Part shown: piece after piece, positions 1 through 60,783 of the stretch
How positions within the stretch are numbered: the stretch's first letter is position 1
Layout: the number at the start of each line of letters is the position of its first letter
Source: a virus
Lineage: Duplodnaviria; Caudoviricetes
Length of the DNA: 60,783 nt
Reading direction: 5' to 3' (one strand)
IMG/VR virus record: IMGVR_UViG_3300042922_000610
Coordinates: 1 to 60,783 of that record
The notes under the pieces: model-generated
Databases searched by the model: none
What the model was told of the DNA's origin: nothing
The model's input: only the letters and a program-made list of their open reading frames with translations
Made by a program: the position numbers and the translations under genes

Positions 1-33
1 GCCCCTATCCCTAACCGGATAGGGGCTTTTTTT
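1..33 (+). terminator. Intrinsic terminator after lysis cassette
   Basis: GCCCCTATCC-ctaacc-GGATAGGGGC followed by T7. Confidence 0.85.
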
Positions 34-42
34 GTTTGCGCC

Positions 43-71
43 TTGACAAATTTGTAAAAACAGACTAATGT
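43..71 (+). promoter_or_regulatory. Sigma70-type promoter with ACAAATTTGT palindrome overlapping -35
   Basis: TTGACA-17-TAATGT; TTGACAAATTTGTA recurs at 1546, 25808, 25950, 34287. Confidence 0.75.
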
Positions 72-100
72 TTTTGTCCTTTTATCTTCGGGTTGGCTCC

Positions 101-937
101 ATGAAATTTACAAAACAGCGAGGCGGCGCACCGGTCGCCGCGAACGATAACAGCGAGTTTCGTTTCTACGTTTATGCGTGGCTCCATCCAGACGGCCGTC
201 CCTTCTATGTCGGGAAAGGCAGTGGTCGGCGCGACACGCAACCTAAAAGCGGCAACCGTATCTTCAATGGCACTGTCGCGAAAATACGCAAAGAAGGCGG
301 CGAGCCTACAGTTGTTCGCTGGCATGAGGGACTGCGCGAGGTGGATGCTCACCGCCTGGAGGTGGCGTATATCAAACTATTTGGCCGGAGGAACAACAGT
401 ACGGGTGTATTGGCAAATCTTACGGACGGCGGTGAGGGATCGAGCGGAGCTGTTGTTGGAAGTGAAACGCGAGCCAAGATGAGTTCCGCCCAACTGGGCC
501 GGACGCACAGCCCAGAAACTCGCGCCAAGATCGGTGAGGCGAATAGCCGTAGGACGCAAACCCCAGAGACTAGGGCAAAGATCAGCGAAGCGAGACGCGG
601 ATAGAGGAATTCTAATTTTGGCAAGCCGATTAGTCCGGAACTTCGCTTGAGGATTATTGAGTCGAATCGGACTAGGGAAGTTAGCGAGGAAACGCGAGCC
701 AAGATTAGCGAAGCTAACCGCATGGCACCGCCTAGAAACGAGTTCAAGGGCGTTCGAGCGTTCCACAATAAATGGCGCGCATCCGTTACTGTCGACGGAG
801 AGCACCGCCACTTAGGCACCTACTCTACGCCTGAAGAAGCCGCTCGCGCCTATGACAGGGCAGCCATTGAGGCATGGGGGCTCGGCAATTGCTACCTGAA
901 TTTCGGCATGACCGAAGTTAACGCCAGCCGCGCATAA
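101..937 (+). pseudogene. GIY-YIG-like homing endonuclease with NUMOD3 repeats and C-terminal AP2 domain, interrupted by one in-frame TAG (602-604)
   Basis: FYVY..PFYVGKG..R motif, repeated (S/P)ETRAK(I/M)S, LGTYSTPEEAARAYD; ORFs 68-604 and 647-937 share a frame: ARRG*RNSNFGKP. Confidence 0.8.
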
Positions 938-948
938 CGTGGCGAACC

Positions 949-1188
949 TTAATCGGTTGCGGGCCTTTTTTTATTGCTCGCTTTCGGGCGTGGCGGATTG
1001 TCGTATATTTTTTTGAACCTTGGACGCGGCTCTTTCGGGGCTGGCGTCACCTCCTCCAGACATTTTTCGTGCAGCGTGACTGGATATTCGTAGCCGCGAA
1101 TCCAGATGGTCACGAAGCCATTCGTACCGATGCGCGACACCTCACCCTCGACTTTGACGCGGTCGCCCTTCGCAATCTTCCTCGGCAT
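949..1188 (-). CDS. Small hypothetical protein (KOW/SH3-like)
   Basis: GGAGGAGG RBS upstream; KGDRVKVEGEV. Confidence 0.7.
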   Translation of the reverse strand: MPRKIAKGDRVKVEGEVSRIGTNGFVTIWIRGYEYPVTLHEKCLEEVTPAPKEPRPRFKKIYDNPPRPKASNKKRPATD

Positions 1189-1229
1189 GTTCCTCCTCCG
1201 TTTTCACGACTATAACGCACGAGCCTATT

Positions 1230-1244
1230 GTTCTTGATTTGTTC
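1230..1244. promoter_or_regulatory. Alphaproteobacterial LexA (SOS) box
   Basis: GTTC-TTGATTT-GTTC = GTTC-N7-GTTC, between divergent genes. Confidence 0.75.
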
Positions 1245-1263
1245 ATGCAATAATTAGCCTATC

Positions 1264-1530
1264 ATGGTAGAAACGATCGGCGAGGCATTCAGTCTAGGTT
1301 GGAAGCTGACAGCGCGGTGCGCCTACGGCACCCGCGAAGGCTTGAAGTCGGTGCGGCGGTGCACGTGGACCTACGATCTCGACATGCTCACGCTCGTGTC
1401 GACGCGCGGGCGCGACTTTCCTCTGGCTCTTTTGGCCAGCCGCTTGCGCTGTCCGCGGTGCGGCTCGCGTTCGGTTTCCGTGGTGTTCATTCCGCCAGGC
1501 GAGAACGATAGGCGGCGCGGGGCTGCGTAG
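1264..1530 (+). CDS. Small Zn-ribbon protein, probably SOS regulated
   Basis: C..C...RLRCPRCGSR; LexA box just upstream. Confidence 0.75.
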   Translation: MVETIGEAFSLGWKLTARCAYGTREGLKSVRRCTWTYDLDMLTLVSTRGRDFPLALLASRLRCPRCGSRSVSVVFIPPGENDRRRGAA

Positions 1531-1545
1531 CGTCGATAATAAACC

Positions 1546-1574
1546 TTGACAAATTTGTAGAACTGACATAAGGT
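1546..1574 (+). promoter_or_regulatory. Promoter with ACAAATTTGT palindrome
   Basis: TTGACA-17-TAAGGT. Confidence 0.7.
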
Positions 1575-1639
1575 GCAGATACCACATCCGCACGGCTACC
1601 AACCATGCGGCACCACCACCACAGCAAGAGGAGACCGGC

Positions 1640-2281
1640 ATGAGAAGATACCTATACGCCTTCCTCGCATTCATCGTTTTTGCCGCCACTGCGGCATACT
1701 CCACCAACGCCGGAAGCGTTGCTCCGCCGGCGGCAAACTCCGTCGTCAAGATCCAACGTCCAGACAGCCACGGCTCCGGCGTTCACATCGGCAACGGCTC
1801 GTTTCTGACAGCTTGGCACGTCGTCAAGGACGCAAAAACCGTGTCGATCAAGACCAGCGACGGCAAGACCGTCGGCGCGAAAGTGCTCTGGTTCGCTGAG
1901 GAATACGACATCGCCATGCTGAGCGCTGACGGCGCCGGTATCTCTTCCTCTCCGCTTACCTGCCGTGCCGCCAATGACGACGAGCCTATCGTGGCGAAGG
2001 GCAATCCGCTCGCGCTCGAGTTCGTTTCCGCATACGGCCACATCAGCGGCAAGGCCCGAAAGACGGGGCCGTGGGCGTCCGTCTATATCACCGACATCAC
2101 GACAGTTATGGGGATGTCAGGTGGCGGCGTCTTTGACGCTGCTGGCAACGTGCTCGGCATCAACGTCGGCGTTGCGGCCGCACCGATGAAGGTCAGCGGT
2201 GGATGGGTGCCGTCGATTACGGGATTCGGCATGGTCGTGCCGTCGGCTGACGTGTGCAAGTTGCTGGCGAGGGCGGCATGA
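1640..2281 (+). CDS. Secreted trypsin-like (S1) serine protease
   Basis: Signal peptide, GSGV..LTAWHVV, YDIAML, GMSGGGVF. Confidence 0.85.
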   Translation: MRRYLYAFLAFIVFAATAAYSTNAGSVAPPAANSVVKIQRPDSHGSGVHIGNGSFLTAWHVVKDAKTVSIKTSDGKTVGAKVLWFAEEYDIAMLSADGAGISSSPLTCRAANDDEPIVAKGNPLALEFVSAYGHISGKARKTGPWASVYITDITTVMGMSGGGVFDAAGNVLGINVGVAAAPMKVSGGWVPSITGFGMVVPSADVCKLLARAA

Positions 2282-2700
2282 ACACCACCCTCGCCAAACT
2301 CACCATCCTCAACACCTGCTGGGCCGCACTCGTCGTCTGGGCATCGTTCATGGGGTATGTCACGTTCGTTTTCGAACATGATATCTCCCGCCTCAGCTAC
2401 GTCATCACGGCAGTCTTTGCCGCAGCTCTTCTGGCCGCATTCGCGGGCCGCACGGCGCACCTTCACCGAACCGAAGTCTGGCTCGTGACGCTCGGCCTGA
2501 TCGGCAACGTCATCGGCTTCATCATCGCCTTACAGGAGATCGACACAGGCTCGCTCGGCACGGCGGACGGCGTGCAGCGCGTTGCCGCCAGCTTGTTGGC
2601 TGGCATGGGCGTCGCGTTCTGCTCGACGCTAGTGGGCGCTGTGGCCGCACTCTGGACGTCCACGGTTGCGTGGGTGCTCGGCGTTGAGGAGGTGGCGTGA
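2278..2700 (+). CDS. MotA/TolQ/ExbB-like membrane channel subunit
   Basis: Four hydrophobic segments; TLGLIGNVIGFI and AGMGVAFCSTLVG resemble family motifs. Confidence 0.7.
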   Translation: MNTTLAKLTILNTCWAALVVWASFMGYVTFVFEHDISRLSYVITAVFAAALLAAFAGRTAHLHRTEVWLVTLGLIGNVIGFIIALQEIDTGSLGTADGVQRVAASLLAGMGVAFCSTLVGAVAALWTSTVAWVLGVEEVA

Positions 2701-2900
2701 TGCTGCATTACTACCTCTTCAGTTTCGCCCTGAGTGACGGCGGCTTTGCCCGCGTCACCATGGGATGGGATGATCTGCCTGTAACGGAGAGCAAACTCAG
2801 GGAAGCGCGCGATGCCGCCATCGGGCATAAAAACGCTTCGGCATGCCCGCTAGCGGTCAGCTACCTTGGCTGCATGACGCCTTCGCAGGCCACGTCATGA
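2697..2900 (+). CDS. Hypothetical protein
   Basis: Coupled stop/start junctions on both sides. Confidence 0.6.
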   Translation: MMLHYYLFSFALSDGGFARVTMGWDDLPVTESKLREARDAAIGHKNASACPLAVSYLGCMTPSQATS

Positions 2901-3445
2901 ACGGCGTCCTCTTTCGTGACCTGCTCATGAACATGCTGTTGGGCTTGGTGGCGATCGTCGTCATCACGCTCTCGAGCATCAACCCCAAAGCCGAAGCCGC
3001 CGACCCCATCGACCCGCCGGGCAACCTCGTCGCGTCAATAGCATGGCCAGCAGGATCGATCGACGTCGATCTCTGGGTCGGCCACAGCGACGAGGCGGTC
3101 GGTTTTCGCTTCAAGAGCGGAAAGGTCTGGTCCTTGCTGAGGGACGATCTCGGTATCGCGAACGACAGCACGTCTTTGAACTTCGAATCCGCATTCACGC
3201 GAGGCCTGCCAGACGGCGAATACGTCATCAACGTTCGCTGTTACGGCTGCGCCGGCAAGGTGCCGGTTCCCGTCAATGTCGAGGTGCGGCTAGCCGAGGG
3301 AGGCATGATTTACCGCGATGTCATCGAGCTCGTCGCCGATAAGCAGGAGCGCACAGCCGTTCGGTTTCGGATGCGCGACGGCAAGGTCGTCGCGGGTTCG
3401 GAGTCGAGTGTTTTGAAGATGTTGAGCAATAAGGGGGAGAAGTGA
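2897..3445 (+). CDS. MotB/ExbD-like single-TM protein with periplasmic beta domain
   Basis: FRDLLMNMLLG TM segment with Asp; W..DVDLWV..RDDLG..GEYVINV (YfaP/DUF2135-like). Confidence 0.6.
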   Translation: MNGVLFRDLLMNMLLGLVAIVVITLSSINPKAEAADPIDPPGNLVASIAWPAGSIDVDLWVGHSDEAVGFRFKSGKVWSLLRDDLGIANDSTSLNFESAFTRGLPDGEYVINVRCYGCAGKVPVPVNVEVRLAEGGMIYRDVIELVADKQERTAVRFRMRDGKVVAGSESSVLKMLSNKGEK

Positions 3446-3657
3446 TGGCACACATAAAAATAGAGTGGCTGACCGATTACAGCGATTGCGAGACGTGCGG
3501 CGGCAACTACGCAGATGGCGCACGCGTCACAATAGACGGCGCCGTTGCTCTCGACCTTGAGCCAGTCGCGCATTGCTACGGCGGCCAGCATTACGGCGAG
3601 CGCGACGTGTTCAAGCGCGTTCTCGAACATCTTGGCCATACGGTGGAGGTGGAGTGA
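3442..3657 (+). CDS. Hypothetical protein with CxxC
   Basis: DCETCG; coupled to neighbours. Confidence 0.65.
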   Translation: MMAHIKIEWLTDYSDCETCGGNYADGARVTIDGAVALDLEPVAHCYGGQHYGERDVFKRVLEHLGHTVEVE

Positions 3658-3827
3658 TGGAAGTCACCAATAGATTTATCGCTGGCGCAGCGCTCGGCTC
3701 CATTCTTACAGCGGCTGCTGGAGCGGTGGCCGCGTCATTCGGAATGGGTTCGGTAAATGGCATTGTGGTGGCGGCCTTCGTCGGAGTCGTTGCTGGCGCG
3801 GCTAGCGTTGTCGGTGGTGCCATATGA
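3657..3827 (+). CDS. Small Gly/Ala-rich membrane protein
   Basis: TGATG junction; two hydrophobic segments. Confidence 0.6.
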   Translation: MEVTNRFIAGAALGSILTAAAGAVAASFGMGSVNGIVVAAFVGVVAGAASVVGGAI

Positions 3828-4255
3828 CCCCCGCCATCACACTCTGGCTAGCCTTCGTGCTAGCGGCCGGCACCATCTGCTGGTTCGCACCGCGCACCGC
3901 GTATCCCTTCGTGATCGTCGCTGCCCTCTGCCTGCCGGCAAGCTTCACGACGCTCGGCCACGCAACGCCATACGCGCCGCCACCCGGCCACTACACGGTC
4001 CTCGGTGCGCGCATCGACGTTGACGTTGCCATCTGGGTGCTGCTCGACGACGGGCAGGGCGGAGCGCCGCGGTACTACAAGCTGCCCTATTCGACCGCCA
4101 CGGCAAACAAACTGCAGAAGGCGCAGGACATGGCCGTGGGCAACGGCGGCACGGTTGGTGCGCAGATCGGCGAAGACGGCTCGCCAGGCTTCGCCGAAGA
4201 AGGCGGGCAGTCGGAAGAACCGAAGCAGGTTGAAACGCCGATGTTAGCGCCATGA
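3824..4255 (+). CDS. Two-TM membrane protein
   Basis: N-terminal TMs, then AIWVLL..PRYYKLPYS. Confidence 0.7.
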   Translation: MTPAITLWLAFVLAAGTICWFAPRTAYPFVIVAALCLPASFTTLGHATPYAPPPGHYTVLGARIDVDVAIWVLLDDGQGGAPRYYKLPYSTATANKLQKAQDMAVGNGGTVGAQIGEDGSPGFAEEGGQSEEPKQVETPMLAP

Positions 4256-4368
4256 CAGAGCTCGGCTGGCAATTCTTGGAAATAGCGATATGGGCGACGC
4301 TGGGCTTCGGCGTCATCTGCGGCGTCTGCGCCTACGGGCTTTATCGGCTTGGGCCGGAGGAGGATTGA
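4252..4368 (+). CDS. 38-aa single-TM peptide (not in ORF track)
   Basis: ATGA overlap; MTELGWQFLEIAIWATLGFGVICGVCAYGLYRLGPEED. Confidence 0.55.
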   Translation: MTELGWQFLEIAIWATLGFGVICGVCAYGLYRLGPEED

Positions 4369-4371
4369 GGG

Positions 4372-4737
4372 ATGGTAAGACACGGTGAAGCACCATTTCT
4401 GGAATGCAGCAGCAGAGGCGACCGACGGTTCTCCGCATTCTACGCACGCATACGCTCGCGTGAAAACAGGAGCATTGAAGACATCTATCAGGCGGCCAAG
4501 GTCTTCGAGGACGGCAAAACCGGCCTTGACTGGCTATCCGCAAAAGGCAAGCGGGCCGTGAACATGGACGAGGTGCGGGCTCTGTATTCGCGCCTTTGGG
4601 ATGAGTACATCGGCGAAAATCCTGCGCTTCTCAGCGTCATTCGGGCCGCATCCGGCCTCTCCGATGTGTTCGGTCAGGCAGGCAATGCGTGCCAAGCGAC
4701 TGAGCTTTGGCGGATTCGAAATATGGAGCAAGCATGA
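4372..4737 (+). CDS. NADAR-like protein (resembles DarT1-associated NADAR antitoxins)
   Basis: LECSS..FSAFY..SIEDIYQAAKVFE motif. Confidence 0.55.
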   Translation: MVRHGEAPFLECSSRGDRRFSAFYARIRSRENRSIEDIYQAAKVFEDGKTGLDWLSAKGKRAVNMDEVRALYSRLWDEYIGENPALLSVIRAASGLSDVFGQAGNACQATELWRIRNMEQA

Positions 4738-6005
4738 CCACCCTCACACAAGAAGAACTTCTCCGCAGAGCGGACGCCTACCGCGAGCACGGCAGCTATA
4801 AGAAGGCCGCCAAGGCGCTCGGCATCGGCAAGTCCGCCCTGCAGGAGTGCCTGACCAAGGCGGCTGAGCAAGGCAGGCTCGGAACGGATCCGGTACTTCC
4901 TGGCTATGCCATAAAGAGCATCGCCAGCAAGACGGCCGATGGCGCATGGGTGAAGCAGACGAAGGCGGCGGGCGAAGTGTTCGAAATGCCGGAAGGGTTT
5001 GCCCACAAGCGCATTTCCAACCTTTCGGACGGGCAGGGCCGCACGATCGCGCGCTGGGATATCGTCGAGAAAGACAAGGAGCAGCAACTTGCTGCCATGA
5101 AGGCGGCTGTCGAGGCGTTCAAGGACGAACTGCCGCGCGAGGCACCTGTGGCTCGGATTGCCCGCGCCAACGTCGACCTTCTGAACTTCTATGCCCTGAC
5201 CGATGCGCACTTTGGAGCGCTGTCATGGGCTGAAGAAACGGGAGCGGACTGGGACTTGGGCATCGCCGAAAACTGCGTCACCGACTGGTTCGCTGCCGCC
5301 ATCGACCTTGCTCCCGCGGCATTCACCGGCGTCCTGGCGCAGATGGGCGACCTGGCACACTACGACGGCATGGAGAGCAAGACGCCGACGAGCGGCCACA
5401 TCCTTGACGCCGATAGCAGGTTCCAGAAGGTGGTGCGCGTCATTATCCGCACCTTGCGCCGCATCGTCCGCATGATGCTCGAGAAGCACGAGCGCGTGCA
5501 CATTATCATGGCCGACGCTAACCACGATCCGGCGAGCGGGGCCTGGCTGCGCGAAATGTTCGCGGCGTTCTATGAGGATGAGCCGCGCGTGACCGTCGAT
5601 AGCTCGGCCAGCACCTACTACGTTGTCGAGCACGGCAAGACGTCGCTCTTCGTGCATCACGGCCATCGCCGGAATGTCGGCAACGTCGATTCTGTGTTCG
5701 CCGGCAAGTTCCGCGACATCTACGGTCGCACGCAGTTCTCATATGCCCACCTCGGGCACCTTCACAGCGACGAACTTAAAACCACCAACCTCATGAAGGT
5801 GGAGAGGCATGAAACGCTCGCTGCTCCTGACGCCTACGCTGCGAACGGCGGTTGGCTGTCTGGTCGGTCTGCGAAGGTCATCACATATTCGGCGCGCCAC
5901 GGCGAGGTGTCACGCCTGACGCTTTCGCCGCAGATGGTCGATGGCTGGTCTGGCCGGAAGGCTGCGAATGACAACGTGCCGGCGGCTGAGAGGAGGGCAG
6001 CGTGA
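4734..6005 (+). CDS. HTH + calcineurin-like metallophosphoesterase
   Basis: N-terminal AAKALGIGKSAL; TDAHFG, GDLAHYD, ANHD, HHGH, GHLH. Confidence 0.8.
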   Translation: MTTLTQEELLRRADAYREHGSYKKAAKALGIGKSALQECLTKAAEQGRLGTDPVLPGYAIKSIASKTADGAWVKQTKAAGEVFEMPEGFAHKRISNLSDGQGRTIARWDIVEKDKEQQLAAMKAAVEAFKDELPREAPVARIARANVDLLNFYALTDAHFGALSWAEETGADWDLGIAENCVTDWFAAAIDLAPAAFTGVLAQMGDLAHYDGMESKTPTSGHILDADSRFQKVVRVIIRTLRRIVRMMLEKHERVHIIMADANHDPASGAWLREMFAAFYEDEPRVTVDSSASTYYVVEHGKTSLFVHHGHRRNVGNVDSVFAGKFRDIYGRTQFSYAHLGHLHSDELKTTNLMKVERHETLAAPDAYAANGGWLSGRSAKVITYSARHGEVSRLTLSPQMVDGWSGRKAANDNVPAAERRAA

Positions 6006-6190
6006 TCGATGTTCCTGCATACTACATGCCCATGCCCGTTGATGCTGACGGCAATGGGCCTGCGGATGAGTACGACACCGTCTCCACAATCCATCAGGTT
6101 TGGGACGCAAACTGCTTCACCGTTTGCGAAGCGCCTACCGAAGAGCTGGCGCGAATGATTGCCGAGTGCATCAACAAGCACTCCGCTTAA
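6002..6190 (+). CDS. Hypothetical protein
   Basis: GTGA overlap with upstream gene. Confidence 0.6.
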   Translation: MIDVPAYYMPMPVDADGNGPADEYDTVSTIHQVWDANCFTVCEAPTEELARMIAECINKHSA

Positions 6191-6248
6191 CCACCACCCT
6201 GCTGCCGGCCACCAACCGGCAGCAATCACCACGAAAGAGGAGACTTTC

Positions 6249-6461
6249 ATGAATTACGGACAGGCCATTGAGGCCATGAAGAGAGGCGGAACGGCGTGGC
6301 GAGACAGTGCGCCAGACGCGATCGTGTTTATAGCGCATCACGGCACCCCGCTGGAATATATGTCGAAGATCACGCCGGATGGACAAGCCGTATTCCAGCC
6401 GACGACGAGGGACCAACTTGCCGAAGACTGGCTCGTCTCCGACGCGGATGAGGTGGCGTGA
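6249..6461 (+). CDS. DUF2829 / Tad2-like (Thoeris anti-defence sponge family) protein
   Basis: MNYGQAIEAMKRG...DQLAEDW signature. Confidence 0.65.
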   Translation: MNYGQAIEAMKRGGTAWRDSAPDAIVFIAHHGTPLEYMSKITPDGQAVFQPTTRDQLAEDWLVSDADEVA

Positions 6462-6940
6462 TGGTCACGCAGGAACGGTTAAAAGAACTCCTGCACTACA
6501 ATCCCGATACGGGAGTGTTCACGCGACGGGTGTCAGTCGCGCGCGGAGGCAAGGCCGGCGACACCGTGGGCACGGTCCAAAAGAAGGGGTATGTCGTCAT
6601 CAAAATTGACGGCAAGGTGTACTACGCGCACCGCCTTGCATGGCTCTATATGACTGGCGAGTGGCCCGCCAATGAGATCGACCACAAAAACTTGGATAAA
6701 TCATTCAATGCTTGGGGCAATCTCCGGGAGGCTACCAGTTCGCAAAATGCAGCCAACCGGCTTGGGTGGAGCGCGACGGGCTTTAAGGGCGTAGCTAAGA
6801 GCGGCAGCGGGTACAGGGCGGAAATCCAGGTTAATGGCAAGCGCCGCAATTTGGGGTCTTTCCGCACACCAGAGGAGGCACACGCTGCGTACGTCGAGGC
6901 AGCAAATAACAACTTCGGAAAATTTGCGAGGGCCTCATGA
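6458..6940 (+). CDS. HNH homing endonuclease with AP2 domain
   Basis: YAHRLAWLY..EIDHKN..N..NLR..N; LGSFRTPEEAHAAY. Confidence 0.9.
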   Translation: MMVTQERLKELLHYNPDTGVFTRRVSVARGGKAGDTVGTVQKKGYVVIKIDGKVYYAHRLAWLYMTGEWPANEIDHKNLDKSFNAWGNLREATSSQNAANRLGWSATGFKGVAKSGSGYRAEIQVNGKRRNLGSFRTPEEAHAAYVEAANNNFGKFARAS

Positions 6941-7494
6941 ATACGCACGTACGTCACGGCGACTTCATGCAGGTTGCTTCCGGGCGCAAGTTCTGGCCGC
7001 TAGATCCGCGACCCGAAGAAGTCTTCATTGAGGACATCGCGCACAGCCTCTCGATGCAATGCCGATACGCGGGCCATTGCGAGCGCTTCTACTCGGTTGC
7101 TGAGCATTCTGTGCACCTCGCCCGTCATCTGCGCTGGGAGGGCGTAGAGGTGGCGCTGTGGGCGCTGCTTCACGACGCCAGCGAAGCGTACCTCGTCGAC
7201 GTGCCGCGACCAGTGAAGCCATTCCTCGTCGGCTACAAGGACGCGGAGCGGCAGGTTATGGCGGCCATAACTCGCCGCTTCGACATGCAGGAGGAAATGC
7301 CCGCGGTCGTTCACGACGCTGACAATCGAATAATAGGCGACGAGCTCGTCAATATGGCGCCCATGGAATGGCACGCGCGCTACGACGACCCGCTCGGCGT
7401 CAATATCCGGTGCTGGTATCCGTGGCAGGCGAAGGAAGAATTTCTCGCAACTTTCGAGGCGCTGATGGATTGCAGGGCGAGGGGGATGGAGTGA
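6937..7494 (+). CDS. HD-domain phosphohydrolase (YfdR-like 5'-deoxynucleotidase)
   Basis: DIAHSLS..CRYAGH..YSVAEHS..LLHDASEAY..D. Confidence 0.85.
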   Translation: MNTHVRHGDFMQVASGRKFWPLDPRPEEVFIEDIAHSLSMQCRYAGHCERFYSVAEHSVHLARHLRWEGVEVALWALLHDASEAYLVDVPRPVKPFLVGYKDAERQVMAAITRRFDMQEEMPAVVHDADNRIIGDELVNMAPMEWHARYDDPLGVNIRCWYPWQAKEEFLATFEALMDCRARGME

Positions 7495-7706
7495 TGGCTG
7501 ATTTCACGACCGACGTAATTCGCAAAATCTGGAACGACAACACCGGCACGTCGTACACGGTGCGGCCCGATTCGGATGGGCTAGATCTTGTGCAGTTGGA
7601 CTGCGAGGAACTGTCATCCTTTATGATCTTCCATCCTGCGGAGGCAAGGAAGGTTGCGGACGCTCTTGCCGCCTGCGCCGACGAAATGGAGGCTCGCAAG
7701 TCATGA
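7494..7706 (+). CDS. Hypothetical protein
   Basis: TGATG junction, RBS. Confidence 0.6.
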   Translation: MADFTTDVIRKIWNDNTGTSYTVRPDSDGLDLVQLDCEELSSFMIFHPAEARKVADALAACADEMEARKS

Positions 7707-8089
7707 ACCAGTTTTATGTTGGTCAAGAGGTTGTCTGCATCGATGACAAGGTGCCGCTTGAGGGAGGCGCCATCGTCAAGGACGCCGCAATCACCGAGGG
7801 CCAGGTCTATCGCATAAGGTGGGTGGGCATGGCCTCGCACTACGTCTTCGGCGACTATCTCGGCGTGAAGCTTGAAGGCGTCGACAGCAAGTTCGGCGAG
7901 GCGTGGGGCGTGAAAGATGCGCCGTTTGCGGCTCGTCGGTTTCGGCCGCTGGTCAATGATCCAATCGCGATCTTTCGGCAAATCGCCGCGGATCCGCATG
8001 GCTACAAGGTGACTGGGCCGGAAGGGCCGCTGCATCCAGATGGGCCGCTGCCTGACGACGTTCGCGAGAAAGAAGAGGAGAAGGTATGA
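7703..8089 (+). CDS. Hypothetical phage protein
   Basis: FYVGQEVVCIDD...ARRFRPL; coupled. Confidence 0.7.
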   Translation: MNQFYVGQEVVCIDDKVPLEGGAIVKDAAITEGQVYRIRWVGMASHYVFGDYLGVKLEGVDSKFGEAWGVKDAPFAARRFRPLVNDPIAIFRQIAADPHGYKVTGPEGPLHPDGPLPDDVREKEEEKV

Positions 8090-8781
8090 CCGAGCACGAC
8101 ATCCCGGCATGGACGCCGCACGGCGAGCTTACCGCCCTGCCTACCTACACCCCGCCTTCCGAATTGCGCGCGCTCGGAGCGGCAAGCGGGAAGCCCGTAC
8201 ATGTCGGAGTGGACTTTGCTGCCGGTCCTGACCGCACGGTACGCTGGCCAGCCAACGACAACTACCCTCGCCTGGTAGCGCTCACAGGCGCGGCCGGCAG
8301 CGGCAAGTCGACAGCGACTCGCTACCTCGTCGAGCATCACGGCTATACGCTTGTGAAGTTTGCGGGGCCGTTGAAAGATATGTGCCGCGCGCTTGGCCTC
8401 GACGATCGCCAGATTGAAGGCGATCTGAAGGAGGTGCCGTGCGACATCCTGGCGGGGCGCACTCCGCGGCACGCCATGCAGACCCTCGGCACGCAATGGG
8501 GAAGGGACTGCATCGCGGAAGACTTCTGGATCCGCTTATGGAAGATGCGCTCCGTCCAGCACAAGCGCGTCGTCGTCGACGACTGCCGATTCCCCAACGA
8601 GGCCGAGGCCGTCCGCAAGCTCGGCGGCATAATCATCAAGCTCGAGGGCAGGGGCGGGATTGCCGGCAACCACGCCAGCGAGGCGGGATGCGGCCAGCAC
8701 GATGCGGTTGTCGTGAACGACGGGTGTGTCACGGAGCTTTACGCGGCTGTTGAGCAGGAAGTCAGGGGGTGGGCGGCGTGA
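8086..8781 (+). CDS. Deoxynucleoside monophosphate kinase
   Basis: GAAGSGKST P-loop, KFAGPLK, TPRHAMQTLGTQWGR, DCRFPNE, HASE. Confidence 0.9.
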   Translation: MTEHDIPAWTPHGELTALPTYTPPSELRALGAASGKPVHVGVDFAAGPDRTVRWPANDNYPRLVALTGAAGSGKSTATRYLVEHHGYTLVKFAGPLKDMCRALGLDDRQIEGDLKEVPCDILAGRTPRHAMQTLGTQWGRDCIAEDFWIRLWKMRSVQHKRVVVDDCRFPNEAEAVRKLGGIIIKLEGRGGIAGNHASEAGCGQHDAVVVNDGCVTELYAAVEQEVRGWAA

Positions 8782-8951
8782 AGGGCAGCCGCGAGCACAA
8801 GCGATATATGGCGCTCTTGCGTAGCGCTCGGGGGAAGCCCAACGGCGTGGTGGGGTCTTGGGCGATGGATGATCTCAGGCTATTCAAGCTGGAGACAGAC
8901 AAGAAGTGGCGAAAGGTAAAGCGCCGTCCTCGCGATGGCTACGCCGCATAA
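8778..8951 (+). CDS. Small basic hypothetical protein
   Basis: GTGA overlap; last gene of rightward arm. Confidence 0.5.
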   Translation: MKGSREHKRYMALLRSARGKPNGVVGSWAMDDLRLFKLETDKKWRKVKRRPRDGYAA

Positions 8952-9083
8952 CCGTCGGAAAAATAAAAAACCCACCAAACCGTCTTAACGCGGCATGCGG
9001 CTCCTAGAGCATTGTGGGTTAATCGCGACCGTTGCCACAGCCTCGCCTTACTGGCGGGGCATTTTTTCATCCTGCTGGCGCAG

Positions 9084-9380
9084 CTATTCCGCTGCTTCAA
9101 GCATCTTCACTTCAATGGGAGGTTTCTTGCGGAGCCCCATAAGCGGGCAGCGAGCGAATTTAAGTCTGCATCCGGTACATTCCGGCTCGCTTGCGGACAT
9201 CGGAACCAGAACCTCTGAGAGCATCCATCGGTATCTTCGTGGTCCCAACTCAATCTCTCGGAGATGATACTGCTCTTTGCCCCCAGTCGTCCTGCTTCTG
9301 CCAATCACGATAGATGCCATCATTCCCGATTTGTGATTGACACACTGCCCCTCATCAAATGCAAAACTCATTTCATGCAA
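9084..9380 (-). CDS. Hypothetical Cys-containing protein
   Basis: GAGG RBS upstream, isolated leftward ORF. Confidence 0.55.
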   Translation of the reverse strand: MHEMSFAFDEGQCVNHKSGMMASIVIGRSRTTGGKEQYHLREIELGPRRYRWMLSEVLVPMSASEPECTGCRLKFARCPLMGLRKKPPIEVKMLEAAE

Positions 9381-9518
9381 CCCTCACGTATTTACTGGTT
9401 ACGTCCCTCGCTTTGAATGTTCGTTGCGCTTCGTCACGCGCGCAACCTAAAGATTTTAGGGTTTTGTCATAAATGCGTACCGTTCACTCCCATGTGATTC
9501 GGCGATCGGCGCCGAGCC

Positions 9519-9707
9519 GGGAGTTAGTAACACGCCGTGTAGACATGCCGGTGGCTTTTAGCGCTCCGGCGAGCCGGAGATGCCTGGACATAACGCACCG
9601 CTCCCGGCCCTAAAAGCCAAGGCGAATGCGCCAGCCGCTAAGCTGCGCAAGGGTTCGGCATGCACGGTAGGCGTGCGCGCCTATACACGGTCAGGGTTAC
9701 TAAGCCC
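9519..9707. ncRNA. Candidate large structured non-coding element (strand unknown)
   Basis: Nested complementary pairs TTAGTAAC/GTTACTAA, CCGTGTA/TACACGG, CATGCCG/CGGCATG, TGGCTTTTAG/CTAAAAGCCA plus three internal hairpins. Confidence 0.55.
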
Positions 9708-9993
9708 GCAACAATTAATACGCCTTTCGGGCTACGACGCAACTAGGCCGACTGGCTTATTGTGGCCAATCTTGGGCGTGTTGCGAAATGGTTGTCAGAG
9801 TGTTGCGGAAGGCGGGATCTGCGGAGCCAGATCGGCACATCGTATGACTATTGGCGGCGAGAGGCGGCAGAACGCAGTGAGAACATGCGTCTTTATGCGC
9901 TGTACAGCTTTTGTACGTAAACGAGCGTTTTTCGGTACATCTTCGCGCTTTGTTCCGTACACCGACGAAGGCTTGCGCGTGCTGCGCTTCAGC

Positions 9994-10006
9994 CAAGTTA
10001 TTGATT
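9994..10006 (-). promoter_or_regulatory. IHF-like site in attP arm
   Basis: Reverse strand AATCAATAACTTG matches WATCAANNNNTTR. Confidence 0.55.
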
Positions 10007-10020
10007 TTCTTGAAGGTTAA

Positions 10021-10068
10021 TGGTGCTGCTAGAGAGATTTGAACTCTCGGCCTCTCCCTTACCAAGGG
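10021..10068 (-). mobile_element. attP: attP core: 3' half of tRNA-Thr(GGT)
   Basis: Reverse complement CCCTTGGTAAGGGAGAGGCCGAGAGTTCAAATCTCTCTAGCAGCACCA: anticodon loop TTGGTAA, T-arm, CCA end; no 5' half; near integrase. Confidence 0.9.
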
Positions 10069-10162
10069 TTTTGTTTAAAGTCTATTTTGACTTTGCTTGT
10101 AGGGTGTTCAGCGTGGCTTAAATTGTGCTTGTACAAGATTTGTACATATTCGCGAAATGGGC

Positions 10163-10195
10163 AAAAGAAACCCCGCCGAAGCGGGGTTATTGTTT
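10163..10195. terminator. Terminator downstream of int operon (possibly bidirectional)
   Basis: AACCCCGC-cgaa-GCGGGGTT flanked by A- and T-rich tracts. Confidence 0.7.
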
Positions 10196-10426
10196 GAGGG
10201 CTGCGTCGATCAAGTGATCCCAGATGTCGAGAGCGCGGAACCCATCAGCATCCGCATTGCTTGCGGCCTCATTCATGGCGTCGGTAGGTTCGCGCATGGC
10301 TCTAATGATGTCGCGCGCAGTTTCCTCATAATTCTTCCACAACGGCATGTCGGCATAAGTGGCGTTCTTGTCACCATACTCTGCGGCGCACAGCACCTTC
10401 GCCACCCGCTCAATCATCTCGCTCAT
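10187..10426 (-). CDS. Hypothetical phage protein
   Basis: MSEMIERVA...AMREPTDAM..IDAAL motif common in alphaproteobacterial phages. Confidence 0.75.
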   Translation of the reverse strand: MSEMIERVAKVLCAAEYGDKNATYADMPLWKNYEETARDIIRAMREPTDAMNEAASNADADGFRALDIWDHLIDAALKQ

Positions 10427-11577
10427 GCTTCCCTCCTCTTCTCCAAGTCCGTCCTGCGCCCAGTCCCTTCCGCCAGCCTACCTGAACACGCCAGCGGATC
10501 TTCCAGCCACGGCAGTGCGCGCCAGGTATCGGGCACTGGCAGCCTGTTGATTGCCTCGATGAGAGGCGCCTGCGGCACGTGGGTGTAGTGGCGGCTCATG
10601 TCGTCGGCTGCGTGGCCGAGTATCTGATCCTTGATGTGCGGGTGGACGCCAGCCACGACGAGGCCAGTAGAGCATGAGTGGCGGCCCGTATACGGCGCGA
10701 TGTCCTTAATGCCCGACCGTCGGCGAGCGCCGTTGATTGCCGACTTCAAGCCTCCGCCGCCTCGCCCCTCCTCGTCGGTCGCAATCTGCTCGTACGGTTC
10801 GCCACGCGGCGTGCGGAAGAGTCGGGGCTCCTTGTCTAGTCCTGGCCGCTTGAGAAGCGATGCGAAGATCGGCACCAAGAACTCATGCATAGGGATGCCG
10901 CGCGGCTCGCCAGTCTTAGTTTTGTAAAGAGAAATCCACCGCCCAGTAACGTTGACCTCTTCTACCTCAAGAGCAAATAGCTCGATCGGTCGCATGCCGC
11001 TATAGAAGAGCGTAGTCATCAGCATTGCCGGCCCTGGCGACATAGCGGCGATGAATCGTGCCGCATGCTCGTATTCAACCGGGAACGTGCCAGCGCGGCG
11101 CTTTGTGATCCGAACGACATTCGTGCCCTTTGGCTTCCTCGGGCGCGACCATTGGCGAACGTCGGCCCAGCCGTTCTTAACGGCGTGGTTCCAGACAGCC
11201 ACAAACGGCGTGTAGCACTGGCGATTGCGAGTCTCCGGCTGCGCCGTCGGGTACAGCTTGCGGGCCGCGTCGTCGAGATCGTTCTGCTGGATGTCCTTTA
11301 GTGGCGTGTTGTAGAAGTGCCCTAGCAGCCCATCGTCCAGCCCGCCAATGAAGCGAGCGTCGCCGCCAGCCTTCAGGTACGATTCGACTGCCTGCGCGAA
11401 TGTGCGCGTGGCCTTCGGCCCGAAGACGTGGTCGCTTACGAGGCCAGCTTCTTTTTTGACCCTGATTGCTTCCGCGACTTCTTTGTCGTGAGTGCGAGTA
11501 GACTCGCGGACAGCTTGTCCATGGACGGTGCCGGAGATCCACCAGACCTTACCGCGCTTGTAGAGTTTGAGGGGCAT
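10423..11577 (-). CDS. int: Tyrosine integrase
   Basis: SGMRPIE (R), KTK, YTGRHS, ILGH, HY catalytic residues. Confidence 0.95.
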   Translation of the reverse strand: MPLKLYKRGKVWWISGTVHGQAVRESTRTHDKEVAEAIRVKKEAGLVSDHVFGPKATRTFAQAVESYLKAGGDARFIGGLDDGLLGHFYNTPLKDIQQNDLDDAARKLYPTAQPETRNRQCYTPFVAVWNHAVKNGWADVRQWSRPRKPKGTNVVRITKRRAGTFPVEYEHAARFIAAMSPGPAMLMTTLFYSGMRPIELFALEVEEVNVTGRWISLYKTKTGEPRGIPMHEFLVPIFASLLKRPGLDKEPRLFRTPRGEPYEQIATDEEGRGGGGLKSAINGARRRSGIKDIAPYTGRHSCSTGLVVAGVHPHIKDQILGHAADDMSRHYTHVPQAPLIEAINRLPVPDTWRALPWLEDPLACSGRLAEGTGRRTDLEKRREA

Positions 11578-11765
11578 CGAAGAACGTCCTTTATGGCTTC
11601 AATGTCTGTTTCGGTGAAGAGAATGTCGCGGCCGCGCACCATGCACAAGCCGTGCTGCTTGGCGATCTTGGCGACGCCTCTATTCGTGAGCCGCAAATGG
11701 TCGGCGGCCTCCGACAGCGTGTAGATGCTGCCCGAGGGCTTGTTATCGTTGGCGGGCTGCTTCAC
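11436..11765 (-). CDS. xis: Excisionase / HTH_17-like, overlapping int start
   Basis: YTLSEAADHLRL..ILFTETDIEAI; GTG start coupled to upstream gene. Confidence 0.75.
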   Translation of the reverse strand: MKQPANDNKPSGSIYTLSEAADHLRLTNRGVAKIAKQHGLCMVRGRDILFTETDIEAIKDVLRCPSNSTSAVRSGGSPAPSMDKLSASLLALTTKKSRKQSGSKKKLAS

Positions 11766-11950
11766 GGCGTCGCCCCCTTCGGATAGCACTTGCCGTGAAG
11801 GTAGGCGTTGTGAGGCTCGTCGACACCGTAGTGCATCTCGCGCAGTTCCTTGTTGGCTGCCTCGCAGGCTTCCTTGGTGTCGAACTCCGCAGAAACTGAG
11901 AAAGAACCAAACATCTTTGATATGAGGGCGAAAACGAGAACGTACTTCAT
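11762..11950 (-). CDS. Small exported hypothetical protein
   Basis: MKYVLVF..EFDTKEACEAA..C. Confidence 0.65.
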   Translation of the reverse strand: MKYVLVFALISKMFGSFSVSAEFDTKEACEAANKELREMHYGVDEPHNAYLHGKCYPKGATP

Positions 11951-12147
11951 GCGGCGGCCTCGTTAGTTGCCGCCTCAAGTTCCTTGCGGTGCCCGTCTGC
12001 TTGCTCGAACGTATCAAAGGCGCCGGAGCAAAGGCGCGTACGCATGCCCTCGCTGGTGACGAACGTTTCAATAAGACGATACGGCCGCAGCACATCTTCC
12101 GGAGCAACTATCTTCATGACTTGTATGAAGGAGGTCTTTGCCATCAC
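11947..12147 (-). CDS. Hypothetical protein
   Basis: Coupled junctions. Confidence 0.6.
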   Translation of the reverse strand: MMAKTSFIQVMKIVAPEDVLRPYRLIETFVTSEGMRTRLCSGAFDTFEQADGHRKELEAATNEAAA

Positions 12148-12344
12148 GCCGCCTCCCTCTCGCGCCCATAGCCCAGCAGCTCGAGCTTATCGGCAATCCG
12201 CCGCAGGTTGTCGGCCACAGCCTGCCGGCGATAGCCCTTGTTGTCATTTGCGGCCGCTACCTGGCGCAGCGAGGCAGGGCAAAGGTTGTCGGCGATCGCA
12301 CGCTCGACGGTGAGGAGGGGGGTGTTATTGTTTGCGTGTCTCAT
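12144..12344 (-). CDS. Hypothetical protein
   Basis: CCACCACAGAAGGAGAC RBS; ANNN and ANDN motifs. Confidence 0.7.
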   Translation of the reverse strand: MRHANNNTPLLTVERAIADNLCPASLRQVAAANDNKGYRRQAVADNLRRIADKLELLGYGREREAA

Positions 12345-12403
12345 GATGTCTCCTTCTGTGGTGGCTGCCGCATTGCGCGGGGCGCAATCGGGCAGGGTGG
12401 TGG

Positions 12404-12565
12404 TTATCTTCTCGCGTCTGCCGCCATCTGCCGGTCTAGCGCGTAAGCCTGGTAGGCCGTTCCGGTCGCCAGCAACGCAGCGCCGATGGCGATAATCACG
12501 TACATGCAGTAGCGCGCGCCGACGGTTAGGTAGGTGTCGTTGGGCCTCGTTCTGGCGTTTGGCAT
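12404..12565 (-). CDS. Small single-TM protein
   Basis: TGATG junction; YVIIAIGAALLA. Confidence 0.55.
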   Translation of the reverse strand: MPNARTRPNDTYLTVGARYCMYVIIAIGAALLATGTAYQAYALDRQMAADARR

Positions 12566-12675
12566 CACAGCACGCGCCTCCGCTCGGTTGGCGCCGTGGC
12601 GCGCAGGTGCTGCAGCATGGCGAACAACGTGGCGATGCCGACGACGGTTATGATGGTGATGACTAGCTCCGCCAT
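12565..12675 (-). CDS. Small single-TM peptide
   Basis: GGAGG RBS; MAELVITIITVVGIATLFAML. Confidence 0.55.
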   Translation of the reverse strand: MAELVITIITVVGIATLFAMLQHLRATAPTERRRVL

Positions 12676-12824
12676 CACTGCCCCTCCTTCGCGGAAAGGG
12701 CGGCGCGGGCGGCTGCGACGAGAGGGAAGACGCCGATGCAGACGCACTTGTCTCCGAGTGAGCAACCAATGGGGCCAATCTCGCGGTCGAACCCACCGTC
12801 GTGCTCGCAGCGGTTCATTTCCAT
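12675..12824 (-). CDS. 49-aa Cys-rich peptide (not in ORF track)
   Basis: GGAGG RBS; MEMNRCEHDGGFDREIGPIGCSLGDKCVCIG... Confidence 0.5.
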   Translation of the reverse strand: MEMNRCEHDGGFDREIGPIGCSLGDKCVCIGVFPLVAAARAALSAKEGQ

Positions 12825-13420
12825 GCCCCTCCGATCAACTCGGCTATTGCGGCTTCGGCTTCCTCCAGCTCCACGCGGCTCCCTTCACCGATAGCGGGTC
12901 GGCGGTTCCACTTCTCGGCCGCTCTGGAACGGGCGGCGCGGGCGAAACGGCGGGCCATGTCTTTGGACATTTCGTTGGCGTCGTCCCACGGCGTCACCTC
13001 AACGGCTTCCCATCCAGCTTTCGCCGCCGCCTCGATCAATTCTTCCTCACGTCGAGAGTCGGGGAAGCGGGCGGCGGCGGCCACATCAACCAACTGGTTC
13101 CACGCGCCGACGAGTATGCGAGCGTGCTGCGGCGAGTTCGGGCTGTTCCCGGTGTGCGCCAGAACCGTGTTCGTTCCTTCGAGATAAACGCCGTGGATTG
13201 CCGTCTCTTCGGCTTCGGTGTTGAAGTATTCGCGGGTGATGCGGAGCGTGTCGCGCATGTCCTCGACGTGCTTCTCGTCGGTCTGGTGGAGCGATGTTCC
13301 CCATTCGACCCGGCCCATAGAGAGGAGGCTGTCGATCACGTCTTCGGGAAGCTCGATCGTCACGCGCTCCGCCGCTGCATTCATCGCGTCTATCGCCGCG
13401 CGGTGTTTCTCACTCTGCAT
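12815..13420 (-). CDS. Hypothetical protein
   Basis: Natural composition; part of leftward PL operon. Confidence 0.7.
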   Translation of the reverse strand: MQSEKHRAAIDAMNAAAERVTIELPEDVIDSLLSMGRVEWGTSLHQTDEKHVEDMRDTLRITREYFNTEAEETAIHGVYLEGTNTVLAHTGNSPNSPQHARILVGAWNQLVDVAAAARFPDSRREEELIEAAAKAGWEAVEVTPWDDANEMSKDMARRFARAARSRAAEKWNRRPAIGEGSRVELEEAEAAIAELIGGAWK

Positions 13421-13622
13421 GGCGACCACCATCGGCCATCAACGCAGCCCAAGCGTTGTGCTCGTCGATCCGAGCGCGGTGCGCGTGGTGGTCAAGACGG
13501 TCGCGCCGGTATGCGCGGGGGCGTCCGTGCTTCTTGGCCTTATGGTCGGCGCGGCGCATCGGCTCGGCGCTGCATGCCGCTACGTGGAAATCGTCAAAAT
13601 CATCCGCAGAAGGTCTGTACAT
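13410..13622 (-). CDS. Hypothetical protein, first gene of leftward operon
   Basis: GAGGAGAC RBS. Confidence 0.65.
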   Translation of the reverse strand: MYRPSADDFDDFHVAACSAEPMRRADHKAKKHGRPRAYRRDRLDHHAHRARIDEHNAWAALMADGGRHAE

Positions 13623-13708
13623 GGTCGTCTCCTCATGGCCGCGCTGGGCCGGTGGTGGTGCGCCTTGGTGAGCCCGTATCGGGCAGCGCTGAGGAGACTT
13701 ATAAGCCT

Positions 13709-13737
13709 ACAATCGATTGTAGTCAACAATCAATTGT
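13709..13737. promoter_or_regulatory. OL-type operators (2 x ACAA-N4-TTGT) over leftward promoter
   Basis: ACAATCGATTGT (13709-13720), ACAATCAATTGT (13726-13737); 16-3 OL geometry. Confidence 0.85.
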
Positions 13738-13745
13738 AGGTGCCG

Positions 13746-14492
13746 CTACCAGTATTTGCCGGCTAGTACAATTGGGTGAACGCTCACAACCTGTTCACGC
13801 GTGAAATCAATCTTCTTGTTGGGATTGTACTGCTGGAGGACCAGTTTATTGGCGGTCCAGCCTACGAATTCCTTCACGAATCCCCTCGGCGGCGCACCTT
13901 CGTCCTCGCGGTCGCGATGAACCTGCACGACGACGTCGTCACCTCGACGAGCGGGCTTGGTGGGATGAACCCAGACGGTCTCACCTGGGCGGAAGCGCGG
14001 CACCATCGATTCGCCGTCGATATAGACAGCGTATGCGTTAGGCACGTTCTCGAGTGATGGCGGGCAGTCGACGTAATCCAAAACCGACCCGTTGAAAATG
14101 TACTCTCCGTCTTCTCCGCCCACGGCTTCTCCTAACACTGGCAGCAGTTTCTTCTTGCGCGGCTCCATATTCGCTTGCTCGCCGATCGTAGCATTTGGCT
14201 CGGTGGGGTAGCGCGCCATTTCCCTGTACCGCGAGATCGTCTCGCTGATGGAGGGCGGCAGCTTCGTATTCCGCTCAGGGTCGCGGCCAGCCTCCTTCAT
14301 CAGTTCCCGCATCTCCGCCTCGTCGATCTTCAGTTCGCGCGCGATCTCGCGCCAGGCCGTGGATGAAGCCACGCGGCCAGCAAACAAATTGTTGATCGCC
14401 TGTTGCGTCAGTCCGACTCGGCGAGCTAGCTCTGCCTGCGCGATTCCAGCCTCCGCCAGCTTCTGTGTAAGCGTGTCCGTTAAGCGGCTCAT
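13746..14492 (-). CDS. c: Phage repressor C (HTH + S24 peptidase), 16-3-like
   Basis: QAELARRVGLTQQAINNL HTH; AVGG cleavage region, GESM, FVKE; closely resembles 16-3 C protein from memory. Confidence 0.95.
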   Translation of the reverse strand: MSRLTDTLTQKLAEAGIAQAELARRVGLTQQAINNLFAGRVASSTAWREIARELKIDEAEMRELMKEAGRDPERNTKLPPSISETISRYREMARYPTEPNATIGEQANMEPRKKKLLPVLGEAVGGEDGEYIFNGSVLDYVDCPPSLENVPNAYAVYIDGESMVPRFRPGETVWVHPTKPARRGDDVVVQVHRDREDEGAPPRGFVKEFVGWTANKLVLQQYNPNKKIDFTREQVVSVHPIVLAGKYW

Positions 14493-14545
14493 TGATAAAT
14501 CTCCTTGCCGAACAAGCGATTAAACCATTGTAGCCAAAAAGGCAA

Positions 14546-14585
14546 ACAATGGTACTTGACCTTTTGGGCTAACAATTGTAGTTGT
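14546..14585. promoter_or_regulatory. OR-type operators (ACAA-N6-TTGT) at divergent promoters
   Basis: ACAATTGTAGTTGT (14572-14585), near-match ACAATGGTACTTGA (14546-14559), TTGACC -35. Confidence 0.8.
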
Positions 14586-14676
14586 TGATTGTAACCAGCG
14601 AACCAGCCAATGGTTCCAACAAAAAAGCCAACAGGGCGAAAGAACTCTAAGAACGGCAAAATGAAGGAGAAGTGAC

Positions 14677-14736
14677 ATGCGGCATAACGAAAACACGAAA
14701 GAGAGAAGAGATGCACAGAAAGGCCAACCACCGTAG
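14677..14736 (+). CDS. 19-aa leader peptide candidate at cro position
   Basis: AAGGAG RBS; MRHNENTKERRDAQKGQPP*. Confidence 0.4.
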   Translation: MRHNENTKERRDAQKGQPP

Positions 14737-14742
14737 TTACCG

Positions 14743-14777
14743 AACGCTGCCCGCCTCGCTCGCGGGTGGCGTTTTTT
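14743..14777 (+). terminator. Intrinsic terminator/attenuator in PR leader
   Basis: AACGCTGCCCGC-loop-GCGGGTGGCGTT then T run. Confidence 0.75.
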
Positions 14778-14981
14778 GCGTGTCGGCCAAACACAACTAC
14801 GGGGCTCTTGAACCTTTCGGCCGGCACCACCCGTAAACAAGAGCCCCATTAGTTCCTACTAGTTCGCGGAGGAGACTGACTGACGCCTGACGGCCGCGAG
14901 CTTTCGATATCGCCACCACAGCGACGCGTTACTGTTACCACCGGTTTCGCAAATTTGTCAAGCTATAATGTGCACCGCACG

Positions 14982-15587
14982 CTATTGGCCCACGGTCGCA
15001 ACACGCTCGGAAAGGACGACTGCATGCACCGCCTGAACATCGTCGACGACGAGCCGCCCGCCGCCGTACTGGCTAATCTCGGCGCGTCCACTTTCAAGCG
15101 CCTCGAGCCGCCCCAGCCACGCAACACCGCCCTTGCCGTGCACAATCACTTCGTTGCCGATTCGCGGCCAGACGGCTGGATCCAGCCACGCTTTCGTGCC
15201 GTAGAGCAGCGCAGGCTCCATGACGTTCGTGCCGATTGTCACGCTGTAGCGCCCCTCGGGGATGCGCTTTCGGCCGGCGTTGACAGGATCGAACTTGAAT
15301 TTGCCCTCCTTGCGGTCGGACACGCGCCCGTATTCGCGCGCCCTGTCCAGCCGTGGCAACTTCGTGTTGCCGGTGCTTTCGCGGGCCTCCTCGCAAAGCT
15401 CCTCGAGCATGTCGATCGATATGTTGAGGAATTTTGCCAGCGGGCCGTACAGGTTGGGGCGCGGAATCGAGCCGTGCTTCCACGTGCTGTAGGTCTGCTG
15501 GCGCACGCCAATTTCGGCGGCAGCTTCTCGGTCGGTCTGGCTGCGCCGACCTTGCTCATTCAGCAACATCTGGGAAAGGCGTGACAC
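14982..15587 (-). CDS. Second repressor-like regulator (XRE HTH + degenerate S24-like domain)
   Basis: EAAAEIGVRQQTYSTWKHG HTH; C-terminal MEPAL..G..AWLDP; GGAG RBS before GTG. Confidence 0.8.
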   Translation of the reverse strand: MSRLSQMLLNEQGRRSQTDREAAAEIGVRQQTYSTWKHGSIPRPNLYGPLAKFLNISIDMLEELCEEARESTGNTKLPRLDRAREYGRVSDRKEGKFKFDPVNAGRKRIPEGRYSVTIGTNVMEPALLYGTKAWLDPAVWPRIGNEVIVHGKGGVAWLGRLEALESGRAEISQYGGGRLVVDDVQAVHAVVLSERVATVGQ

Positions 15588-15717
15588 GGCTATTGCTCCA
15601 ACCGGTATGTTAACACTACAACCAGCAACTATTACAAATTTGTCAAACCGCGTCAACCATCGCGGCTGACAGGGCGGGGAAGCCCGCATCTACACCACCA
15701 CGACAAGAGGAGACAAT

Positions 15718-15972
15718 ATGGACGATACGGAACAAATGCGCGCCCTGCAGACAGAGGGCGTATCCCTCAGACAAATCGGCATGAGATTCGGGCTTACTGG
15801 CACGGCGGTCTTTTATCGCCTCGGCGGCGTTCGCAAGCTGCGCAGCGGCCCGCCTCCTGCAGCCAACGACAACAAGATCGTCAAGATGGTCGCGCACAAC
15901 GGCGGCTGCTCGACGACGAGCGGCATGGTGCCGGTTTCGCTGCCTCGCGTTGGCGTGAAGGTGGCGGCATGA
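15718..15972 (+). CDS. Small HTH protein
   Basis: GVSLRQIGMRFGLTGTAVFYRL; AGAGGAGAC RBS. Confidence 0.75.
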   Translation: MDDTEQMRALQTEGVSLRQIGMRFGLTGTAVFYRLGGVRKLRSGPPPAANDNKIVKMVAHNGGCSTTSGMVPVSLPRVGVKVAA

Positions 15973-16247
15973 GCGATTACTGCGAGGATTGCGACCGCCA
16001 CTATTTCGGCTACGGCGACAGGGTAAGGCTGGTCCAGAACCACATGCTGCTTGGCCAGGTGATCGGCGAGCGCAACTGGCATCAGGAGTATCTGGTACGA
16101 CTTGGAGCGACCGTCTCTGCCATTTGGTTTGAGAGTGTCGAGCTCGAGCCGGATCCTGATTTTGAGGACGACGGCACTGCCGCCGCTGGTGATGGCGGCG
16201 AAAACAACGTCATTCCGTTTCCGAAGAAGGCAGGAGGGCTCCACTAA
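15969..16247 (+). CDS. Hypothetical protein
   Basis: Coupled; NNVIPFP. Confidence 0.7.
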   Translation: MSDYCEDCDRHYFGYGDRVRLVQNHMLLGQVIGERNWHQEYLVRLGATVSAIWFESVELEPDPDFEDDGTAAAGDGGENNVIPFPKKAGGLH

Positions 16248-17173
16248 TGGGTAAGTTTAAGGTTGGGGATCGGGTTCTGGCGAAAAATCGCGGCTACGAA
16301 GACGGCGAGCATGAGGCCGTTGTCATTTCTGACGACAATGGCTCCGTCCTCGTCGAATTCAACGACGGATGGACCGGCGGCCACGATGCGCAGATACACG
16401 ACAACCGAGAAAACCGATGGTATTCCTCATACGACGAACTCGAACTGCTGCCAGTTGCGGAGCAACCCGCAGCATGGCAGCCGAAGGTCGGCGATCGGGT
16501 GCGGTTTACCGACAAGTGTGACGCCTTTTGGTGGTTCGGCCCGCATACTGGACACAAGGAAGGCGCCGTCTCCGGCCCATCTTCGTATCCAGGCTATCAG
16601 TTCGAGGTCAAGATCGACGGCGAGGACCACCCTGCGCACGTCGATATGAGGCACATCGAACCGCTGCCCGTTGCAGCAGAGGCGCAACCCGCAGCGCTGA
16701 ATATCGAAGCCGGCAAGTTCTACCGCACGCGCGACGGGCGGAAGGCGGGTCCAGCCGAAGCGCGCGACCCTGATGACTACGATACCTATCCGTGGCGCGT
16801 GCCCGTTGACGATGACGATGGGCATTACGTCTACACCGACGACGGCAAGTATAACGTGGCTTTCGGCTCCACGCGTCACGACCTCATCGCCGAATGGGTC
16901 GACGAGCCCGCCGCCAAGGCAACCGTCGGCGCACAGGTCGACACCATCGCCGAGGAATACGGGCCGGTTGTTGCCGCGAGCAACGATAACGCCCCCAAGG
17001 CCAGCACCGCCGGCTTCACCATCCCGCTGTTTGAGGACGACGGACAGCCGCGAAAACTAGTGAAAACTAAAGGCGGATACGGCTTCGAACTAGCCCGTTT
17101 CGGCAACTACGCGTGGGTTGATACGGGACAGACCGCGCCGATCACGCTCAAGGTCTCGGATATCGCCGCCTAA
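16247..17173 (+). CDS. Modular hypothetical protein (two KVGDRV SH3-like units + RTRDGRK unit)
   Basis: KFKVGDRV, QPKVGDRV, IEAGKFYRTRDGRK. Confidence 0.75.
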   Translation: MGKFKVGDRVLAKNRGYEDGEHEAVVISDDNGSVLVEFNDGWTGGHDAQIHDNRENRWYSSYDELELLPVAEQPAAWQPKVGDRVRFTDKCDAFWWFGPHTGHKEGAVSGPSSYPGYQFEVKIDGEDHPAHVDMRHIEPLPVAAEAQPAALNIEAGKFYRTRDGRKAGPAEARDPDDYDTYPWRVPVDDDDGHYVYTDDGKYNVAFGSTRHDLIAEWVDEPAAKATVGAQVDTIAEEYGPVVAASNDNAPKASTAGFTIPLFEDDGQPRKLVKTKGGYGFELARFGNYAWVDTGQTAPITLKVSDIAA

Positions 17174-17233
17174 ACCCCACCAACCGCCACCACAGCGCCT
17201 CCTGCTCACCGGCAGGAGGCAGAGGAGACAGAT

Positions 17234-17431
17234 ATGAATATTGCAGGAGCAATTGCCGCCTTGTTCGGCATCATCGTGTGGGCAACCATCGTTGCCGGTT
17301 CGCTGGCCGCGTGGGTTACTCACGTCATCGTCTGCATCAAAGCGAGCGCTTGGATTCTGCTCGCCTTCGGCTGTGTCGTTGCGCCGGTTGGCGTCGTTCA
17401 CGGCTTCGGTATCTGGGTTGGGATTTTCTGA
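17234..17431 (+). CDS. Small membrane protein
   Basis: Hydrophobic; strong RBS. Confidence 0.7.
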   Translation: MNIAGAIAALFGIIVWATIVAGSLAAWVTHVIVCIKASAWILLAFGCVVAPVGVVHGFGIWVGIF

Positions 17432-17661
17432 TGACCGCCTCCAGACGCGATCCCCCACTCACCGCGCCACCCCTCGACTACGTGCCCACCGCACCAGTCC
17501 ACAAGCCACGGCGCGCGATCCGCCGCTCGTTGCGTGCCGCCATTTGCGGTGGCGTAGCCGGCCTTGTGGCGTTCTTTGCTCCCTTCGCCGTGCTCGTCAT
17601 GATCGGGCTGGCCGTCGGCTGGGCGGTGTTCTGCGACCTGATGGCTCGTCGACATGAGTAG
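17431..17661 (+). CDS. Small membrane protein
   Basis: TGATG junction; C-terminal TMs. Confidence 0.55.
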   Translation: MTASRRDPPLTAPPLDYVPTAPVHKPRRAIRRSLRAAICGGVAGLVAFFAPFAVLVMIGLAVGWAVFCDLMARRHE

Positions 17662-17808
17662 CGGCCGCCTCTTGGCACCGCATCTGCTGCCGGATGCGGA
17701 CGGCCCACAATGGCCGCACGACCGCGTCGTCTACATCTGCGCTGCCCTCGCTGTCGTTGTCGGCATTGTCGGGCTTTTCACCTAACCACCCACCACTGAG
17801 GAGACGAA

Positions 17809-18597
17809 ATGGCAATTTCACTTAGCTCGCTCAAGAGCACCAAAAGAAACGACCCGCCCGTCGTTCTGCTGTACGGCGTCGACGGTATCGGCAAGACCAG
17901 CCTCGCCGCTGAATTCCCCGACCCGATCTATCTCGCCACGGAAGGCGAGCGGCCGCCGTCTGATGTCGAACTGGCGACGCCAGGCACTATCGAAACCTTC
18001 GACGACCTGCTCAACGTCTTCGGCGAATTGCTCACCGAAGATCACGACCGGCGCACGGTCATCATCGATTCGCTTGATGGCCTCGAGCCGCTGGTATGGC
18101 GGGCAACATGTGCGCGGCTTGGCCTTAACAGCATCGAGGAAGCTGGCTTCGGCAAGGGCTACGTCGAGGCCGACACGGAGTGGAACGAATACCTCTCCGC
18201 CGTATCCGCCCTCGCACAGGCCGGCATGTACGTCGTGCAGCTTGCCCATCCGGAGATCGTGCGCTTCGACAGCCCTACGACTGACCCGTACAACCGCTAC
18301 ACGATCAAGCTGCACAAGCGCAGCAACGCCCTAGTGCGCGAAAAGGCCGACGTCGTCGCGTTCATGAACTACCGCATCTCCATCAAGGAGAAGGAAGTCG
18401 CACGCCAGACGAAGGTTGCCCACGCGGAGGGCGGCAAGGAGCGCCAGGTGCACCTGAACGAGGGCGCCGGCTTCAACGCCAAGAATCGCTACTCGATGCC
18501 AGACACGATCTCTTACCGCAAAGGGCAGGGCTTCACCGAACTGGCGAAATACTGGCCGGTTGCCAACGGCAACGCTGCAGCGAAGGTGGCGGCGTAA
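17809..18597 (+). CDS. AAA_24 / Sak4-like ATPase (ssDNA annealing)
   Basis: GVDGIGKT, IIDSLD, GFGKGY, AKNRY. Confidence 0.9.
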   Translation: MAISLSSLKSTKRNDPPVVLLYGVDGIGKTSLAAEFPDPIYLATEGERPPSDVELATPGTIETFDDLLNVFGELLTEDHDRRTVIIDSLDGLEPLVWRATCARLGLNSIEEAGFGKGYVEADTEWNEYLSAVSALAQAGMYVVQLAHPEIVRFDSPTTDPYNRYTIKLHKRSNALVREKADVVAFMNYRISIKEKEVARQTKVAHAEGGKERQVHLNEGAGFNAKNRYSMPDTISYRKGQGFTELAKYWPVANGNAAAKVAA

Positions 18598-18833
18598 TGG
18601 AAAAGATCGTTGCTTCTTTCCTTGCGGTTATCGCCATCGCGTTCATTGCGCCGCTGGCCGGCGTGTTGATCGGCTCATTTACTGGATGGGTCGTCGGCCT
18701 CGTCTTTAGCGAGACAATCCTGTCTTTTCTCTCGCGGTTCGGCGTCGACACCGCTGGACTAGCCGTTTGGCAAATCGGCGCCGCCATGGGGTTCTTGGGC
18801 AGCTTCCTGCGAACCACCGTCAGCAAAACCTAA
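18597..18833 (+). CDS. Small membrane protein
   Basis: TAATG junction; hydrophobic. Confidence 0.7.
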   Translation: MEKIVASFLAVIAIAFIAPLAGVLIGSFTGWVVGLVFSETILSFLSRFGVDTAGLAVWQIGAAMGFLGSFLRTTVSKT

Positions 18834-18868
18834 CCACCCACCAACCACCACCACAGAAGGAGACTTAA

Positions 18869-19462
18869 ATGGCCAAGATTGGCGTAAGAATCGAAGCGAC
18901 CGAAGAGGGCACCGAGCAGCGTTCCGGTGATTTTCCGAACCTGCCGAATGGCGTTTACTCGCTTGAGATGGAGGCCGGCGACGTCATCGAGAAGGACAAG
19001 GACACGCCGCAGCACGTCATTACGGTGAAGATGACAGCACAGGTCGTCGAGCCGGCCGAGTTTGCTGGTCGCAAGATGTTCGTCAACTACAACATTCAGC
19101 ATCCGAATTCCCAAGCGCAGGACATCGGTAACAGGCAGTTCCAGTGCCTTCTTCGCGCTCTTGAGCTCACCGAGGTTCCGGGGGACGATACGGACAATCT
19201 GCTGTTCAAGTCTTTCACGGCGACAATCGGCATGGGCAAGGACAGCAAGGAGAAGAACGCCGACGGCTCTCCGAAGTACGCTGCTCGCAATGAGATCAAG
19301 CGCTACTGGTTCCCTGATCAGGGTGACACCCCCGCCATCGGCGTGACTGGTCCTGCACCTGAAGCACGCGCACCAGCAAACGACAACCGCGCTCCCGCCG
19401 CGCAGCAGCAGGCGGCACGTCCTGCGGCTACGGGCAACAGGCCGTGGGGTAGCAAGAAGTAA
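18869..19462 (+). CDS. DUF669-like ssDNA-binding protein
   Basis: LPNGVY..GRKMF..A..IG..RNEIKRY; follows Sak4-like gene. Confidence 0.75.
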   Translation: MAKIGVRIEATEEGTEQRSGDFPNLPNGVYSLEMEAGDVIEKDKDTPQHVITVKMTAQVVEPAEFAGRKMFVNYNIQHPNSQAQDIGNRQFQCLLRALELTEVPGDDTDNLLFKSFTATIGMGKDSKEKNADGSPKYAARNEIKRYWFPDQGDTPAIGVTGPAPEARAPANDNRAPAAQQQAARPAATGNRPWGSKK

Positions 19463-19523
19463 CAACGCCTATGCGGCGGGTCGTCACCAGCGGCCCGCCA
19501 TCCACCACACAAGAGGAGACAAA

Positions 19524-19928
19524 ATGAAGCGCATTTTTCTTGCCGTTGCGTTGGCCGCGACGGCGTTCCTGGCAGGCTGCACCGACGCTGACGTCGCGTC
19601 GCAGAACATTTCAAAGGCGGCCGACAACTTCGAAGTCAACCGCCGCGTCGTTTTCTATAACGGCATCACTGGCGACTACATCCTGACGGTCGAGGGGCTT
19701 TGCTCTCTCGGCAATGCTGACGCGGCGCGCGAGGTGACGATCACCTGCAAGACCGGGCCGCGCGCATACAAGAAGCACTTTCTCGGCCTGTCCGACAATG
19801 TGACCTTCTTCGCGGAGCAGTTGGAGCCGGCTGCAGTCAGCGCCTACCACTACCGCGTGACCTTCAAGCCGCAGACGATCATTCCTGACATCGATTTCCG
19901 CGGCGATGCGGAAGAGTTGGTGAACTGA
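19524..19928 (+). CDS. Phage lipoprotein
   Basis: Lipobox LAGC; ADNFEVNRRVVFYNGIT..KKHFLGLSDNV. Confidence 0.85.
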   Translation: MKRIFLAVALAATAFLAGCTDADVASQNISKAADNFEVNRRVVFYNGITGDYILTVEGLCSLGNADAAREVTITCKTGPRAYKKHFLGLSDNVTFFAEQLEPAAVSAYHYRVTFKPQTIIPDIDFRGDAEELVN

Positions 19929-19930
19929 CC

Positions 19931-20332
19931 ATGGGCGACAAGAACTTCAAATGGTGGGCCGCAGATTCGGAAGACGCGGAAATCTTCCAAGGCCCATACG
20001 ACAGCCGCGAGGAGGCAATTCAGGTCGGCGAAACAGACTTCGACGGCGAGGATTTCTACATCGTAGAGGCAGACAAATCCGTGATGCGTGCCAACTTTGA
20101 CGGAGAGCGATACGCCGAGCGCATCATGGAAGATATGATCGAAAATAACGGCGAATGTTTCAATGAATACGGCGAAGCAGACCCTTGGGCCGATTACGCC
20201 AATCCGCACCGTTCGCTCGGCAACGCCATTGAGAAGGCAGTCGAGGACTGGCTTGCCGCCCATCCCGGCAAGACATGGTCGTTCGGCACAATGCGCAACG
20301 GCGAAACCATTGAGGCCAAACAGGACGCCTAA
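19931..20332 (+). CDS. Acidic hypothetical protein
   Basis: GPYDSREEAI. Confidence 0.7.
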   Translation: MGDKNFKWWAADSEDAEIFQGPYDSREEAIQVGETDFDGEDFYIVEADKSVMRANFDGERYAERIMEDMIENNGECFNEYGEADPWADYANPHRSLGNAIEKAVEDWLAAHPGKTWSFGTMRNGETIEAKQDA

Positions 20333-20388
20333 CCACCACACCGCTGCACGGCCACCACCGTGCGGCGCCACCACAAGAGGAGACCACC

Positions 20389-21441
20389 ATGCGCCTACTC
20401 ATAGGCAAACAGGAACTCGCGCGCGTTATGGCCAACGTCGGCCGTGTCGTCGAGAGCCGCAACACCATTCCGATTCTCGGTCACGTCATGCTGGCTGCGG
20501 CTGGCGGGGGGCTTGCCGTAACTGGAACCGACCTCGACATCGTCGCGACTGCATCGGCAACTGCTGACATCGAGAAGGACGGCGCCGTCTGCGTCGACGC
20601 CAAACTCTTCGGGGACATAGTTAAAAGAATAAGCGGCGACATTTCGCTCAGCCTTGAGGCTGAAAAGCTGATTGTGAAATCAGGCCGTAGCCGTTTCTCG
20701 CTGGCAACGCTCCCCGCCGCAGACTTCCCCGACCTCGGCGGCGGCACGTTCACGGCGGAATTCGATCTGGACATCGCAGCGATGTTCGCTCCGGTTTCGT
20801 TCGCCATCAGCAACGAGGAGACCCGATTTTACCTGAACGGAGTCTACTTCCAATCGACGGAAGGGGATTCGTCTGTTGCGGTAGCAACCGACGGGCATCG
20901 GCTGGCGCGCAACTTCGGTCCAGCCTTGCCAACCTTTGCCGGCATCATCGTGCCGCGGAAGACGGTAAGTTTGCTGCCGAAGGGCGAGGTTCGCGTCTCG
21001 GTCTCCGATACCAAGATCCGCATCGTGGCCGGTGACTTCGTGCTCACGAGCAAGCTGATCGATGGCACATTCCCCGATTATAACCGCGTCATACCCACAC
21101 AGAACGACAAATCCGTTGCCGTCGATCGTGATGCCATGATGGGTGCAGCCGAACGCGTCGTTACCGTCTCGTCGGAAAAGAGCCGCGCGGTGAAACTGGC
21201 AATCGCGCCAGGATCGATCGGGCTTTCTGCGCGCTCCGATGTCGGCGATGCGCAGGACGAGGTGGCGGCCGACTATACCGGCGAGCCCTTCGACATGGGC
21301 TTCAACAGCCAGTATTTGCGCGACGTGTTCGGCGTTCTGCCGGTCGGTCAAGTCAATATGCAACTCGCCGAAGGTGCGCCAGCGCTCATCACTGGCGGCG
21401 CCGAGGGGCTGTTGCTGCTCTTGATGCCGATGCGCGTATGA
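20389..21441 (+). CDS. dnaN: DNA polymerase III beta sliding clamp
   Basis: RNTIPIL, TDLD, ETRFYLNG, ATDGHRL, LIDGTFPDY, GFN..YL, LMPMRV. Confidence 0.95.
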   Translation: MRLLIGKQELARVMANVGRVVESRNTIPILGHVMLAAAGGGLAVTGTDLDIVATASATADIEKDGAVCVDAKLFGDIVKRISGDISLSLEAEKLIVKSGRSRFSLATLPAADFPDLGGGTFTAEFDLDIAAMFAPVSFAISNEETRFYLNGVYFQSTEGDSSVAVATDGHRLARNFGPALPTFAGIIVPRKTVSLLPKGEVRVSVSDTKIRIVAGDFVLTSKLIDGTFPDYNRVIPTQNDKSVAVDRDAMMGAAERVVTVSSEKSRAVKLAIAPGSIGLSARSDVGDAQDEVAADYTGEPFDMGFNSQYLRDVFGVLPVGQVNMQLAEGAPALITGGAEGLLLLLMPMRV

Positions 21442-21728
21442 CCAGCGTAGCGGGGCAGGAAGGCGGGCTGTGGCGGCCCGCTAACGGAACTGATGGCGCC
21501 GATTTTGAGCGCAAGTGGTGCGCGCATTGCTTGGAGTCGACACCGAACGTTTGGGAAGACGAATTCGGAAACGAGGTCGTGAGCGGCTGCGATATCGTTG
21601 ACGCCACGTTCATGGGGCACGTCCTTGCGCTGGAATGGATCATCCGCGACGGCATGCCGTGGTGCAAGGCGTTTCGGCAGGATCCGGAACGGCCGTCGCG
21701 GTGCCTGTTTACGAAGGAGATGTTTTGA
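21438..21728 (+). CDS. Cys-rich hypothetical protein
   Basis: PANGTDG..WCAHC..C..C. Confidence 0.7.
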   Translation: MTSVAGQEGGLWRPANGTDGADFERKWCAHCLESTPNVWEDEFGNEVVSGCDIVDATFMGHVLALEWIIRDGMPWCKAFRQDPERPSRCLFTKEMF

Positions 21729-22705
21729 TGGCACCTCTGCCGCGCCCCCAAGCATCCACCGTTTCCGCGATTTACAAGGCGTACGAGGAGCGCAACGAAC
21801 AGCGAGACGGAAAAACGATTCCCGCCTCGCAGCTTGCCGAAGAGTGCAGCAGGAAGCTTTTCTACGACTTCCGCTGGACGACGCCGCACGAGCACATACC
21901 TGGCCGCACGCTGCGCATCTTCGAAACCGGCAACATCGAGGAAGACCGCTGGATTGAAAACCTGCGCATGATCGGATGCGAGGTTGTCGATCGCGCGCCA
22001 GACGGCCGTCAAATCCGCGTCGATCTGGCTGGCGGCCACGTCGGCGGCTTTCTCGATTCCGAGATCCTTGGCTTGCCGGAGGCGCCGAAGACTTGGCATG
22101 TGGGCGAAATAAAAAGTCACAATCTGAAGAGCTTCACGGCCCTGAAGAAGGATGGCGTTCGCGTCAGCAATCCGCTGCATTTCGGGCAGATGCAGGTTTA
22201 CATGCATGCGCGAGGGCGCGACAGGGCGGTCTATCTCGCAGTATGCAAAGACAACGACGAGCTCTATGCAGAGCGGATCCATTACGATCTGGAATACTGC
22301 CTGCGGCTGCTTGCAAAGGCGGAGCGCATTATCAACGCGCACGAGCCGCCGGCAAAACTGCACGAAGATCCGACTGCCAAGATGGCCTTCGCCTGCGGAT
22401 GGTGCAAGCACCGCGGCATCTGCCACGAGGACGCATGGCCGCGCTCAAATTGCAGGACATGCCTTTATGCGTCTCCGGAGCAGGGCGGCACATGGTCCTG
22501 TTCACGCTTCAACAAGCCCTTGTCGCTCGACGAGCAGAAGGCGGGATGCCCTGCCCATTTGTTTTTGCCGGCGCTGATTCCAGGCGAACAACTAGATTGC
22601 GACGAGGCCGCCGAAACAGTGACGTACAGGCTGCGCAGCGGTCAAATCTACGTAGACGGCGCCGCGAACGACAACGACCCGCCCATTGCCGCGCAAGCGG
22701 CGTGA
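21728..22705 (+). CDS. PD-(D/E)XK Cas4/lambda-exo-like nuclease
   Basis: C.RKLFY, D..EIKS, QMQVYM, C-terminal Cys clusters. Confidence 0.85.
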   Translation: MAPLPRPQASTVSAIYKAYEERNEQRDGKTIPASQLAEECSRKLFYDFRWTTPHEHIPGRTLRIFETGNIEEDRWIENLRMIGCEVVDRAPDGRQIRVDLAGGHVGGFLDSEILGLPEAPKTWHVGEIKSHNLKSFTALKKDGVRVSNPLHFGQMQVYMHARGRDRAVYLAVCKDNDELYAERIHYDLEYCLRLLAKAERIINAHEPPAKLHEDPTAKMAFACGWCKHRGICHEDAWPRSNCRTCLYASPEQGGTWSCSRFNKPLSLDEQKAGCPAHLFLPALIPGEQLDCDEAAETVTYRLRSGQIYVDGAANDNDPPIAAQAA

Positions 22706-22748
22706 CCACTACGGCCTCACCAGCCGAACACCACAAAGAGGAGACGAT

Positions 22749-23258
22749 ATGCAACCCGCAATAGCACCCGCCACCGAACAAGCAAGGCCAGCGTGGTATG
22801 ACCAAAAGCTAGTCGAGCACACGCATCTCATTCGCAGCATAGCCTACAAGCGCCGCTATGGTGTCATGGCCGAAGAGCTAGTGCAGGATATTTATGTCTC
22901 AGCCTTGCAGCGGTGGCACTACTACGATGAAAAGCACGAATTCGGAATCTGGATCAGGCTTGTAGCTAGCCACGTCATGGCCAGACAACGAGAGAAGGCT
23001 GGCCGTATCAAGCGAACAGCTAAGTTGGTGCCGATCAAGGACGTGAGCCCCGCCACGCCGCCGACCCAGCATGACTATGCAGAGTTGTCGGAAACGTTAC
23101 GACGTCTTTCCGGCACGCGCGATAGCGACGTGCTCATGCGTTACGCCATGGGCGAAGAACTGGGCGAGATAGCTGTCGACTACGGGGTTAGTAGGAATCG
23201 CATTCACCAACTTTGCCAGCGCGAGCGCGAGCGATTGGCGGCGAGGGCCGCGGCATGA
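22749..23258 (+). CDS. ECF-like sigma factor
   Basis: AEELVQD..F..WI (region 2); EIA.DYGVSRNRIHQL (region 4). Confidence 0.8.
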   Translation: MQPAIAPATEQARPAWYDQKLVEHTHLIRSIAYKRRYGVMAEELVQDIYVSALQRWHYYDEKHEFGIWIRLVASHVMARQREKAGRIKRTAKLVPIKDVSPATPPTQHDYAELSETLRRLSGTRDSDVLMRYAMGEELGEIAVDYGVSRNRIHQLCQRERERLAARAAA

Positions 23259-24040
23259 GCCACGCGAACGATAACAAAAAGCGGCGTGCAAAGCCCGGCG
23301 AGGCAAGGGCCTGGTTGGATGACGTAATTGCGCGCAAGGATGAAATTAAAGGCTGCGTCTTCTGGCCGTTCTCACGAGACCAAAAGGGCTACGCAAAAAT
23401 CAATGTTGGCGGCAAGCCCGACAATGCACATCGCGTGGTTTGCAAGGCCGTTAAGGGTGAACCGCCGACGCCTAGCCATCAGGCAGCCCATAATTGCGGC
23501 AATGGAAAGTTTGGCTGCATCAGCCCTGACTGCTTGCGGTGGGCCACTCAAATCGAGAACGAGGCGGACAAAATCATCCACGGCACACGCCTGATGGGGC
23601 AGGACGTCAGCAACTCCAAAATCACAATAGAAACGGCGCGCATGATCCATGTCCTGCGGGCAAAGGGAATGACGCAGGAGGAGATTGCGTCGTCCCTCGA
23701 TATCCTGCGCCAGCAGGTCAGCCGGATCGCGTCTGGCGACAGGTGGGCGCATATTCACCCCGACAATGACAGCGTGACCGCCTCCATGGTTTCAGATGTT
23801 GCAAGCAATCGTTCCACTGCCGATTGTCGCGTCTCTATTTCCGATTCCCAGGTTAGGCAAGCGCACGTCCTTCGCGCGTTAGGTCAAACCTACGAAGAAA
23901 TCGGCAAAGCTCTAGGGATGGATACCAAGCAGGCGAACCGCATTGTTCGCGGAGATCGTCGGCGGAATCTGCATCCTGAAAATGATCCAGTAACCGCACG
24001 AATGATAGCGGAAGCGACCAGTGAAAAGGTTGCCGCATAA
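23255..24040 (+). CDS. HNH endonuclease with two tandem HTH repeats
   Basis: CVFWP, AHRVVC, AAHNCGN..CI.P..LRW.T..EN..D; two H.LRA.G.T.EEI..HP.ND units. Confidence 0.85.
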   Translation: MSHANDNKKRRAKPGEARAWLDDVIARKDEIKGCVFWPFSRDQKGYAKINVGGKPDNAHRVVCKAVKGEPPTPSHQAAHNCGNGKFGCISPDCLRWATQIENEADKIIHGTRLMGQDVSNSKITIETARMIHVLRAKGMTQEEIASSLDILRQQVSRIASGDRWAHIHPDNDSVTASMVSDVASNRSTADCRVSISDSQVRQAHVLRALGQTYEEIGKALGMDTKQANRIVRGDRRRNLHPENDPVTARMIAEATSEKVAA

Positions 24041-25770
24041 TGGCCCTCCGATACTACCAACGCGAGGCCGTCGACTCGGTATTCGACTATTGGCAAGAGG
24101 AGGCCGGCCACCCCCTCATCGACATGGCAACAGGGACGGGCAAGAGCATGACTCTTGCCACGCTCTTTCAGGAGCTTGTAACAGGCTGGCCCGACATGCG
24201 GCTCGTTTGCGTTACGCATGTGGTTGAGCTTGTCGAGGCCAACTTCAAGGAACTGCTAGGTATTTTCCCGTTTGCCCCAGCAGATTTGTACGCATCCGCC
24301 CTTGGTCGGAGGAGTGCGCGAGCGCAGATACTGTTTGCTCAGTTGCAGACCGTCTACAGCAAGGCGGCCGAGATCGGCTGGGTTGACGTATTGGCGATCG
24401 ACGAAGTGCACCTCGTTCCGAACGACGCCAACACGATGTATCGCATCTTCATTGATGCCTTGCTGGCCATTAACCCAGATATGAAGATCGTTGGCCTGTC
24501 TGCCACACTTTTCCGCCTGGATAGCGGGCGATTGGATGAAGGCGATGACCGCCTATTTAGTAAGGTCGTCTACAGCTACGATATTCGCCGCGGCATTGAC
24601 GATGGCTACCTGACCCCCATTACGTCCAAGCCGACGCAGACAAAGCAGGACACGTCGGCCGTTCCGATGCGCGGCAACGATCTCGCCAAGGGAGCGCTGC
24701 AAAAGGCTGTCGACAAGGATTGGCTCAACCGGCAGATCATGGAAGAGGTGATGGACACGGAGGGCCATCGAAAGACCGCGCTGTTCTTCTGCGCCGGCAT
24801 CGAGCACGCGACGCACATGCGCGACATCGTGCGCGACATGGGCAAGACTTGCGAGGTGCTGTCTGGAAACACGCCAAAGACCGAGCGGCGAAACATGATC
24901 GAGGCGCTGAAGCGCGGCGAGATATGGGCCATCAGCAATGACAATGTAATGTCCACTGGCACCAATGTGCCTGGCATTGATCTCATAGTTGACGCGGCCA
25001 GAACAAAGTCGGCAAGCCGTTATGTCCAACGCGTCGGGCGCGGTACTAGGGTGGTCTACCCTCGCGGGTTCGACGCCGAGTCAGCGAGTGCAGAAGAGCG
25101 GCGAGCGGCTATCGCGGGACATGTGAAGCCGAACTGCCGATACATGGACTTTGCCGGCAATATCGCCGAGCACGGCCCAGTCGACATGATTACTCCGAAG
25201 AAGCCGGCGAAGGGCGAGGGCACTGCGCCGATCAAGGTATGCCCGCAATGCGAGGAGATTTTGCACGCCTCGCTTCGCGTCTGCTGGTGCTGTGGCAATG
25301 AGTTTGAGTTTGACGACACTCCGAAGCTGCAAACGCGGCCGACCGATGCTCCAATCATCTCCACACAGGAGCCTGATTGGCGACGGGTGACATCGCGAAA
25401 ATTCGCATTCCATCCCGGCAAGGCCGGAAAGGTCGATTCGGTGAAGGTCACGTATTTCGCTGGCTATACCGCCATCAACGATTGGCTCGGGCCGGCGCAC
25501 ACTGGTTTCTTTAAGACAAAAACTGACCGATGGTGGCTCGCTCACGGGGGCTCCCGGCCAATGCCCAAGACACCTCTCGAGTTTTTAGAGCGCCAGGGGG
25601 AGTTGAATGAAACAGCCGAGATTTCGGTGATTCCGAATAAAAAGTACTGGAATGTAAAGGACTACAAGGCCGGAGAGGCGAAAGCTCCCGCAAACGACAA
25701 CCACGAACCACCCGCAAACGACAATCGCCCAAGCTGGGCGTGGGAGCTAGAGGCCGATGTACCATTTTAG
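24040..25770 (+). CDS. SF2 DEAD/DEAH helicase (RadD/YejH-like)
   Basis: TGTGKS, DEVH, SAT, QRVGRG.R, CPQC/C..C. Confidence 0.92.
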   Translation: MALRYYQREAVDSVFDYWQEEAGHPLIDMATGTGKSMTLATLFQELVTGWPDMRLVCVTHVVELVEANFKELLGIFPFAPADLYASALGRRSARAQILFAQLQTVYSKAAEIGWVDVLAIDEVHLVPNDANTMYRIFIDALLAINPDMKIVGLSATLFRLDSGRLDEGDDRLFSKVVYSYDIRRGIDDGYLTPITSKPTQTKQDTSAVPMRGNDLAKGALQKAVDKDWLNRQIMEEVMDTEGHRKTALFFCAGIEHATHMRDIVRDMGKTCEVLSGNTPKTERRNMIEALKRGEIWAISNDNVMSTGTNVPGIDLIVDAARTKSASRYVQRVGRGTRVVYPRGFDAESASAEERRAAIAGHVKPNCRYMDFAGNIAEHGPVDMITPKKPAKGEGTAPIKVCPQCEEILHASLRVCWCCGNEFEFDDTPKLQTRPTDAPIISTQEPDWRRVTSRKFAFHPGKAGKVDSVKVTYFAGYTAINDWLGPAHTGFFKTKTDRWWLAHGGSRPMPKTPLEFLERQGELNETAEISVIPNKKYWNVKDYKAGEAKAPANDNHEPPANDNRPSWAWELEADVPF

Positions 25771-25807
25771 GATAATACGAAATGCACACCTAGCACGATT
25801 AGGTGCG

Positions 25808-25836
25808 TTGACAAATTTGTAGAGCCGAACTATTTC
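25808..25836 (+). promoter_or_regulatory. Promoter with ACAAATTTGT palindrome
   Basis: TTGACA-17-TATTTC. Confidence 0.65.
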
Positions 25837-25864
25837 TGCCGCATCGCAACAACGGAGGTGCGGC

Positions 25865-25945
25865 ATGATTCTACACGGCGAACAAAGCAGAAGATGGCGA
25901 GTGACGAAAGCCAAGCGCATAAGACGGCCGGCGCGTGGGCGCTGA
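25865..25945 (+). CDS. 26-aa Arg-rich peptide (not in ORF track)
   Basis: GGAGGT RBS; MILHGEQSRRWRVTKAKRIRRPARGR*; sits between two promoters. Confidence 0.55.
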   Translation: MILHGEQSRRWRVTKAKRIRRPARGR

Positions 25946-25949
25946 AAGG

Positions 25950-25978
25950 TTGACAAATTTGTAGAAATGAATTAAGAC
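25950..25978 (+). promoter_or_regulatory. Promoter with ACAAATTTGT palindrome
   Basis: TTGACA-17-TAAGAC. Confidence 0.65.
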
Positions 25979-26028
25979 TGGACCAAACCGCGGAGTACCG
26001 CCCGCGAGCACCACAAGAGGAGACAGAT

Positions 26029-26280
26029 ATGATTGCCGAGGAAAGAAGAAGACCGGACGCCGACGAGGCGCAGAACCAACCGCGCATTGTTGCGGAAGCA
26101 ACAAGCGGCGGTGAGTGGCTGCAGCACGACTTGTCGAAGCGCAGACCAGTAGAACTAGACGAGATGGTCATTACCCGCTGCGCTGGCGATTGGCGAGAAG
26201 AGGCGGAGGAGTGGGGCGCTAGCCCAGCCAACAAAGTAGATTGGGAAGCCGTGCTGGAATACCGAGTGGTGGCAGCATGA
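26029..26280 (+). CDS. Hypothetical protein
   Basis: AGAGGAGAC RBS. Confidence 0.65.
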   Translation: MIAEERRRPDADEAQNQPRIVAEATSGGEWLQHDLSKRRPVELDEMVITRCAGDWREEAEEWGASPANKVDWEAVLEYRVVAA

Positions 26281-26810
26281 CCCGCCCAGCCAACGATAAC
26301 CGCCAAGCGCAATTCCTAGCCGCCGACGTCGCCAACCTGGCGGCCGAGATTGACGCGCTTTTTGCTGCCTATCCCGACCTTCAAGAGGACTCCGAACTCC
26401 GCGCCGACATGCTGGAGGGCGAAACAAATTTGCATGCCGTGCTTGAGAGGCTTCTGTCTATGGAGCGAGAAGCGGTAAGCATGGCTGCCGCCGTGAAGAC
26501 GCGCATTGACGAACTGACTGCCCGCCGGCAACGCGCGGAGCGGAAAAAGGACGCGATGCGGTCGCTAATGTTACGCCTACTAAAAAGCGCCGATCTGCAG
26601 AAAGTGCCGCTCACCGAGGCTACGGTCAGTGTGACGAAGGGCCGGCAGTCGGTCGAGATCGTCGACGAGGCGCGATTGCCTAAGAAGGTACTGAAGATCG
26701 TCACCACGCCTGACAAAACGGCGATAAAAGCGCTGCTGGACGCCGGCAAGAAGGTGCCTGGGGCGCAGTTGAAGGCGGGCGACGATACGATCTCGGTGCG
26801 CGCCGCATGA
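26277..26810 (+). CDS. Siphovirus Gp157-like protein
   Basis: Coiled coil; PDKTAIKALL.AG..VPGA.L. Confidence 0.85.
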   Translation: MTRPANDNRQAQFLAADVANLAAEIDALFAAYPDLQEDSELRADMLEGETNLHAVLERLLSMEREAVSMAAAVKTRIDELTARRQRAERKKDAMRSLMLRLLKSADLQKVPLTEATVSVTKGRQSVEIVDEARLPKKVLKIVTTPDKTAIKALLDAGKKVPGAQLKAGDDTISVRAA

Positions 26811-27001
26811 GCATCACCGATTGCGACCACGTCTGCGCCCGGTGCGGAGAGCACATGACGGTATGCTTCCTGTGTGCTGACCAGCCTTCTGCCGTAGTTC
26901 GCATTGGCAGCCCGCAACAGAGAAGAGAAGACGACGCCGAGATTGCCGCGCAGGAGCGCGCAATACGGCGTGCCGCAGCCCGTCGGCAAGGTTGGCTCTA
27001 A
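26807..27001 (+). CDS. Small Zn-finger protein
   Basis: CARC..CFLC. Confidence 0.6.
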   Translation: MSITDCDHVCARCGEHMTVCFLCADQPSAVVRIGSPQQRREDDAEIAAQERAIRRAAARRQGWL

Positions 27002-27098
27002 CCGCCCCACTGCCGCGCCCTAGCGCGCAGTCAACCACCAACACCACCCGCGCGCCACCAACGCGCGGGACACCACACCTAGAGGAGACAACAGCCCC

Positions 27099-28421
27099 AT
27101 GGGCAACAATGGCATCACACAGATGCACGACGGGAGAGTCGTGCTCCATCAGGCAGACTGCCGCGACGTTCTGCGCGGCATCGCCGACAATTCGATCGAC
27201 TCGGTGGTCACGGATCCACCCTACGCGCTCGTTTCCATCCAGAAGCGTTTCGGTAAGCCGGGTTCAGCCCCGGCCAAAGACGTTTATGGACGTGGCGCCG
27301 CCGGGTTCATGGGCAAGCAGTGGGATACCGGCGAAGTCGCATTCAACGAGGAATTCTGGGCCGAAGTGCTGCGCGTGCTCAAGCCTGGCGGGCATGTCGT
27401 CGCGTTCTCCGGCACGCGGACCTATCACCGCATGGCGGTGGCGATCGAGGATGCCGGCTTCGAAATCCGCGACCAGTTGGGCTGGGTGTATGGTTCTGGG
27501 TTTCCGAAGTCGCACAACCAGCACGGCGACTGGGAAGGGTGGGGAACAGCGCTGAAGCCCGCGTGGGAGCCTATCGCGCTGGCGCGCAAGCCGCTCGACG
27601 GGACGGTTGCGGCCAATCTCGCAGAGTGGGGCGTGGGCGCGATCAATGTTGATGGGTGCCGGGTCGGTGATGAGGTAGTCGGCTGGGGCGGTGGCGCTGC
27701 TGGCGGCAACACATGGAACGATGAGAACTGCGGCCTCGCCAAGGGCGGCGAGGCGCGCCCGGTAGTCGGCCGCTGGCCCGCCAACATCGTCCACGACGGC
27801 AGCGACGAGGTGCTGGCGGCGTTTCCTGACACCAAGAGCGGCAGCCGTAAGGCGGGCGAGTACGGGCTGATGGGATACCACGGCGCGGACGCTGCACCCA
27901 TGCCAGCGATTGATGGCGACTCCGGTTCTGCAGCCCGCTTCTTCTATTGCGCCAAGGCCAGCCGTGCTGATCGGGATGCTGGGCTAGACCACCTGCCGAA
28001 GAAAGCTGGCGGCATGGTGTCGAACACCAGTGGCCAGCACATCACTCGCCGCGATGAGGGCTATGAGCCGACGCCCCGCGCCAACACCCACCCCACCGTC
28101 AAGCCAACCAGCCTCATGCAGTGGCTCTGCCGCCTCATCACGCCTCCCGGCGGCGTCATTCTGGATCCATTCATGGGCTCTGGCTCGACGGGCAAGGCCG
28201 CTGTGCTGGAGGGTTTCCAGTTTATCGGCTGCGAGCGCGAGGACGAATACATGCCGATCGCCACGGCGCGCATTGCGTGGGCAATCGGTGCGGTCAGCCA
28301 GGACGAGCCAGAACAGCGGCCCGTTGCAGCGGTAGCGCAACCAGCCGCCGCTCCTGCTGCGGCGAACGACAATCAACCCGCAGACTTGTTCTCGGCCGCT
28401 CCGCTGGCAGGTGCCGCATGA
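27099..28421 (+). CDS. Orphan amino (m6A/m4C) DNA methyltransferase, beta class
   Basis: DPPY before HPTVKP and DPFMGSGST. Confidence 0.93.
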   Translation: MGNNGITQMHDGRVVLHQADCRDVLRGIADNSIDSVVTDPPYALVSIQKRFGKPGSAPAKDVYGRGAAGFMGKQWDTGEVAFNEEFWAEVLRVLKPGGHVVAFSGTRTYHRMAVAIEDAGFEIRDQLGWVYGSGFPKSHNQHGDWEGWGTALKPAWEPIALARKPLDGTVAANLAEWGVGAINVDGCRVGDEVVGWGGGAAGGNTWNDENCGLAKGGEARPVVGRWPANIVHDGSDEVLAAFPDTKSGSRKAGEYGLMGYHGADAAPMPAIDGDSGSAARFFYCAKASRADRDAGLDHLPKKAGGMVSNTSGQHITRRDEGYEPTPRANTHPTVKPTSLMQWLCRLITPPGGVILDPFMGSGSTGKAAVLEGFQFIGCEREDEYMPIATARIAWAIGAVSQDEPEQRPVAAVAQPAAAPAAANDNQPADLFSAAPLAGAA

Positions 28422-28765
28422 TCTTCACCAAAACATCACTACCCGACGGCACGCCATCCATCTGTGCCTGTTGCGGTCGCCACTCTGTCGGAATCGGCCT
28501 CGGCAAAGCCCCCGGTGACGAGCGCTACCTCTGCGGCGAGTGCATCCTGCTCATCGAGCAAATCAAGTCGGTGCGGCGCTGGGACATCTACGAGATGCAG
28601 GCGCGCAAGGGCGGCATGGATGCCGCAGCTGGCCTGGTGGAGGAGTTCGGCTCTGACCTTGGCGAGTGGAGTGAGGAGCAGGTTTTAATCTTCGTTGGCA
28701 CTGTATGGCGTGGATGTGTGGATCGGTTGCATGAGTTGTTGAGATCTGGGGAGGCGCCGTTTTGA
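28418..28765 (+). CDS. Zn-binding hypothetical protein (DUF6511-like)
   Basis: CACC..CGEC..DL..WS..F. Confidence 0.7.
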   Translation: MIFTKTSLPDGTPSICACCGRHSVGIGLGKAPGDERYLCGECILLIEQIKSVRRWDIYEMQARKGGMDAAAGLVEEFGSDLGEWSEEQVLIFVGTVWRGCVDRLHELLRSGEAPF

Positions 28766-28971
28766 TGAATCTGAAAATCAGCAATACCGCGCCAGAGCAC
28801 TGGCACGACGCCATCGAAGTGGCTCAAAAATTCAGCGCCGACTACCCGGAACGCAACGGGTTCTATGCCGGCGTCGCATTCCTCGACCTTAGCGGCAAGA
28901 GGCCGCCTTTCTATGCGTATCGCACAAAGACGTCGATCGTCGTTCGCGGTGATTTGGAGGGTGCGCAATGA
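28762..28971 (+). CDS. Hypothetical protein
   Basis: Coupled junctions. Confidence 0.6.
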   Translation: MMNLKISNTAPEHWHDAIEVAQKFSADYPERNGFYAGVAFLDLSGKRPPFYAYRTKTSIVVRGDLEGAQ

Positions 28972-30524
28972 ACCACGCAAACGACAACCTGCCGATTGCT
29001 CACGCAACCGGACTCACGTTCCTCTCCGTATGCTCAGGCATCGAAGCCGCATCGGTCGCCTGGCACCCGCTCGGCTGGCGTGCCGTGGCCTATTCGGAAA
29101 TCGAGAAGTTCCCGTCGGCCGTGCTTGCTCACCATTACCCCGACGTGCCGAACCTCGGCGACTTCACCAAGATCGACGTGCGCACGCTCCAGCGCGTTGA
29201 CATCCTCGCTGGCGGCACGCCTTGCCAGGCATTCAGCGTGGCCGGCCTTCGGCAGTCCCTCGCCGACGAGCGCGGCAACCTTTCACTCGAATTCGTGAGG
29301 CTTGCGCATGAGCTTGCAGCTAACAATGGACTTCGGAATGTCGTCTGGGAAAACGTCGTCGGCGTCCTCAGCACCAAAGACAACGCCTTCGGCTGCTTCC
29401 TCGCAGGACTTGTGGGCGCAGATTCCGCCATCGACCCGCCGTCAAGACGCGGGTGGGCTCGTCACGGTATGGTCGCTGGACCTAAAGGACGGGCCGCGTG
29501 GGCTGTCAAGGATGGGCAATTTTTCGGAGTGGCCCAACGACGCCGCCGTGTCATCGTTGTCGCAGATTTTGGAAACGGGGCAGATCCCGCCTCGGTTCTT
29601 TTTGAGCCGGACGGCGTGTTCAGGGATTCTCCGCCGAGCCGAGAAGCGGGGAAAGACGTTGCCCCCACAATTAGCGCACGCACTAAGGGCGGTGGCGGAC
29701 TCGGAACCGACTTCGATCTAGATGGCGGGTTGGTTGAGTACGCGATTCAGGCGGGCGCCTTGCGGACCAATCCGGCGAGCGGGCCTGATGGTGTTGGCGT
29801 GCAGGAGCGCATTGCCTACACGCTTGAGGCGCGTTCGGAGGTGCAGGCTGTCTACGCCCCCGAAATAGCGCGTTGCGTCGCAACGCGCGAAGGTTCTTCG
29901 CAGGACTATGAGTCGACCACGATGGTGGCGGTCGGCGTCCACGGCGACGTAGCGCACACTCTCAAAGCAGAAGGTGCCGACGCGAGCGAGGACGGGACGG
30001 GACGAGGGACGCCTGTTATCGCGTTCTCCGCCAAAGACTATGGCGCAGATGCGTCGGTCGACTTAGCGCCGACCTTGCGTAGTGGCAACCACAGCGAAAG
30101 TCATGCGAATGGCGGTGTGATGCCCGCGATTGCGTTTAATTGGTATGCGTCTGCCTCGCAGAGCTTGCCGGTTGAAAGCTTCTTGCCGCCGTTGAAGACG
30201 ACCATGCAGCCAGCAGTTCTGACTTCCGCCGTCCGCCGTCTCACACCCATGGAATGCGAGCGCCTGCAGGGTTTTTGGGACAACTACACCCGCATTCCGA
30301 TCAGACGATACAAGGCGAAGAAAGTCACGCGCACGCGTCCGGAAGATATGTGGGAATGCATCGACGGGCAATGGTGGCTCATGGCTGCCGACGGCCCACG
30401 CTACAAAGCACTCGGCAATAGCTGGGCCGTGCCGAAGTTCGCGTGGCTCGGCAAGCGCATACAGGCGCTGATGCCTGTTGCGCGGGAAGCCGCAAACGAC
30501 AACACCACCGAGGAGACCGCGTAA
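28968..30524 (+). CDS. Orphan C5 cytosine DNA methyltransferase
   Basis: CSGIEA, GGTPCQ, WENV, QRRRR, RRLTP.ECERLQGF, RYKALGNS. Confidence 0.95.
   Translation: MNHANDNLPIAHATGLTFLSVCSGIEAASVAWHPLGWRAVAYSEIEKFPSAVLAHHYPDVPNLGDFTKIDVRTLQRVDILAGGTPCQAFSVAGLRQSLADERGNLSLEFVRLAHELAANNGLRNVVWENVVGVLSTKDNAFGCFLAGLVGADSAIDPPSRRGWARHGMVAGPKGRAAWAVKDGQFFGVAQRRRRVIVVADFGNGADPASVLFEPDGVFRDSPPSREAGKDVAPTISARTKGGGGLGTDFDLDGGLVEYAIQAGALRTNPASGPDGVGVQERIAYTLEARSEVQAVYAPEIARCVATREGSSQDYESTTMVAVGVHGDVAHTLKAEGADASEDGTGRGTPVIAFSAKDYGADASVDLAPTLRSGNHSESHANGGVMPAIAFNWYASASQSLPVESFLPPLKTTMQPAVLTSAVRRLTPMECERLQGFWDNYTRIPIRRYKAKKVTRTRPEDMWECIDGQWWLMAADGPRYKALGNSWAVPKFAWLGKRIQALMPVAREAANDNTTEETA
29308..29721 (+). CDS. 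Alternative-frame ORF nested in the C5 MTase (resembles M.EcoHK31I beta peptide)
   Basis: SEWPNDA..SLSQILET..FFLS..C.GILRRAEKRGK.LP..L; GAGG upstream. Confidence 0.55.
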   Translation: MSLQLTMDFGMSSGKTSSASSAPKTTPSAASSQDLWAQIPPSTRRQDAGGLVTVWSLDLKDGPRGLSRMGNFSEWPNDAAVSSLSQILETGQIPPRFFLSRTACSGILRRAEKRGKTLPPQLAHALRAVADSEPTSI

Positions 30525-30838
30525 TGGAGTGGCAAGCAAGGCGACGCAAGACCTACGACGAGCGCTACCCGAAGGAGAGGCCTTGGCACTGGTGGTTTGC
30601 TTGGCGCCCAGTCACCGTTTACCGTCGCACGTTTTGGCTGTGCTGGGTGCCTCGCCGCTTTGTGCGGTATACCATATGGGGCAGTCCGACGTATAAGGCG
30701 GAATACGCCTACCCAGAGCATTCCATCTGCGGAAACGTGCTTGGCGAGGCCAAGGGTCGGAAGCATGGGCCGAACAAGGGCTATCCGGAAGGGTCGCCAA
30801 TCCGCACATTGAATAAGAGCAAAGTCTCCCATGCGTGA
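30524..30838 (+). CDS. Trp/Arg-rich hypothetical protein
   Basis: WHWWFAWRPV; TAATG junction. Confidence 0.65.
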   Translation: MEWQARRRKTYDERYPKERPWHWWFAWRPVTVYRRTFWLCWVPRRFVRYTIWGSPTYKAEYAYPEHSICGNVLGEAKGRKHGPNKGYPEGSPIRTLNKSKVSHA

Positions 30839-30990
30839 AGCAAGGCGTTCACCCATGGCGGTATCTCGCGATCACCAGCCTTCCACCGACGTACGGTACG
30901 CGCGTCCACTCCTGAGTGGCGCGCTAATGCCGTTTGCCAGCGCGGGCCAAACAACGCGAAGGCGCGCTTCTCTAGTTCGGAGGGGGTCAC
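30781..30990 (-). CDS. Small HTH regulator
   Basis: WQTALARHSGVDARTVRRW..G...IP. Confidence 0.8.
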   Translation of the reverse strand: MTPSELEKRAFALFGPRWQTALARHSGVDARTVRRWKAGDREIPPWVNALLHAWETLLLFNVRIGDPSG

Positions 30991-31229
30991 AGCGCAGCCA
31001 CGTAGACGTCAACGACCCGCACCTCGGCACCAGTGTCGCGATTGATCAGCACGCGCCCGACCTTGCGGCGTTCTCCGACGGCGTAATTGTCGGCCTGACC
31101 GCGCGTTGCAGTCTGGTAGCTGCGGGACGTGCCATCAGCGAACAGCGTCACGACTTCGAACTTCTTCGGCATTGCCTGCATGCGGGCGATGAGTGCGGCG
31201 GAAGCTGCGGAAAGGTTGTTGGCGTTCAT
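30987..31229 (-). CDS. Hypothetical protein
   Basis: AGAGGAGAC RBS; GTGA coupling to HTH gene. Confidence 0.7.
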   Translation of the reverse strand: MNANNLSAASAALIARMQAMPKKFEVVTLFADGTSRSYQTATRGQADNYAVGERRKVGRVLINRDTGAEVRVVDVYVAAL

Positions 31230-31259
31230 GCTCGTCTCCTCTGTGGCGTTGGTAAGTGC

Positions 31260-31288
31260 ACATTAGGACCATTGGCCCTATCTGTCAA
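31260..31288 (-). promoter_or_regulatory. Leftward promoter with palindromic operator in spacer
   Basis: TTGACA-17-TAATGT; TAGGACCATTGGCCCTA imperfect palindrome. Confidence 0.75.
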
Positions 31289-31305
31289 TAGGAGTTTTTC
31301 ACATA

Positions 31306-33522
31306 ATGCAGCCGCTTGAACTAGCTCTTTCCTACACCGCCCAAGGATGGCCCGTATTTCCCTGCCGTGCGGCCGCCAGCGAATACGTCGACGCGCACAC
31401 TGGCGAAATCATCACCATGGGTGAGAAGACGCCGCTAACGAGCAATGGCTTCAAGGCCGCGACCCGATTCCAACGCATCATCGAAAGATGGTGGTCGGAC
31501 TGGCCAGACGCAGCCGTCGGTCTGCCAACCGGATCATCGACAGGCTTCTTCGCTCTCGACATCGACAACAAGCCAGGCGGAGCCAACGGTTTCGACTGGC
31601 TTTCCGATATGGAGGCGGAGCATGGCCCGTTGCCCGAGACGGCACGAGTAACCAGTCCGAACGGCGGTCTGCACATCTACTTCAAATACGTAGTGGGTAC
31701 TCGCAACCGCGGCGCTCTTGGCGCTGGCGTGGATATTCGCTCCGAGGGCGGCTATGTGCTGGCTGCCGGCAGCACGATGCACGACGGTCGCTCTTATAAG
31801 TGGGTAGGCGACACTCGCGAAATCGCCGATGCGCCGCCATGGCTGCTGGACCTACTGCTGCCGAAGTCGGCGCCTGTCCGCACGTCGCACCAGCTCACGG
31901 CCGTAACAAACAACGCCTACGTCGACGCGGCTGTCGATCGGGAGTTGGCCGAGCTCGCATCGGAGCCCATGGGCAATCGCAACAACGCCCTAAATGATGC
32001 CGCCTTTTCGCTGGGCACGTTCGTCGGCGCGGGCGCATTGCCGGAGGCAGAGGCGCGTGCCTTGCTGCAAGACGTAGCGCGCGGCTGGGGCAGGGATTGG
32101 TCGCGGTGCTGCAAGACCATCGAGAACGGCCTTAAGGCTGGCATGCAAAACCCGCGACAGATACCCGAACCGCAAATGCCGGCGCAGGACAACACGCGGC
32201 TGGTGGATATCACGCGGATGATCGCCAACGGGCTGGCGAAGGGGCGCAATTCTATACAGGAAGATGCATCAACAGCGCGCTTTGATGCAGAGGACTATAT
32301 CAGTGAGGACGTGCCGCCCACTTCGGCCACAGAGGCCGAGCCAGCAAACGACAACCAGCCAGGCCCGCCCACAACCGCCATCACCGCCACCGCGTTCAAG
32401 TGGATCGACCCCAAGACCCTGCCGCGGCGCGAGTTCGCTTACGGCAATCACCTGATCCGTAAATACGTTTCGGTAACGGTCAGTCCTGGCGGCCTTGGCA
32501 AGACCAGCCTCAGTCTTGCCGAATCGTTGGCGATGTCATCCGGCAAAGCGCTGCTCGGCATCAAGCCGCCGCAACGGCTCAAGGTCTGGGTGTTCAACGC
32601 AGAGGATCCTCGCGACGAAATGGAGCGCCGCATCATGGCTGCGTGCATCCATTACAATCTCACGCCGAAGGACATCGAAGGCCATATCTTCTTGGACAGC
32701 GGCCGCGAGCAAGAGCTCGTCGTGGCTGTCGACGACAAGAAGGCCGGCGTTCGCATCCAGCAGCCGATTGTTGAGGCGGTCGTCGAGCAGATCGAGCGGC
32801 ATGGCATCGACGTCATGATCGTCGACCCGTTCGTGTCAACGCACGGCGTGAACGAAAACGACAACGGCGCGATCGACAAGGTGGCGAAGCTATGGGCGCA
32901 GATCGCAGACCATACCAACTGCGCCATCGACATCGTGCACCACCTGCGCAAGGTGGCAGACCGCGAGGCAACCGTCGAGGACGCTCGAGGCGCCGTATCG
33001 CTGATCGGCGCGGCTCGGTCGGTGCGTGTGCTCAACCGAATGTCTGAGGACCAGGCCAGCGAGGCTGGAGTGTCGCGTGAGGAGCGTTTCGGCTACTTCT
33101 CTGTCACGTACGGCAAGTCCAACCTCACGCCTCTGTCTTCGCGGCTGGATTGGCGCCATCTCGTCAGCGTGCCTTTGGGCAATGGGCGCGGGCTCACCAA
33201 GCCGCAGGACTTCGCGCCTGTGGTGGCGGAGTGGCGGTGGCCGTCGGCGGAGGAAGTAGCCAACGAACTCACCGCAGAGCAAGTGGCGCACATCCGCTCG
33301 CTGGTTGATAACGGCCAGTACAAGGAATCGCCGCGCGCGAAGAACTGGGTAGGCGGTGCGGTGGCGTATGCGCTGGCGCTCGACCTTGAGGATGAGAGCA
33401 ACAGGCGCCGCGCAACCACGATCGTAAAGGCTCTGATGAAGGAGGGCACGCTTGTGAAGGTCGAAGAGCACGACCCTGTGCGGCGGGAAATGGGGACGTT
33501 TATTCGCTCGGCTGCGGCGTAA
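31306..33522 (+). CDS. Bifunctional primase-polymerase fused to RepA-like (AAA_25) helicase
   Basis: GWPVFPC, ALDID, GGLHIYF, DIRSEGGYV, GNRNNALN, GGLGKT, IVDPF, VHH.RK. Confidence 0.93.
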   Translation: MQPLELALSYTAQGWPVFPCRAAASEYVDAHTGEIITMGEKTPLTSNGFKAATRFQRIIERWWSDWPDAAVGLPTGSSTGFFALDIDNKPGGANGFDWLSDMEAEHGPLPETARVTSPNGGLHIYFKYVVGTRNRGALGAGVDIRSEGGYVLAAGSTMHDGRSYKWVGDTREIADAPPWLLDLLLPKSAPVRTSHQLTAVTNNAYVDAAVDRELAELASEPMGNRNNALNDAAFSLGTFVGAGALPEAEARALLQDVARGWGRDWSRCCKTIENGLKAGMQNPRQIPEPQMPAQDNTRLVDITRMIANGLAKGRNSIQEDASTARFDAEDYISEDVPPTSATEAEPANDNQPGPPTTAITATAFKWIDPKTLPRREFAYGNHLIRKYVSVTVSPGGLGKTSLSLAESLAMSSGKALLGIKPPQRLKVWVFNAEDPRDEMERRIMAACIHYNLTPKDIEGHIFLDSGREQELVVAVDDKKAGVRIQQPIVEAVVEQIERHGIDVMIVDPFVSTHGVNENDNGAIDKVAKLWAQIADHTNCAIDIVHHLRKVADREATVEDARGAVSLIGAARSVRVLNRMSEDQASEAGVSREERFGYFSVTYGKSNLTPLSSRLDWRHLVSVPLGNGRGLTKPQDFAPVVAEWRWPSAEEVANELTAEQVAHIRSLVDNGQYKESPRAKNWVGGAVAYALALDLEDESNRRRATTIVKALMKEGTLVKVEEHDPVRREMGTFIRSAAA

Positions 33523-33745
33523 AAATACAACCTGCGCCGCTCAGAAAATACAACCTAAGATAATGCACGGTAATAGCTGCACAGTAGCGTAAAAATCGCC
33601 CCTTTATCCGGGCAAACACGCTCTGCTCATTTGCACAGTAATACACCTTGTTACTGTGCATGATGAGCGTGCGGCGCACAGTTGGCCCAGTAGTCTAACT
33701 GTGCAACTGGGCACCTGAATCGGCCACCAACCGATACAACCTGAA
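33522..33745. repeat. Putative replication origin with two iteron families
   Basis: ATACAACCT x3; GCAC(A/G)GT in direct and inverted orientation x6; directly after primase-helicase. Confidence 0.55.
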
Positions 33746-33765
33746 ACCACCACACAGGAGACACC

Positions 33766-34290
33766 ATGGCCCGCCAAGTACAAACCACCCGCATGAACGG
33801 CAAGCGCGTCCGCATCGTCACGACAACCAGCAAGGACGGCGGAACGAAGGTGACCGTGAAGGCGGCGCCGCTCGAGGAATGGATTCTGCAGGCTGCCGGG
33901 GTCCGCGCCCTGAAGGCCATGCCGGAATATGCGGCCAGCGCTGAGAAGGTTGCGGCAAACGATAACGCGGCTCGCCACAGCTTTACAATCGCTGGCGACA
34001 TGAATGGCGACTATCGCAGCAAGCGAGCGGCAGTGAAGGCGCAAGCCACCGGCATTGCGGCTGGCGATCCAGATTTGCGCGTGTATCTGCCTGGCGGCGT
34101 TCTTCGCCTCATCGAGTACAAGAATGCGGAAGGCACGCTTACGACAAGCCAGAAGATCCGCCACCCGCTCCTTGCCTCGCTTGGCCATCCTGTCGTCACG
34201 CTCAAGGTTGCGACGGAGGAAGAGGCGGCAGAGCGTACGGTAGGTTTGGTTCGAGGCTGGCTGGCCGAGGTCGATGCACTTGCGGCTTGA
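33766..34290 (+). CDS. VRR-NUC-like endonuclease
   Basis: G..AG.PDL..IEYK...G.L..SQ. Confidence 0.8.
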   Translation: MARQVQTTRMNGKRVRIVTTTSKDGGTKVTVKAAPLEEWILQAAGVRALKAMPEYAASAEKVAANDNAARHSFTIAGDMNGDYRSKRAAVKAQATGIAAGDPDLRVYLPGGVLRLIEYKNAEGTLTTSQKIRHPLLASLGHPVVTLKVATEEEAAERTVGLVRGWLAEVDALAA

Positions 34291-34315
34291 CAAATTTGTA
34301 GAAATACGGTATATT
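34287..34315 (+). promoter_or_regulatory. Promoter with ACAAATTTGT palindrome
   Basis: TTGACA-17-TATATT. Confidence 0.75.
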
Positions 34316-34372
34316 ATAGTGTTGCGGTCACCTGCCGCAACATTTTCACCACAGGAAGAGGAGACATGGCGT

Positions 34373-34549
34373 ATGGAGACCTACTACATCGTCATCGATG
34401 AAGAACTGGATGAAGTAGTGGCGATGAATTGGCACGTTGAGCTCTACGGAAGAAAATCCGACGCCAGGAGCCGGGTGAAAGAGGTACTGGACAGAATCTC
34501 TAAGAAGTGCGGCGGAATGGAGCTTAGAAACGATGGGGAGCCTGCATGA
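34373..34549 (+). CDS. Small hypothetical protein
   Basis: RBS; ATGA coupling. Confidence 0.5.
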   Translation: METYYIVIDEELDEVVAMNWHVELYGRKSDARSRVKEVLDRISKKCGGMELRNDGEPA

Positions 34550-35487
34550 GCCGCCATGGATCTCTCGCCGAGCAACTATCTGCTTTTCGTCGATACGTCA
34601 CTGAACCAGATCACGAGCCGGAGCCAATACAGACGAACTGGTCGGTAATACCGGCCAACGACAACAACCCAGAGGATTTGGAGGATATGAAAGCCGAGCG
34701 GCTCTGGGATATTTCGCCGTCGCCAGAGGAGATCATGCGGCAAGTCGGGAAGGGCGATGTGGAATACGGCACCCACATCGACGACGACGACAAGCAACAC
34801 AAGGTCATTGTTCGCATGGGTCGCCTGCGCTTCAGCGACGGTACGCAAACGGAGCAAGGTTTCAAGCTTTCCATCGACGGTCAGGTGGTTGCGGCGCAGA
34901 TCCGCATGCCAGTCGGGGCGATGCTAGGAATGACCGACAAGGAACGAGCGCAGCGAGGCGGAGATGACAACCCAGAAGATCTCAAGTGCAGCAATGATTA
35001 TTTCGCGGGAAAGGCGACGGAGTACAGACCTGCAGGCCTGTTTAAAGCGACGCCCTCGAAGCCGGTAAGGAAAACCAAACGCCAAGAGAGAACGGCGAGC
35101 ACGAGCAAGGCGGAAGATCGCAAGATGCTGGCTGACGCCATGGCCAAGACAACCGTGCCAATCACTAAATGCCCTGACGGCTTCCCGGCGCTCCCAACCA
35201 AGCTGGCACACCTCTTCCCCGGTCTGGTTAAGGTTGCTACCGGAGATTCAGGCTCTCAGTCTTGGGAAGATACAGTCATCGAGCGCGAGAATCGGAGCGA
35301 ATGGTTCAGGTGGGTCGATGGGCTTAAGCCGAAGGACAAGGCCGTGTTGGAGGCTGGCAAGTCCGCCAGGTCATTTGAAGAACTTGGGGGTGGAGAACCG
35401 AAAAGAACTGCCATTCGGCGCGGGAAGAAGGCGCTCATTGCGGCAAACGACAATTTGATGGCTGCTATCAAGGCTTGCGCGGCATAG
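34546..35487 (+). CDS. Hypothetical protein, possible late-gene regulator
   Basis: Last early gene before structured leader; function inferred from position only. Confidence 0.7.
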   Translation: MSRHGSLAEQLSAFRRYVTEPDHEPEPIQTNWSVIPANDNNPEDLEDMKAERLWDISPSPEEIMRQVGKGDVEYGTHIDDDDKQHKVIVRMGRLRFSDGTQTEQGFKLSIDGQVVAAQIRMPVGAMLGMTDKERAQRGGDDNPEDLKCSNDYFAGKATEYRPAGLFKATPSKPVRKTKRQERTASTSKAEDRKMLADAMAKTTVPITKCPDGFPALPTKLAHLFPGLVKVATGDSGSQSWEDTVIERENRSEWFRWVDGLKPKDKAVLEAGKSARSFEELGGGEPKRTAIRRGKKALIAANDNLMAAIKACAA

Positions 35488-35827
35488 TGGCACTTTCCGA
35501 CAAGTTGTCACCTTTATAGGTGAAGGGGTGGCGCAGAAAAGCTGTCACCCCACACCTTTCCGGCCGCACAGATTGTTTGCGACGGACGCTCGGCCAGAGA
35601 TGAGCCGGGCGTAACTATTGGCAGGTCCACACGGTGCACAGTTACGACGCTGCACGGTGGATAACCAAAGGCCCACCGCTATGGGAGCCGCCTGCATTCA
35701 ATGGAACCGCCTACGCCTCTCTACGATGCGCACCCTTGGCGGTCACTCCACAGCCCAGCGCCTCTGCTTCGGCACGCGTTGGCCTTCATTACCCTAGCGC
35801 GTCCTCCTCTCGCAGCTTGGGTAATCC

Positions 35828-35876
35828 GCGGCAGGCTCCCTTAAATGGTTGAGCCTGCCGCTTCTTGTTTTTTTTG
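35828..35876 (+). terminator. Intrinsic terminator
   Basis: GCGGCAGGCTC...GAGCCTGCCGC then T-rich tail. Confidence 0.75.
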
Positions 35877-35882
35877 CATCGG

Positions 35883-35976
35883 CGCGATTCTCGACCTCTC
35901 GCGCTGATCTTAGGCGGGTGGGCTTCGGCTCACCCGCTTTCAACATGAGGTCGATCCCAAACATGGAGTCGAGACC
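35883..35976 (+). repeat. Structured 5' leader, copy 1 (copy 2 at 36911-36999)
   Basis: CGCGATTCTCGACCTCTCGCG...TTCGG hairpin...GGTCGA...GGAGTCGAGACC. Confidence 0.75.
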
Positions 35977-36612
35977 ATGGGAAAAGCGAATGATTTAACG
36001 GGCGCAAGATTCGGGCGTCTTCTTGTCGTTGGCAAATCGGCCCACAAAGACGGCAAGAACACGCACTGGGATTATGTTTGCGACTGTGGAAATACAGGCC
36101 ACGCGCATACGGCCCGCCTCAACGGCGGGCAGCGCAGTTGTGGTTGCCACACAAAAGAAGCGATTGGTCCGCGCTCAATAACCCACGGGCAGACGGTCGG
36201 GTGGAAGTGGACGACAACATACCGATGCTACCGCGCAATGATCGCAAGGTGCATCTACCCAAGCCAAATGTACTACGACGATTACGGCGGTCGTGGCATT
36301 AAGGTTTGCGACAGGTGGATGCATGGCGAAAATGGTATGTCTGGATACGAATGCTTTGTTGCTGATATGGGCGAGAAGCCGCGCGGCTTAACCATCGACC
36401 GCAAGAACAATGACGGCAACTACGAGCCAGGCAATTGCCGATGGGCCACGCAGTCTGAGCAGATGTTAAACACCCGCGCTTCCAAGGTTACGCCGGAGAT
36501 GGCCGATCAAATACGGCTTGCATATAAAATCGGTGAAACGCAGATCAGGATTGCGCTTAGGTTTGGGCTTTCGCAATCTCATGTCTCAACCGTCATCAAG
36601 CAGGCAGCCTGA
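35977..36612 (+). CDS. HNH homing endonuclease
   Basis: DLTG.RFGRL, CDCG, SCGC, YGGRGIKVC, IDR.NNDGNYEPGNCRWAT. Confidence 0.9.
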   Translation: MGKANDLTGARFGRLLVVGKSAHKDGKNTHWDYVCDCGNTGHAHTARLNGGQRSCGCHTKEAIGPRSITHGQTVGWKWTTTYRCYRAMIARCIYPSQMYYDDYGGRGIKVCDRWMHGENGMSGYECFVADMGEKPRGLTIDRKNNDGNYEPGNCRWATQSEQMLNTRASKVTPEMADQIRLAYKIGETQIRIALRFGLSQSHVSTVIKQAA

Positions 36613-36904
36613 CCGCAGATCTGACGATGCACGCCAGCGGAGAAGGTTGTATAAAACCGCCCGCTGGCGTCGCATCCGACATAACCAGCTATCGCTGCAT
36701 CCGCTGTGCGCATGGTGTCTTGAGCGTGACGAAGTCACCGAGGCAACCGAAGTGCATCACGCTGTACCGCACAAGGGCAACGAGGAGATCTTCTGGAATG
36801 GCCCGTTCGTCAGCACGTGCACGCCCTGCCACTCGTCGAGAGGACAGCTAGAGGACCATGGCAAGACGGTCGTGGTGTATGGCGCGGATGGGTGGCCGAT
36901 TTAG
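36581..36904 (+). CDS. Terminase-associated HNH protein (HK97 gp74-like); start uncertain
   Basis: LYKTARW..PLCAWC..VHH..PHKG..CTPCH. Confidence 0.8.
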   Translation: MSQPSSSRQPDRRSDDARQRRRLYKTARWRRIRHNQLSLHPLCAWCLERDEVTEATEVHHAVPHKGNEEIFWNGPFVSTCTPCHSSRGQLEDHGKTVVVYGADGWPI

Positions 36905-36910
36905 ATAACT

Positions 36911-36999
36911 CGCGATTCTCGACCTCTCGCGAGCTTGGGTGGCGGGAAGTTTCGGCTTCCCGTCACTACCAATATGGGGTCGAACAGGGAGTCGAGACC
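36911..36999 (+). repeat. Structured 5' leader, copy 2
   Basis: Same conserved blocks as 35883-35976 with a different hairpin stem. Confidence 0.75.
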
Positions 37000-37791
37000 T
37001 TGTCCATGATGGATGATTTATTTGGATGCCCGCCTAGGGCAGCGAATGACAATGTTCGGGATCGCTCTGTCGAGAAGCCACGCGACAGGAGGGCTGAACA
37101 CGAACGGCGTCTAGCGCGATCGCCTGACCGTGTTTGCGAACACTGCGGGGCCGTATTCAAGAAGGTGCAAAAGGACAAGCTGCCTCCGCGATACTGCTCC
37201 AAGGTATGCAGTGGCAGCGCCGGTATGGCCGCTATCCATGCGGGAAGGCTGCCTTGTCCAGTTTCATATTCGGTGTACAGACCGCTGTGCGGGTGTTGCG
37301 GTGTGCGCTTTACCGCATCGAATAGATTGGCACGGTTGTGTTCTGATGAGTGTAGAGCGGAAGACGCGCGCGTAAAGGCTCGCAAGTACGCTGAAGCAAA
37401 CGATAACCGGGACAGATCGGCAAGGCCATGCGCAGAGTGCGGCGACCCATTCATTCCAGAATACGGGAACAAGAAGAGCAAATACTGCTCAGATAACTGC
37501 ATGAAGCGGGCCACTCGACGCGTATCAAAGGGCTTGCGTAAAGCAAGGATGAGGGCAACGATAGTTGAGCCTGTCAATCCCATTGCTGTCTTCGACCGTG
37601 ATGGATGGATGTGCCAACTGTGCGGCGTTGAGACGCCAAGAGAATTGCGCGGAACTTACGACAATGCTGCGCCCGAACTGGACCATGTCGTGCCCCTGTC
37701 AAAGGGTGGCGCTCATACATACGACAACACTCAGTGCTCTTGTCGCGAGTGCAATCAGCGTAAGAGCGACATCATGCCAATGGTCGCGTGA
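37000..37791 (+). CDS. HNH endonuclease with three Zn-finger repeats
   Basis: CxxCG..F..(Y/L)CS..C x3; RDGW.CQLCG..LDHVVPLSKGG..N..C..CN..K. Confidence 0.85.
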   Translation: MSMMDDLFGCPPRAANDNVRDRSVEKPRDRRAEHERRLARSPDRVCEHCGAVFKKVQKDKLPPRYCSKVCSGSAGMAAIHAGRLPCPVSYSVYRPLCGCCGVRFTASNRLARLCSDECRAEDARVKARKYAEANDNRDRSARPCAECGDPFIPEYGNKKSKYCSDNCMKRATRRVSKGLRKARMRATIVEPVNPIAVFDRDGWMCQLCGVETPRELRGTYDNAAPELDHVVPLSKGGAHTYDNTQCSCRECNQRKSDIMPMVA

Positions 37792-37799
37792 TTGATGGC

Positions 37800-37870
37800 C
37801 CCACAAAGGGGAGGGGGTACCGAAGGGTTGCTCGCTTGCCCGGTCGGGGGACCGGCGGGGGCCATTCTTG
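37800..37870. other. Possible cos region
   Basis: G-rich intergenic segment between HNH and terS, typical position for HK97-like cos; cut site not identifiable. Confidence 0.35.
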
Positions 37871-37905
37871 CACATTTTTTCAATTGAAATGTTGAGGGTA
37901 GGGCG

Positions 37906-38289
37906 ATGGCTAGGCCAAGGACGCCGAAGGCCAAGGCCGAAATCACCGGCCACGCCAGCAAGCAGAAAACAAAGTTTGAGGCCCGCAACGAGCCCACTGT
38001 CGCCGACAGCGTCGGGGAGCCGTTCGACTGGCTAAATGAGTTCGCGCAGAAGGCATGGCGCGAGATTGCATCTGAGGTGCCCTGGCTCAATTCGAGCCAC
38101 CGAGGCCATCTGGCGATTGCCGCAAATATCCGCGGCCGGATGATGAAGGGTGAAGACGTTGGCGTGCAAGCCATGAACCTTCTGCGCCAGTGCTACGGTC
38201 AAATGGGCGCGACGCCGGCTGATGCCAGCAAGGCTGGAGCTAAACCGGATGGCGAAAGCAAAGACCCCGCAGACGAGTTCTTCGACTAG
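37906..38289 (+). CDS. terS: Terminase small subunit
   Basis: MARPRTP..P.WL..W..MGATPADASK; position. Confidence 0.8.
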   Translation: MARPRTPKAKAEITGHASKQKTKFEARNEPTVADSVGEPFDWLNEFAQKAWREIASEVPWLNSSHRGHLAIAANIRGRMMKGEDVGVQAMNLLRQCYGQMGATPADASKAGAKPDGESKDPADEFFD

Positions 38290-40198
38290 CGTTCCGGCGC
38301 ATTTTAATCCGACGTATCCGACTGGCCCGGTTGATGAATACGCCGAGGCCGTCCTAAGCGGCACTATCATCGCTGGCCCGCACGTGCGGAACGCATGCCG
38401 ACGTCATCGGGACGATCGCAAGAACGGTCCTGCTCGCGGCATTCACTGGGATCCGGAGGCTGCTGATCGCGTCTTGCGGTTCTTTCCTGCTGTGCTTCGC
38501 CTGAACGGCGGCCAGTTCGAAGGGCGGCCGTTCCATCCGCACATTTCGCAGCAGTTCAAGATTGGCTCCATCTTTGGATGGAAGCGCGTTGAGTCTGACG
38601 GCGCAATCCTGCGCCGCTTCCGTCGCGCTTACATCGAGGAAGGGAAGGGCAACGGCAAGTCGCCTCTGGCGGCCGGCATCGGGCACTACTGCCTCACGGC
38701 TGACGGGGAGGCGGCGGCTGAAATCTATGCTGCGGCGGCCAACAAGGATCAGGCTTTCGTTCTATTTCGCGACGCTGTCGCGATGTACGAGCAGTCGCCT
38801 GCGCTTAAGTCCAAGCTGACGCCATCGGGCGGCAACCCTATCTGGAACCTATCGTATCTGAAGAAGCGATCGTTCTTTCGGCCGATCTCGCGCGAAGGCG
38901 CCCACTCTGGGCCACGTCCATACATCGCACTTTGCGACGAAATCCACGAGCATCCCGATGGCAAGGTCATCGAAATGCTCGAGCGCGGCTTCAAGTTTCG
39001 TCGCCAGCCGCTGCTGTTCATGATTACGAACTCGGGCAGCGATCGGAATTCGATTTGCTGGGACGAGCACCAGCACGCGGTGAAGGTTGCTGCGGGCACG
39101 CAGACGCCCGACGACGATTTCACTTATGTCGGCGAGGTTATCGACGACACCACGTTTTCGTATGTCTGCGCGCTCGACAAGGACGACGATCCGTTCACGG
39201 ATCCGACCTGCTGGCAGAAGGCAAACCCGCTCTTCGGTGTGACGCTGAAGCACGATTACCTTGCTGGCGTCGTCAACCAGGCGAAGGATATCCCGTCTAA
39301 GCGTAACGGAATTCTGCGGCTGCACTTCTGCGTCTGGACGGAGGCCGACACGGCGTGGATTCCTCGGCCCATCCTCGAAAAAGTGATGGTCGACTTCGAC
39401 CCATACGCCGAACACGAAGGCAGGCCAATAACTGCGGCTGGCCTCGATTTGTCGGGCGCGAAGGATTTGACGGCTGCGGCCTTCATTGTTGAGACCGGAA
39501 CCAAGCGCGTGCAGCGCGAGGACGGTACCGAGGCGGACCTGCCAACCTACGATCTATGGATTGAGGCTTGGACGCCGAGAGAGACGATGGATGAGCGGTC
39601 CAAACAGGACCACGTGCCCTATCGCCTCTGGAATGAGACGCATCACCCCGGCACCACATGGCCCTACATCCATGCTCCGGACGGAAAGCGAGTTCGCTAC
39701 GACCATGTTGCTGCACTTTTCGCACGCATCAATACCGAGCATGGTATTGGCGTTTTGGCTTACGATAACTACGCCTTCGACAAGTTCGCGGAAGAGCTCG
39801 ACGCCTATGGCGTGGATATACCGACCGTAAGCCACCCGCAGGGCGGCAAGAAACGCGCGCAGCCATCGGCTGAGAAGGTTGCGGCCGCAGAGGCGGCGGG
39901 CCTGCCGAAGCCGCTAGGGCTTTGGATGCCTGGCAGCGTTTCGGCGCTTGAAACGCTCATCCTTGAGGAGCGCATCAGGCTGCGCAGATCTCCGGTTCTG
40001 CTTGGCGCCTTGATGGGTGTGGCGATCGAAACCGACCCACTTATGGGCAACCAGTGGTTCAGCAAGAAGAAGTCGACGGTTCGCATCGACCCTGCGGTTG
40101 CTGCCGCGATGGCGGTTGGCGCTGCGGTTGATGGGACGCCTGAGCCTGTCTTTGTGGCGAGTCCATGGGACGACCCGGAATTTTCTCTAGCGGCATAG
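38249..40198 (+). CDS. terL: Terminase large subunit
   Basis: GKGNGKS, DEIHE, W.KANP, GLDLS..DLTA, RIDPAVA. Confidence 0.95.
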   Translation: MAKAKTPQTSSSTSVPAHFNPTYPTGPVDEYAEAVLSGTIIAGPHVRNACRRHRDDRKNGPARGIHWDPEAADRVLRFFPAVLRLNGGQFEGRPFHPHISQQFKIGSIFGWKRVESDGAILRRFRRAYIEEGKGNGKSPLAAGIGHYCLTADGEAAAEIYAAAANKDQAFVLFRDAVAMYEQSPALKSKLTPSGGNPIWNLSYLKKRSFFRPISREGAHSGPRPYIALCDEIHEHPDGKVIEMLERGFKFRRQPLLFMITNSGSDRNSICWDEHQHAVKVAAGTQTPDDDFTYVGEVIDDTTFSYVCALDKDDDPFTDPTCWQKANPLFGVTLKHDYLAGVVNQAKDIPSKRNGILRLHFCVWTEADTAWIPRPILEKVMVDFDPYAEHEGRPITAAGLDLSGAKDLTAAAFIVETGTKRVQREDGTEADLPTYDLWIEAWTPRETMDERSKQDHVPYRLWNETHHPGTTWPYIHAPDGKRVRYDHVAALFARINTEHGIGVLAYDNYAFDKFAEELDAYGVDIPTVSHPQGGKKRAQPSAEKVAAAEAAGLPKPLGLWMPGSVSALETLILEERIRLRRSPVLLGALMGVAIETDPLMGNQWFSKKKSTVRIDPAVAAAMAVGAAVDGTPEPVFVASPWDDPEFSLAA

Positions 40199-40206
40199 GA
40201 GGCCGT

Positions 40207-41493
40207 ATGAAGTGGCCATTTAGCCGCCAAACGGCGAACAATGCGTCGGAATCGCGCGCAAGTCCGGAAACCGAGACAGTTCCGGTAAGCGCCGAGAATT
40301 TCCTCGCATTCTTCGGTGTTCAGTCTGGCAATCTGCCTAATGTGACGATCGACACGGCGCTGAATGTGCCGGCGGTTTTCGCTGCCGTCGCATTCTTGTC
40401 GCGCACGTTGGCTGCCCTCCCGCGTCATGCCTATCGGGACACGAAGGGCGGCGCAAAACGCGTCGGCGGTAAGCTCGAGACGGTCGTCAACATCGCCCCG
40501 AACGACATTATGGGGTCGTTCAAGTTCTGGCAGTACTTCTGGCAGCAGGTGTTTTCCGGCGGGCGCGGTCTGGCCTGGATTGAGCGGACGCCGCAGGGCA
40601 TTGACGCGCTGTGGCCGATGGATCCATCCAAGACAAACATCAAGCGCGTCGGCTTCACCGTCACTTATGAGTTTGACGGCAAGACCTACCCGGCTCGCGA
40701 TGTCATTGACGTCCCGTTCATGCTGCAGACCGACGGCCTGAAGCACTACGGGCCGATCACGAAGGCAGCCAAGGCTATTCAGCTTGCGTTGGCAATGAAC
40801 GACTACGGCAGCAATTTCTTTGCAGGCGGCGGCGTTCCACCGCTTGCGCTTAAAGGTCCGCTGCCGACTGGCGCTGAGGCCATGAAGCGCGCGCAGGCGG
40901 ACATTAAGCGCTCCGTCGACGCCGCGAAGAACGCAAACGAGCCGATCTTCCCTATACCGCCTGGCTATGATCTCGACCCGGTAGGGCTGGATCCTGCCAA
41001 GGGGCAGATGATCGAGGCTCGCCGCTTCCAAGTCGAAGAAATCGCGCGAGTTTGGCAGTTGCCTCCTGTGTTCCTGCAGGATCTCAGCCGCGCGACGTTC
41101 AGCAACGTAGAGCAGCAAGACCTGCACCTCGTCAAGCACCTTATCGGCCAGTGGGCCAAGGCGCTTGAGGATGAAATGAATCTAAAGATGTTCGGCCGCG
41201 GCAATAGCGGCCGCTACATCGAGCATGCGTTGGATGGGCTCATGCGAGGCGACTTCAAGAGCCGCATTGAAGGCATCGCGAGGGCGATTCAGACTGCGCA
41301 GATGACGCCGAATGAGGCGCGCGCACTCGAGAACCGACCGGCAATGCCGAACGGCAACGATCTGCTTGTGCAAGGGGCTACCGTGCCCCTTGGCTCGCAG
41401 CCGACGAATGCGGTGCAAGGTGGATCTTCATCAGCGGATGAAGAGCCTCTGACCGCCAACGACAATCAAGAAGACGAGGCGGAAGCCGCATGA
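40207..41493 (+). CDS. Portal protein (HK97 family)
   Basis: FFAGG..P, R.FQVEEIAR.W..PP, TPNEARALEN. Confidence 0.95.
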   Translation: MKWPFSRQTANNASESRASPETETVPVSAENFLAFFGVQSGNLPNVTIDTALNVPAVFAAVAFLSRTLAALPRHAYRDTKGGAKRVGGKLETVVNIAPNDIMGSFKFWQYFWQQVFSGGRGLAWIERTPQGIDALWPMDPSKTNIKRVGFTVTYEFDGKTYPARDVIDVPFMLQTDGLKHYGPITKAAKAIQLALAMNDYGSNFFAGGGVPPLALKGPLPTGAEAMKRAQADIKRSVDAAKNANEPIFPIPPGYDLDPVGLDPAKGQMIEARRFQVEEIARVWQLPPVFLQDLSRATFSNVEQQDLHLVKHLIGQWAKALEDEMNLKMFGRGNSGRYIEHALDGLMRGDFKSRIEGIARAIQTAQMTPNEARALENRPAMPNGNDLLVQGATVPLGSQPTNAVQGGSSSADEEPLTANDNQEDEAEAA

Positions 41494-42134
41494 GTGAATT
41501 CGAGAAGCGCATTGCGCAGCAGGTTGAGCTGCGCGCCGACGAGAGCGGCGTTACGACGCTCACTGGCTACGCTGCCGTGTTCAATTCGCCCACGGATATT
41601 GGCGGATATTTCACGGAGCAGATAGCTCCTGGTGCCTTCGCCGACACCATCAAGGGTGACGTCCGCTGCCTGTTCAATCATCAGAGCGGCAATGTTCTTG
41701 GGCGCACCAAGAGCAGCACGTTGCGGCTCTGGGAGGACGAGCACGGCCTGCGGTTTGAAGTCGATCTTCCCGATACTGCTCTCGGCAGAGATGTCGGTAC
41801 GCTGGTTAAGCGCGGCGACGTGAGCGGATGCTCATTCGACTTCAGGGCGCTAAAGCAGTCCTGGGATGACACCGTCGACCCGCCCAAGCGCACGCTGGAG
41901 AAGGTCGAAATCAGTGAGGTTTCGATCGTTACGTTTCCGGCTTACGCGGACACCACGGTCGGCGTGCGCTCGCTAGAGGCCATCCGCGCAGAGGCTGAGG
42001 AAGCCAAGGCGGAGGAGAGGCGCAAGGCCGACAACGCAGTTGCCGCGGCACGGCGTGTAGCCAGCAAGCGCGCAGCAATGGAGCAAAAGTTTCGGGGCAT
42101 CCAGTCGCTGAGCGACGGGCAGGACGCCTCGTAG
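41490..42134 (+). CDS. Prohead maturation protease (HK97 family)
   Basis: GYAAVFN, LFNH, LGRT, SF.F, EVSIVTFPAY. Confidence 0.95.
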   Translation: MSEFEKRIAQQVELRADESGVTTLTGYAAVFNSPTDIGGYFTEQIAPGAFADTIKGDVRCLFNHQSGNVLGRTKSSTLRLWEDEHGLRFEVDLPDTALGRDVGTLVKRGDVSGCSFDFRALKQSWDDTVDPPKRTLEKVEISEVSIVTFPAYADTTVGVRSLEAIRAEAEEAKAEERRKADNAVAAARRVASKRAAMEQKFRGIQSLSDGQDAS

Positions 42135-42209
42135 TCACCCGGCAGAGCCGGAGGGCATGGACGATCGTCCTGCCATTTCACCAAAAACCACCACAGATTG
42201 GAGATCAGC

Positions 42210-43475
42210 ATGTCCCTTACCGACCTGCAGGAGAAGCGCGGCCGTCTTATGACGCAGGCCCGCGAAGCCCTGAACGAAATCACCGCCAACACCGACGAAG
42301 CCCGCTCCGCCGAACTCGATGCTCGCCACGACGCAATCATGGCCGACTTCGACAAGATCGAGAAGCAGATTGAGCGCGAAGAGCGTCAGGCTGCCATCGA
42401 GGCTCGCTTTGCCGAGCGCCAGAAGGAAAAGCGCCCGGTTGCCGACTCTGAGGCCCGCGGCCAGGACGTCGGCGAGAAGAAGGAATATCGTGAGGTATTC
42501 TACAAGTTCCTCGCCAGCGGCGCAGACCTCGGCGAGCTCGAAGCTGAAGAACGCGCCGTCCTGAAGGCTGGCGTTCAGTCTGCCAAGGAATTCCGCATGC
42601 AGACGACCGGCACGAATACTGCCGGCGGATACACGGTTCCGGTTGAGCTCGCCGACTTCATTGTGAAGTCGATGAAGGACTGGGGGCCCATGTACAATGA
42701 AGACATCGCTACCGTCATCTCGACGAGCTCCGGCAACATCATCAACATCCCGACCGTTGATGACACGGCCGTAACTGCCGTCGCGCACACCGAAGGCACT
42801 GCTCTTACTGACGATGGTGGCAAGGACGCGACTTTCGGCCAGAAGCAGCTTGGCGCTTACGTCTACGACACCGAGTTCGTCAAGTTCTCGATGGAGCTGG
42901 CTCAGGATTCCATCTTCAACATGGAGTCGCTGCTCGGAGCACTTCTCGGTGAACGTCTCGGCCGCATTGCCAACAACCAGCTGACGGTCGGCGACGGCAC
43001 TGGCGACCCGAACGGCGTCGTTACCGCTTCCTCGCTCGGCAAGACTGCAGCCGCTGCCGCTGCTCTGGCATCCGACGAGCTCATTGACCTGCTGCACTCG
43101 GTCAACGCGGCTTACCGCCGTTCGCCGAAGGCTCGCTGGATGTTCGCTGACACCACGCTCGCGGCTATCCGCAAGCTGAAGGACGGTCAGAACAACTACC
43201 TCTGGCAGATGGGCAACGTTCAGACGGGCGAACCCGGCACGCTGCTCGGCTATCGCTACGAGATCAACGACGACGTTCCGGCGATCGCTGCTTCGGCTAA
43301 GCCGGTTATCTTCGGCGATTTCTCGAAGTACTTCGTTCGCAAGGTTGGCTCGCCGGTCATCGGCGTTCTGCGTGAGCGCTTCTGGCCGGATCTCGGAATT
43401 GCCGGCCTCATCCGCTTCGACGGCGAGCTCGGCGACACCGCGGCGGTGAAGCACCTTGTAATGGCTGCTGCCTAA
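42210..43475 (+). CDS. Major capsid protein (HK97 fold)
   Basis: Coiled-coil delta domain, GGYTVP, G.G.G.PNG, LKDGQNNYLW, FGDFS.Y, RFDG. Confidence 0.95.
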   Translation: MSLTDLQEKRGRLMTQAREALNEITANTDEARSAELDARHDAIMADFDKIEKQIEREERQAAIEARFAERQKEKRPVADSEARGQDVGEKKEYREVFYKFLASGADLGELEAEERAVLKAGVQSAKEFRMQTTGTNTAGGYTVPVELADFIVKSMKDWGPMYNEDIATVISTSSGNIINIPTVDDTAVTAVAHTEGTALTDDGGKDATFGQKQLGAYVYDTEFVKFSMELAQDSIFNMESLLGALLGERLGRIANNQLTVGDGTGDPNGVVTASSLGKTAAAAAALASDELIDLLHSVNAAYRRSPKARWMFADTTLAAIRKLKDGQNNYLWQMGNVQTGEPGTLLGYRYEINDDVPAIAASAKPVIFGDFSKYFVRKVGSPVIGVLRERFWPDLGIAGLIRFDGELGDTAAVKHLVMAAA

Positions 43476-43520
43476 TTTTGGATGGCGGGCTTCGGCCCGC
43501 CTCCTACCTTGGGAGATGTC

Positions 43521-43751
43521 ATGAAAATCAAGATGTTGGTCAGCCTAGCTGGCACTGAATATTCGCTTGGTCCTGGCGATGAGCGTGACTTTCCGCAGAA
43601 CGAAGCGATTCGGCTGATCGACGCTGGCTACGCCGTTCCGGTTGCTGAGGAAAAGACAGAGCGCGCAGTCGCGCAGCCTGCCGCAGAGAGGCGCAAGAAG
43701 GGCAAGGCTGATGTGGTATCCAACGAAAATAACGATCCCGGCGACGAGTGA
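43521..43751 (+). CDS. Small head-associated protein
   Basis: EA.RLI.AG.A; position. Confidence 0.65.
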   Translation: MKIKMLVSLAGTEYSLGPGDERDFPQNEAIRLIDAGYAVPVAEEKTERAVAQPAAERRKKGKADVVSNENNDPGDE

Positions 43752-44256
43752 GCCGGTCACGACCGCAGACGCAAAGCGTCGTCTGCGCATAGATTTTAGT
43801 GACGACGACGCCGACATCGACTTGATGATCGAATCGGCGCGCGATCACGCAGAAAAATACTGCAATACGCGCTTCGCGACACAAACCGTTGAGATGAAGT
43901 GCGACGGTTTCTGTGATCTCGAACGGCTACCAGAAGCGCCAATTTCGTCGATCACTTCCATCTCATACGTCGACACCGACGGCGCTACGCAGACGCTGGC
44001 GACCAGCGTTTACGAACTGCGGAACGACGGGCTAGAGGCGGCGATCGTCACGAAATATGGCCAGCAGTGGCCAGCGATCCAGCCTGGCTCGCGCATCACC
44101 GTGACTGCGGTTGTCGGTTACGCAGAGGCTCCTGCGGCCGTGAAGCACGCAATCCTGCTGTTTATCGCTGATGCCTACGAGGTTCGCGAGAACGCGAAAA
44201 TTGACGATTGGACGGCGTTTGACGCCCTCCTGACAAATTTTAGACGCGGCGCGTAG
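43711..44256 (+). CDS. Head-tail connector (gp6-like)
   Basis: EPVT..AK..LRID..DD..I..AR..E; Y..RE. Confidence 0.85.
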   Translation: MWYPTKITIPATSEPVTTADAKRRLRIDFSDDDADIDLMIESARDHAEKYCNTRFATQTVEMKCDGFCDLERLPEAPISSITSISYVDTDGATQTLATSVYELRNDGLEAAIVTKYGQQWPAIQPGSRITVTAVVGYAEAPAAVKHAILLFIADAYEVRENAKIDDWTAFDALLTNFRRGA

Positions 44257-44273
44257 GCCGCAGAGGGATTCAT

Positions 44274-44690
44274 ATGGCAGACCTTACGATCACCGCTGCG
44301 AACGTAGTCGCAGGCTCCGGCGCACGCGTTGAGCACGGCACAGCGGGCGCAACAATCACGGCTGGGCAGGTTGTCTATCTGGACAGCACCACGACGGGCA
44401 AGTGGCAACTTGCCGACAACAACTCCGCGACAGCAGCCGTTCGCTCGCCCCGCGGCATCGCGCTCAACGGCGCTTCGCTGAATCAGCCTATCGCTGTTCA
44501 GACCGACGGCCCGCTTACAATCGGCGCGACGCTTACTGCCGGCGTGGCCTATTACCTCAGCGACACGCCTGGCGGTATTTGCCCGGTTGCCGATCTCACC
44601 TCTGGCGAATATCCGACCCTGCTCGGGCTTGCGACGTCCACGTCGGTGCTTGATGTCGACATCCAGAATAGCGGCGTGGCTCTGGCTTAA
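44274..44690 (+). CDS. Virion structural protein (decoration-like)
   Basis: AG.TITAGQ.VY..GIAL..YYLSDTPG; between head-completion genes. Confidence 0.65.
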   Translation: MADLTITAANVVAGSGARVEHGTAGATITAGQVVYLDSTTTGKWQLADNNSATAAVRSPRGIALNGASLNQPIAVQTDGPLTIGATLTAGVAYYLSDTPGGICPVADLTSGEYPTLLGLATSTSVLDVDIQNSGVALA

Positions 44691-44692
44691 TC

Positions 44693-45040
44693 ATGGCCAA
44701 GGGAGGCGCTGGCAAACTGCAGGAGCGCGTCTCCCTTTTCAAGCGGGGCGAGCTCGACGATGGGTATGGCAACACCGTAACAGATTGGATTCTGCAATTC
44801 GAGGCGGCCGCGAGTTACACGCATCTGAAGGGCGGCGAGGCTGTCATGGCATCGCGCTTGGCGAACAAACATCCGGTTGCTGTGCGCCTTCGGAGCAGCG
44901 CAGCCGCTCGGCAGATCACGGCCGATTGGAAAGTGACCGACAAGCGGACTGGCGTTGAATACGCCATTCACGACGTCACGCACGACGCCGATCGAGCTTA
45001 CATCGATCTTCTTTGCGAGTCGGGGGTGGCCATTGGTTAA
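44693..45040 (+). CDS. Head closure / head-tail adaptor
   Basis: AGKL.ERV..DDGYGN..W..G.E. Confidence 0.8.
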   Translation: MAKGGAGKLQERVSLFKRGELDDGYGNTVTDWILQFEAAASYTHLKGGEAVMASRLANKHPVAVRLRSSAAARQITADWKVTDKRTGVEYAIHDVTHDADRAYIDLLCESGVAIG

Positions 45041-45449
45041 GGGCGTCCGAGAGCTGAACAAGGCAGTCGCCGCCATGCCGAAGCGCGTCGAGAATGCGGC
45101 GCGCAAGGCGATGGAAAAGGGCGCCGACGAACTTGTCGCGATGATGAAGCGGTTGGTTCCCGTAGACAGCGGCGATCTTCGCAATAGCATCGCGTGGAAG
45201 TGGGGCGAGCCCCCGAAGGGCGCGATTGTCTTAGCCGAGAGCGCGCCGACCGAACGCGGCCTAAAAATCACCGTTTACGCAACTGATTTTAAGGCTCGCT
45301 GGATCGAATTTGGCACCGTGAAGATGGGCGCGCAGCCGTTCTTCTTCCCTTCGTATCGGTCACTGCGCAAGCGCATTCGTTCAAGAATCCAGCGCGAGAT
45401 GAAAAAAGCCATCAAGTTCGTTGGTCCGGTCACGCAGGGTGAAACATGA
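45033..45449 (+). CDS. HK97 gp10-like neck protein
   Basis: PVDSGDLRNSI, EFGT.KM.AQPFF.P. Confidence 0.85.
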   Translation: MVKGVRELNKAVAAMPKRVENAARKAMEKGADELVAMMKRLVPVDSGDLRNSIAWKWGEPPKGAIVLAESAPTERGLKITVYATDFKARWIEFGTVKMGAQPFFFPSYRSLRKRIRSRIQREMKKAIKFVGPVTQGET

Positions 45450-45853
45450 GCGCGTCAGCCGAACTGCAAAAGTTGCTATTCGACACGCTGCGCAACGACG
45501 CGGCGGTCATGGCCATCGCTGGCGGAGTTTACGACCGCGTGCCCGCCTCGCCGTATGGGACTCGCACCGCCTATATTTCGTTCGGCCCGTCCGACGTCGT
45601 TGACGACAGCGCCGAGTGTATCAGCGCGGGTGAGCATACGTTCCAATTGGACGTATGGTCCAAGGCGGTTGGCCAGGTCGAGGCCAAGAGGCTTGTGGAC
45701 CTGATTTACAAGGCGCTGCACGAGCAAGACCTGACGCTTACCGAAAACGCGCTGGCAGAAATCCGCGTCGACTTTCGACGGGTGTTTCTAGATCCAGACG
45801 GACTGACGACGCACGGCGTCGTGACGGTGACGGCCAGCATCGAGGAAGCGTGA
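45446..45853 (+). CDS. Tail terminator (DUF3168)
   Basis: LQK..VYDRVP..YI.FG..DVWS..AL..HGV. Confidence 0.85.
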   Translation: MSASAELQKLLFDTLRNDAAVMAIAGGVYDRVPASPYGTRTAYISFGPSDVVDDSAECISAGEHTFQLDVWSKAVGQVEAKRLVDLIYKALHEQDLTLTENALAEIRVDFRRVFLDPDGLTTHGVVTVTASIEEA

Positions 45854-46035
45854 TGGCCTGGATGATTGTTCACCGCGATGTGAACTGGAGCCGGCCAAAA
45901 TCCAAACTCAGCTTCAACGCCAAACCGAAGTCCGAGCCGCAATCGTGGCCTCGAGATTTTGTTGAATACGCCGCCTCCACAGGACGAGCGACCAAGGTGC
46001 CGCCTCCAAGGCGGAAATCCAAAACGGGCGCGTAG
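45853..46035 (+). CDS. Small hypothetical protein
   Basis: TGATG junction. Confidence 0.55.
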   Translation: MAWMIVHRDVNWSRPKSKLSFNAKPKSEPQSWPRDFVEYAASTGRATKVPPPRRKSKTGA

Positions 46036-46048
46036 CCCACTACCAAAC

Positions 46049-46074
46049 GGCCGCCACTGAGCGGCTTTTTTATT
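46049..46074 (+). terminator. Intrinsic terminator
   Basis: GCCGC-cactga-GCGGC then T6. Confidence 0.55.
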
Positions 46075-46084
46075 GGAGAAATCA

Positions 46085-46531
46085 ATGGCACGCGCCACTA
46101 CTGCAAATTTCGCGCAAATGGTCCTCGAGGTCGAAGTGACCGAGGGCTCCGGCGTTTATTCCAAGCTTTGCGGCTTGACGTCTAGGGGCGTCAACCGTCA
46201 GTCGAACATGTCGACGTCCGAAGTTCCCGACTGCGCAGACGAAACCCTCCCTGCCGCCGTTGAGCGAGCCGTGCAGTCGCAGGAAGTCACCGTTTCGGGC
46301 TCTGGAGTTTGGGCGGCCGAAAGCCACGAGGTGATGCTCGATTGGTGGTATTCCGGCGCGACGAAGAGCGTTCGGATTCAGCACGTCAATGCCGCCGTCG
46401 GAGACACCGAATACGAGACGGGCAACGCTTATCTCGTGTCGATTTCCAACCAGGCAGAGCGCGGCACCAAGGTGACGGCCGAGATCTCGGTAGAATTCGA
46501 CGGCATCCCGACCCGCACGGCTAAGGCGTAA
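46085..46531 (+). CDS. Tail tube protein
   Basis: CGLTSR..VPDC..SGSGV; position. Confidence 0.85.
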   Translation: MARATTANFAQMVLEVEVTEGSGVYSKLCGLTSRGVNRQSNMSTSEVPDCADETLPAAVERAVQSQEVTVSGSGVWAAESHEVMLDWWYSGATKSVRIQHVNAAVGDTEYETGNAYLVSISNQAERGTKVTAEISVEFDGIPTRTAKA

Positions 46532-46534
46532 CGC

Positions 46535-46888
46535 ATGCGCGGTGCAGAGGAGATTGTTTGGCCAGGCGGGGAGCATTCTTTCCGCCTGGGCATCGGCGAA
46601 TTGCGGGCTATCGAGCAGAAGTGCGACGCCGGCTGCGCAGTTGTGCTTATGAGGCTGCTTTCGTCGCAATTCAAGATCGACGACGTTTATCAGCCCATTA
46701 GGCTGGGCCTCATAGGCGCCGGCATGTCGGAGCGCGACGCGCAGAAGACTCTGGAAGCGGCGCTTGACGTGGCGAGCCCTTACTCACTGGCGATACCTGC
46801 TGCTGAGATCCTGCGCCGGTTCTTCATGTGGGAGACTCCTGACCAGCCGGGGGAGCAAGAGGCGGGGATAGCGGCGGAAAGCAACTAG
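46535..46888 (+). CDS. Tail assembly chaperone (G-like)
   Basis: W.GGEH.FRL.IG.L..E; position before TMP. Confidence 0.8.
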   Translation: MRGAEEIVWPGGEHSFRLGIGELRAIEQKCDAGCAVVLMRLLSSQFKIDDVYQPIRLGLIGAGMSERDAQKTLEAALDVASPYSLAIPAAEILRRFFMWETPDQPGEQEAGIAAESN

Positions 46889-47097
46889 ACCCGCTGCCAA
46901 ACGGCATGACGCGCTGGAGCTCATATTACGGCGCCGGAGCGGTTATGGGCTTCACGCCTAGCGATATCGACGACATGACGTTGTGGGAATTCGACTGCTG
47001 TTACGAGGGCTACCAGAAGGCGCACCAGACGGAAGAGCAGGCTCCTCCGCCGATGGCCGACGACCAGTTGGCTGAACTCGGCGTGCAGGGTTTCTAA
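46849..47097 (+). CDS. Tail assembly chaperone extension (T-like) reached by -1 frameshift
   Basis: GGGGGAG at 46849-46855; -1 frame open to 47097 (MGFTP..MTLWEF). Confidence 0.7.
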   Translation, partial: GGARGGDSGGKQLDPLPNGMTRWSSYYGAGAVMGFTPSDIDDMTLWEFDCCYEGYQKAHQTEEQAPPPMADDQLAELGVQGF

Positions 47098-47261
47098 TTT
47101 TCGCCAAGTCGGCGCAGCGTTTCCTTGTTTTGCTCTAGCAAGGCGTTGATCTGAGCATCACGAGAATACTTGGCGTTATATTCCAGCGACGCCAAGTAGC
47201 CTCCCCCGCCGATGATCACGACGCAGGCTGAAGCTATCAGCATTTTGAGCCAAGTATCCAT
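47094..47261 (-). CDS. Small single-TM moron
   Basis: GAGGG RBS; MDTWLKMLIASACVVIIGGGGY. Confidence 0.65.
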   Translation of the reverse strand: MDTWLKMLIASACVVIIGGGGYLASLEYNAKYSRDAQINALLEQNKETLRRLGEN

Positions 47262-47323
47262 GGTTCCCTCTTTTTTGAGCGCACTATCGCAGATTGTGCC
47301 GCTGTTGTCCATAAAGGTGAATA

Positions 47324-49906
47324 ATGGCAGCCAATGACGATACCGCTCGCCTTTTAGTTTCCATCGAGGCGACGCAGGCGCGGTTTGCCAAAGATATGGC
47401 CAGAATTGCGAAGGCGGCGGGAGACACGGCAAGCGGTGTCGAGCGTACCTTCCAAAAAGCCAATGACAATGTCGGCAGGAGTTTTGAGAACGCCGGACGC
47501 AAGGCTACTTCGTCAATGCGCCAGTCAAGCGCGGCCGTCTCCAACCTGTCATTCCAGCTTAACGACATCGCGATGGGACTTGCCTCTGGCACGTCTCCAT
47601 TCACGATCATGGTGCAGCAGGGCAGCCAGGTATCGCAAGTGCTGCAGGGTAGCGGTGGCCTGCTCGGTGCCGTGAAGACGCTCGGGGGCGCCTTCGCGAC
47701 CATGGTCAATCCAGTTTCTCTGGCATCGTTTGCCTTGATTGGCTTGACTGGCGCTGCGGTGCAGTACCTCACGACGCTGGGCTCTGGTGTGCCGGAAGCT
47801 GAGGAGCTTCTGAAGGAGCATGCCAACGTCATCAAGTCGTTCGATGAGGCGTGGGGCGTAGCGGAGAAGGGCGTCAAGGAATATTCAGACGCCGTAAAGC
47901 AAATCGAACTCCAGAAGCTGCGCGACGAATTCGGCAGCCTGCAGGCAGCCATCAAGTCGGCCGGCGATGACTTGGCCGGTGAAATCCTCGGAATCTCAGT
48001 CGATGAGTTTGGCGGCGCGACAAAGTCGGTCGCGGATTTCAATAAAGCGCTTACTCTGCTTGAGCAGGACATTCCCGACTTTCGACAGTTCTCGATTGAG
48101 ATGGGAAAGATCGAGGACATGACCGGCATCCCGAACAATATTCGGGAACTCGCCAAGCAATTGCGCCTGTCAGCGCAGGAGTCGCTGCCGCTTCAAGATG
48201 CCCTAGAGGAAGCCGACAAGCGCCTCAACGTTATCCGCTTGAGCGCAGAGGAAGCAAAAGCCGCATTTGCAGCGCTAACGTCATCTGCGCTTGGAATGGG
48301 CACGGCTGGAGGCGATGCGGTCGGCACGATCGCCGCTAAGGTCAAGAACGATCTTATTCCGGCGATGACGCAGGCCATTCAGCAGGTTGCTGAGTATGCG
48401 AAAAATTTCAGTTCGCTGCAGGAGCAGGTGAATAAGACGCCTCTAGGCCAATTGTCGCCCATCTTCTCTGGCGGCGGACAGTTCCTCAACGAAGACCAGA
48501 ACAACACGTTCCGCGCCGGTGAAGAGCAATACCGCATAGCCGGCGAGAGCGCTGCGGCGCAGATGGTCAAGGGCTTTGAAGGCTTCATCTCTAAAGCGAA
48601 ATGGGACGTTAATGCATTCCGTGCGGGCTTCGGCTCGGATACGGTCACGCGCGCCAACGGCGCCATTGAGAAAGTCACCAAGGACACGGTCGTTTCGCTT
48701 GCCGACGCGCAGCGCGACCTTGAGCGGCGCCTCGTCGAGTTCCAAGCGGGAATTCAGCAGGCGGTCGGCGTTGACACTTGGAACAGCCTGAACGAAGCGC
48801 AGCAAGCCGCGCTTACTTCGATTGCCTATAACTACGGCGAGCTGCCGCAGCGTATCGTTGCAGCGATCGAAAGTGGCGGCGGCGCTGAAGCTGTAGCAAA
48901 CGCGATTGCTGGACTAGGGGGCGACAACGGCGGCATAAACAAGCGCCGGCGCAATGAAGAGGCGCAAGCTTTTCTGTCCGGCACAGGCATCTCCATGAAG
49001 GAAGCCGGGCTGGGCGGCAGCGGGAAAAAGACGCCAGCCGAGTTGTTCCAAGGTGACGTTCAGCAGATCCAGGCGCGTATCGCGGCACTTAATGCAGAGT
49101 TCGAAGCGCAATCTCGCCTCAACCCTCTTGTTACCGACTACGGCTATGCCGTTGAGAAGGCGAGAATAGAGCAGCAATTGCTGGCGGAGGCGCAAAAGGC
49201 TGGACTAGAGGTAACTCCGGAACTTCAGGCGCAAATCTCTGCCCTCGCCGAGAACTACGCCAAGGCATCGTCGGCCAGCGAGCGTCTAAAGGATTCTCAG
49301 CAAAAAGCTGTCGACGCCGCAAAGCAGTTCTCTGGCTTGGGGCAGGAGGTTGTCGGCGGCTTTATCAGTGACTTGCGCAGCGGCGCGTCCGCGGCAGAGG
49401 CGCTTAGTAATGCCCTAAACAAAGTGCTCGACAAGATCATCGACATCGGGCTCGAGAGCCTGTTTTCGGGTGGTCTTTTTGGCGGGGGTGGAGGTGGCGG
49501 CGGCCTTTTGGGCGGTTTTCTCATCCCCGGCATTCTGCATAAGGGGGGCGTTGCGGGCAGCGATGGTTACGGCCACGGCCGTGCCGTTTCTCCTTCGGCT
49601 TTCTCTGGTGCCAAGCGCTATCACACAGGCGGTGTCGCCGGCCTGATGCCAGGCGAGGTGCCGGCTATCCTCCAGCGTGGCGAGGTTGTCCTGCCACGCG
49701 GCACGAAGATGGGCGGCCAGCAGGGCGTTCAGGTTTCTGTTGGCGTTGCCGTCGACGACGAAGGCAAGCTGCAGGCTTACGTCAAGAAGGTAAGCCAGCA
49801 GGAAGTGGCTAGCGCGTCTCCTAAGATCATTTCTGCGGCTAATCAGCAGGCTCCTGCGGCAGTAGCTCAACATCAGCGAACCAAGGGCGGAGCGGAGTGG
49901 CGTTAA
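47324..49906 (+). CDS. Tape measure protein with internal GH24-like lysozyme domain
   Basis: QLNDI..QQG.Q; GFEGF..WD..GFG..LTSIAYNYG..RRRNEE; H.GG..GEVPAILQRGE. Confidence 0.92.
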   Translation: MAANDDTARLLVSIEATQARFAKDMARIAKAAGDTASGVERTFQKANDNVGRSFENAGRKATSSMRQSSAAVSNLSFQLNDIAMGLASGTSPFTIMVQQGSQVSQVLQGSGGLLGAVKTLGGAFATMVNPVSLASFALIGLTGAAVQYLTTLGSGVPEAEELLKEHANVIKSFDEAWGVAEKGVKEYSDAVKQIELQKLRDEFGSLQAAIKSAGDDLAGEILGISVDEFGGATKSVADFNKALTLLEQDIPDFRQFSIEMGKIEDMTGIPNNIRELAKQLRLSAQESLPLQDALEEADKRLNVIRLSAEEAKAAFAALTSSALGMGTAGGDAVGTIAAKVKNDLIPAMTQAIQQVAEYAKNFSSLQEQVNKTPLGQLSPIFSGGGQFLNEDQNNTFRAGEEQYRIAGESAAAQMVKGFEGFISKAKWDVNAFRAGFGSDTVTRANGAIEKVTKDTVVSLADAQRDLERRLVEFQAGIQQAVGVDTWNSLNEAQQAALTSIAYNYGELPQRIVAAIESGGGAEAVANAIAGLGGDNGGINKRRRNEEAQAFLSGTGISMKEAGLGGSGKKTPAELFQGDVQQIQARIAALNAEFEAQSRLNPLVTDYGYAVEKARIEQQLLAEAQKAGLEVTPELQAQISALAENYAKASSASERLKDSQQKAVDAAKQFSGLGQEVVGGFISDLRSGASAAEALSNALNKVLDKIIDIGLESLFSGGLFGGGGGGGGLLGGFLIPGILHKGGVAGSDGYGHGRAVSPSAFSGAKRYHTGGVAGLMPGEVPAILQRGEVVLPRGTKMGGQQGVQVSVGVAVDDEGKLQAYVKKVSQQEVASASPKIISAANQQAPAAVAQHQRTKGGAEWR

Positions 49907-50614
49907 ATGGCTGAAATCATCCAATGGCCCATCTGCGCCCTTCGCCCGCAACAGGCCAGCGCGAACCTTGTTCCGTTCTCCCGCAGTGGCGGGCGAACGC
50001 TGGGAGGCATTGAGCCGAGCACTCGGACGGACTTGGGTTTCTGGGAGATCGACTATGGCAACATCGTCGTATCGAACAAAAACCGAGACCAATGGCAAAC
50101 GTGGAATGCGATTCGGCAGAAACTCGGCGGCCGCTCCGGTCTGATCGCGGTCCGTGTCCGTTCTAGCCTGTCGGCGCCGTATGTCTCCGGCAAGTTCGAG
50201 CCTGTCATCGAGACCGACCATAGCGACGACTCGCCGTTTGACGACGACACACCGTACACGCAGGGCGCCATTTCGGTCGTCACCGACGGCGTGACGCCGG
50301 TAGGCGCAACGTCTATCCGCCTGCGCATCATCAACGCCGACGCCAACCTCGTGGGCGTGCGCTTCAGTTACAACCACGCGCTCTACGAAACCGGACCCGT
50401 CACCAGCATAAGCGGCGACATTTGGACCGTGCCGATTTCACCGTCGGTGCGTGAGCTTATTCCTGCCGGCGCCGATCTCGAGTTCGACCAGCCGACGTGC
50501 CTCTGCCACCTGGCGGAGGACCGCGGCATGGACATCGACCAGAACGCGGTTGGGAAATTCTCGTTGCCGTCTGTCTCGTTTGTGGAAGCGGTTGATTATT
50601 GGTCGAACCTCTAG
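49907..50614 (+). CDS. Distal tail-like protein
   Basis: Position after TMP; beta-rich. Confidence 0.65.
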   Translation: MAEIIQWPICALRPQQASANLVPFSRSGGRTLGGIEPSTRTDLGFWEIDYGNIVVSNKNRDQWQTWNAIRQKLGGRSGLIAVRVRSSLSAPYVSGKFEPVIETDHSDDSPFDDDTPYTQGAISVVTDGVTPVGATSIRLRIINADANLVGVRFSYNHALYETGPVTSISGDIWTVPISPSVRELIPAGADLEFDQPTCLCHLAEDRGMDIDQNAVGKFSLPSVSFVEAVDYWSNL

Positions 50615-50625
50615 GGGAGGGCTGC

Positions 50626-50802
50626 ATGTACAAGGTTGTTGATCTTATTGAAGACGAGCGCACGACCGTAGAGAGCACACTGAACGAGTGGGAAGCCAAC
50701 GGTTACGAGCCGTTTCAGGTGATACGGCGAGCCACCTACAGTTGGCGGATGATTTTCCGCAAGCAGGCGGACGACGGGCGGGCAGGCGACAATGCCGATT
50801 AA
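50626..50802 (+). CDS. Small DUF4177-like protein
   Basis: YKVV..LNEW...GYE..IFRK. Confidence 0.55.
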   Translation: MYKVVDLIEDERTTVESTLNEWEANGYEPFQVIRRATYSWRMIFRKQADDGRAGDNAD

Positions 50803-51364
50803 ATCGCTGCGCATCCTCTGCGACGCGGAGCTTCCGGAAGAGACCATTCGCGTGTGGGATGGCTCGGGCGGCAGGTTCGTCGACAGCGAGGGCAATATCT
50901 ATCGGCCGGCGCAGTTCACAGAGGACGCGCTGCAGTCGATCGAGGCGGCCATCAACGGCGAGGCGTTCACGCTGGCGCTGTCGCTCATCTCGATCAGCCA
51001 ATCGGCCGCCGATAGCATCTGGGACTACGACGAGACGAGCTCGGTGCAGGGATCACCATTCGTGGTGAAGCTGCAAATCCTCGACGAGGACGAGCAGCCC
51101 GACGGCGATCCGATTGTCGTGTTTACCGGCGAGATCGATAACCTCGATGTTGTTGACGAATCCAGTGCTGACGGCATTCGGTCGATGGTGAATATCGAAA
51201 TCACCAACCGCTTCACGCTGCGCACTGTGACGAACGGCGCGGTCTTGTCCGACGTCGACCAGCGAGCGCGCTCGGCCATCCTGAACCCATCTGCGGCCGA
51301 CGACGAGTTCTGTAAACGCGTGCCGCTGATGCGTGACCAGACAATCAAGTGGCCGAACTGGTAG
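50792..51364 (+). CDS. Tail tip / hub protein
   Basis: VWDG.G..F.G.ID..SDVDQR..D.FC. Confidence 0.7.
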   Translation: MPIKSLRILCDAELPEETIRVWDGSGGRFVDSEGNIYRPAQFTEDALQSIEAAINGEAFTLALSLISISQSAADSIWDYDETSSVQGSPFVVKLQILDEDEQPDGDPIVVFTGEIDNLDVVDESSADGIRSMVNIEITNRFTLRTVTNGAVLSDVDQRARSAILNPSAADDEFCKRVPLMRDQTIKWPNW

Positions 51365-51780
51365 CGACTACCAACGGGCAATTAGCGGACAGGCTCGCTG
51401 CGTTCCTCGCCGACAACAATGCTCGCCCATGGCAGCCAGGCCACGTTGATTGCTGCATGGTTCTCGCAGACTGGGCCATCTGGCTCGGCCACGCGGATCC
51501 GGCGACGCACCTGCGCGGCACCTACGACAGCGAAGACGGCTTTCGCGCCATCATAGCGGCCCACGAGGGCGCCGTCGCGCTCGTGGCGACCTGTGTTGCC
51601 AACATCAACGGCAAACACGTCCAGCGGCCCGTACGTGGCGCCATCGGCGTCATCGGCAGCCCATCCAACATCCATCGCCAATTCGGCGCAATCCATGACG
51701 GCGAAGGCTGGCTTGTGCGCATGCACGGCGGCTTCGGTCGCATGACCGCGAAAACTCTAGCGGCCTGGGAAATCCAGTAG
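51349..51780 (+). CDS. NlpC/P60-like tail protein (DUF6950-like)
   Basis: PW..G.VDCC..ADW..G.DPA..RG.Y..AW. Confidence 0.7.
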   Translation: MAELVATTNGQLADRLAAFLADNNARPWQPGHVDCCMVLADWAIWLGHADPATHLRGTYDSEDGFRAIIAAHEGAVALVATCVANINGKHVQRPVRGAIGVIGSPSNIHRQFGAIHDGEGWLVRMHGGFGRMTAKTLAAWEIQ

Positions 51781-51805
51781 CCGCGCATTTGCGGCTAGGA
51801 GCACC

Positions 51806-54307
51806 ATGCCAGGCATCATTGAAACGATCTCGCTGATCGTGTCGTCGCTTGCGACCACGACGCTTGCGGCGAACGCGCTTTATCTCGGCACGTCTGCGCT
51901 GATCTACGGCGGCTTGGCACTTGGCGCAGCAGCCCTTCAGGGCGCTTTCGCCTCCAAGCCGGCTGTGCCGAAACCAGACGACGGCAGCTACAACCTGAAG
52001 CAAAGCGTTCCTTCGCTTGCCTACGTGCTGGGCCGCGCCAAGAAGGGCAGCGACTATGTCTTCCTCGAGGAGGTGGGTGGCAAGGCGCACCACATCATGG
52101 TGTGGGCCGGTCACCGCATACAGGGATTTGTGCAGCATTACCTGCACGACGACAAGGTAACGCTCAACGCCGACGGCGGTGTCACCGATCCTGGCCATTA
52201 CGACAAGGACGGCGTCAGCTTCGTCCACATAAAGACGAAGCTCGGCTTAAACGCCGAGACTGCCTATTCGGAAGTTGTCACGGCATTCCCGACGATTTGG
52301 AATAACAACTGTCGCGGCGATGGACTCGCGTCCGTCTACATGACGTGCAGGACGGTTGATCAAAAAGAATTCCTCGATGTCTATCCCAACCAAATGCCGG
52401 AGCACTCGGCGGTAGGCGACGGCGCGCTTCTCTATGACCCGCGCAAGGACAGCACGCAGGGGGGCTCTGGGGCGCACCGTACGAACAACCCGAACACATG
52501 GGAGTTCTCGACGAACCTTGCGCTGATGCGCCTATGGCACCTCTGCCACCCCGTCGGTGGCAAGATGGCCTACGAGAACATGTATCTGCCCGACTGGGCG
52601 AATGCGGCGAACGTCTGCGACCAGAACGTCACGAACCGCACTGGCGGAACTGAGAAGCGCTATCACGGCGGCTTCTGGTTCCGCGCCAGCAACGACCCGA
52701 TCGAAGTCGGGCGCATCATGGACGAGGCGGCCGAGCTTGTCGTCTATGAGCGAGCCGACGGCAAGATCGGCGTGCATGCCGGCGAGTTCGTGACGCCTGA
52801 CGTGCGGTTGACCGCTGAGAACGTCTACAGCATCCGCGTCGACAAGAACAAGCGCCGCGCAAACACGGTGCTCGGCGTGCGCGGGCGGTACGTCAACACC
52901 GCGAAGGACTACATCACGGAAGACGCCGCGATCTATGGCGACCCATATGCCGTCGTCGACGACAATACGGAGCGCACGCGGACTTTCGAGAATGCGGCTA
53001 TCCAAAGCCACAACCACTGCCAGCGCAAGCAGAAACTGACCTTCGTCCGCGCCAATGCGAGACGGGTGTCGGTGGTGGCGGATTACACGGCCGACGGCGC
53101 GCGAGACATTCCGTACCGGCGCTTCGTGACGTTGCATTACCCCAGCCGAGGACTGGCTGAGGCTGTCGTGGAGATCACATCCAGTGTGACGATCGACCTG
53201 CGCAACATGCGCATTTCGTTCTCGGGCATTCTGGTTTCATCGTCTTTGTATGCCTTCGATGCCGCCACGGAAGAAGGCGAGCCCGGCGAATCCGTCGAGC
53301 CCTTGCCGGATTCTGGCGTACCTGTGCCTACGAGCTTTGTGCCTGTAGTGCAAAGAGATGTTGTTTCGGGGGGCGCGACAGCAGCCTACATTTTGGCCAC
53401 TTGGGACTTTGTCGACGACACACTGACTTATGAACTCGAGTATGATCGATTAACTGGGTCTACGGGCGTTCAGTCGGCGTTCTCGGAAGCTGGCGAAACA
53501 CAGGTTCGCACCAGCTACCTCGTGGACGGTGAAGAGTATCGCGTCAGGTTGAGAGCGTGGGGCGGTGGGACGAAGTCCGACTGGACCGATTACGTGCTGT
53601 TGACCGCTGTCGCCGATCCAGTTGCGCCGCAAGCGCTGTCTTCCTTCATCGTTTCAGATGCTGAGCCGCACCTTGGCAGGGCCAAGCTGTCCGTTGCTAC
53701 GGTAAACGATGCGAAGGTTAAATCCGTCGTCCTTTACCGCGTGGCGACAGGAGTTGCGTTCGACCCGGACACGGCCGCTCAGGTCGCCACTCTGGCAGTC
53801 GGGCCATCCTCGTCGTATTCGCATACAGACGGCGACGACACCCGCGTCAACCTGCTGTCAAACCCTGGGTTCGATACAGACACTGTTTGGACAAAAGGAA
53901 CGGGCTGGACGATCAGCGGCGGCAAGGCGCATCACGCGGCCGGTAGCCAAACGGGCATATCCCAGGCCATCAGCTTGTCAGCTGGTGTGGTTTACCGAAG
54001 CGCCTACACGTTGAGTGCCCGCACCGGAGGCTCCTTCCGAGCGCAGCTGCTCAGCACCCCTAACGTGCAGGGTGCGATCCGTTCCGCAAACGGCACTTGG
54101 CTAGACAGGCTGACTGCAACCGCGTCGAGCACCGCTTACAACATTCTCTCCACGTCGGATGGTGTCGCTGATCTCGACGATGCAATTCTCTTCGCCGAAT
54201 CGGCTTCCTGCGCGCCGCAGGGGGTCTGGGACTACTACGCCATTCCTCTAAACGGGTCAGGCCTGAACGGCCCGCAGAGCGGCCCGGTGACCGTCACGAT
54301 CATCTAA
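51806..54307 (+). CDS. Central tail / host-specificity protein (J-like, FN3 and CBM-like C-terminus)
   Basis: YDPRKDST.GGSG.HR..TW..S.N.AL; AANVCD; YRVRLRA; NLLSNPGFDT. Confidence 0.85.
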   Translation: MPGIIETISLIVSSLATTTLAANALYLGTSALIYGGLALGAAALQGAFASKPAVPKPDDGSYNLKQSVPSLAYVLGRAKKGSDYVFLEEVGGKAHHIMVWAGHRIQGFVQHYLHDDKVTLNADGGVTDPGHYDKDGVSFVHIKTKLGLNAETAYSEVVTAFPTIWNNNCRGDGLASVYMTCRTVDQKEFLDVYPNQMPEHSAVGDGALLYDPRKDSTQGGSGAHRTNNPNTWEFSTNLALMRLWHLCHPVGGKMAYENMYLPDWANAANVCDQNVTNRTGGTEKRYHGGFWFRASNDPIEVGRIMDEAAELVVYERADGKIGVHAGEFVTPDVRLTAENVYSIRVDKNKRRANTVLGVRGRYVNTAKDYITEDAAIYGDPYAVVDDNTERTRTFENAAIQSHNHCQRKQKLTFVRANARRVSVVADYTADGARDIPYRRFVTLHYPSRGLAEAVVEITSSVTIDLRNMRISFSGILVSSSLYAFDAATEEGEPGESVEPLPDSGVPVPTSFVPVVQRDVVSGGATAAYILATWDFVDDTLTYELEYDRLTGSTGVQSAFSEAGETQVRTSYLVDGEEYRVRLRAWGGGTKSDWTDYVLLTAVADPVAPQALSSFIVSDAEPHLGRAKLSVATVNDAKVKSVVLYRVATGVAFDPDTAAQVATLAVGPSSSYSHTDGDDTRVNLLSNPGFDTDTVWTKGTGWTISGGKAHHAAGSQTGISQAISLSAGVVYRSAYTLSARTGGSFRAQLLSTPNVQGAIRSANGTWLDRLTATASSTAYNILSTSDGVADLDDAILFAESASCAPQGVWDYYAIPLNGSGLNGPQSGPVTVTII

Positions 54308-54365
54308 CCAATCCATCCATTCCAACGCGCTTGGTGCTGCCAAGCCAATCCTGCATGGGGAGTTC

Positions 54366-57068
54366 ATGGGTACCGAAATAAGTACAGCTTTCCGCCGAGC
54401 ATGGCGCCTCTATTCGACCGATGGCGTTCCCTCCTCTGGCGCGCATAGACCAAACAAGAAGGAAATATTCGAAGCTGGCGATACCGTGCAAAGTGTCGTT
54501 GATGGTGTTTCTGGTGATGTGGAAGGTGTTCAACAGAATATTTCCGATCTCCAAGACCAGGTAGCACAGCTGCAGGACTCGCAAGGTGCTGACGCCATCG
54601 CGGCGACCACGAAAGTTGCCTTGGATGCACTGGCAACGACGCTTGGCCTCGGCACGGCCGATCAGGGTAAGATCGGGCGCGTTTATGAAGACGCGACGGC
54701 TGCGAACAATGGCGACTATACCTGGACGGGATCTGCTTGGTCCTATGTCGGTCTTGATCGGATTGGCAAGGTCGAGGCAGCGGTCTCAGCGCCCATCAGC
54801 AGCTTCGATGGCGACCTGATCTACGACGAGAATGGTGTTCTAGGCATAGGTAAGACGCTCTATGTGCCGCGCGCGATGTATGCCCGCGTCGGCTCAACGG
54901 TTCTCAGCGGGTCATTCGGTACGGCTTCGTTGGCGATCCCGACGCACGTTGCCATGACGGCCACGAATAATTCCCTAGCGACCGTCTACATCGATCTCGA
55001 TGACGCTGCAAATCCCGTTAAAGTCGCCAATTTTAGCACTTTGCCAACTACGGCGAAGCCGAACAAAATCATCATTGTCGCTGAAATTCGGTCCGGCCGT
55101 GTGAAGAGCCCTCATCAGATTTTGAAGGTCGATGAGAATATCCGCGACCGGATCACGCCGCGCTTCCCGCTTGTCGTCGATGGCGATAAGTTGCTGATAC
55201 CGGCCTTCTATCACTATCGCCGAAGCACGAGTTTTACGCTCTACGCTCCCTCGGACGGTTCTCTCTACTGGGAGTTCGACCTGTCGACGAGTGCGTCGAG
55301 CGAGGTTCGTTTCTACTTCGATCGTATTGCGGCAGATGCAGGGGGCGTGCCTGTCAAGGCGGTCACTGGTACATCGTATCCGACCTTCCCCGACGGTGAG
55401 CTTACGGTGTTGATCGCGACCTCTCTGAATCGGGTCGTCAAGACCGACCATCCGATTTCTGGTCACGTCGCCGGCGGCGTTTTGCCAAATCTCTTTGCTC
55501 GTGGCAATGATCCAGACCGTGCTGCTCTGTTCGCGGGCGATACGGTCTTGACGGACGTTACGGATGTCGCGCTGACGGCTCTCGGAATTACCAGGGGTGT
55601 GACCGGCGCCGACGCCTTCTATGGAGCAAAGCTGGCTGACGATACACCAGCAGAAGGGTTCTTTTTTGCGCGCCTGTACATTGAAGCGAGCGTGGCAGAC
55701 ACATTCCAATCCCCGCGCCTCTATTTTCTGGATGATGGTGGCGCGACCCTATCGTCCTCCAGCCTTCTCCTCGAGAAGAAGCTTTCAACCACCGCAGCGC
55801 TCTACCTCATCATGGGACGTTACAGCCTGGCTAAGCGTCCGGCCTTTTTTAACATCGGCACTTCGCAGACAGCAGATCAAGTCAAGATCGCTGGAGCACA
55901 GGTCTATATTGGATCGGATTTCTACGGTTGGATACCGCGTGGCTCCTATCCGTTGGCGCGAAATGGCGACATCCTCTATGGGCCGCGGCATTTCTCTGTA
56001 GCCGGGCGTGAGCTGCCGTTCTTCCTCGAAGGGCTTGTCGCCGAGCGCGAGGAAGGTGAACACTTTCGCCTTGCGGTTTCCAAGGAGGCTGCGAACGCAG
56101 CGGCATTACCGTACGTGCTCACCGGAAGCGAGATGTTGATGCTTGACTATGCCAAGGCTACGGGGGCGGTGACACTCTCAGTGGAAGGCGAGCCTGGCAA
56201 TCGCAGCCGGCGGTTCCAGCGCAGTGTCGATATCAAGAGGGCCACCGGCCCGGTGGCCGGCACGGCAACCATTCTCGCTATCGGTGACAGCATCACTAAT
56301 CGGTTCTTCCTCGACAAACTCGATGCGAAGCTCGCCGCAATTGGGGTGACGCCGACCTTCATCGGCACCATCGACAATGCCGGCGAGAACGGCGAGGGAC
56401 GCGAGTCCTGGGAGTGGTCCGACTTCATCTATGCCGAGACACAGTTCGCTCCGGTGGCGGCAGGCGACGAGGCGATCTATCTCGCGCGCTCGAACGACGG
56501 CGACACCCAACTTTCGACAGACCGCTGGAACTTCAATCCGTTCATCAAAGCGGCGGCGGCAGGTCCTGGGGTCCACAACGGCTATGCCTTCGACCTTGAT
56601 TTCTACCTCGATCGGTTCTCGCTCGCCGACCCAGACTATGTGCTGATCAACCTCGGCACGAACGACATCAACCAAGCAGAACCGGCGGCAGCGCTGCTGC
56701 AGATCCGGCAGGGGCTTGAAGTCATTATCCCGAACATTCGGGCAAGCCGGCCGGCGGCGCGGATCGGCATAGGTCTGCCGAATGTGCCACGCTCAAACCG
56801 TTCGGACGGGAAATGGCGCGACGAGCAGGTGCCTGCGATCAAACTCATCCTCGACTATGTCGACGGGCTTGCCGACGCCAATATCGACATCCTGTCATAC
56901 TGGGCGCACATGTCGGCAAATGTCGGATGGTCGACGGCAATAGTATCGAGCGACGCCGGACAGACGCTGGCGACAATCTCCGACGATCTGCACCCGCAAG
57001 ACATCAACCGCCACTTCATGGCGGAGGTGGCGGCGCAGTGGATAGCATGTAAGGAGGCGGGCCTTTAG
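54366..57068 (+). CDS. Tail spike / receptor-binding protein with C-terminal SGNH hydrolase
   Basis: N-terminal adaptor and coil; IGDSIT, LGTND, DDLHP. Confidence 0.85.
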   Translation: MGTEISTAFRRAWRLYSTDGVPSSGAHRPNKKEIFEAGDTVQSVVDGVSGDVEGVQQNISDLQDQVAQLQDSQGADAIAATTKVALDALATTLGLGTADQGKIGRVYEDATAANNGDYTWTGSAWSYVGLDRIGKVEAAVSAPISSFDGDLIYDENGVLGIGKTLYVPRAMYARVGSTVLSGSFGTASLAIPTHVAMTATNNSLATVYIDLDDAANPVKVANFSTLPTTAKPNKIIIVAEIRSGRVKSPHQILKVDENIRDRITPRFPLVVDGDKLLIPAFYHYRRSTSFTLYAPSDGSLYWEFDLSTSASSEVRFYFDRIAADAGGVPVKAVTGTSYPTFPDGELTVLIATSLNRVVKTDHPISGHVAGGVLPNLFARGNDPDRAALFAGDTVLTDVTDVALTALGITRGVTGADAFYGAKLADDTPAEGFFFARLYIEASVADTFQSPRLYFLDDGGATLSSSSLLLEKKLSTTAALYLIMGRYSLAKRPAFFNIGTSQTADQVKIAGAQVYIGSDFYGWIPRGSYPLARNGDILYGPRHFSVAGRELPFFLEGLVAEREEGEHFRLAVSKEAANAAALPYVLTGSEMLMLDYAKATGAVTLSVEGEPGNRSRRFQRSVDIKRATGPVAGTATILAIGDSITNRFFLDKLDAKLAAIGVTPTFIGTIDNAGENGEGRESWEWSDFIYAETQFAPVAAGDEAIYLARSNDGDTQLSTDRWNFNPFIKAAAAGPGVHNGYAFDLDFYLDRFSLADPDYVLINLGTNDINQAEPAAALLQIRQGLEVIIPNIRASRPAARIGIGLPNVPRSNRSDGKWRDEQVPAIKLILDYVDGLADANIDILSYWAHMSANVGWSTAIVSSDAGQTLATISDDLHPQDINRHFMAEVAAQWIACKEAGL

Positions 57069-57117
57069 GGGCCCGCTTTCTAGAGCGATCGTGAAGGGTA
57101 CACCCGATGATCCTCAG

Positions 57118-58218
57118 TCAGGCAGGAAGTTTGTAGGCTTCCACATACAGGGATTCGTCAGGCATGGTGTTATCGAACAACGTGGTATCACACATAGGCG
57201 CGGCCAAAGATCCGCCGTAGACGCTTGATCGAACGAGTTCAAAGCCTGCCTCTTTCATCGCGGCTGTCACCTTATCAACCGTCCACCAATTGATGTGCCG
57301 TGCGATATTGTTGATCGAAAAATCGACATGGCCACATAGCCAGTCGAGGAACTGCTCTTTCGGGAGTTCTGCGAACTTGACCTTAATCTCGTTCCACAAC
57401 TCCTCATTTTCATCCCGTACGCGCGGGGAATTGGTGAGCCCCGTGGCGACCGCCATTTTGAGGTAATCCAGAGGGTCGGCTGACAGCCTTTCGACGCCGT
57501 GCCGCTCGAACCAAGCGAGTGCGCGGTGAAAGAAGCGATCAGTGTTGTTCAACCTTGCGGCCGTGTAAAAAAGATCGGCATTGGGGCATGTGACGCGAAA
57601 GATGCCGCCTGGCTCAAGACACCGGTATGCCTCTCGAAACATTCTGAAAACGTAGTGGTCTTTGATGTGCTCGATCGTGTGGCTGGTGTAGGCAACAGCC
57701 ACGGACGCGTCCTCAAAGGGGATTCGTTCATCAGTGATGATGTTGTATTCGACGTACGATCCCTTACGGTGCGATTTGTAATGATCGCTGGAGACGTCAA
57801 GGTTCGTCCACTTGTCGTGGTAGAAGTGGCCCGCGCCGATATTGATCAGCCTCTTTCCGGCGTAGGCGCGATAGGCAAGATCATCACGATAGGCGCTTCT
57901 GTTGAGGCCTCTGAAAACATCGACCCTCTTTCTCAGGGATGCTATGTTTTTCTCGTGATCGGCGACGACGCTTTGCAGATCGACAACCTCGGCTCCACCA
58001 CTCGGTGAATTGACTAAGGTAAAATTGCCGTGCTTCTCGGTGACGACGTCGAACTCGGAGAGCAACTCGCTAAGCATTACTCTCTTGCTGTGGGCCAAAT
58101 CCCAGCTGTTCATAAGCTCTGGCTCAAGCATCGAAGGTTCGAATTTCTTCTCCTGCTCGACACAGGCATTAAGTCTGTTCTCAATGAGGGAGCGAAGCCT
58201 CCTCGCATTCTCAACCAT
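57118..58218 (-). CDS. Class I SAM-dependent methyltransferase (moron)
   Basis: INIGAG, W.NLD, IPFED.SV, SHTIEH, E.YR.L.PGG.FRV.CP. Confidence 0.85.
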   Translation of the reverse strand: MVENARRLRSLIENRLNACVEQEKKFEPSMLEPELMNSWDLAHSKRVMLSELLSEFDVVTEKHGNFTLVNSPSGGAEVVDLQSVVADHEKNIASLRKRVDVFRGLNRSAYRDDLAYRAYAGKRLINIGAGHFYHDKWTNLDVSSDHYKSHRKGSYVEYNIITDERIPFEDASVAVAYTSHTIEHIKDHYVFRMFREAYRCLEPGGIFRVTCPNADLFYTAARLNNTDRFFHRALAWFERHGVERLSADPLDYLKMAVATGLTNSPRVRDENEELWNEIKVKFAELPKEQFLDWLCGHVDFSINNIARHINWWTVDKVTAAMKEAGFELVRSSVYGGSLAAPMCDTTLFDNTMPDESLYVEAYKLPA

Positions 58219-58322
58219 TTTCTGCAGCCCCTTTTGCGGTCGTGGGGCGCTTTCTAGCAGAGTTCGACGGCAACGTCAGCGAGATTGTGGTCGTGTCGAG
58301 AGCCCCGCGCGAAGTTTAATTT

Positions 58323-58919
58323 TCACTCCTCGGGTGACGTTTGATTTCCTGCCCCGAGGAGATCGTTCGGATCAATACCGTTTTCCTTCCAAACATGCGC
58401 CACATGCTTTCCGAATAGACTCGCAATCTCTGCCTGCAGTTCGCGGGTACGGCCTGATGCCTCCTTAATTTGATCAATAGTATATATAATATATTTTTCT
58501 GAATTTTTCCGCGGATCAGCGTTTCTACTAATCCGAGGTCTGCACTCGATCTGCTCAATAGACCACGGAGGGCAAACAACATGTGTTCTGTGAACGATAT
58601 CATTTCTCATCTGAGACATTTGTTTCAGATTAACAGATAGATTCTCTATATCAATTCTTTCGTCAGGTAATGCTTCCAAAGCAACTTTTTTTAGAGTTTC
58701 GAGATTGCAAGAGAACGCCAAAGCTTCGTTGATTTCTTCAAGAGGAGTAATCTCCTGGAGGACCGTCCCGTATAAACGATTATACATCTCGTTTCTATGT
58801 GAGAGTCCTCTGGCTTGGAAAATGACGTTTTGCTCAATCTTGGCCCATTCGATTATAAATTCTCCAATTGCCGCTTTGATTTCAGACTCCGCTTTGATGC
58901 AGTCATCTCGAAAACTCAT
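58323..58919 (-). CDS. AT-rich hypothetical moron (HEPN-like)
   Basis: AIGEFII.W..IE; RNDIVH (R-x4-H). Confidence 0.65.
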   Translation of the reverse strand: MSFRDDCIKAESEIKAAIGEFIIEWAKIEQNVIFQARGLSHRNEMYNRLYGTVLQEITPLEEINEALAFSCNLETLKKVALEALPDERIDIENLSVNLKQMSQMRNDIVHRTHVVCPPWSIEQIECRPRISRNADPRKNSEKYIIYTIDQIKEASGRTRELQAEIASLFGKHVAHVWKENGIDPNDLLGAGNQTSPEE

Positions 58920-59086
58920 GTCTGGTGCACCCCTTGGTAAATAAGGGCCGAGAAAATCTTGTAACGTCTTTTCTGTCAATTGTCGGCAGAGCGTTCCGGA
59001 CGGCACTGGTGAAGCCTCCCCAAACTCATGGACTTATAGACCCCCTACCGCACCCCACTAACCACCACCACATCGCAGGAGACACT

Positions 59087-59728
59087 ATGGACCGCGCGAA
59101 ATTCTTCGCTGCGGTGCGCTCACCTCTGTTCGCCGGCAAGCTATCCGACGCGCAGGTGAGGGGCATCGACGCAATTCTTGACGAGGCCGAGCGCCGCGGC
59201 ACTTCTCTAAGGCACCTGGCTTACATGCTCGCAACCGTCTTTCTCGAGACTGCCAAGACGATGCAGCCGATCGCGGAATATGGCAAGGGCGCGGGCCGCA
59301 AGTACGGCGTTAAAGGCAAGTACGGGCAGGTTCCCTATGGGCGCGGCTATGTCCAACTGACGTGGGACTCGAACTACGAGCGCGCCGATAAGGAGCTTGG
59401 CCTCAAAGGCGCGTTGCTGCGCAATTTTAATCTCGCGATGCGGCAGGACATTGCGGCCAAAATCATGTTCGAGGGCATGACCGCAGGCTGGTTCACCGGG
59501 CGCCGGCTTGCGGATTACATCGTCGGCGACAAGGCCGATTACGTCGGCGCGCGCCGGATCATCAACGGCACGGACAAGGCCAAGACGATCGCGGGGCATG
59601 CAGCCGTGTTCGAGGCGGCGCTGAAGGCTGGCGGCTACGGCACCCGCGCCGTTGTTCCGGCCGCTGGCGGCTTCTGGGCCGCGCTCGGCCGCTTCCTGCT
59701 CGCGCTCATCAAAGGGGGCAAGAAATGA
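59087..59728 (+). CDS. Endolysin, GH19 chitinase-like
   Basis: LAYMLAT..ET..MQPI.E, YGRGYVQLTW..NY, ARRIING. Confidence 0.9.
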   Translation: MDRAKFFAAVRSPLFAGKLSDAQVRGIDAILDEAERRGTSLRHLAYMLATVFLETAKTMQPIAEYGKGAGRKYGVKGKYGQVPYGRGYVQLTWDSNYERADKELGLKGALLRNFNLAMRQDIAAKIMFEGMTAGWFTGRRLADYIVGDKADYVGARRIINGTDKAKTIAGHAAVFEAALKAGGYGTRAVVPAAGGFWAALGRFLLALIKGGKK

Positions 59729-59925
59729 CCGTCTGGATAAGGATCGCCCTCTACATGATTGCGGGCTGGCTTTATGGCTCCGGCTACATCGGCGAGGAAG
59801 TCAGGGCCATGATTACCGAGGATCCCGCCATCGCAGCCTCCATCGAGGCGGGCATTGTTGCCGCCATCGGCGCCATTCCCGTCGCGTGGTGGCAGTGGGC
59901 CAAGAAGATGGGGCGGCCGACGTGA
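59725..59925 (+). CDS. Putative holin
   Basis: 66 aa, two TMs, basic C-terminus, after endolysin. Confidence 0.65.
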   Translation: MTVWIRIALYMIAGWLYGSGYIGEEVRAMITEDPAIAASIEAGIVAAIGAIPVAWWQWAKKMGRPT

Positions 59926-60335
59926 TGTGGCTGCTCCGCTGGATTGCCGGCAAACTGACTGGCGACCTCGTAGGCGCGCTTGAGCGGGCACATGCTGCCC
60001 GCCTTGCCGCTGCAAACGACGCGCAGCGCATCGCTGCTGAGATCCAAATTAAAACGATCGAGGCCAAGATGGCGGCCAGCGCTGAGAGCGCGGCCGTCGT
60101 CAAGGAAGGCATGCAGCACAAGGTGTTCTGGATCCCCTGGCTGATCGCGTCCGTGCCGTGCGCGGCGTGGTTCGGCTGGGGCATGCTGGATTCGCTTGCG
60201 GGTGGGGCTTTGCCAGACGTGACCGCTTTACCGCCGCAACTCAAGGGTTATTCAGACGTGGTTTTCCAGAATATTTTCTATGCCGGCGCTGGCGTTGTTG
60301 GCGTTTCCGCTCTTGCAGGGGCGCTGAAAAGATGA
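59925..60335 (+). CDS. Lysis-associated membrane protein
   Basis: Coiled coil + two TMs; position. Confidence 0.6.
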   Translation: MWLLRWIAGKLTGDLVGALERAHAARLAAANDAQRIAAEIQIKTIEAKMAASAESAAVVKEGMQHKVFWIPWLIASVPCAAWFGWGMLDSLAGGALPDVTALPPQLKGYSDVVFQNIFYAGAGVVGVSALAGALKR

Positions 60336-60616
60336 CGGGCGCCGAGATAATGTATGCCGTCGGCTTCTTCGTCGGCGTGTTCGGAGCCATTTTTGGCGTG
60401 TGGAAGTTTGTCGACGGAAAGATAGGAGCGGTACGCGATGAGCTATCTGCTCATCGTTTGCATGTCGCCGAATCCTACGTCACGAAGGCTGGAATGCAGG
60501 AACAGACCGCGCAAATCATGCGCGCGATCGAGGGTGTCGGCAATCGAATCGACGCTTTCGGGGAACGGCTAGACAGGGTTTTCGAGCAGCGCACCAGCCG
60601 CTCCACCAGAACATAA
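60332..60616 (+). CDS. Single-TM coiled-coil protein in lysis cassette
   Basis: TM then L.VAESYVTK..R.D. Confidence 0.65.
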   Translation: MTGAEIMYAVGFFVGVFGAIFGVWKFVDGKIGAVRDELSAHRLHVAESYVTKAGMQEQTAQIMRAIEGVGNRIDAFGERLDRVFEQRTSRSTRT

Positions 60617-60656
60617 AAGCGAGCGCGGCTCATTGCTGCGGTAGTCGCGCCAACTC

Positions 60657-60783
60657 GCCCCTATCCCTAACCGGATAGGGGCTTTTTTTGTTTGCGCCTT
60701 GACAAATTTGTAAAAACAGACTAATGTTTTTGTCCTTTTATCTTCGGGTTGGCTCCATGAAATTTACAAAACAGCGAGGCGGC
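60657..60783. repeat. 127-bp terminal direct repeat (copy 2)
   Basis: Identical to 1-127. Confidence 0.95.

Follow-up and report, generated by a model that had tools for sequence, protein, structure and literature searches.

ANDN motifs in the window

The window, by which we mean the whole 60.8-kb stretch of phage DNA analysed here, contains the ANDN-encoding pattern GCNAAYGAYAAY 23 times (21 copies on the plus strand and 2 on the minus strand), against 0.23 expected as the mean of 100 dinucleotide-preserving shuffles (maximum 2). Every one of the 23 positions given in the original prediction is an exact match. The gene set comes from a crude, codon-usage-based caller and comprises 93 genes with a called proteome of 18,084 amino acids. 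Twenty of the 23 copies lie inside called genes and the remaining three in two hand-placed ORFs with Pfam domains in the same frame, a Xis-like HTH_17 ORF (11436-11765, minus strand) and an HNH endonuclease (37006-37791). An equal frequency out of frame or between genes had been raised as an argument against the prediction; we found all 23 copies in the sense coding frame of 19 proteins, on the same strand as the gene and within an uninterrupted frame, with no out-of-frame or antisense copy among them. ANDN occurs 20 times in the called proteome versus 0.17 expected (Poisson p ~1e-34), an over-representation that exceeds that of every other tetrapeptide by a wide margin, the next unrelated one being GGGG (8 versus 0.95); the letter permutations of ANDN occur 0-2 times each. 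The over-representation of ANDN in the window is real. The variants listed beforehand are also present (ANDD 2, ANNN 2, SNDN 2 and ANGN 1).

Six copies start within 14 residues of the N-terminus, nine lie within 25 residues of the C-terminus and eight are internal, which places 14 of the 23 away from the C-terminus. On the plus strand, unless stated otherwise, the N-terminal copies are found in a NUMOD3-type homing endonuclease (101-604; residue 14 of 167, 140..151, an exact match), the HTH_17 excisionase-like ORF (residue 5 of 109, 11742..11753, minus strand), an HNH endonuclease with HTH (23255-24040; residue 4 of 261, 23264..23275), a Gam-like/Sipho_Gp157 protein (26277-26810; residue 5 of 177, 26289..26300), a C5 DNA methylase (28968-30524; residue 4 of 518, 28977..28988) and the hand-placed HNH endonuclease (residue 13 of 261, 37042..37053, N-terminus MMDDLFGCPPRAANDN), which has an internal copy as well (residue 131 of 261, 37396..37407). 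Further internal copies occur in a dNMP kinase (8086-8781; residue 56 of 231, 8251..8262), a function-unassigned protein (12144-12344; residue 32 of 66, 12240..12251, minus strand), a protein at 15718-15972 (residue 49 of 84, 15862..15873) in which PPPAANDNKIVKM is common to all four phages, and a primase (31306-33522; residue 347 of 738, 32344..32355), where the motif sits in the linker between Prim-Pol (7-179) and AAA_25 (356-551). The protein at 33766-34290, whose orthologs are annotated VRR-NUC, has one at residue 64 of 174 (33955..33966), in a segment missing from the 16-3 and NV1.1.1 orthologs, and the tape measure protein (47324-49906) has one at residue 46 of 860 (47459..47470). The phrog_36072 protein (34546-35487) carries both an internal copy (residue 37 of 313, 34654..34665) and a C-terminal one (residue 300, 35443..35454, tail AANDNLMAAIKACAA).

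The other C-terminal copies lie in a DNA repair exonuclease (4734-6005; residue 411 of 423, 5964..5975, tail AANDNVPAAERRAA), the Pro/Ala-rich tail of an SSB-like protein (18869-19462; residue 170 of 197, 19376..19387), a Cas4-domain exonuclease (21728-22705; residue 313 of 325, 22664..22675, tail AANDNDPPIAAQAA) and the low-confidence C-terminal tail of a superfamily-2 helicase (24040-25770), which has two (residues 551 and 559 of 576, 25690..25701 and 25714..25725). They also occur in an N6/N4 DNA methylase (27099-28421; residue 422 of 440, 28362..28373, tail AANDNQPADLFSAAPLAGAA), in the C5 DNA methylase (residue 509 of 518, 30492..30503, tail AANDNTTEETA) and in the portal protein (40207-41493; residue 417 of 428, 41455..41466), whose 12-residue tail ANDNQEDEAEAA has the same length as the Sinorhizobium tag.

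Ala-Ala ends and their association with ANDN

More than 20 ORFs had been predicted to end in Ala-Ala, and we counted 22 of 93 called ORFs where the frequency of internal AA dipeptides predicts 1.7 (p ~2e-18), compared with 19 of 433 genes in host DNA; a C-terminal Ala is found on 38 of 93 ORFs versus 11.3 expected. All the tails quoted in the prediction were recovered, namely AANDNVPAAERRAA, AANDNDPPIAAQAA, AANDNLMAAIKACAA, ANDNQEDEAEAA, ANGNAAAKVAA, FSLAA and MAAA.

Twelve of these ends belong to ANDN carriers: the DNA repair exonuclease (5997..6002), the dNMP kinase (8773..8778), the 66-aa ORF at 12144-12344 (12147..12152, minus strand), the 84-aa protein (15964..15969, with AA present in 3/3 orthologs), the Cas4-domain exonuclease (22697..22702), the HNH/HTH endonuclease (24032..24037), the Gam-like protein (26802..26807), the N6/N4 methylase (28413..28418), the primase (33514..33519), the VRR-NUC-like protein (34282..34287), the phrog_36072 protein (35479..35484) and the portal (41485..41490). 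The others are a trypsin-like peptidase (1640-2281; 2273..2278), a 60-aa ORF (8769-8951; 8943..8948), a 65-aa ORF (11947-12144; 11950..11955, minus strand), a 308-aa protein (16247-17173; 17165..17170) whose AA end is retained in three orthologs of 35-43% identity, a Sak4-like protein (17809-18597; 18589..18594, tail ANGNAAAKVAA), a 169-aa protein (22749-23258; 23250..23255), an 83-aa ORF (26029-26280; 26272..26277), a 211-aa protein (35977-36612; 36604..36609) and, by ortholog annotation, the large terminase (38249-40198; 40190..40195, FSLAA) and the major capsid protein (42210-43475; 43467..43472, VMAAA).

An AA end is found on 12 of the 19 ANDN proteins versus 10 of 75 others (p = 3e-5), an association that is confounded because both features are dense in the early module; seven of the 19 lack AA-COOH. 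In the pooled prophage loci, which are interrelated and therefore not independent samples, AA ends occur on 43 of 86 ANDN proteins versus 82 of 364 others, and within 16-3, TM3_3_14B or NV1.1.1 taken singly the association is not significant. The mimicry had been called genome-wide; ANDN and AA ends do occur in both early and late genes, but they are dense in the early DNA-metabolism module (15.7-37.9 kb; 14 called ANDN, AA ends on 13 of 32) and sparse among late genes (2 ANDN, AA ends on 3 of 28).

Conservation and lineage range

The synonymous codon variation noted originally is seen here too: between orthologous copies only third positions change, and the three degenerate codon positions vary roughly according to genome codon usage. 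ANDN stays at the same position in orthologs that are 40-55% identical and whose flanks diverge and carry indels, and in 11 helicase tails NDN is invariant at two sites. Orthologs of window proteins that end in AA share this end in 24 of 42 pairs; when the window protein ends otherwise, an AA end is seen on the ortholog in 15 of 118. Among 166 phage ANDN copies, 97 lie no more than 25 residues from the C-terminus, 77 are preceded by Ala, as in tagged proteins, and 66 have Pro at +2, a feature that native tags lack. The spacings between ANDN and the C-terminus group around 7-10 residues (8-9 in native tags); most tails with this spacing terminate in AA, and many phage C-termini fit [AP]ANDN-x(5-15)-AA, a tag-like arrangement. 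Judged from these comparisons, the ANDN and AA motifs evidently work at the peptide level, under selection and in a lineage-specific manner.

Phages 16-3, TM3_3_14B and NV1.1.1 all show the trait, as do 16 prophage loci found in genomes of Hyphomicrobiales; it is absent from five unrelated alphaproteobacterial phages, from non-alpha relatives and from the host background. PBC5, phiM12, phiCbK, 7-7-1 and Tb, whose hosts have ANDN tags, contain 0-1 copies, equal to the control pattern, so the trait is a habit of one lineage: it is a speciality of the 16-3-like phages and not generally of phages infecting these hosts. Such a restriction is also compatible with a reader of ANDN encoded by the lineage itself. 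A Xanthobacteraceae relative has AA-COOH on 15 of 31 proteins and only one ANDN.

The host tag and its readers

In E. coli, SspB holds the start of the tmRNA tag, tethering the protein to ClpX, and ClpX grips the final tag residues before passing the protein to ClpP. The tags and SspB compared here were taken from five hosts of related prophages. Their ARAGORN-predicted tags, ANDNYAEARLAA, ANDNNAKEYALAA, ANDNKAQGYALAA, ANDNYAPVAQAA and ANDNYAPVAVAA, have only the ANDN start and the final AA in common. SspB (PF04386) is present in all five, adjoins ssrA in four, has a conserved C-terminal VV.LD.FRKK tail and matches the SspB structures solved for Agrobacterium and Caulobacter. The first seven tag residues are bound by SspB and the last four by ClpX simultaneously (PMC9963277), and a study of Caulobacter describes slower degradation of a AANDNFAEEFAVAA-tagged protein after sspB deletion (bioRxiv 2022.01.20.477143). 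At the sequence level the proposed ssrA-tag mimicry holds up, with the same two ends shared by all five host tags, SspB in 5/5 hosts, ANDN and AA co-occurring in the window (12/19 versus 10/75) and native spacing in many tails.

Discussion

ANDN and Ala-Ala at the C-terminus represent two short linear motifs which reproduce the conserved ends of the alphaproteobacterial tmRNA tag, and at the sequence level this is well supported. The explanation we favour, with a probability of about 60%, is a hard-coded ssrA-tag mimicry that would engage host SspB and ClpXP, mainly on early DNA-metabolism proteins. In the 16-3-like lineage ANDN would be a putative docking site for host SspB, with Ala-Ala-COOH as a putative ClpX degron. 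Spaced 5-15 residues apart at a C-terminus, the two could form a complete built-in tag, and an N-terminal or internal ANDN might hold the protein near the protease, allowing even a remote or weak degron to be engaged. The carriers are mostly early DNA-metabolism enzymes (nucleases, HNH and homing endonucleases, two methylases, the helicase and the primase, as well as the SSB-like and Gam-like proteins, Xis and the dNMP kinase), and the likely pay-off would be that proteins whose leakage from a prophage, or persistence late in infection, is dangerous have lifetimes that are short and saturable. To place degrons on the capsid, portal and large terminase seems costly, which we count against this reading. 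Further points against it are the lack of enrichment in the five unrelated phages, the seven ANDN carriers without AA-COOH, the 14 motifs away from a C-terminus, the limits of the ANDN/AA association given above, the Pro at +2 and the Xanthobacteraceae relative with AA ends but a single ANDN. No prior description of such phage tag mimicry was found in the literature searched.

It is also conceivable, although rather unlikely, that a flood of ANDN/AA proteins upon induction acts as a decoy that saturates SspB and ClpXP, stabilising other ClpXP substrates of phage or host or blocking the clearance of tmRNA-tagged products. The seven of 19 ANDN proteins without an AA end could bind the adaptor and escape degradation, the helicase combines two ANDN copies with a non-degron end, and in E. 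coli the ClpXP-SspB system is reported to be limiting and open to queueing (PMC12013620). One abundant protein would be enough for this purpose, however, making 19 different ones with position-by-position conservation needless, and the coupling to AA-COOH at tag-like spacing points to real substrates.

We regard as quite unlikely a non-proteolytic role in which a phage or host replication or recombination hub, for instance the SSB-like protein or the sliding clamp that the phage itself encodes, reads ANDN and gathers DNA enzymes at replication centres, the ssrA likeness being coincidental. Of the 19 carriers, at least 14 are proteins with DNA as their target, but early phage genes encode mostly DNA enzymes whatever the hypothesis, and ANDN is also found on the portal and tape measure proteins. 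The phage encodes a beta clamp, and ANDN tails also hold clamp-binding-like DLF/QLSLF motifs and an SSB tip-like D[DE][IV]PF end; ANDN itself is hydrophilic, unlike the clamp motif, which sits separately beside it. The trait does track phage lineage rather than host, yet a chance four-residue match to the tag start would have a probability of about 1 in 160,000, excluding the AA end and the spacing.

That ANDN is the incidental translation of a signal in DNA or RNA, such as a Chi- or KOPS-like oriented word, a methylation site or a gene-junction mRNA signal, is at odds with the data and highly improbable: the copies do run in the same direction as the genes, some of them close to gene junctions, and GCT is depleted at the Ala position (1/72 versus 15.7% expected), but a frame-blind strand-specific word would give 23/23 in one frame with a probability of (1/3)^23, three wobble positions vary, orthologs change codons while keeping amino acids, and there is no DNA-level conservation around the motif. 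An artefact of composition, a duplicated tail cassette or errors of the crude gene caller is equally improbable and conflicts with the data, since the DNA-level count of GCNAAYGAYAAY is independent of gene calls, AA ends are fixed by stop positions whichever start codon is chosen, counts stay at 0-2 in shuffles, in permuted peptides and in reversed-pattern controls, and the ANDN flanks are unrelated among copies.

Built-in tag mimicry, our preferred reading, can be set beside several known systems. Lambda O, MuA and the Mu repressor are natural ClpXP substrates handled by ClpX via terminal signals, and the RseA fragment is a non-ssrA client that SspB reads and delivers; these are single proteins with idiosyncratic signals, whereas the window phage shares one tag copy among its proteins. 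With the native tag the phage tails share the ANDN start, often preceded by Ala, and the Ala-Ala-COOH end, as in the five related hosts, with 7-10 residues between these ends in many tails (8-9 in native tags), and the two-part design of adaptor site and protease site (PMC9963277). They differ in being gene-encoded instead of added by trans-translation, in not copying the middle of the tag and in favouring Pro two residues after ANDN; the phage also has ANDN on its own, in linkers and at N-termini.

Mycobacteriophage BPs is a parallel case, a temperate phage with integration-dependent immunity that sets the lifetime of its own proteins by host-type C-terminal degradation tags, the ssrA-like tags of its repressor and integrase (PMC4557955). 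BPs tags one or two regulators and has attP within the repressor gene, whereas the window phage has 19 ANDN proteins and 22 AA ends and has also copied a putative adaptor-binding module; the integrase (ending in ...RREA) and likely C repressor (ending in ...GKYW) of the window carry no ANDN/AA tag. Short-linear-motif mimicry by eukaryotic viruses (PMC10694346) similarly involves short copies of host peptides in flexible regions, gained independently in unrelated proteins and kept in position while the flanks drift; here the partners are a bacterium and its phage, and one motif extends across about one-fifth of the proteome. That roughly a fifth of the proteins of a rhizobial phage family carry tag ends suggests that the host's tag-reading protease may handle them.

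A tetrapeptide repeated across the proteome

The tetrapeptide ANDN is encoded 23 times in the window, in 19 proteins, with no copy out of frame or antisense. The DNA pattern GCNAAYGAYAAY finds these 23 copies at the positions of the original prediction, which had put their number at about 23 and above chance; 100 dinucleotide-preserving shuffles of the window contain 0.23 matches on average and 2 at most, and the excess is thus borne out. Twenty-one copies lie on the plus strand and two on the minus strand, always in the orientation of the genes and in open frames. Twenty fall inside the 93 genes called by a simple self-trained codon-usage caller (the curated set has 94 ORFs), and the remaining three belong to two hand-placed ORFs, one excisionase-like (HTH_17) and one for an HNH endonuclease, whose Pfam domains share the frame of the motifs. 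In the called proteome the 20 occurrences compare with 0.17 expected (p ~1e-34), the next unrelated tetrapeptide reaching only p ~7e-6, while permutations of the same letters occur 0-2 times each and single-residue variants 1-2 times each.

The 19 carriers have differing Pfam, PHROG or ortholog annotations, and five of the carriers are unannotated. They comprise nucleases (a homing endonuclease, an SbcD-like exonuclease, a Cas4-domain exonuclease, two HNH endonucleases and a VRR-NUC protein), other DNA-related proteins (Xis-like, SSB-like, helicase, Gam-like, an N6/N4 methylase, a C5 methylase and a primase-helicase) and, for the rest, a dNMP kinase, the portal, the tape measure protein and three proteins of unknown function. 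Of the 20 called motifs, 14 belong to the early module, a block of DNA-metabolism genes at 15.7-37.9 kb in which 13/32 ORFs end in Ala-Ala; the late module holds two called motifs and 3/28 Ala-Ala ends.

In ortholog alignments spanning 28-98% identity (mostly 40-55%), the position of ANDN is fixed while neighbouring residues change and indels accumulate, and single lineages have gained or lost the motif in a VRR-NUC insert, the portal, a homing endonuclease and a primase linker. After the last folded strand of 11 helicase tails, the only invariant residues are N-D-N, a second N-D-N and the final P-F, and a moderate-quality AlphaFold model of the helicase (mean pLDDT 58) gives residues 548-576 a pLDDT below 50. 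Pooling four phages and 14 prophage loci gave 166 copies with the consensus [AP]-ANDN-x-P, in which Ala directly precedes ANDN 77 times; 97 of the 166 lie within 25 residues of the C-terminus. The motif is short, sits in flexible regions, recurs in unrelated proteins and keeps its place as its flanks drift, and ANDN thus behaves as a short linear peptide motif subject to selection.

Ala-Ala ends

The original prediction had also counted many proteins, more than 20, that end in Ala-Ala, and this too held: 22 of the 93 called ORFs do so (22/94 in the curated set) against 1.7 expected, and 38/93 have a C-terminal Ala against 11.3 expected. The share differs from that of host genes on pSymB (19/433; p = 5e-8). 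A by-product of overlapping stop and start codons can be ruled out, as the ending is found in 12/45 overlapping and 10/48 non-overlapping genes. Within the 22 ends, GCA is the last codon in 12, a bias that is partly due to GCATGA stop/start overlaps.

Ala-Ala ends occur in 12 of the 19 ANDN carriers, leaving seven without, compared with 10 of 75 other ORFs (p = 3e-5), an association part of which may reflect gene class because both features concentrate in the early module. It is also seen in the pooled prophage loci (43/86 vs 82/364); in each of the three sequenced relatives taken alone it is not significant. Orthologs of window proteins with the ending retain it in 24 of 42 pairs; for window proteins without it, the ortholog has one in 15 of 118. 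The ending persists at 35-43% identity despite changes in the residues before it (DIAA, GLAA, ATAA, ELAA).

Phylogenetic extent

The window is a complete virus record of 60,783 bp with direct terminal repeats; its head genes share 89% identity with their counterparts in Rhizobium phage 16-3, and other blocks are common to Rhizobium phage RHph_TM3_3_14B (TM3_3_14B) and Sinorhizobium phage NV1.1.1. Neither a tRNA nor a tmRNA gene is present in it. In these three relatives the DNA pattern matches 18, 18 and 20 times (controls: 0, 0 and 1), and Ala-Ala closes 18/98, 23/85 and 24/100 genes. Searching species-representative genomes with the helicase yielded 29 loci, 16 of them from cultured Hyphomicrobiales (including Shinella, Sinorhizobium, Ensifer, Agrobacterium, Rhizobium, Neorhizobium and Brucella/Ochrobactrum). 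Across the 334 kb of these 16 loci the gene strand has 109 matches and the opposite strand three, and ANDN ranks first among tetrapeptides in 15 loci and second in the other. The observation is confirmed, and it reaches far past the window.

Host DNA differs. Sinorhizobium meliloti pSymB (1.68 Mb) has five DNA matches and one for the reversed control pattern, and among 433 genes called in 450 kb of it there is no ANDN and there are 19 Ala-Ala ends (4.4%), so that the comparison asked of shuffled sequences, 16-3-like phages and host genes gives an excess in the window and its relatives that is absent from the pSymB gene set. The 7.6-Mb Sinorhizobium sp. CB7 genome has 49 matches: 17 cluster within 65 kb of one contig around a related prophage, another belongs to the tmRNA gene, and the remaining 31 are about the number predicted from the window's shuffle rate.

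A prophage relative in a Xanthobacteraceae MAG (L043) has Ala-Ala ends in 15 of 31 genes and ANDN in a single one, with SNDD, LNDN and VNDN near C-termini; the two features can thus evolve separately. A Xanthobacter prophage locus has neither ANDN nor Ala-Ala ends (0/33), and non-alphaproteobacterial relatives of the helicase module have no ANDN and 0-2 Ala-Ala ends per locus with a simple caller, the first caller giving 5/22 for one Planctomycetota locus (L052), where the simple caller found at most two.

Nor is this a general habit of phages whose hosts have ANDN-type tags: five of five unrelated alphaproteobacterial phages (PBC5, phiM12, phiCbK, 7-7-1 and Brucella Tb) lack the enrichment, with 0-1 matches, like the controls. 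Ala-Ala ends in the three of these that were gene-called number 8/68, 2/121 and 1/54. The first of these figures belongs to the temperate Sinorhizobium phage PBC5 (L072-L074), which has no ANDN; its share of Ala-Ala ends is above the 4.4% of the host and far below that of 16-3-like phages. Analogous mimicry in coliphages, based on ANDE from the tag AANDENYALAA, showed no comparable excess (two copies in HK97, none in lambda or Mu).

Resemblance to the host ssrA tag

In five genomes with related prophages, ARAGORN predicts the tmRNA tags ANDNYAEARLAA, ANDNNAKEYALAA, ANDNKAQGYALAA, ANDNYAPVAQAA and ANDNYAPVAVAA. What all five share is an ANDN start and an AA end, and these are precisely the features in which the phage is enriched. 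Both tmRNA and the adaptor SspB are encoded in every one of the five (host loci L060/L062, L059/L063, L058/L066, L061/L065 and L057/L064); in four of these Hyphomicrobiales genomes no more than about 260 bp separate sspB from the tmRNA gene, and in the fifth the distance is 2.6 kb. The host SspB proteins have a conserved C-terminal tail and match the solved Agrobacterium and Caulobacter SspB structures, and we take ANDN to lie within the tag residues that alphaproteobacterial SspB reads. No phage-encoded SspB was found at E <= 1.

Dozens of phage and prophage C-termini, in unrelated proteins, read [AP]ANDN-x(5-15)-AA, among them AANDNVPAAERRAA, AANDNDPPIAAQAA, AANDNLMAAIKACAA, ANDNQEDEAEAA and AANDNQPADLFSAAPLAGAA in the window. 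In the pooled set the distance from ANDN to the end peaks at 7-10 residues; the native tags have 8-9. In the window this distance is 6-15 residues in seven tails, but 14 of the 23 motifs are far from a C-terminus. At the level of sequence, the mimicry of the host ssrA tag that had been proposed is well supported. A predicted complex between the substrate-binding domain of Sinorhizobium SspB (residues 1-125) and the helicase tail (530-576) scored 0.11 against a mark of 0.32 in a run without controls, and speaks neither for nor against binding.

Possible functions

In Caulobacter, deletion of sspB slows the degradation of a protein carrying AANDNFAEEFAVAA (bioRxiv 2022.01.20.477143). Seen in this light, ANDN can be read as a candidate SspB docking site and AA-COOH as a candidate ClpX degron, hard-coded in the phage proteins as the original prediction had it. 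Protein lifetimes would then be short, saturable and dependent on the adaptor, chiefly those of enzymes whose leakage would harm the lysogen. Such an SspB/ClpXP mechanism is a plausible inference.

A broader proposal is that the readers of the host trans-translation tag act as a proteome-wide, saturable clock for the whole phage lineage; we regard it as tentative and put it at about one chance in four. Leaked nucleases, methylases and recombination proteins would be cleared in lysogens, and after induction the tagged proteins would queue at SspB/ClpXP, their levels then rising steeply and together. Proteins engaged in their task might be shielded, either by a clamp-type DLF motif between adaptor site and degron, as in methylase tails, or by burial of the degron on assembly, as could apply to the portal, terminase and capsid ends; the signals would then be 'use it or lose it' tags.

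If the motifs served instead as a decoy, the partners would be the same, SspB and ClpXP, and the purpose another. A further possibility is that ANDN would be a non-proteolytic docking motif read by a hub specific to this lineage, which would fit the restriction of the trait to one phage lineage and the bias of carriers towards DNA enzymes; that both tag ends are matched exactly, and at tag-like spacing, argues against it.

An oriented DNA word would be expected to hold nucleotides, not amino acids, constant whatever the reading frame. Within ANDN, however, the Ala, Asn and Asp codons vary much as in genome-wide usage, with synonymous changes at all three wobble positions, and orthologous copies differ at third codon positions; in TM3_3_14B the first Asn codon is AAT in 10 of 18 copies. 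The only depleted codon is GCT for Ala (1/72 vs 15.7% genome-wide in the window and its three relatives), which may be caused by avoidance of the T-A junction in GCT-AAY. An oriented DNA word or modification site is ruled out by this wobble variation, the coding frame of all 23 copies and a strand that follows the genes, and an artefact is likewise at odds with the data.

Neighbouring motifs in the tails

Some tails carry further elements. The phage encodes its own beta clamp (20389-21441), and the clamp-binding consensus is QL[SD]LF, which DLF- or QLSLF-type motifs resemble: QPADLF in the methylase tail (28374-28391) and MMDDLF at the N-terminus of an HNH endonuclease (37006-37023). In many relatives, too, motifs of this type adjoin ANDN in the tail of the methylase (AANDNSPQLSLFGDAA and PANDNRPADLFSEAA are two examples), and in methylase tails they stand between ANDN and the AA end. 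They are separate elements, and ANDN itself, which is polar, is not a clamp-binding motif of the hydrophobic pentapeptide type.

The window helicase ends in ELEADVPF (25753-25767), and the ORF at 28418-28765 in GEAPF. An acidic stretch followed by a final [IV]PF, such as DDEIPF or DDDVPF, closes 18 of 20 helicase tails in relatives, with one IQF. E. coli SSB ends in DDDIPF, and from this resemblance to the bacterial SSB C-terminal tip the phage helicase may plug into SSB-tip binding sites.

Relation to known systems

Encoded ssrA-like tags on the repressor and integrase of mycobacteriophage BPs have been described (PMC4557955). In the window, by contrast, the final residues are EA in the integrase (10423-11577) and YW in the likely repressor (13746-14492); neither is tagged, which does not match integration-dependent immunity of the BPs type, where attP also lies within the gene for the repressor. 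What is new in the 16-3-like phages is the scale, together with the adaptor module. Viruses of eukaryotes are known for proteome-scale motif mimicry (abstract of PMC10694346). Full-text searches, supplementary files aside, turned up no account of a phage proteome that mimics the ssrA tag or repeats ANDN, and no phage paper was among the matches listed for the string AANDN.

Built-in ssrA-like tags have so far been known from one or two phage regulators. Here, a lineage of bacterial viruses appears to have taken both readable ends of the host's quality-control tag into about a fifth of its proteins and to have kept them across genera. Should SspB and ClpXP read these motifs, the lineage would exemplify in nature how a virus can set protein lifetimes throughout its proteome by way of a host adaptor. 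It would also suggest why temperate phages can carry so many nucleases and methylases, and alphaproteobacterial genetics would gain a series of natural tags graded in strength.

Two further genes deserve mention. The ORF at 1640-2281 encodes a trypsin-like peptidase (Trypsin_2) of 213 residues, whose N-terminus is hydrophobic and which has an Ala-Ala end in the window and all three relatives. We set it aside as a probable non-reader of the motifs, given that N-terminus and the recording of its 16-3 ortholog as typically periplasmic. The capsid gene (42210-43475) is one continuous frame of 421 codons ending in VMAAA; the 16-3 record annotates two capsid products, linked by a ribosomal slip near the 3' end.

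Follow-up and report, generated by a model that had tools for sequence, protein, structure and literature searches.

ACC-loop hairpins in the early and middle gene leaders of a 16-3-like temperate phage: a putative expression signal

Stable sense-strand hairpins, with stems unrelated to one another and loops of the form (Y)NACC(A)(R), were found among the early and middle genes (1.6-34.4 kb) of a complete temperate phage genome of the 16-3 type. The 3' end of the hairpin lies about 11 nt 5' of a fixed ribosome site, AGAGGAGAC, and the gap is bridged by a C/A-rich CACCAC tract. Together, the hairpin, the C/A tract and the SD look like an undescribed expression signal that occurs in many phages infecting root-nodule bacteria or their relatives. 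The DNA analysed, referred to here as the window, is the whole 60,783-nt stretch of IMG/VR record IMGVR_UViG_3300042922_000610, a soil relative of Sinorhizobium phage 16-3. Late-gene hairpins of the same phage have UUCG or other loops without ACC, and the ACC family is confined to the early and middle region. Rfam contained no match for the hairpins at the gathering score, and none at E<=1 over positions 1-35000.

Anatomy of the leaders

Read 5' to 3', a leader often starts at the stop codon of the upstream gene, with CCACC immediately after it, and continues with a stable G+C-rich hairpin, about 11 nt of G/U-poor C/A sequence (CACCAC), the extended SD AGAGGAGAC and, 4-6 nt further on, the start codon. 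The initial annotation had listed ten such hairpins, nine of which stood on direct reading, three of those weakly. The remaining one, at 14910-14924 (+), was rejected, as it has a 4-bp stem and neither an SD nor a gene downstream.

Fold stability was judged against shuffled sequences (z scores), and five hairpins, all on the + strand, were clearly stable: those at 6200..6224 (9 bp, loop CCACCAA, z -4.25, 36 bits with covariance model R1), 27047..27069 (8 bp, loop CCACCAA, z -4.1, R1 24.6 bits), 20342..20367 (10 bp with one G.U, loop CCACCA, z -3.4), 17197..17220 (9 bp, loop UCACCG, z -2.96) and 19475..19499 (9 bp with one G.U, loop UCACCAG, z -2.5). On the same strand, the first of these is followed by the C/A tract AAUCACCACGAA, an SD at 6236-6244 and ATG 6249 (6225..6251); the second by a C/A tract, an SD at 27081-27089 and ATG 27099 (27070..27101); the third, which precedes the clamp gene, by the tract CCACCACA, an SD at 20376-20384 and ATG 20389 (20368..20391); and the last by a C/A tract, an SD at 19512-19520 and ATG 19524 (19500..19526). 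In the 17197 leader the C/A tract (17174-17196, +) lies 5' of the hairpin, which abuts the SD (17221-17229).

Four further + strand hairpins were weak against shuffles. The one at 1588..1610, CCGCACGG/CUACCAA/CCAUGCGG, has one C.A mismatch (z -0.8) and is not the MFE fold, yet model R1 gives it 25 bits (E 7e-4); it lies shortly 3' of a promoter-like TTGACAAATTTG at 1546 and is followed by a CACCACCACCACAGCA tract, the SD AGAGGAGAC at 1627-1635 and ATG 1640 (1611..1642, +). The 4-bp hairpin at 22712..22726 (z -1.0, R1 10 bits) has the loop CUCACCA, the second commonest of the ACC-hairpin family, and leads through a C/A tract and an SD at 22737-22745 to ATG 22749 of a sigma-factor-like gene (22727..22751, +). 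At 33719-33735 a 5-bp stem carries the loop CCACCAA (R1 15.6 bits, z -1.7), and the leader (33719..33768, +) continues with a C/A tract, the SD CAGGAGAC and ATG 33766. The 10-bp hairpin at 34318-34344 (loop UCACCUG, z -1.6) comes right after a promoter-like site (34287-34315), and its leader (34318..34375, +) continues with a UUCACCACAGGA tract, an SD at 34357-34365 and ATG 34373.

Two hairpins on the + strand were absent from the first list. An 11-bp hairpin at 33632..33660 has the loop ACACCUU, and a 5-bp hairpin with the loop UCAACCAU at 15648..15665 is the first of the rightward early transcript, where it is followed by a CACCACCAC tract, an SD at 15706-15714 and ATG 15718 (15693..15720, +); in its place 16-3, AP-16-3 and NV1.1.1 carry a different stem with a CAACCA loop. 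A leader at 25988..26031 (+) combines a weak hairpin (loop AGUACCGC), a CACCACA tract, an SD at 26016-26024 and ATG 26029, with a promoter-like TTGACAAATTTG 5' of it at 25950. About one third of the leaders have no hairpin and consist of a C/A tract and an SD (e.g. 17791..17811 and 18834..18871, +), and some hairpins are without ACC. The earlier statement that nearly every non-coupled early gene has such a leader was therefore overstated, the count being about 11 of 17 CACCAC plus SD leaders with an ACC-loop hairpin.

On the minus strand, ACCACC runs had been reported near 12350-12405 and 13650. CACCAC is indeed found there, as four of the five intergenic reverse copies (12358, 12397, 13652 and 13655) fall in leaders of the leftward operon, but the hairpins do not follow the family. 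The leader at 12342..12403 (z -3.7) reads C/A tract, hairpin 12365-12395 with a CCC loop, C/A tract, SD and ATG 12344. In the leader of the first leftward gene (13627..13698, -36 kcal/mol, z -4.6), the 5' sequence GUCUCCUCA (13690-13698) pairs with the SD UGAGGAGAC (13627-13635), and this helix encloses a hairpin with CUCACCAAGG in its internal loop rather than in a hairpin loop, a free CACCACCACC tract and a second hairpin. An SD locked in a 7-9 bp helix, with the free CACCACCACC tract between two hairpins, is kept in 5/5 phages; in the predicted folds, the layout of the leftward-operon leader is that of a standby site.

Strand, spacing and loop conservation

An unbiased census of the window (stems >=7 bp, G.U allowed, loops of 6-7 nt) gave 96 hairpins on the + strand and 115 on the - strand. 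ACC at loop positions 3-5 was the commonest trinucleotide on + (7/96) and was absent on - (0/115), so that the distribution is not independent of strand; all seven of these hairpins are intergenic and 5' of an SD. The pattern CACCAC-N0-6-AGAGGAGAC occurs nine times forward, and neither in reverse nor in a backwards control. The window holds 11 copies of AGAGGAGAC against 0.27 expected, every one sense to the next gene, and 26 of the 37 forward copies of CACCAC fall in intergenic DNA, which makes up 11% of the genome.

The search for homologues called for in the initial annotation was positive. The family recurs in 16-3, three further rhizobiophages, 22 Rhizobiales prophage loci and dozens of IMG/VR contigs, and the element is kept across phages of several host genera. 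When model R1 was run on 671 kb of relatives at E<=1, 44 of the 45 matches lay on the gene strand, 19 of the 45 being its own seeds. In five host chromosomes almost none were found outside prophage loci (150 of 625-1537 candidates scored per genome).

At the orthologous site upstream of the clamp gene, an ACC loop is present in 22 of 30 relatives on at least nine unrelated stems, which amounts to natural stem swaps. In an independent set of IMG/VR contigs chosen solely by CACCACAAGAGGAGAC-N3-7-ATG, 38 of the 65 unique upstream regions show ACC in the loop of their nearest predicted hairpin; where only the flanks defined the set, ACC was found in 42/64 loops, and in 21/22 heptaloops. ACC loops are carried by 69 of 267 SD-linked hairpins compared with 206 of 4579 others (odds ratio 7.4, p 2e-29). 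When the letters within each loop were shuffled, 41.6 +/- 4.5 ACC loops were expected, with a maximum of 58 in 2000 shuffles, against the 69 observed. By these sequence comparisons, the loop is selected apart from its composition. The earlier interpretation was thus supported in part: the stems vary freely with pairing kept, the loop is under its own selection and the element is read on the sense strand. Stems free to change next to a separately selected loop fit recognition of the loop by something.

The stems are 7-13 bp long, mostly 7-10 bp. Internal stem mismatches in 108 hairpins comprised 27 G.U, 12 A.C and 10 others, a modest excess of G.U over A.C in a count that includes some orthologues; stem-pairing statistics are circular here, because the sequences had been chosen as hairpins.

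Spacing and composition of the flank were also distinctive. Of 69 unique ACC-loop hairpins, 51 end 8-17 nt 5' of the SD (mode 11), compared with 58 of 198 other SD-linked hairpins, which are evenly spread. The spacer between hairpin and SD (888 nt in total) contains A 36%, C 42%, G 9% and T 14%, against 25/30/24/20 for other hairpins, and the C/A tract is unpaired in predicted folds, directly 5' of the SD.

In the window, one loop of this type lies on a terminator. A 10-bp hairpin with a CUAACC loop followed by T7 (60657..60682, +), repeated at 1-26 in the terminal repeat, is an intrinsic terminator. Among 275 unique ACC-loop hairpins, TTTT occurs within 9 nt after the hairpin in five; a role in translation gives no explanation for ACC-type loops on these few true terminators.

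Proposed role in translation initiation and competing explanations

Translation initiation, a reading absent from the initial annotation, is suggested by the tightly kept distance between hairpin and SD and by the G/U-poor C/A tract. We put at about one half the probability that the hairpin, an unstructured C/A standby/enhancer tract and the strong SD form an mRNA leader module for translation initiation, the effect on translation being inferred from the sequence. With such a module, every early or middle gene that is initiated separately would have a ribosome-loading site to itself. As the C/A tract can pair neither with itself nor with the purine SD, it would stay single-stranded and could serve as a standby/enhancer site on which 30S subunits, through protein S1, preload. 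The hairpin end, about 25 nt 5' of the AUG, would mark the 5' edge of the ribosome footprint. The hairpin itself may insulate the ribosome site from the upstream coding sequence, protect the RNA end following transcription start or processing, and display the conserved loop to a reader, whether the 30S platform, S1 itself or a dedicated factor. Since the SD is open except in the leftward-operon leader, a standby site would not be strictly needed in most leaders. Moreover, standby binding is sequence-nonspecific in the system described in PMC6690012, and the standby reading thus leaves the fixed order of ACC unexplained.

Tentatively, and at clearly less than even odds, we consider that the (Y)NACC(A) loop is recognised by sequence through a reader of its own, which could be a defined pocket on S1 or the 30S platform, or else a protein conserved in phages or hosts. 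Loop and C/A tract would then jointly add a second, phage-borne layer of start-site recognition to SD pairing.

The initial annotation had proposed multivalent sites for a single RNA-binding protein. As an operator for one trans-acting protein, phage- or host-encoded, the ACC loop (perhaps with the CACCAC tract) would coordinately repress, activate or stabilise early messages in the manner of T4 RegA or CsrA-type regulators. In favour of this proposal are the loop order kept beyond composition and across unrelated stems, the many sites per genome limited to the early and middle region of a phage whose late hairpins carry other loops, the near absence from the host chromosomes scored, and the position beside the SD, classic for translational operators. 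It is nevertheless rather unlikely, because no RNA-binding family was recognised by Pfam among 20 early proteins or by PHROGs among 10, and antiterminator families were likewise absent from these sets. Conservation of the element in phages of several host genera implies a reader that is equally conserved or a host component, and sequence does not separate a dedicated protein from recognition by the ribosome. The hairpins do not match CsrA/RsmA sites: these have GGA in the loop and overlap the SD, whereas GGA loops are absent here and the loops are 87% C+A.

It is improbable that the hairpins act on RNA stability or processing only, by stopping exonucleases or shielding cleaved 5' ends, with the loop as a favoured stable fold and the G/U-poor tracts merely avoiding RNase E sites. 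The hairpins are stable and G+C-rich, some stand at predicted transcript 5' ends directly after promoter-like sites (1588 and 34318), terminators share the loop type, and RNase E prefers A/U-rich sites, which U-poor tracts lack. Stability, however, has no need for tight SD spacing or a fixed extended SD, and the different loops of the late-gene hairpins and the unsupported idea of an unusually stable YNACC loop also argue against it. The RNase processing sites suggested earlier are disfavoured by stem length, as T7 early RNase III sites span roughly two helical turns of paired RNA, in many cases interrupted by an internal loop, and stems of 7-13 bp are too short for them.

A nut/boxB-like system, also proposed at the outset, is very unlikely. 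An N-type antiterminator would bind the loop on nascent RNA and modify RNA polymerase, or block Rho loading on the C-rich flanks, an arrangement that would echo rutA-boxB-rutB of lambda tR1. ACC is present in the first hairpin behind each early promoter, rightward (15648-15665) and leftward (leader 13627-13698), and the C-rich, G-poor flanks resemble Rho loading sequence. An N-like, arginine-rich antiterminator would be expected at the start of an early operon, and the product of the first leftward gene is indeed basic and conserved, with a length of 66-71 aa. Known Rho sites are nevertheless much longer than the C/A tracts found here (10-25 nt), and the basic protein has no Pfam or PHROG match and is truncated to 28 aa in the 16-3 record. 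A boxA word of the rrn/lambda type (GCUCUUUAACA-like), expected a few nt 5' of the hairpin, was matched four times with <=2 mismatches, fewer than the 9.3 expected, and never beside a hairpin, the flanks being CACCAC tracts. The region 1.6-34.4 kb holds at least 10 sites, mostly after stop codons within operons, where one per operon would suffice, and terminator-like sites between 14.4 and 34.4 kb on both strands are at chance level (21 against 20.4 in shuffles). The fixed SD distance of 8-17 nt would have no role in antitermination. The family can be compared with boxB of phi21, described in PMC12550061 (which cites PDB 1NYB) as a CUAACC hexaloop with a UMAC, GNRA-like fold. The family loops CUCACCA and CUAACC fit C-UMAC-C, and both systems are small phage hairpins with a C/A loop containing AACC, CUAACC recurring exactly on the 60657-60682 terminator; the present family differs in the lack of boxA, the many sites per operon, the fixed SD distance and the N homologue not found.

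A role at the DNA level, as repeated linkers guiding modular recombination or as hairpin signals on the lagging-strand template, is very improbable. In its favour, the phage encodes a Sak4-like annealing protein, the lagging-strand template is the sense strand provided that forks travel with transcription, and the clamp-gene leader of RHph_X2_25 joins sequence of window 19400-19505 to that from 20375 on. The junction of this chimera falls inside the shared CACCAC...AGAGGAGAC, so that in the window a leader copy stands on either side of a pair of genes. Against it, only about 16 nt are common since the stems differ at each site, and repeat recombination is an expected by-product that leaves the loop conservation, the G.U-tolerant stems and the fixed SD spacing unexplained.

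Significance and comparison with known systems

If the loop is read, it would be a compact, portable signal setting early phage gene expression after transcription; if it has its own reader, a post-transcriptional early-gene regulon would be common to many temperate Rhizobiales phages and perhaps also to unrelated soil phages. The presence of the signal in 16-3, a classical genetically tractable phage whose laboratory host is harmless, makes it directly testable. Its confirmation would provide a name and a covariance model for a motif now missed by annotation pipelines, and the leaders would offer ready-made strong ribosome sites for rhizobial engineering. The repeated leaders also mark exchange points of gene modules, which bears on the origin of mosaic genomes.

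In this last respect they recall the PeSL cassettes of T4-type phages, in which an early promoter followed by a stem-loop is repeated at gene boundaries and tied to modular shuffling. Of the present hairpins, those at 1588, 25988 and 34318 have a TTGACAAATTTG site 5' of them, and one mosaic junction was located within a leader; unlike PeSL, most members are intercistronic and lack a promoter, and conservation concerns the loop rather than the whole cassette.

The SAS/ESAS elements of Cluster K mycobacteriophages are described in PMC3203893 as an extended SD word a few nt before some gene starts, found in the non-structural half of the genome in a single orientation and absent from the host, with a function that is not known and a suspected role in translation. 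About half of the copies have an inverted repeat just 5', and the 17-bp arms of ESAS are conserved while the spacer varies (PMC3203893). The present family is likewise limited to non-structural genes, in one orientation, and nearly absent from the host chromosomes scored. It differs in having a conserved loop on arms that show no relation from one site to the next, in the C/A tract that separates the hairpin from the SD, and in a host of another phylum; the 13-bp word GGGATAGGAGCCC gave two loose matches in the window against 0.94 expected, none at leaders.

The standby site of tisB, as presented in PMC6690012, combines a single-stranded tract with a 5' stem-loop; S1 and 30S bind to each of them, and preloading requires both. 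The tract with its adjacent stem-loop is shared by the leaders described here, and that at 13627-13698 also has a sequestered SD. In that account, however, some 100 nt separate the tisB site from the ribosome site, and no loop motif is known for it, whereas most leaders here are SD-open.

Enterobacterial C/A enhancers offer a parallel to the tract itself. In the data of PMC5934652, CA-repeat tails placed 5' of a ribosome site gave up to ~9-fold more translation than a natural standby site and up to ~11-fold more than AU tails, with 16-18 nt as the best length, and C/A-rich upstream regions are cited there as enhancers. Both are unstructured, G/U-poor C/A tracts, of 12-18 nt where effective there compared with 8-17 nt here. 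Those cases are engineered tails or single natural leaders, whereas the present one, known from sequence only, is a family with a conserved-loop hairpin and a fixed SD in an alphaproteobacterial phage; if the loop is read, it would supply a natural example where evidence is still thin, that of standby/enhancer sites outside enterobacteria.

The ACC-loop leader in the window

The ACC-loop leader, in which a sense-strand hairpin of variable stem precedes a CACCAC tract and a Shine-Dalgarno (SD) sequence, is a real, conserved and phage-specific motif. Direct reading of the window confirmed the sequences listed in the initial annotation, except for the site at 14910, the loop at 12365-12395 and the proposed frequency. 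When all stems of at least 7 bp (G.U allowed) with loops of 6-7 nt were collected without presetting the loop sequence, 96 hairpins were found on the plus strand and 115 on the minus strand. At loop positions 3-5, ACC was the commonest trinucleotide on the plus strand (7/96), whereas it was never found on the minus strand (0/115), and the seven hairpins concerned (6200, 17197, 19475, 20342, 27047, 33632 and 34318, all +) are intergenic. Two members had been missing from the list, the census hairpin at 33632-33660 (+) and one at 15648-15665 (+) with the loop UCAACCAU, which is the first hairpin of the rightward early transcript.

The word CACCAC-N0-6-AGAGGAGAC was detected nine times forward in the window, and neither in reverse nor read backwards. 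AGAGGAGAC itself has 11 copies in the window, against 0.27 expected, all of them sense to the next gene and within 1.6-34.4 kb. Intergenic DNA, which makes up 11% of the genome, holds 26 of the 37 forward CACCAC copies, and four of the five intergenic reverse copies lie in leaders of leftward genes. An ACC-loop hairpin was present in about 11 of the 17 leaders with CACCAC and SD, so its attribution to nearly every non-coupled early gene was too strong. The loop of the leftward hairpin at 12365-12395 (-) is CCC, not ACC. The hairpin claimed at 14910 was removed from the family because it has a 4-bp stem and neither a ribosome site nor a gene downstream.

Five leaders (6200, 27047, 20342, 17197 and 19475) were clearly more stable than dinucleotide shuffles (z from -4.3 to -2.5), whereas those at 34318, 33719, 22712 and 1588 were not clearly so (z from -1.6 to -0.8); at 1588, the minimum-energy fold differs from the claimed hairpin. 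In the leader at 17197-17229 (+), the 3' arm of the hairpin is SD-like (GCAGGAGGC), is paired to GCCUCCUGC and adjoins the real SD AGAGGAGAC, so that either purine run could serve as partner of the C-rich arm. Upstream genes repeatedly end in a TAA stop codon, followed directly by CC(A)CC (6188, 17172, 17785, 18831 and 20330 on the plus strand, 12405 on the minus strand), so the C/A tract begins at the stop codon.

According to a gene map made here and the annotation of 16-3, a temperate Sinorhizobium phage related to the window, accessory and early genes occupy ~1.2 to 35 kb, mostly on the plus strand, a leftward operon runs from integrase to repressor at 10.2-14.5 kb (-), and structural genes are found from ~38 kb. 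In the late genes of this phage, hairpins carry UUCG or different loops. Positions 14000-22000 share 77-79% nucleotide identity with 16-3, RHph_X2_25, AP-16-3 and NV1.1.1, with 22-48% of the stretch covered. Bases 1-127 of the 60,783-nt IMG/VR record, which is classified as one with direct terminal repeats, are repeated exactly at 60657-60783, whereas 16-3 is annotated with cohesive ends; the 127 bases may stem from overlapping ends in the assembly of a circular contig. Two neighbouring genes at 22749-24040 (+) gave sigma-70 region 2/4 and helix-turn-helix matches, sigma factors are annotated in the matching region of 16-3, and a phage-own sigma factor encoded here may redirect transcription. 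Rfam abiF RNA was matched at 35707-35743 (+; 40.9 bits, gathering cut-off 37), inside a 489-nt intergenic gap, and no tRNA genes were found in the window.

Conservation, spacing and stem exchange in relatives

The leader design was also found in the four related phages and in 22 prophage loci, located through a Sak4-like gene, in genomes of Brucella/Ochrobactrum, Rhizobium, Shinella, Falsochrobactrum, Limoniibacter and Sinorhizobium. Hairpins with stems of at least 7 bp from 36 sources were pooled, each distinct one being counted once (n = 4846), and those with an SD and a start codon within 45 nt downstream were taken as SD-linked (n = 267). ACC was present in the loop of 69/267 SD-linked and 206/4579 other hairpins (odds ratio 7.4, p = 2e-29), whereas its reverse complement GGT was rarer in the SD-linked ones (8/267 vs 297/4579). 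Shuffling of the letters within loops yielded 41.6 +/- 4.5 ACC loops, with a maximum of 58 in 2000 trials, so composition alone does not account for the enrichment; ACC, CCA and CAC were enriched and CCC, ACA and AAC depleted. When hairpins were selected by their flanks, with the SD 6-22 nt downstream, a spacer of at least 70% C+A and the loop ignored, 42 of 64 had ACC loops. The heptaloops of this set contained ACC in 21/22 cases, started with C in 22/22 and ended with A in 20/22, the main forms being CNACCAA and CUCACCA.

Stems of the ACC-loop hairpins measure 7-13 bp. The distance from the hairpin end to the SD was 8-17 nt in 51 of 69 cases (mode 11), so that the hairpin ends ~25 nt before the AUG, whereas the other SD-linked hairpins were evenly spread (58/198 at 8-17 nt); the spacer is 78% C+A and 9% G. 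A T run followed only 5 of 275 ACC-loop hairpins, one of them a clear terminator at 60657-60682 (+) with the loop CUAACC. Internal single stem mismatches were G.U in 27 cases, A.C in 12 and others in 10, a modest excess of the kind tolerated only by sense-strand RNA; when every non-Watson-Crick position was counted symmetrically, stem ends were included as well, and the result (G.U 56 vs A.C 51) was therefore uninformative.

A MAFFT alignment of 29 hairpins (A1) misaligned the stems, and its 19 gap-free rows were kept (A2); since these rows had been chosen as hairpins, their pairing statistics are circular and were not used as evidence. A covariance model (R1), built from 19 hairpins of relatives and none from the window, matched the window at 6199, 1586 and 27045 with E below 1e-3, at 20342 and 33714 near E 0.1, and at 19475, 34318 and 22709 with E 2-3. 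Its best seven window matches were all on the plus strand; two of them are not members, that at 9037-9070 being a U-tract terminator with a UUACU loop and that at 2264-2304 spanning a coupled start. On 671 kb of relatives, 44 of the 45 matches at E<=1 (19 being the seeds) were on the gene strand. The preference for the sense strand was seen in the census, in the leader word and in these matches. Rfam gave no match to the hairpins at the gathering score over the whole window, nor at E<=1 over 1-35000. Five host genomes (4.4-7.6 Mb) yielded 2-5 matches each at E<=1 among the scored candidates (150 of 625-1537 first-look candidates per genome), the best of which were located within prophage loci; the hairpin is therefore a phage feature and not a host habit.

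As an independent sample, IMG/VR was scanned with CACCACAAGAGGAGAC-N3-7-ATG only, which returned 58 stretches against ~2 by a rough chance estimate. Of the 65 distinct upstream regions, 11 had no predicted hairpin with a stem of 4 bp or more; in the others, the hairpin closest by had an ACC loop in 38 cases and another loop in 16; several of these 27 misses show by eye short ACC-loop stems that were not chosen by the fold.

The 90 nt upstream of every orthologue of the clamp gene, which follows the 20342 hairpin, were compared irrespective of content (30 regions, from the window and 29 loci). An ACC loop was present on a predicted SD-adjacent hairpin in 22 of them, riding on at least nine unrelated stem sequences. 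Among the misses, two loci (L110 and L117) retain the stem of their kin with the loop UUGCCAG, one (L125) has no hairpin, and five (L100, L101, L102, L105 and L107) are distant phages without the entire leader type. Comparison of window 19400-19545 and 20290-20410 with RHph_X2_25 (L096, 31160-31305) revealed that the clamp-gene leader of the latter is a chimera with its junction inside the shared CACCAC...AGAGGAGAC; hence the two extra genes of the window (19524-20332) are bounded by two copies of this leader word.

The leftward leader, promoter-like sites and other leader types

The leftward early transcript starts with GUCUCCUC(A), which is predicted in all five phages to pair over 7-9 bp with the SD of the first gene, (U)GAGGAGAC (window 13627-13698 (-) and the orthologous leaders in the other four phages, L009, L096, L097 and L098). 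Inside the helix, an unpaired ACCACCACC tract separates an ACC-carrying hairpin from another small one, with -36 kcal/mol (z -4.6) for the window leader. Such an anti-SD was present in only 5 of the 99 AGGAGA-type leaders of the five phages, all of them orthologues. As modelled, this arrangement is the textbook one for a ribosome site that is sequestered and has a standby tract inside, and it looks like a translational switch on the first gene. The product of this gene is basic, conserved and 66-71 aa long (cut to 28 aa in the 16-3 record), and family searches gave no match for it.

A promoter-like sequence, TTGACAAATTTG, in which a TTGACA -35 hexamer is joined to the 10-bp palindrome ACAAATTTGT, was found at seven distinct sites, where 0.11 were expected (10 matches if palindrome partners and the terminal repeat are counted): 43-54, 1546-1557, 25808-25819, 25950-25961 and 34287-34298 on the plus strand, and 14950-14961 and 15635-15646 on the minus strand. 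It also occurs in 16-3 and many IMG/VR relatives, and is probably a phage promoter class overlapped by the operator of a dimeric regulator. Its half-site spacing is unlike that of the 16-3 C-repressor operators.

In five IMG/VR leaders (L134, L138, L148, L155 and L166), a promoter-like TTGACG...TATAT is closely followed by CTCCTCTTG, which is exactly complementary to the SD word CAAGAGGAG, and then by a CAGC/AACCA/GCUGG hairpin; these would be a second type of leader in which the SD is sequestered. Two look-alike leaders of the window, at ~35930-35976 (start 35977) and 36950-36999 (start 37000), both +, carry 12-bp UUCG-loop hairpins ~21-25 nt before GGAGTCGAGACC and the start codon. The same kind is present in NV1.1.1, and they form another, smaller family of repeated leaders, which may be linked to genes of the homing-endonuclease type.

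Proposed role and comparison with known systems

A role of the ACC-loop leaders in translation initiation on the mRNA is indicated by their constant spacing from the SD, their restriction to the sense strand, the extended SD and a tract poor in G and U. The module would consist of the hairpin, a C/A standby or enhancer tract and a strong SD, through which each non-coupled early gene would obtain an insulated and efficiently loaded start site. Two experimental papers are in keeping with this module. In one, CA-repeat tails before the ribosome site act as standby sites and strongly raise translation; they surpass AU tails and work best at about 16-18 nt, and the paper cites natural upstream regions rich in C and A as enhancers (PMC5934652). 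In the other, the natural tisB standby site combines a single-stranded tract with a neighbouring stem-loop, both contacted by S1 and the 30S subunit (PMC6690012).

An ordered ACC loop is not explained by a standby site, and would be either read by something or specially folded; the ribosome, a phage protein and a host protein are candidate readers, among which the sequence does not discriminate. Binding by a dedicated regulator would fit a loop that is conserved, confined to early genes and specific to phages, but no candidate was found among the early proteins searched, and we regard it as a doubtful though serious alternative. A function in stability or processing alone is improbable, as it would need neither the spacing nor the fixed SD. 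The boxB/nut-like antitermination put forward in the initial annotation is quite improbable, given that the boxA test failed, that the number and position of the sites do not fit, and that terminators were not above chance. A DNA-level role, with the chimeric leader of RHph_X2_25 as the one real observation in its favour, is highly improbable, the chimera being taken as a by-product of repetition.

Partners for the element were also rejected. For an antisense RNA, every intergenic GTGGTG proved to be the CACCAC of a leftward gene, read on the opposite strand. Pairing with 16S rRNA found no support: a Sinorhizobium 16S contains UUGGUGG at 218 and UGGUGGUG at 1184, short matches expected by chance and neither near the mRNA exit, and both correspond to helical regions of the E. 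coli model. Mimicry of a tRNA anticodon loop or 3'-ACCA was discarded because U is not invariant at loop position 2 and the ACCA lies internally.

The ACC-loop leader, with its putative role in translation initiation, lends itself to direct tests with phage 16-3 and S. meliloti. The hairpins were not described in the literature searched, in which early 16-3 work is little covered and a passing mention is possible; the AP-16-3 genome paper (PMC10460002) mentions no hairpin, terminator, promoter, Shine, RBS or intergenic. The hexaloop CUAACC of phi21 boxB forms a GNRA-like UMAC turn (PMC12550061), and the CUCACCA loop of the family fits this pattern. The nearest described elements are the SAS/ESAS of Cluster K mycobacteriophages (PMC3203893), which share the logic and not the sequence: their arms are conserved and their spacer varies, the opposite of the ACC-loop family.

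Follow-up and report, generated by a model that had tools for sequence, protein, structure and literature searches.

The stretch of DNA analyzed here (hereafter, the window) is the whole 60,783 bases of a virus record with direct terminal repeats, related to rhizobiophage 16-3, a long-studied temperate phage. Read along the minus strand, a tyrosine integrase gene (10426-11577; Phage_integrase 5e-14, phrog_1 1.8e-35) is followed by an attP core with a 3' tRNA-like sequence (~10022-10073), then by a conserved RNA element (core, 9515-9707) ~280 nt away from the attP core, and then, on the same strand as the RNA, by a homologue of the 16-3 gene p053 (9084-9371, 95 aa, from the list of open reading frames). 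The attP core is a 90% match to an annotated tRNA-Thr of another phage, and ARAGORN called no tRNA there. A block spanning the element (9307-9807) is 75% identical to 16-3, 79% to Sinorhizobium phage NV1.1.1, and 67% to AP-16-3, with partial matches in two Rhizobium phages. The homologous block of 16-3 has p053 (minus strand) on one side and, on the other, the functional attP, which is annotated as beginning downstream of the block, and 16-3-like phages and prophages keep the element in this place, between a p053-like gene and attP. The block itself carries no annotation in 16-3 or in the other phage records inspected. Short GTTGCG motifs recur in this part of the window, at 9780-9785 and 9802-9807, in the −35 region described below, and in a palindrome at 9423-9446.

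Is the element a genuine structured RNA? A preliminary description had drawn a nested, multibranched fold over 9519-9707, and on inspection of the sequence all of its complementary segment pairs are found there. Folding this segment alone, as that description proposed, gives z = −2.46 for the plus strand and −2.72 for the minus strand, and on either strand 2 of 200 dinucleotide shuffles do equally well; single-sequence folding is modestly better than that of shuffles. Homologue alignment was a second proposed check. Phage copies were gathered by exact search with an invariant 21-mer, which occurs in 10 viral and 6 bacterial contigs; with GenBank phages these make 21 distinct phage or prophage copies. 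We aligned them with plain MAFFT, without fitting to a model (alignment A3), and derived the family fold by an all-column-pair scan of A3 plus inspection. In this alignment 88.7% of cells are paired under the revised structure vs. 76.7% after shuffling, a value reached by 0 of 500 shuffles, and the covariation score is 0.375 vs. 0.148 shuffled and at most 0.077 with partners slid; per-helix results from A3 are used for all helices other than H0. A covariance model (R1), built from nine copies with nested helices only (P7 and X left out), was then used to align 53 phage and genome copies (A6), an alignment that leans toward the modeled helices. Here 94.4% of 2418 cells are paired vs. 70.0% shuffled, 46 of 52 pairs change on both sides, and the covariation score is 0.533 (0.148 shuffled; maximum 0.069 with partners slid). 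The unmodeled helices P7 and X still covary in A6, with four to six pair types at variable positions. The copies are related to one another, and shuffle counts are therefore not probabilities. The element is a real, conserved, structured RNA, and the coordinates first given for it were nearly exact.

What is the conserved fold? On the minus strand the core runs from GGGCUU to ACUCCCGGCU (9515-9707; R1, 198 bits, E = 1.2e-45), with a putative 5' end at ~9707. The opening GGG (9705-9707) would pair with CCC (9694-9696) to form P0 (9694-9707), whose loop is the 5' strand of P1; these positions are G-C in 50-51 of 53 copies, with two compensated exceptions (GAG/CUC and CGG/CCG) and few G-U pairs, a weak, consistent signal suggestive of pairing. 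P1 joins UUAGUAAC (9696-9703) to 9524-9531, is paired in 99-100% of cells, and changes on both sides in five of seven pairs in A3 and seven of eight in A6. P2 joins CCGUGUA (9684-9690) to 9535-9541, the loop of a separate hairpin, X, and so makes a pseudoknot; all seven of its pairs change on both sides, and 96.8-98.6% of its cells are paired in A3 and A6. Among the four long-range helices drawn initially, these two are the ones borne out: TTAGTAAC/GTTACTAA, now P1, is paired in 99% of 168 cells and CCGTGTA/TACACGG, now P2, in 99% of 146 cells, each with two to four pair types per position (A3).

The remaining helices of the 5' part are local. Hairpin P3, GGCGCGCACG/CGUGCAUGCC with one C-A mismatch (9657-9681), is 86% paired in A3; its closing G-C pairs become A-U in one relative (L016), and the window's C-A is U-A in 16-3. 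An early helix "P4" (GCCGA/YYGGC) was dropped because it clashes with P3. Hairpin P5, UGCGCAGCUUAGCGGCUGGCGCA (9627-9649), had been drawn before as TGCG.CAGC...GCTGCGCA; the hairpin stands as a sequence identical in 21 of 21 phage-type copies, an invariance that leaves covariation silent on its pairing, and it is missing from a shorter, plasmid-type class of ~145 nt. P6, GGCU...GGCC (9606-9618), is 96.6% paired in A6 and has a stem of variable length and sequence (e.g., GGCCAA/UUGGCC in L006).

The 3' part is a three-way junction like that of sRNA-Xcc1. It is closed by P7, in which GGGAG (9601-9605) pairs with CUCCC (9519-9523), making a pseudoknot relative to P1. P7 is outside model R1 yet 100% paired in A3, with A-U/G-C and G-C/A-U exchanges; its pair 284-448 in A6 is GC in 29 copies, AU in 16, GU in 3, and UA in 2. 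The P8 stem (9594-9600 with 9549-9554; whole hairpin, 9549-9600) is 96% paired, and three of its five pairs change on both sides (A3). It encloses AUGUCCA (9585-9591), hairpin P10 (9560-9584), and CUAAAAG (9555-9561). AUGUCCA and CUAAAG are near-invariant over the 53 copies, as are the junction nucleotides GUC and ACCC, and in relatives AUGUCCA is preceded by an insert that varies from 0 to 80 nt. In hairpin X (9531-9547), CAUG (9544-9547) pairs with CGUG (9531-9534) around a loop, UC plus UACACGG, that holds the 3' strand of P2; also outside R1, X is 100% paired in A3 with up to five pair types per position and reaches six pair types at two positions in A6. Right after the core, phage-type copies specifically carry hairpin H0 (UCGGCG-CCGAU-CGCCGA, 9499-9515), with compensatory changes in L006 (ACGACG/CGUCGA) and in L018 and L022. 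Farther on, GGGAGU (9486-9491) could serve the P7/P1 3' strand as a different partner through its complementarity to ACUCCC (9519-9524).

With P1 and P2 crossed by P7 and X, what is conserved is a double pseudoknot and not the nested multibranched structure first proposed. The segments P2b-Xb-P1b-A-P7b form one continuous 3' strand. In classical H-type pseudoknots, loop 1 spans the deep groove; on geometric grounds the deep groove of P2 could be bridged by the two nucleotides (UC) that link Xa to P2b, and all helices could therefore coexist.

About half of the pairings drawn in the preliminary description are not conserved. Paired in 75%, 53%, and 56% of A3 cells, respectively, the CATGCCG/CGGCATG helix, the TGGCTTTTAG/CTAAAAGCCA helix, and the TAGGCG/CGCCTA hairpin were rejected as family structure for their low pairing; they are specific to the window's clade. 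P3 takes up segments that had been assigned to the TAGGCG hairpin and the CATGCCG helix. The CTCCGGC/GCCGGAG hairpin survives in part, as a clade-specific extension of the conserved hairpin P10. In the minimum-free-energy fold of the single sequence, the rejected CATGCCG, TGGCTTTTAG/CTAAAAGCCA, and TAGGCG pairings dominate.

How far does the family extend? The element had been put forward as a new phage noncoding RNA, and the part of that idea that does not hold is phage specificity: The family is spread over rhizobial plasmids and other alphaproteobacterial genomes. R1 finds matches in 27 of 151 sampled genomes of the Rhizobiaceae (the family of a Rhizobium host) and in 13 of 151 genomes of the class sample (11 of 149 without the query's own G001 and the unpublished G195). 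Many copies belong to the shorter ~145-nt class without P5, which has an extra conserved 5' hairpin and a TATAAG box before it and further conserved hairpins after it. A plasmid-type copy is present in 334 plasmid records by blastn (Agrobacterium 185, Rhizobium 77, Bradyrhizobium 19, and others), and the copy on pTiC58 (149,958-150,107) lies 63 nt upstream of traM. In one copy (L056), a hairpin plus a U-run follows. The family is large; Rfam 15 misses its copy in the window, and a member also precedes traM of Agrobacterium Ti plasmids. A literature search, with supplementary transcriptome tables (which might list a 5' untranslated region or sRNA at traM) outside its range, returned no description of the family.

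Which genes lie behind the RNA? In 41 of 53 copies, the start of an ORF of at least 60 aa on the same strand is no more than 70 nt away, and in 51 of 53 it is no more than 160 nt away; the divergent direction, used as a control, gives 11 and 22 of 53, respectively. The encoded proteins are diverse: TraM (PF09228, 6.6e-33 and 1.3e-14), HTH_3, RovC_DNA-bd, weak Rha-like, and small membrane proteins and, in phages, the p053-like family. Such diversity speaks against a riboswitch that senses a metabolite of a single pathway. All p053-like proteins encoded beside the phage copies belong to a single family (alignment A7), for which Pfam and PHROG searches gave no match. The AlphaFold2 model of the window's protein (pLDDT 79.2) predicts a small, five-stranded SH3/Tudor-like barrel; the best Protein Data Bank match is 5ycq, a Lon specificity factor (E = 1.7e-3, TM 0.60/0.71), and the fold search returned SH3/Tudor/PWWP-like barrels only, at E ≥ 1.7e-3 and none at E ≤ 0.001. 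The window's start codon is 143 nt past the RNA core vs. 27-65 nt in most copies, so that any link to translation would be indirect here; the window and its clade have the longest core-to-ORF spacers of the family (131-157 nt).

The element had been seen as a free-standing gene at the prophage end, and it behaves instead as the 5' leader of the next gene. We think it probable that the window RNA is a cis-acting 5' leader or switch of the p053-like mRNA, transcribed from its own promoter facing away from attP. The main competitor, which we consider rather unlikely, is a free-standing, stable, trans-acting sRNA of the kind claimed for sRNA-Xcc1, with the gene behind it a neighbor or reached by read-through. 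In its favor, sRNA-Xcc1 was reported as a discrete RNA that gave a single Northern band of ~100 nt and mapped to 88 nt (PMC2996969); the Rfam model of that RNA (RF02221) aligns to the 3' domain of one family member, L034, at 26.1 bits; the window has 110-140 nt between fold and start codon; and for two copies, L018 and L022, the next 200 nt hold no convincing ORF. This account has difficulty with the minus strand, where no intrinsic terminator was found after the fold, and with the nearness of same-strand ORFs relative to the control (41 vs. 11 of 53 within 70 nt). Even the copies of sRNA-Xcc1 above the Rfam cut-off (L081-L083) lie ~35-45 nt ahead of an ORF that has a ribosome-binding site.

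Could the RNA be catalytic? Small ribozymes are common in mobile elements, and an RNA that cleaves itself or has some other catalytic activity at the 5' end of the transcripts of such elements would suit the location of the family, its compact multipseudoknot fold, and its near-invariant junctions (AUGUCCA, CUAAAG, GUC, and ACCC). We judge this improbable: Even at E ≤ 10 none of the ribozyme families in Rfam matches, we identified no conserved site that might be cleaved, and the extra conserved 5' hairpin of plasmid-type copies speaks against a simple 5'-end cleavage module.

For a cis-acting leader, the strand matters. In the minus sense G-U/U-G cells number 150 and A-C/C-A cells 23, and P7 and X alone hold 28 vs. 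6. These wobbles, a promoter conserved in position, and the downstream gene together place the RNA on the minus strand, from 9707 to ~9486. The putative promoter has a −10-like hexamer, TATTAA (9715-9720), 7 nt before the first G of the RNA. At least four of six positions match TATAAT in this register in 17 of 22 phage-type copies; the position is kept while the hexamer varies among copies (TATTAA, TATAAC, TATAAG, TACTAA), as does the spacer sequence. The −35-like hexamer TTGCGT (9737-9742) is 16 nt farther upstream; most of the 22 copies have a TTGC-type hexamer at a spacing of 16-18, and only 2 of 22 match TTGACA in at least four of six positions. A sigma-70 consensus scan of 9000-10200 called no promoter, and the start site at ~9707 is therefore one that we infer. 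What points to the predicted promoter is its conserved position; the −35 hexamer is weak. As for environmental reads, 11 soil metatranscriptome runs hold 0.04-0.23 of sampled words from the stretch, and four of them gave short contigs at a depth of 2-4, without ends or strand and probably from DNA.

The same evidence bears on the remaining alternatives. A plus-strand RNA or a single-stranded DNA structure, the latter suggested in the preliminary description, draws on the plus strand folding almost as well alone (z = −2.46) and on the fact that Watson-Crick covariation alone cannot separate strands. It is made very improbable by the excess of G-U over A-C in the minus sense and by what looks like an ordinary promoter before the RNA; no conserved plus-strand promoter or terminator was found, and a single-stranded DNA promoter would need the template strand, whereas the wobbles lie on the strand that reads in the sense of the downstream gene. 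The 16-3-type phages are, besides, double-stranded cos phages. A DNA-level feature is scarcely credible, either as protein-binding sites of an attP arm—despite the nearby attP and the recurring GTTGCG motifs, the annotated functional attP of 16-3 begins downstream of the homologous block, and compensatory double changes in 28-46 pairs are the signature of base pairing and not of protein sites—or as the 146-aa plus-strand ORF of the window (9580-10020), whose frame is broken or shifted in 16-3, NV1.1.1, AP-16-3, and other close relatives (the longest overlapping plus-strand ORF is 83 aa, in another frame, in 16-3, with 43-57 aa in the other relatives), in keeping with the original view of a gap without a convincing ORF.

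How might a leader of the p053-like gene work? The minus strand from 9707 to ~9486 would form the 5' leader of an mRNA whose coding sequence follows at 9371-9084. The 3' three-way junction, closed by GGGAG/CUCCC (P7), carries hairpins P8-P10 and X, and the 5' domain (P0, P3, P5, and P6) would dock on it through the two pseudoknot helices: P1, between the P0 loop and the strand between X and P7, and P2, with the X loop. Docking through P1 and P2 would leave the 3' strand P2b-Xb-P1b-A-P7b wholly paired, with four different upstream segments. We propose that this fold is a switch that controls the downstream gene's expression in cis. Copies of the 16-3 clade offer the 3' strand another partner, the downstream GGGAGU(UGA...), and pairing with it would dissolve P7 and P1. 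In the window this alternative pairing, ACUCCC/GGGAGU, is a 6-bp run (P = 0.02 vs. 200 shuffles) that closes a hairpin around H0, and it amounts to 6-12 bp in seven of seven copies of the clade (P ≤ 0.03 each), with CUCCU/AGGAG in L019. Nested sub-states of the window RNA have nearest-neighbor energies of −72.8, −67.4, and −68.1 kcal/mol; given energies so similar, switching in the 16-3 clade is plausible on this model.

Two more general mechanisms were set aside. As a family-wide feature, the downstream anti-strand is unsupported outside the 16-3 clade, L008, and L031, and alternative pairing exceeds the shuffle control in only 9 of 53 family copies. General sequestration of the Shine-Dalgarno sequence by the 3' strand is not supported: On average the accessibility of the ribosome site did not change (0.50 with the 3' strand free vs. 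0.52 with it blocked), and it went up in 7 of 39 copies and down in 5. An hfq mutant is reported to have less TraM protein (PMC4201532); this is compatible with posttranscriptional control of traM and says nothing on the element described here.

If the RNA is such a leader, what would follow? Phage 16-3 and the quorum-sensing circuit of the Ti plasmid (traM) would share an undescribed double-pseudoknot RNA control element, adding a posttranscriptional layer to conjugation and lysogeny decisions in rhizobia and agrobacteria; TraM is the anti-activator that gates Ti-plasmid conjugation. The sRNA-Xcc1-type "small RNAs" of integrons, genomic islands, and phages would be recast as leaders of the genes behind them. 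The family would also be a new and well-sampled class of structured RNA, with dozens of covarying pairs, suited to structure determination and ligand screening. A more speculative reading, which we think doubtful, is that the family is a riboswitch-like sensor of a global signal (e.g., a nucleotide second messenger) that times the regulators of alphaproteobacterial mobile elements, with sRNA-Xcc1 as its minimal form; the regulators so timed would be the 16-3-type gene by attP, antirepressor-like and HTH genes, and TraM.

How does the element compare with known RNAs? As the preliminary description had it, there is no match to tRNA, tmRNA, 6S, or known ribozymes, nor to RNase P or known riboswitches, by Rfam 15 and ARAGORN. 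Rfam 15 at gathering thresholds over the whole window returned no RF02221 and nothing on the element; a cmscan of 8900-10300 at E ≤ 10 gave chance-level matches only, none covering the element and none to RF02221.

The likeness to riboswitches is one of form. The family has a conserved, structured, aptamer-like domain in a putative 5' leader, supported by covariation: an inferred place at the 5' end of an mRNA, helices variable in sequence, near-invariant junctions, peripheral stems variable in length, a pseudoknotted fold, and, in the 16-3 clade, a mutually exclusive alternative pairing. Unlike riboswitches, it offers no inferable ligand, and its genes are diverse mobile-element regulators and small proteins and not those of one pathway. 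QfsR, a 188-nt sRNA of pTiC58 that is conserved on RepABC plasmids (bioRxiv 10.1101/533729), resembles the family in being a structured RNA of rhizobial plasmids with several copies per strain. It was rejected as the same RNA: It lies at another pTiC58 locus (139,075-139,262 vs. 149,958-150,107), and R1 found no match at its position in a 20-kb stretch of the plasmid.

The closest known relative is sRNA-Xcc1, which ranges over Xanthomonas/Xylella integron cassettes, genomic islands, and APSE phages, and which Chen et al. reportedly described in 2011 as a trans-acting sRNA. Its Rfam consensus combines a closing helix (GGCCGGGG/CCCCGGCC) with two hairpins, the second of which is followed by a single strand. 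The arrangement of a closing helix (GGCCGGG.../...CCCGGCC in sRNA-Xcc1) around two hairpins has its counterpart in our family, where P7, P8-P10, and X are present and covary. RF02221 aligns at full length to the 3' part of L034 (P7, P8-P10, X, and the P1 3' strand), the best family member, at 26.1 bits vs. a gathering cut-off of 53 bits. Among the 151 genomes of the family sample, RF02221 has a match with E ≤ 0.01 in 11 and passes its cut-off in 3; at two of the places below the cut-off, R1 matches over its full length. Published accounts put sRNA-Xcc1 before symE in integron cassettes (bioRxiv 10.1101/2025.06.18.660453) and before a gene for an ORF6N protein in APSE phages (bioRxiv 10.1101/2020.03.17.996009), and they give it several copies in Xylella (PMC12189769). 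Like our family, it belongs to mobile elements and has a small gene immediately downstream.

The two differ in extent. Compared with sRNA-Xcc1, the window RNA has an extra 5' domain of ~100 nt (P0, P3, P5, and P6), which makes two pseudoknots with the Xcc1-like part. The copies above the RF02221 cut-off (L081-L083) are without this domain and have no R1 match at E ≤ 10; by eye, all three also carry a downstream segment complementary to the strand from which our family makes P1. The conserved promoter of the window, ~100 nt upstream of the closing helix, argues for an RNA longer than 88 nt. Overall, the window RNA is best described as a double-pseudoknot 5' leader; it represents the sRNA-Xcc1 architecture in a longer form, that of Alphaproteobacteria and rhizobiophages.

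What lies between the pseudoknotted leader RNA and the p053-like gene that follows it? A perfect palindrome, GTTGCGC-N10-GCGCAAC, occupies window positions 9423-9446, past the leader and ahead of the start codon of the p053-like gene. The palindrome is conserved across the 16-3 clade, and its variant in the homologous copy L019 is G-U-compatible. Further occurrences of GTTGCG are found at 9780-9785, at 9802-9807 and in the -35 region of the leader. The palindrome could serve as an operator or form an additional RNA hairpin. On the minus strand at 9486-9470, at the alternative-pairing segment (complementary to the 3' strand of P7/P1), GGGAG is followed by a mini-frame of 4-6 codons, and the same arrangement recurs at homologous places in 16-3, NV1.1.1, AP-16-3 and L019. 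This mini-frame could encode a leader peptide or could be a chance occurrence.

On the attP side of the leader, the minus strand at 10022-10073 looks like a tRNA's 3' half, with T arm and acceptor 3' strand plus CCA, and is 90% identical to an annotated tRNA-Thr of phage DSS3_MAL1. ARAGORN called no tRNA at this position, and the GGU anticodon was read by eye. The tRNA-like sequence is probably the attP core; phage 16-3, by comparison, has an attachment site different from this tRNA-Thr-like one. The only Rfam family found at gathering thresholds across the window was the abiF RNA motif (RF03085), at 35707-35743 on the plus strand (40.9 bits against a gathering score of 37).

Two individual copies stand out. 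In L056, the element is directly followed by a hairpin with seven consecutive U residues after it, ahead of the ORF; this putative terminator-like expression platform sets L056 apart from the other copies. In the L021 prophage, the leader is followed by both forms of the p053-like small protein in tandem, "WRFHIGQ" (88 aa) and "GDCVDH" (81 aa).

The short, plasmid-type copies (L029-L031, L041-L047 and L058-L061) carry two additional conserved modules: a 5' hairpin with the loop UACGCG, downstream of a TATAAG box, and a 3' hairpin, GCGG-GGGCGCA-CCGC, between the core and traM. A loop-loop contact between these hairpins is possible.

How do the minimal copies of the sRNA-Xcc1 type compare? These copies (L081-L083), which score above the RF02221 cut-off, start immediately 3' of an AT-rich stretch that resembles a promoter, and 35-45 nt separate them from a downstream ORF whose ribosome-binding site is strong. 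In the leader family of the window, the single strand of the pseudoknot helix P1 has its complement upstream; in these copies, the complement lies downstream (GUUGA/UCAAC, GUUCAA/UUGAAC and GUUUUGA/UCAAAAC).
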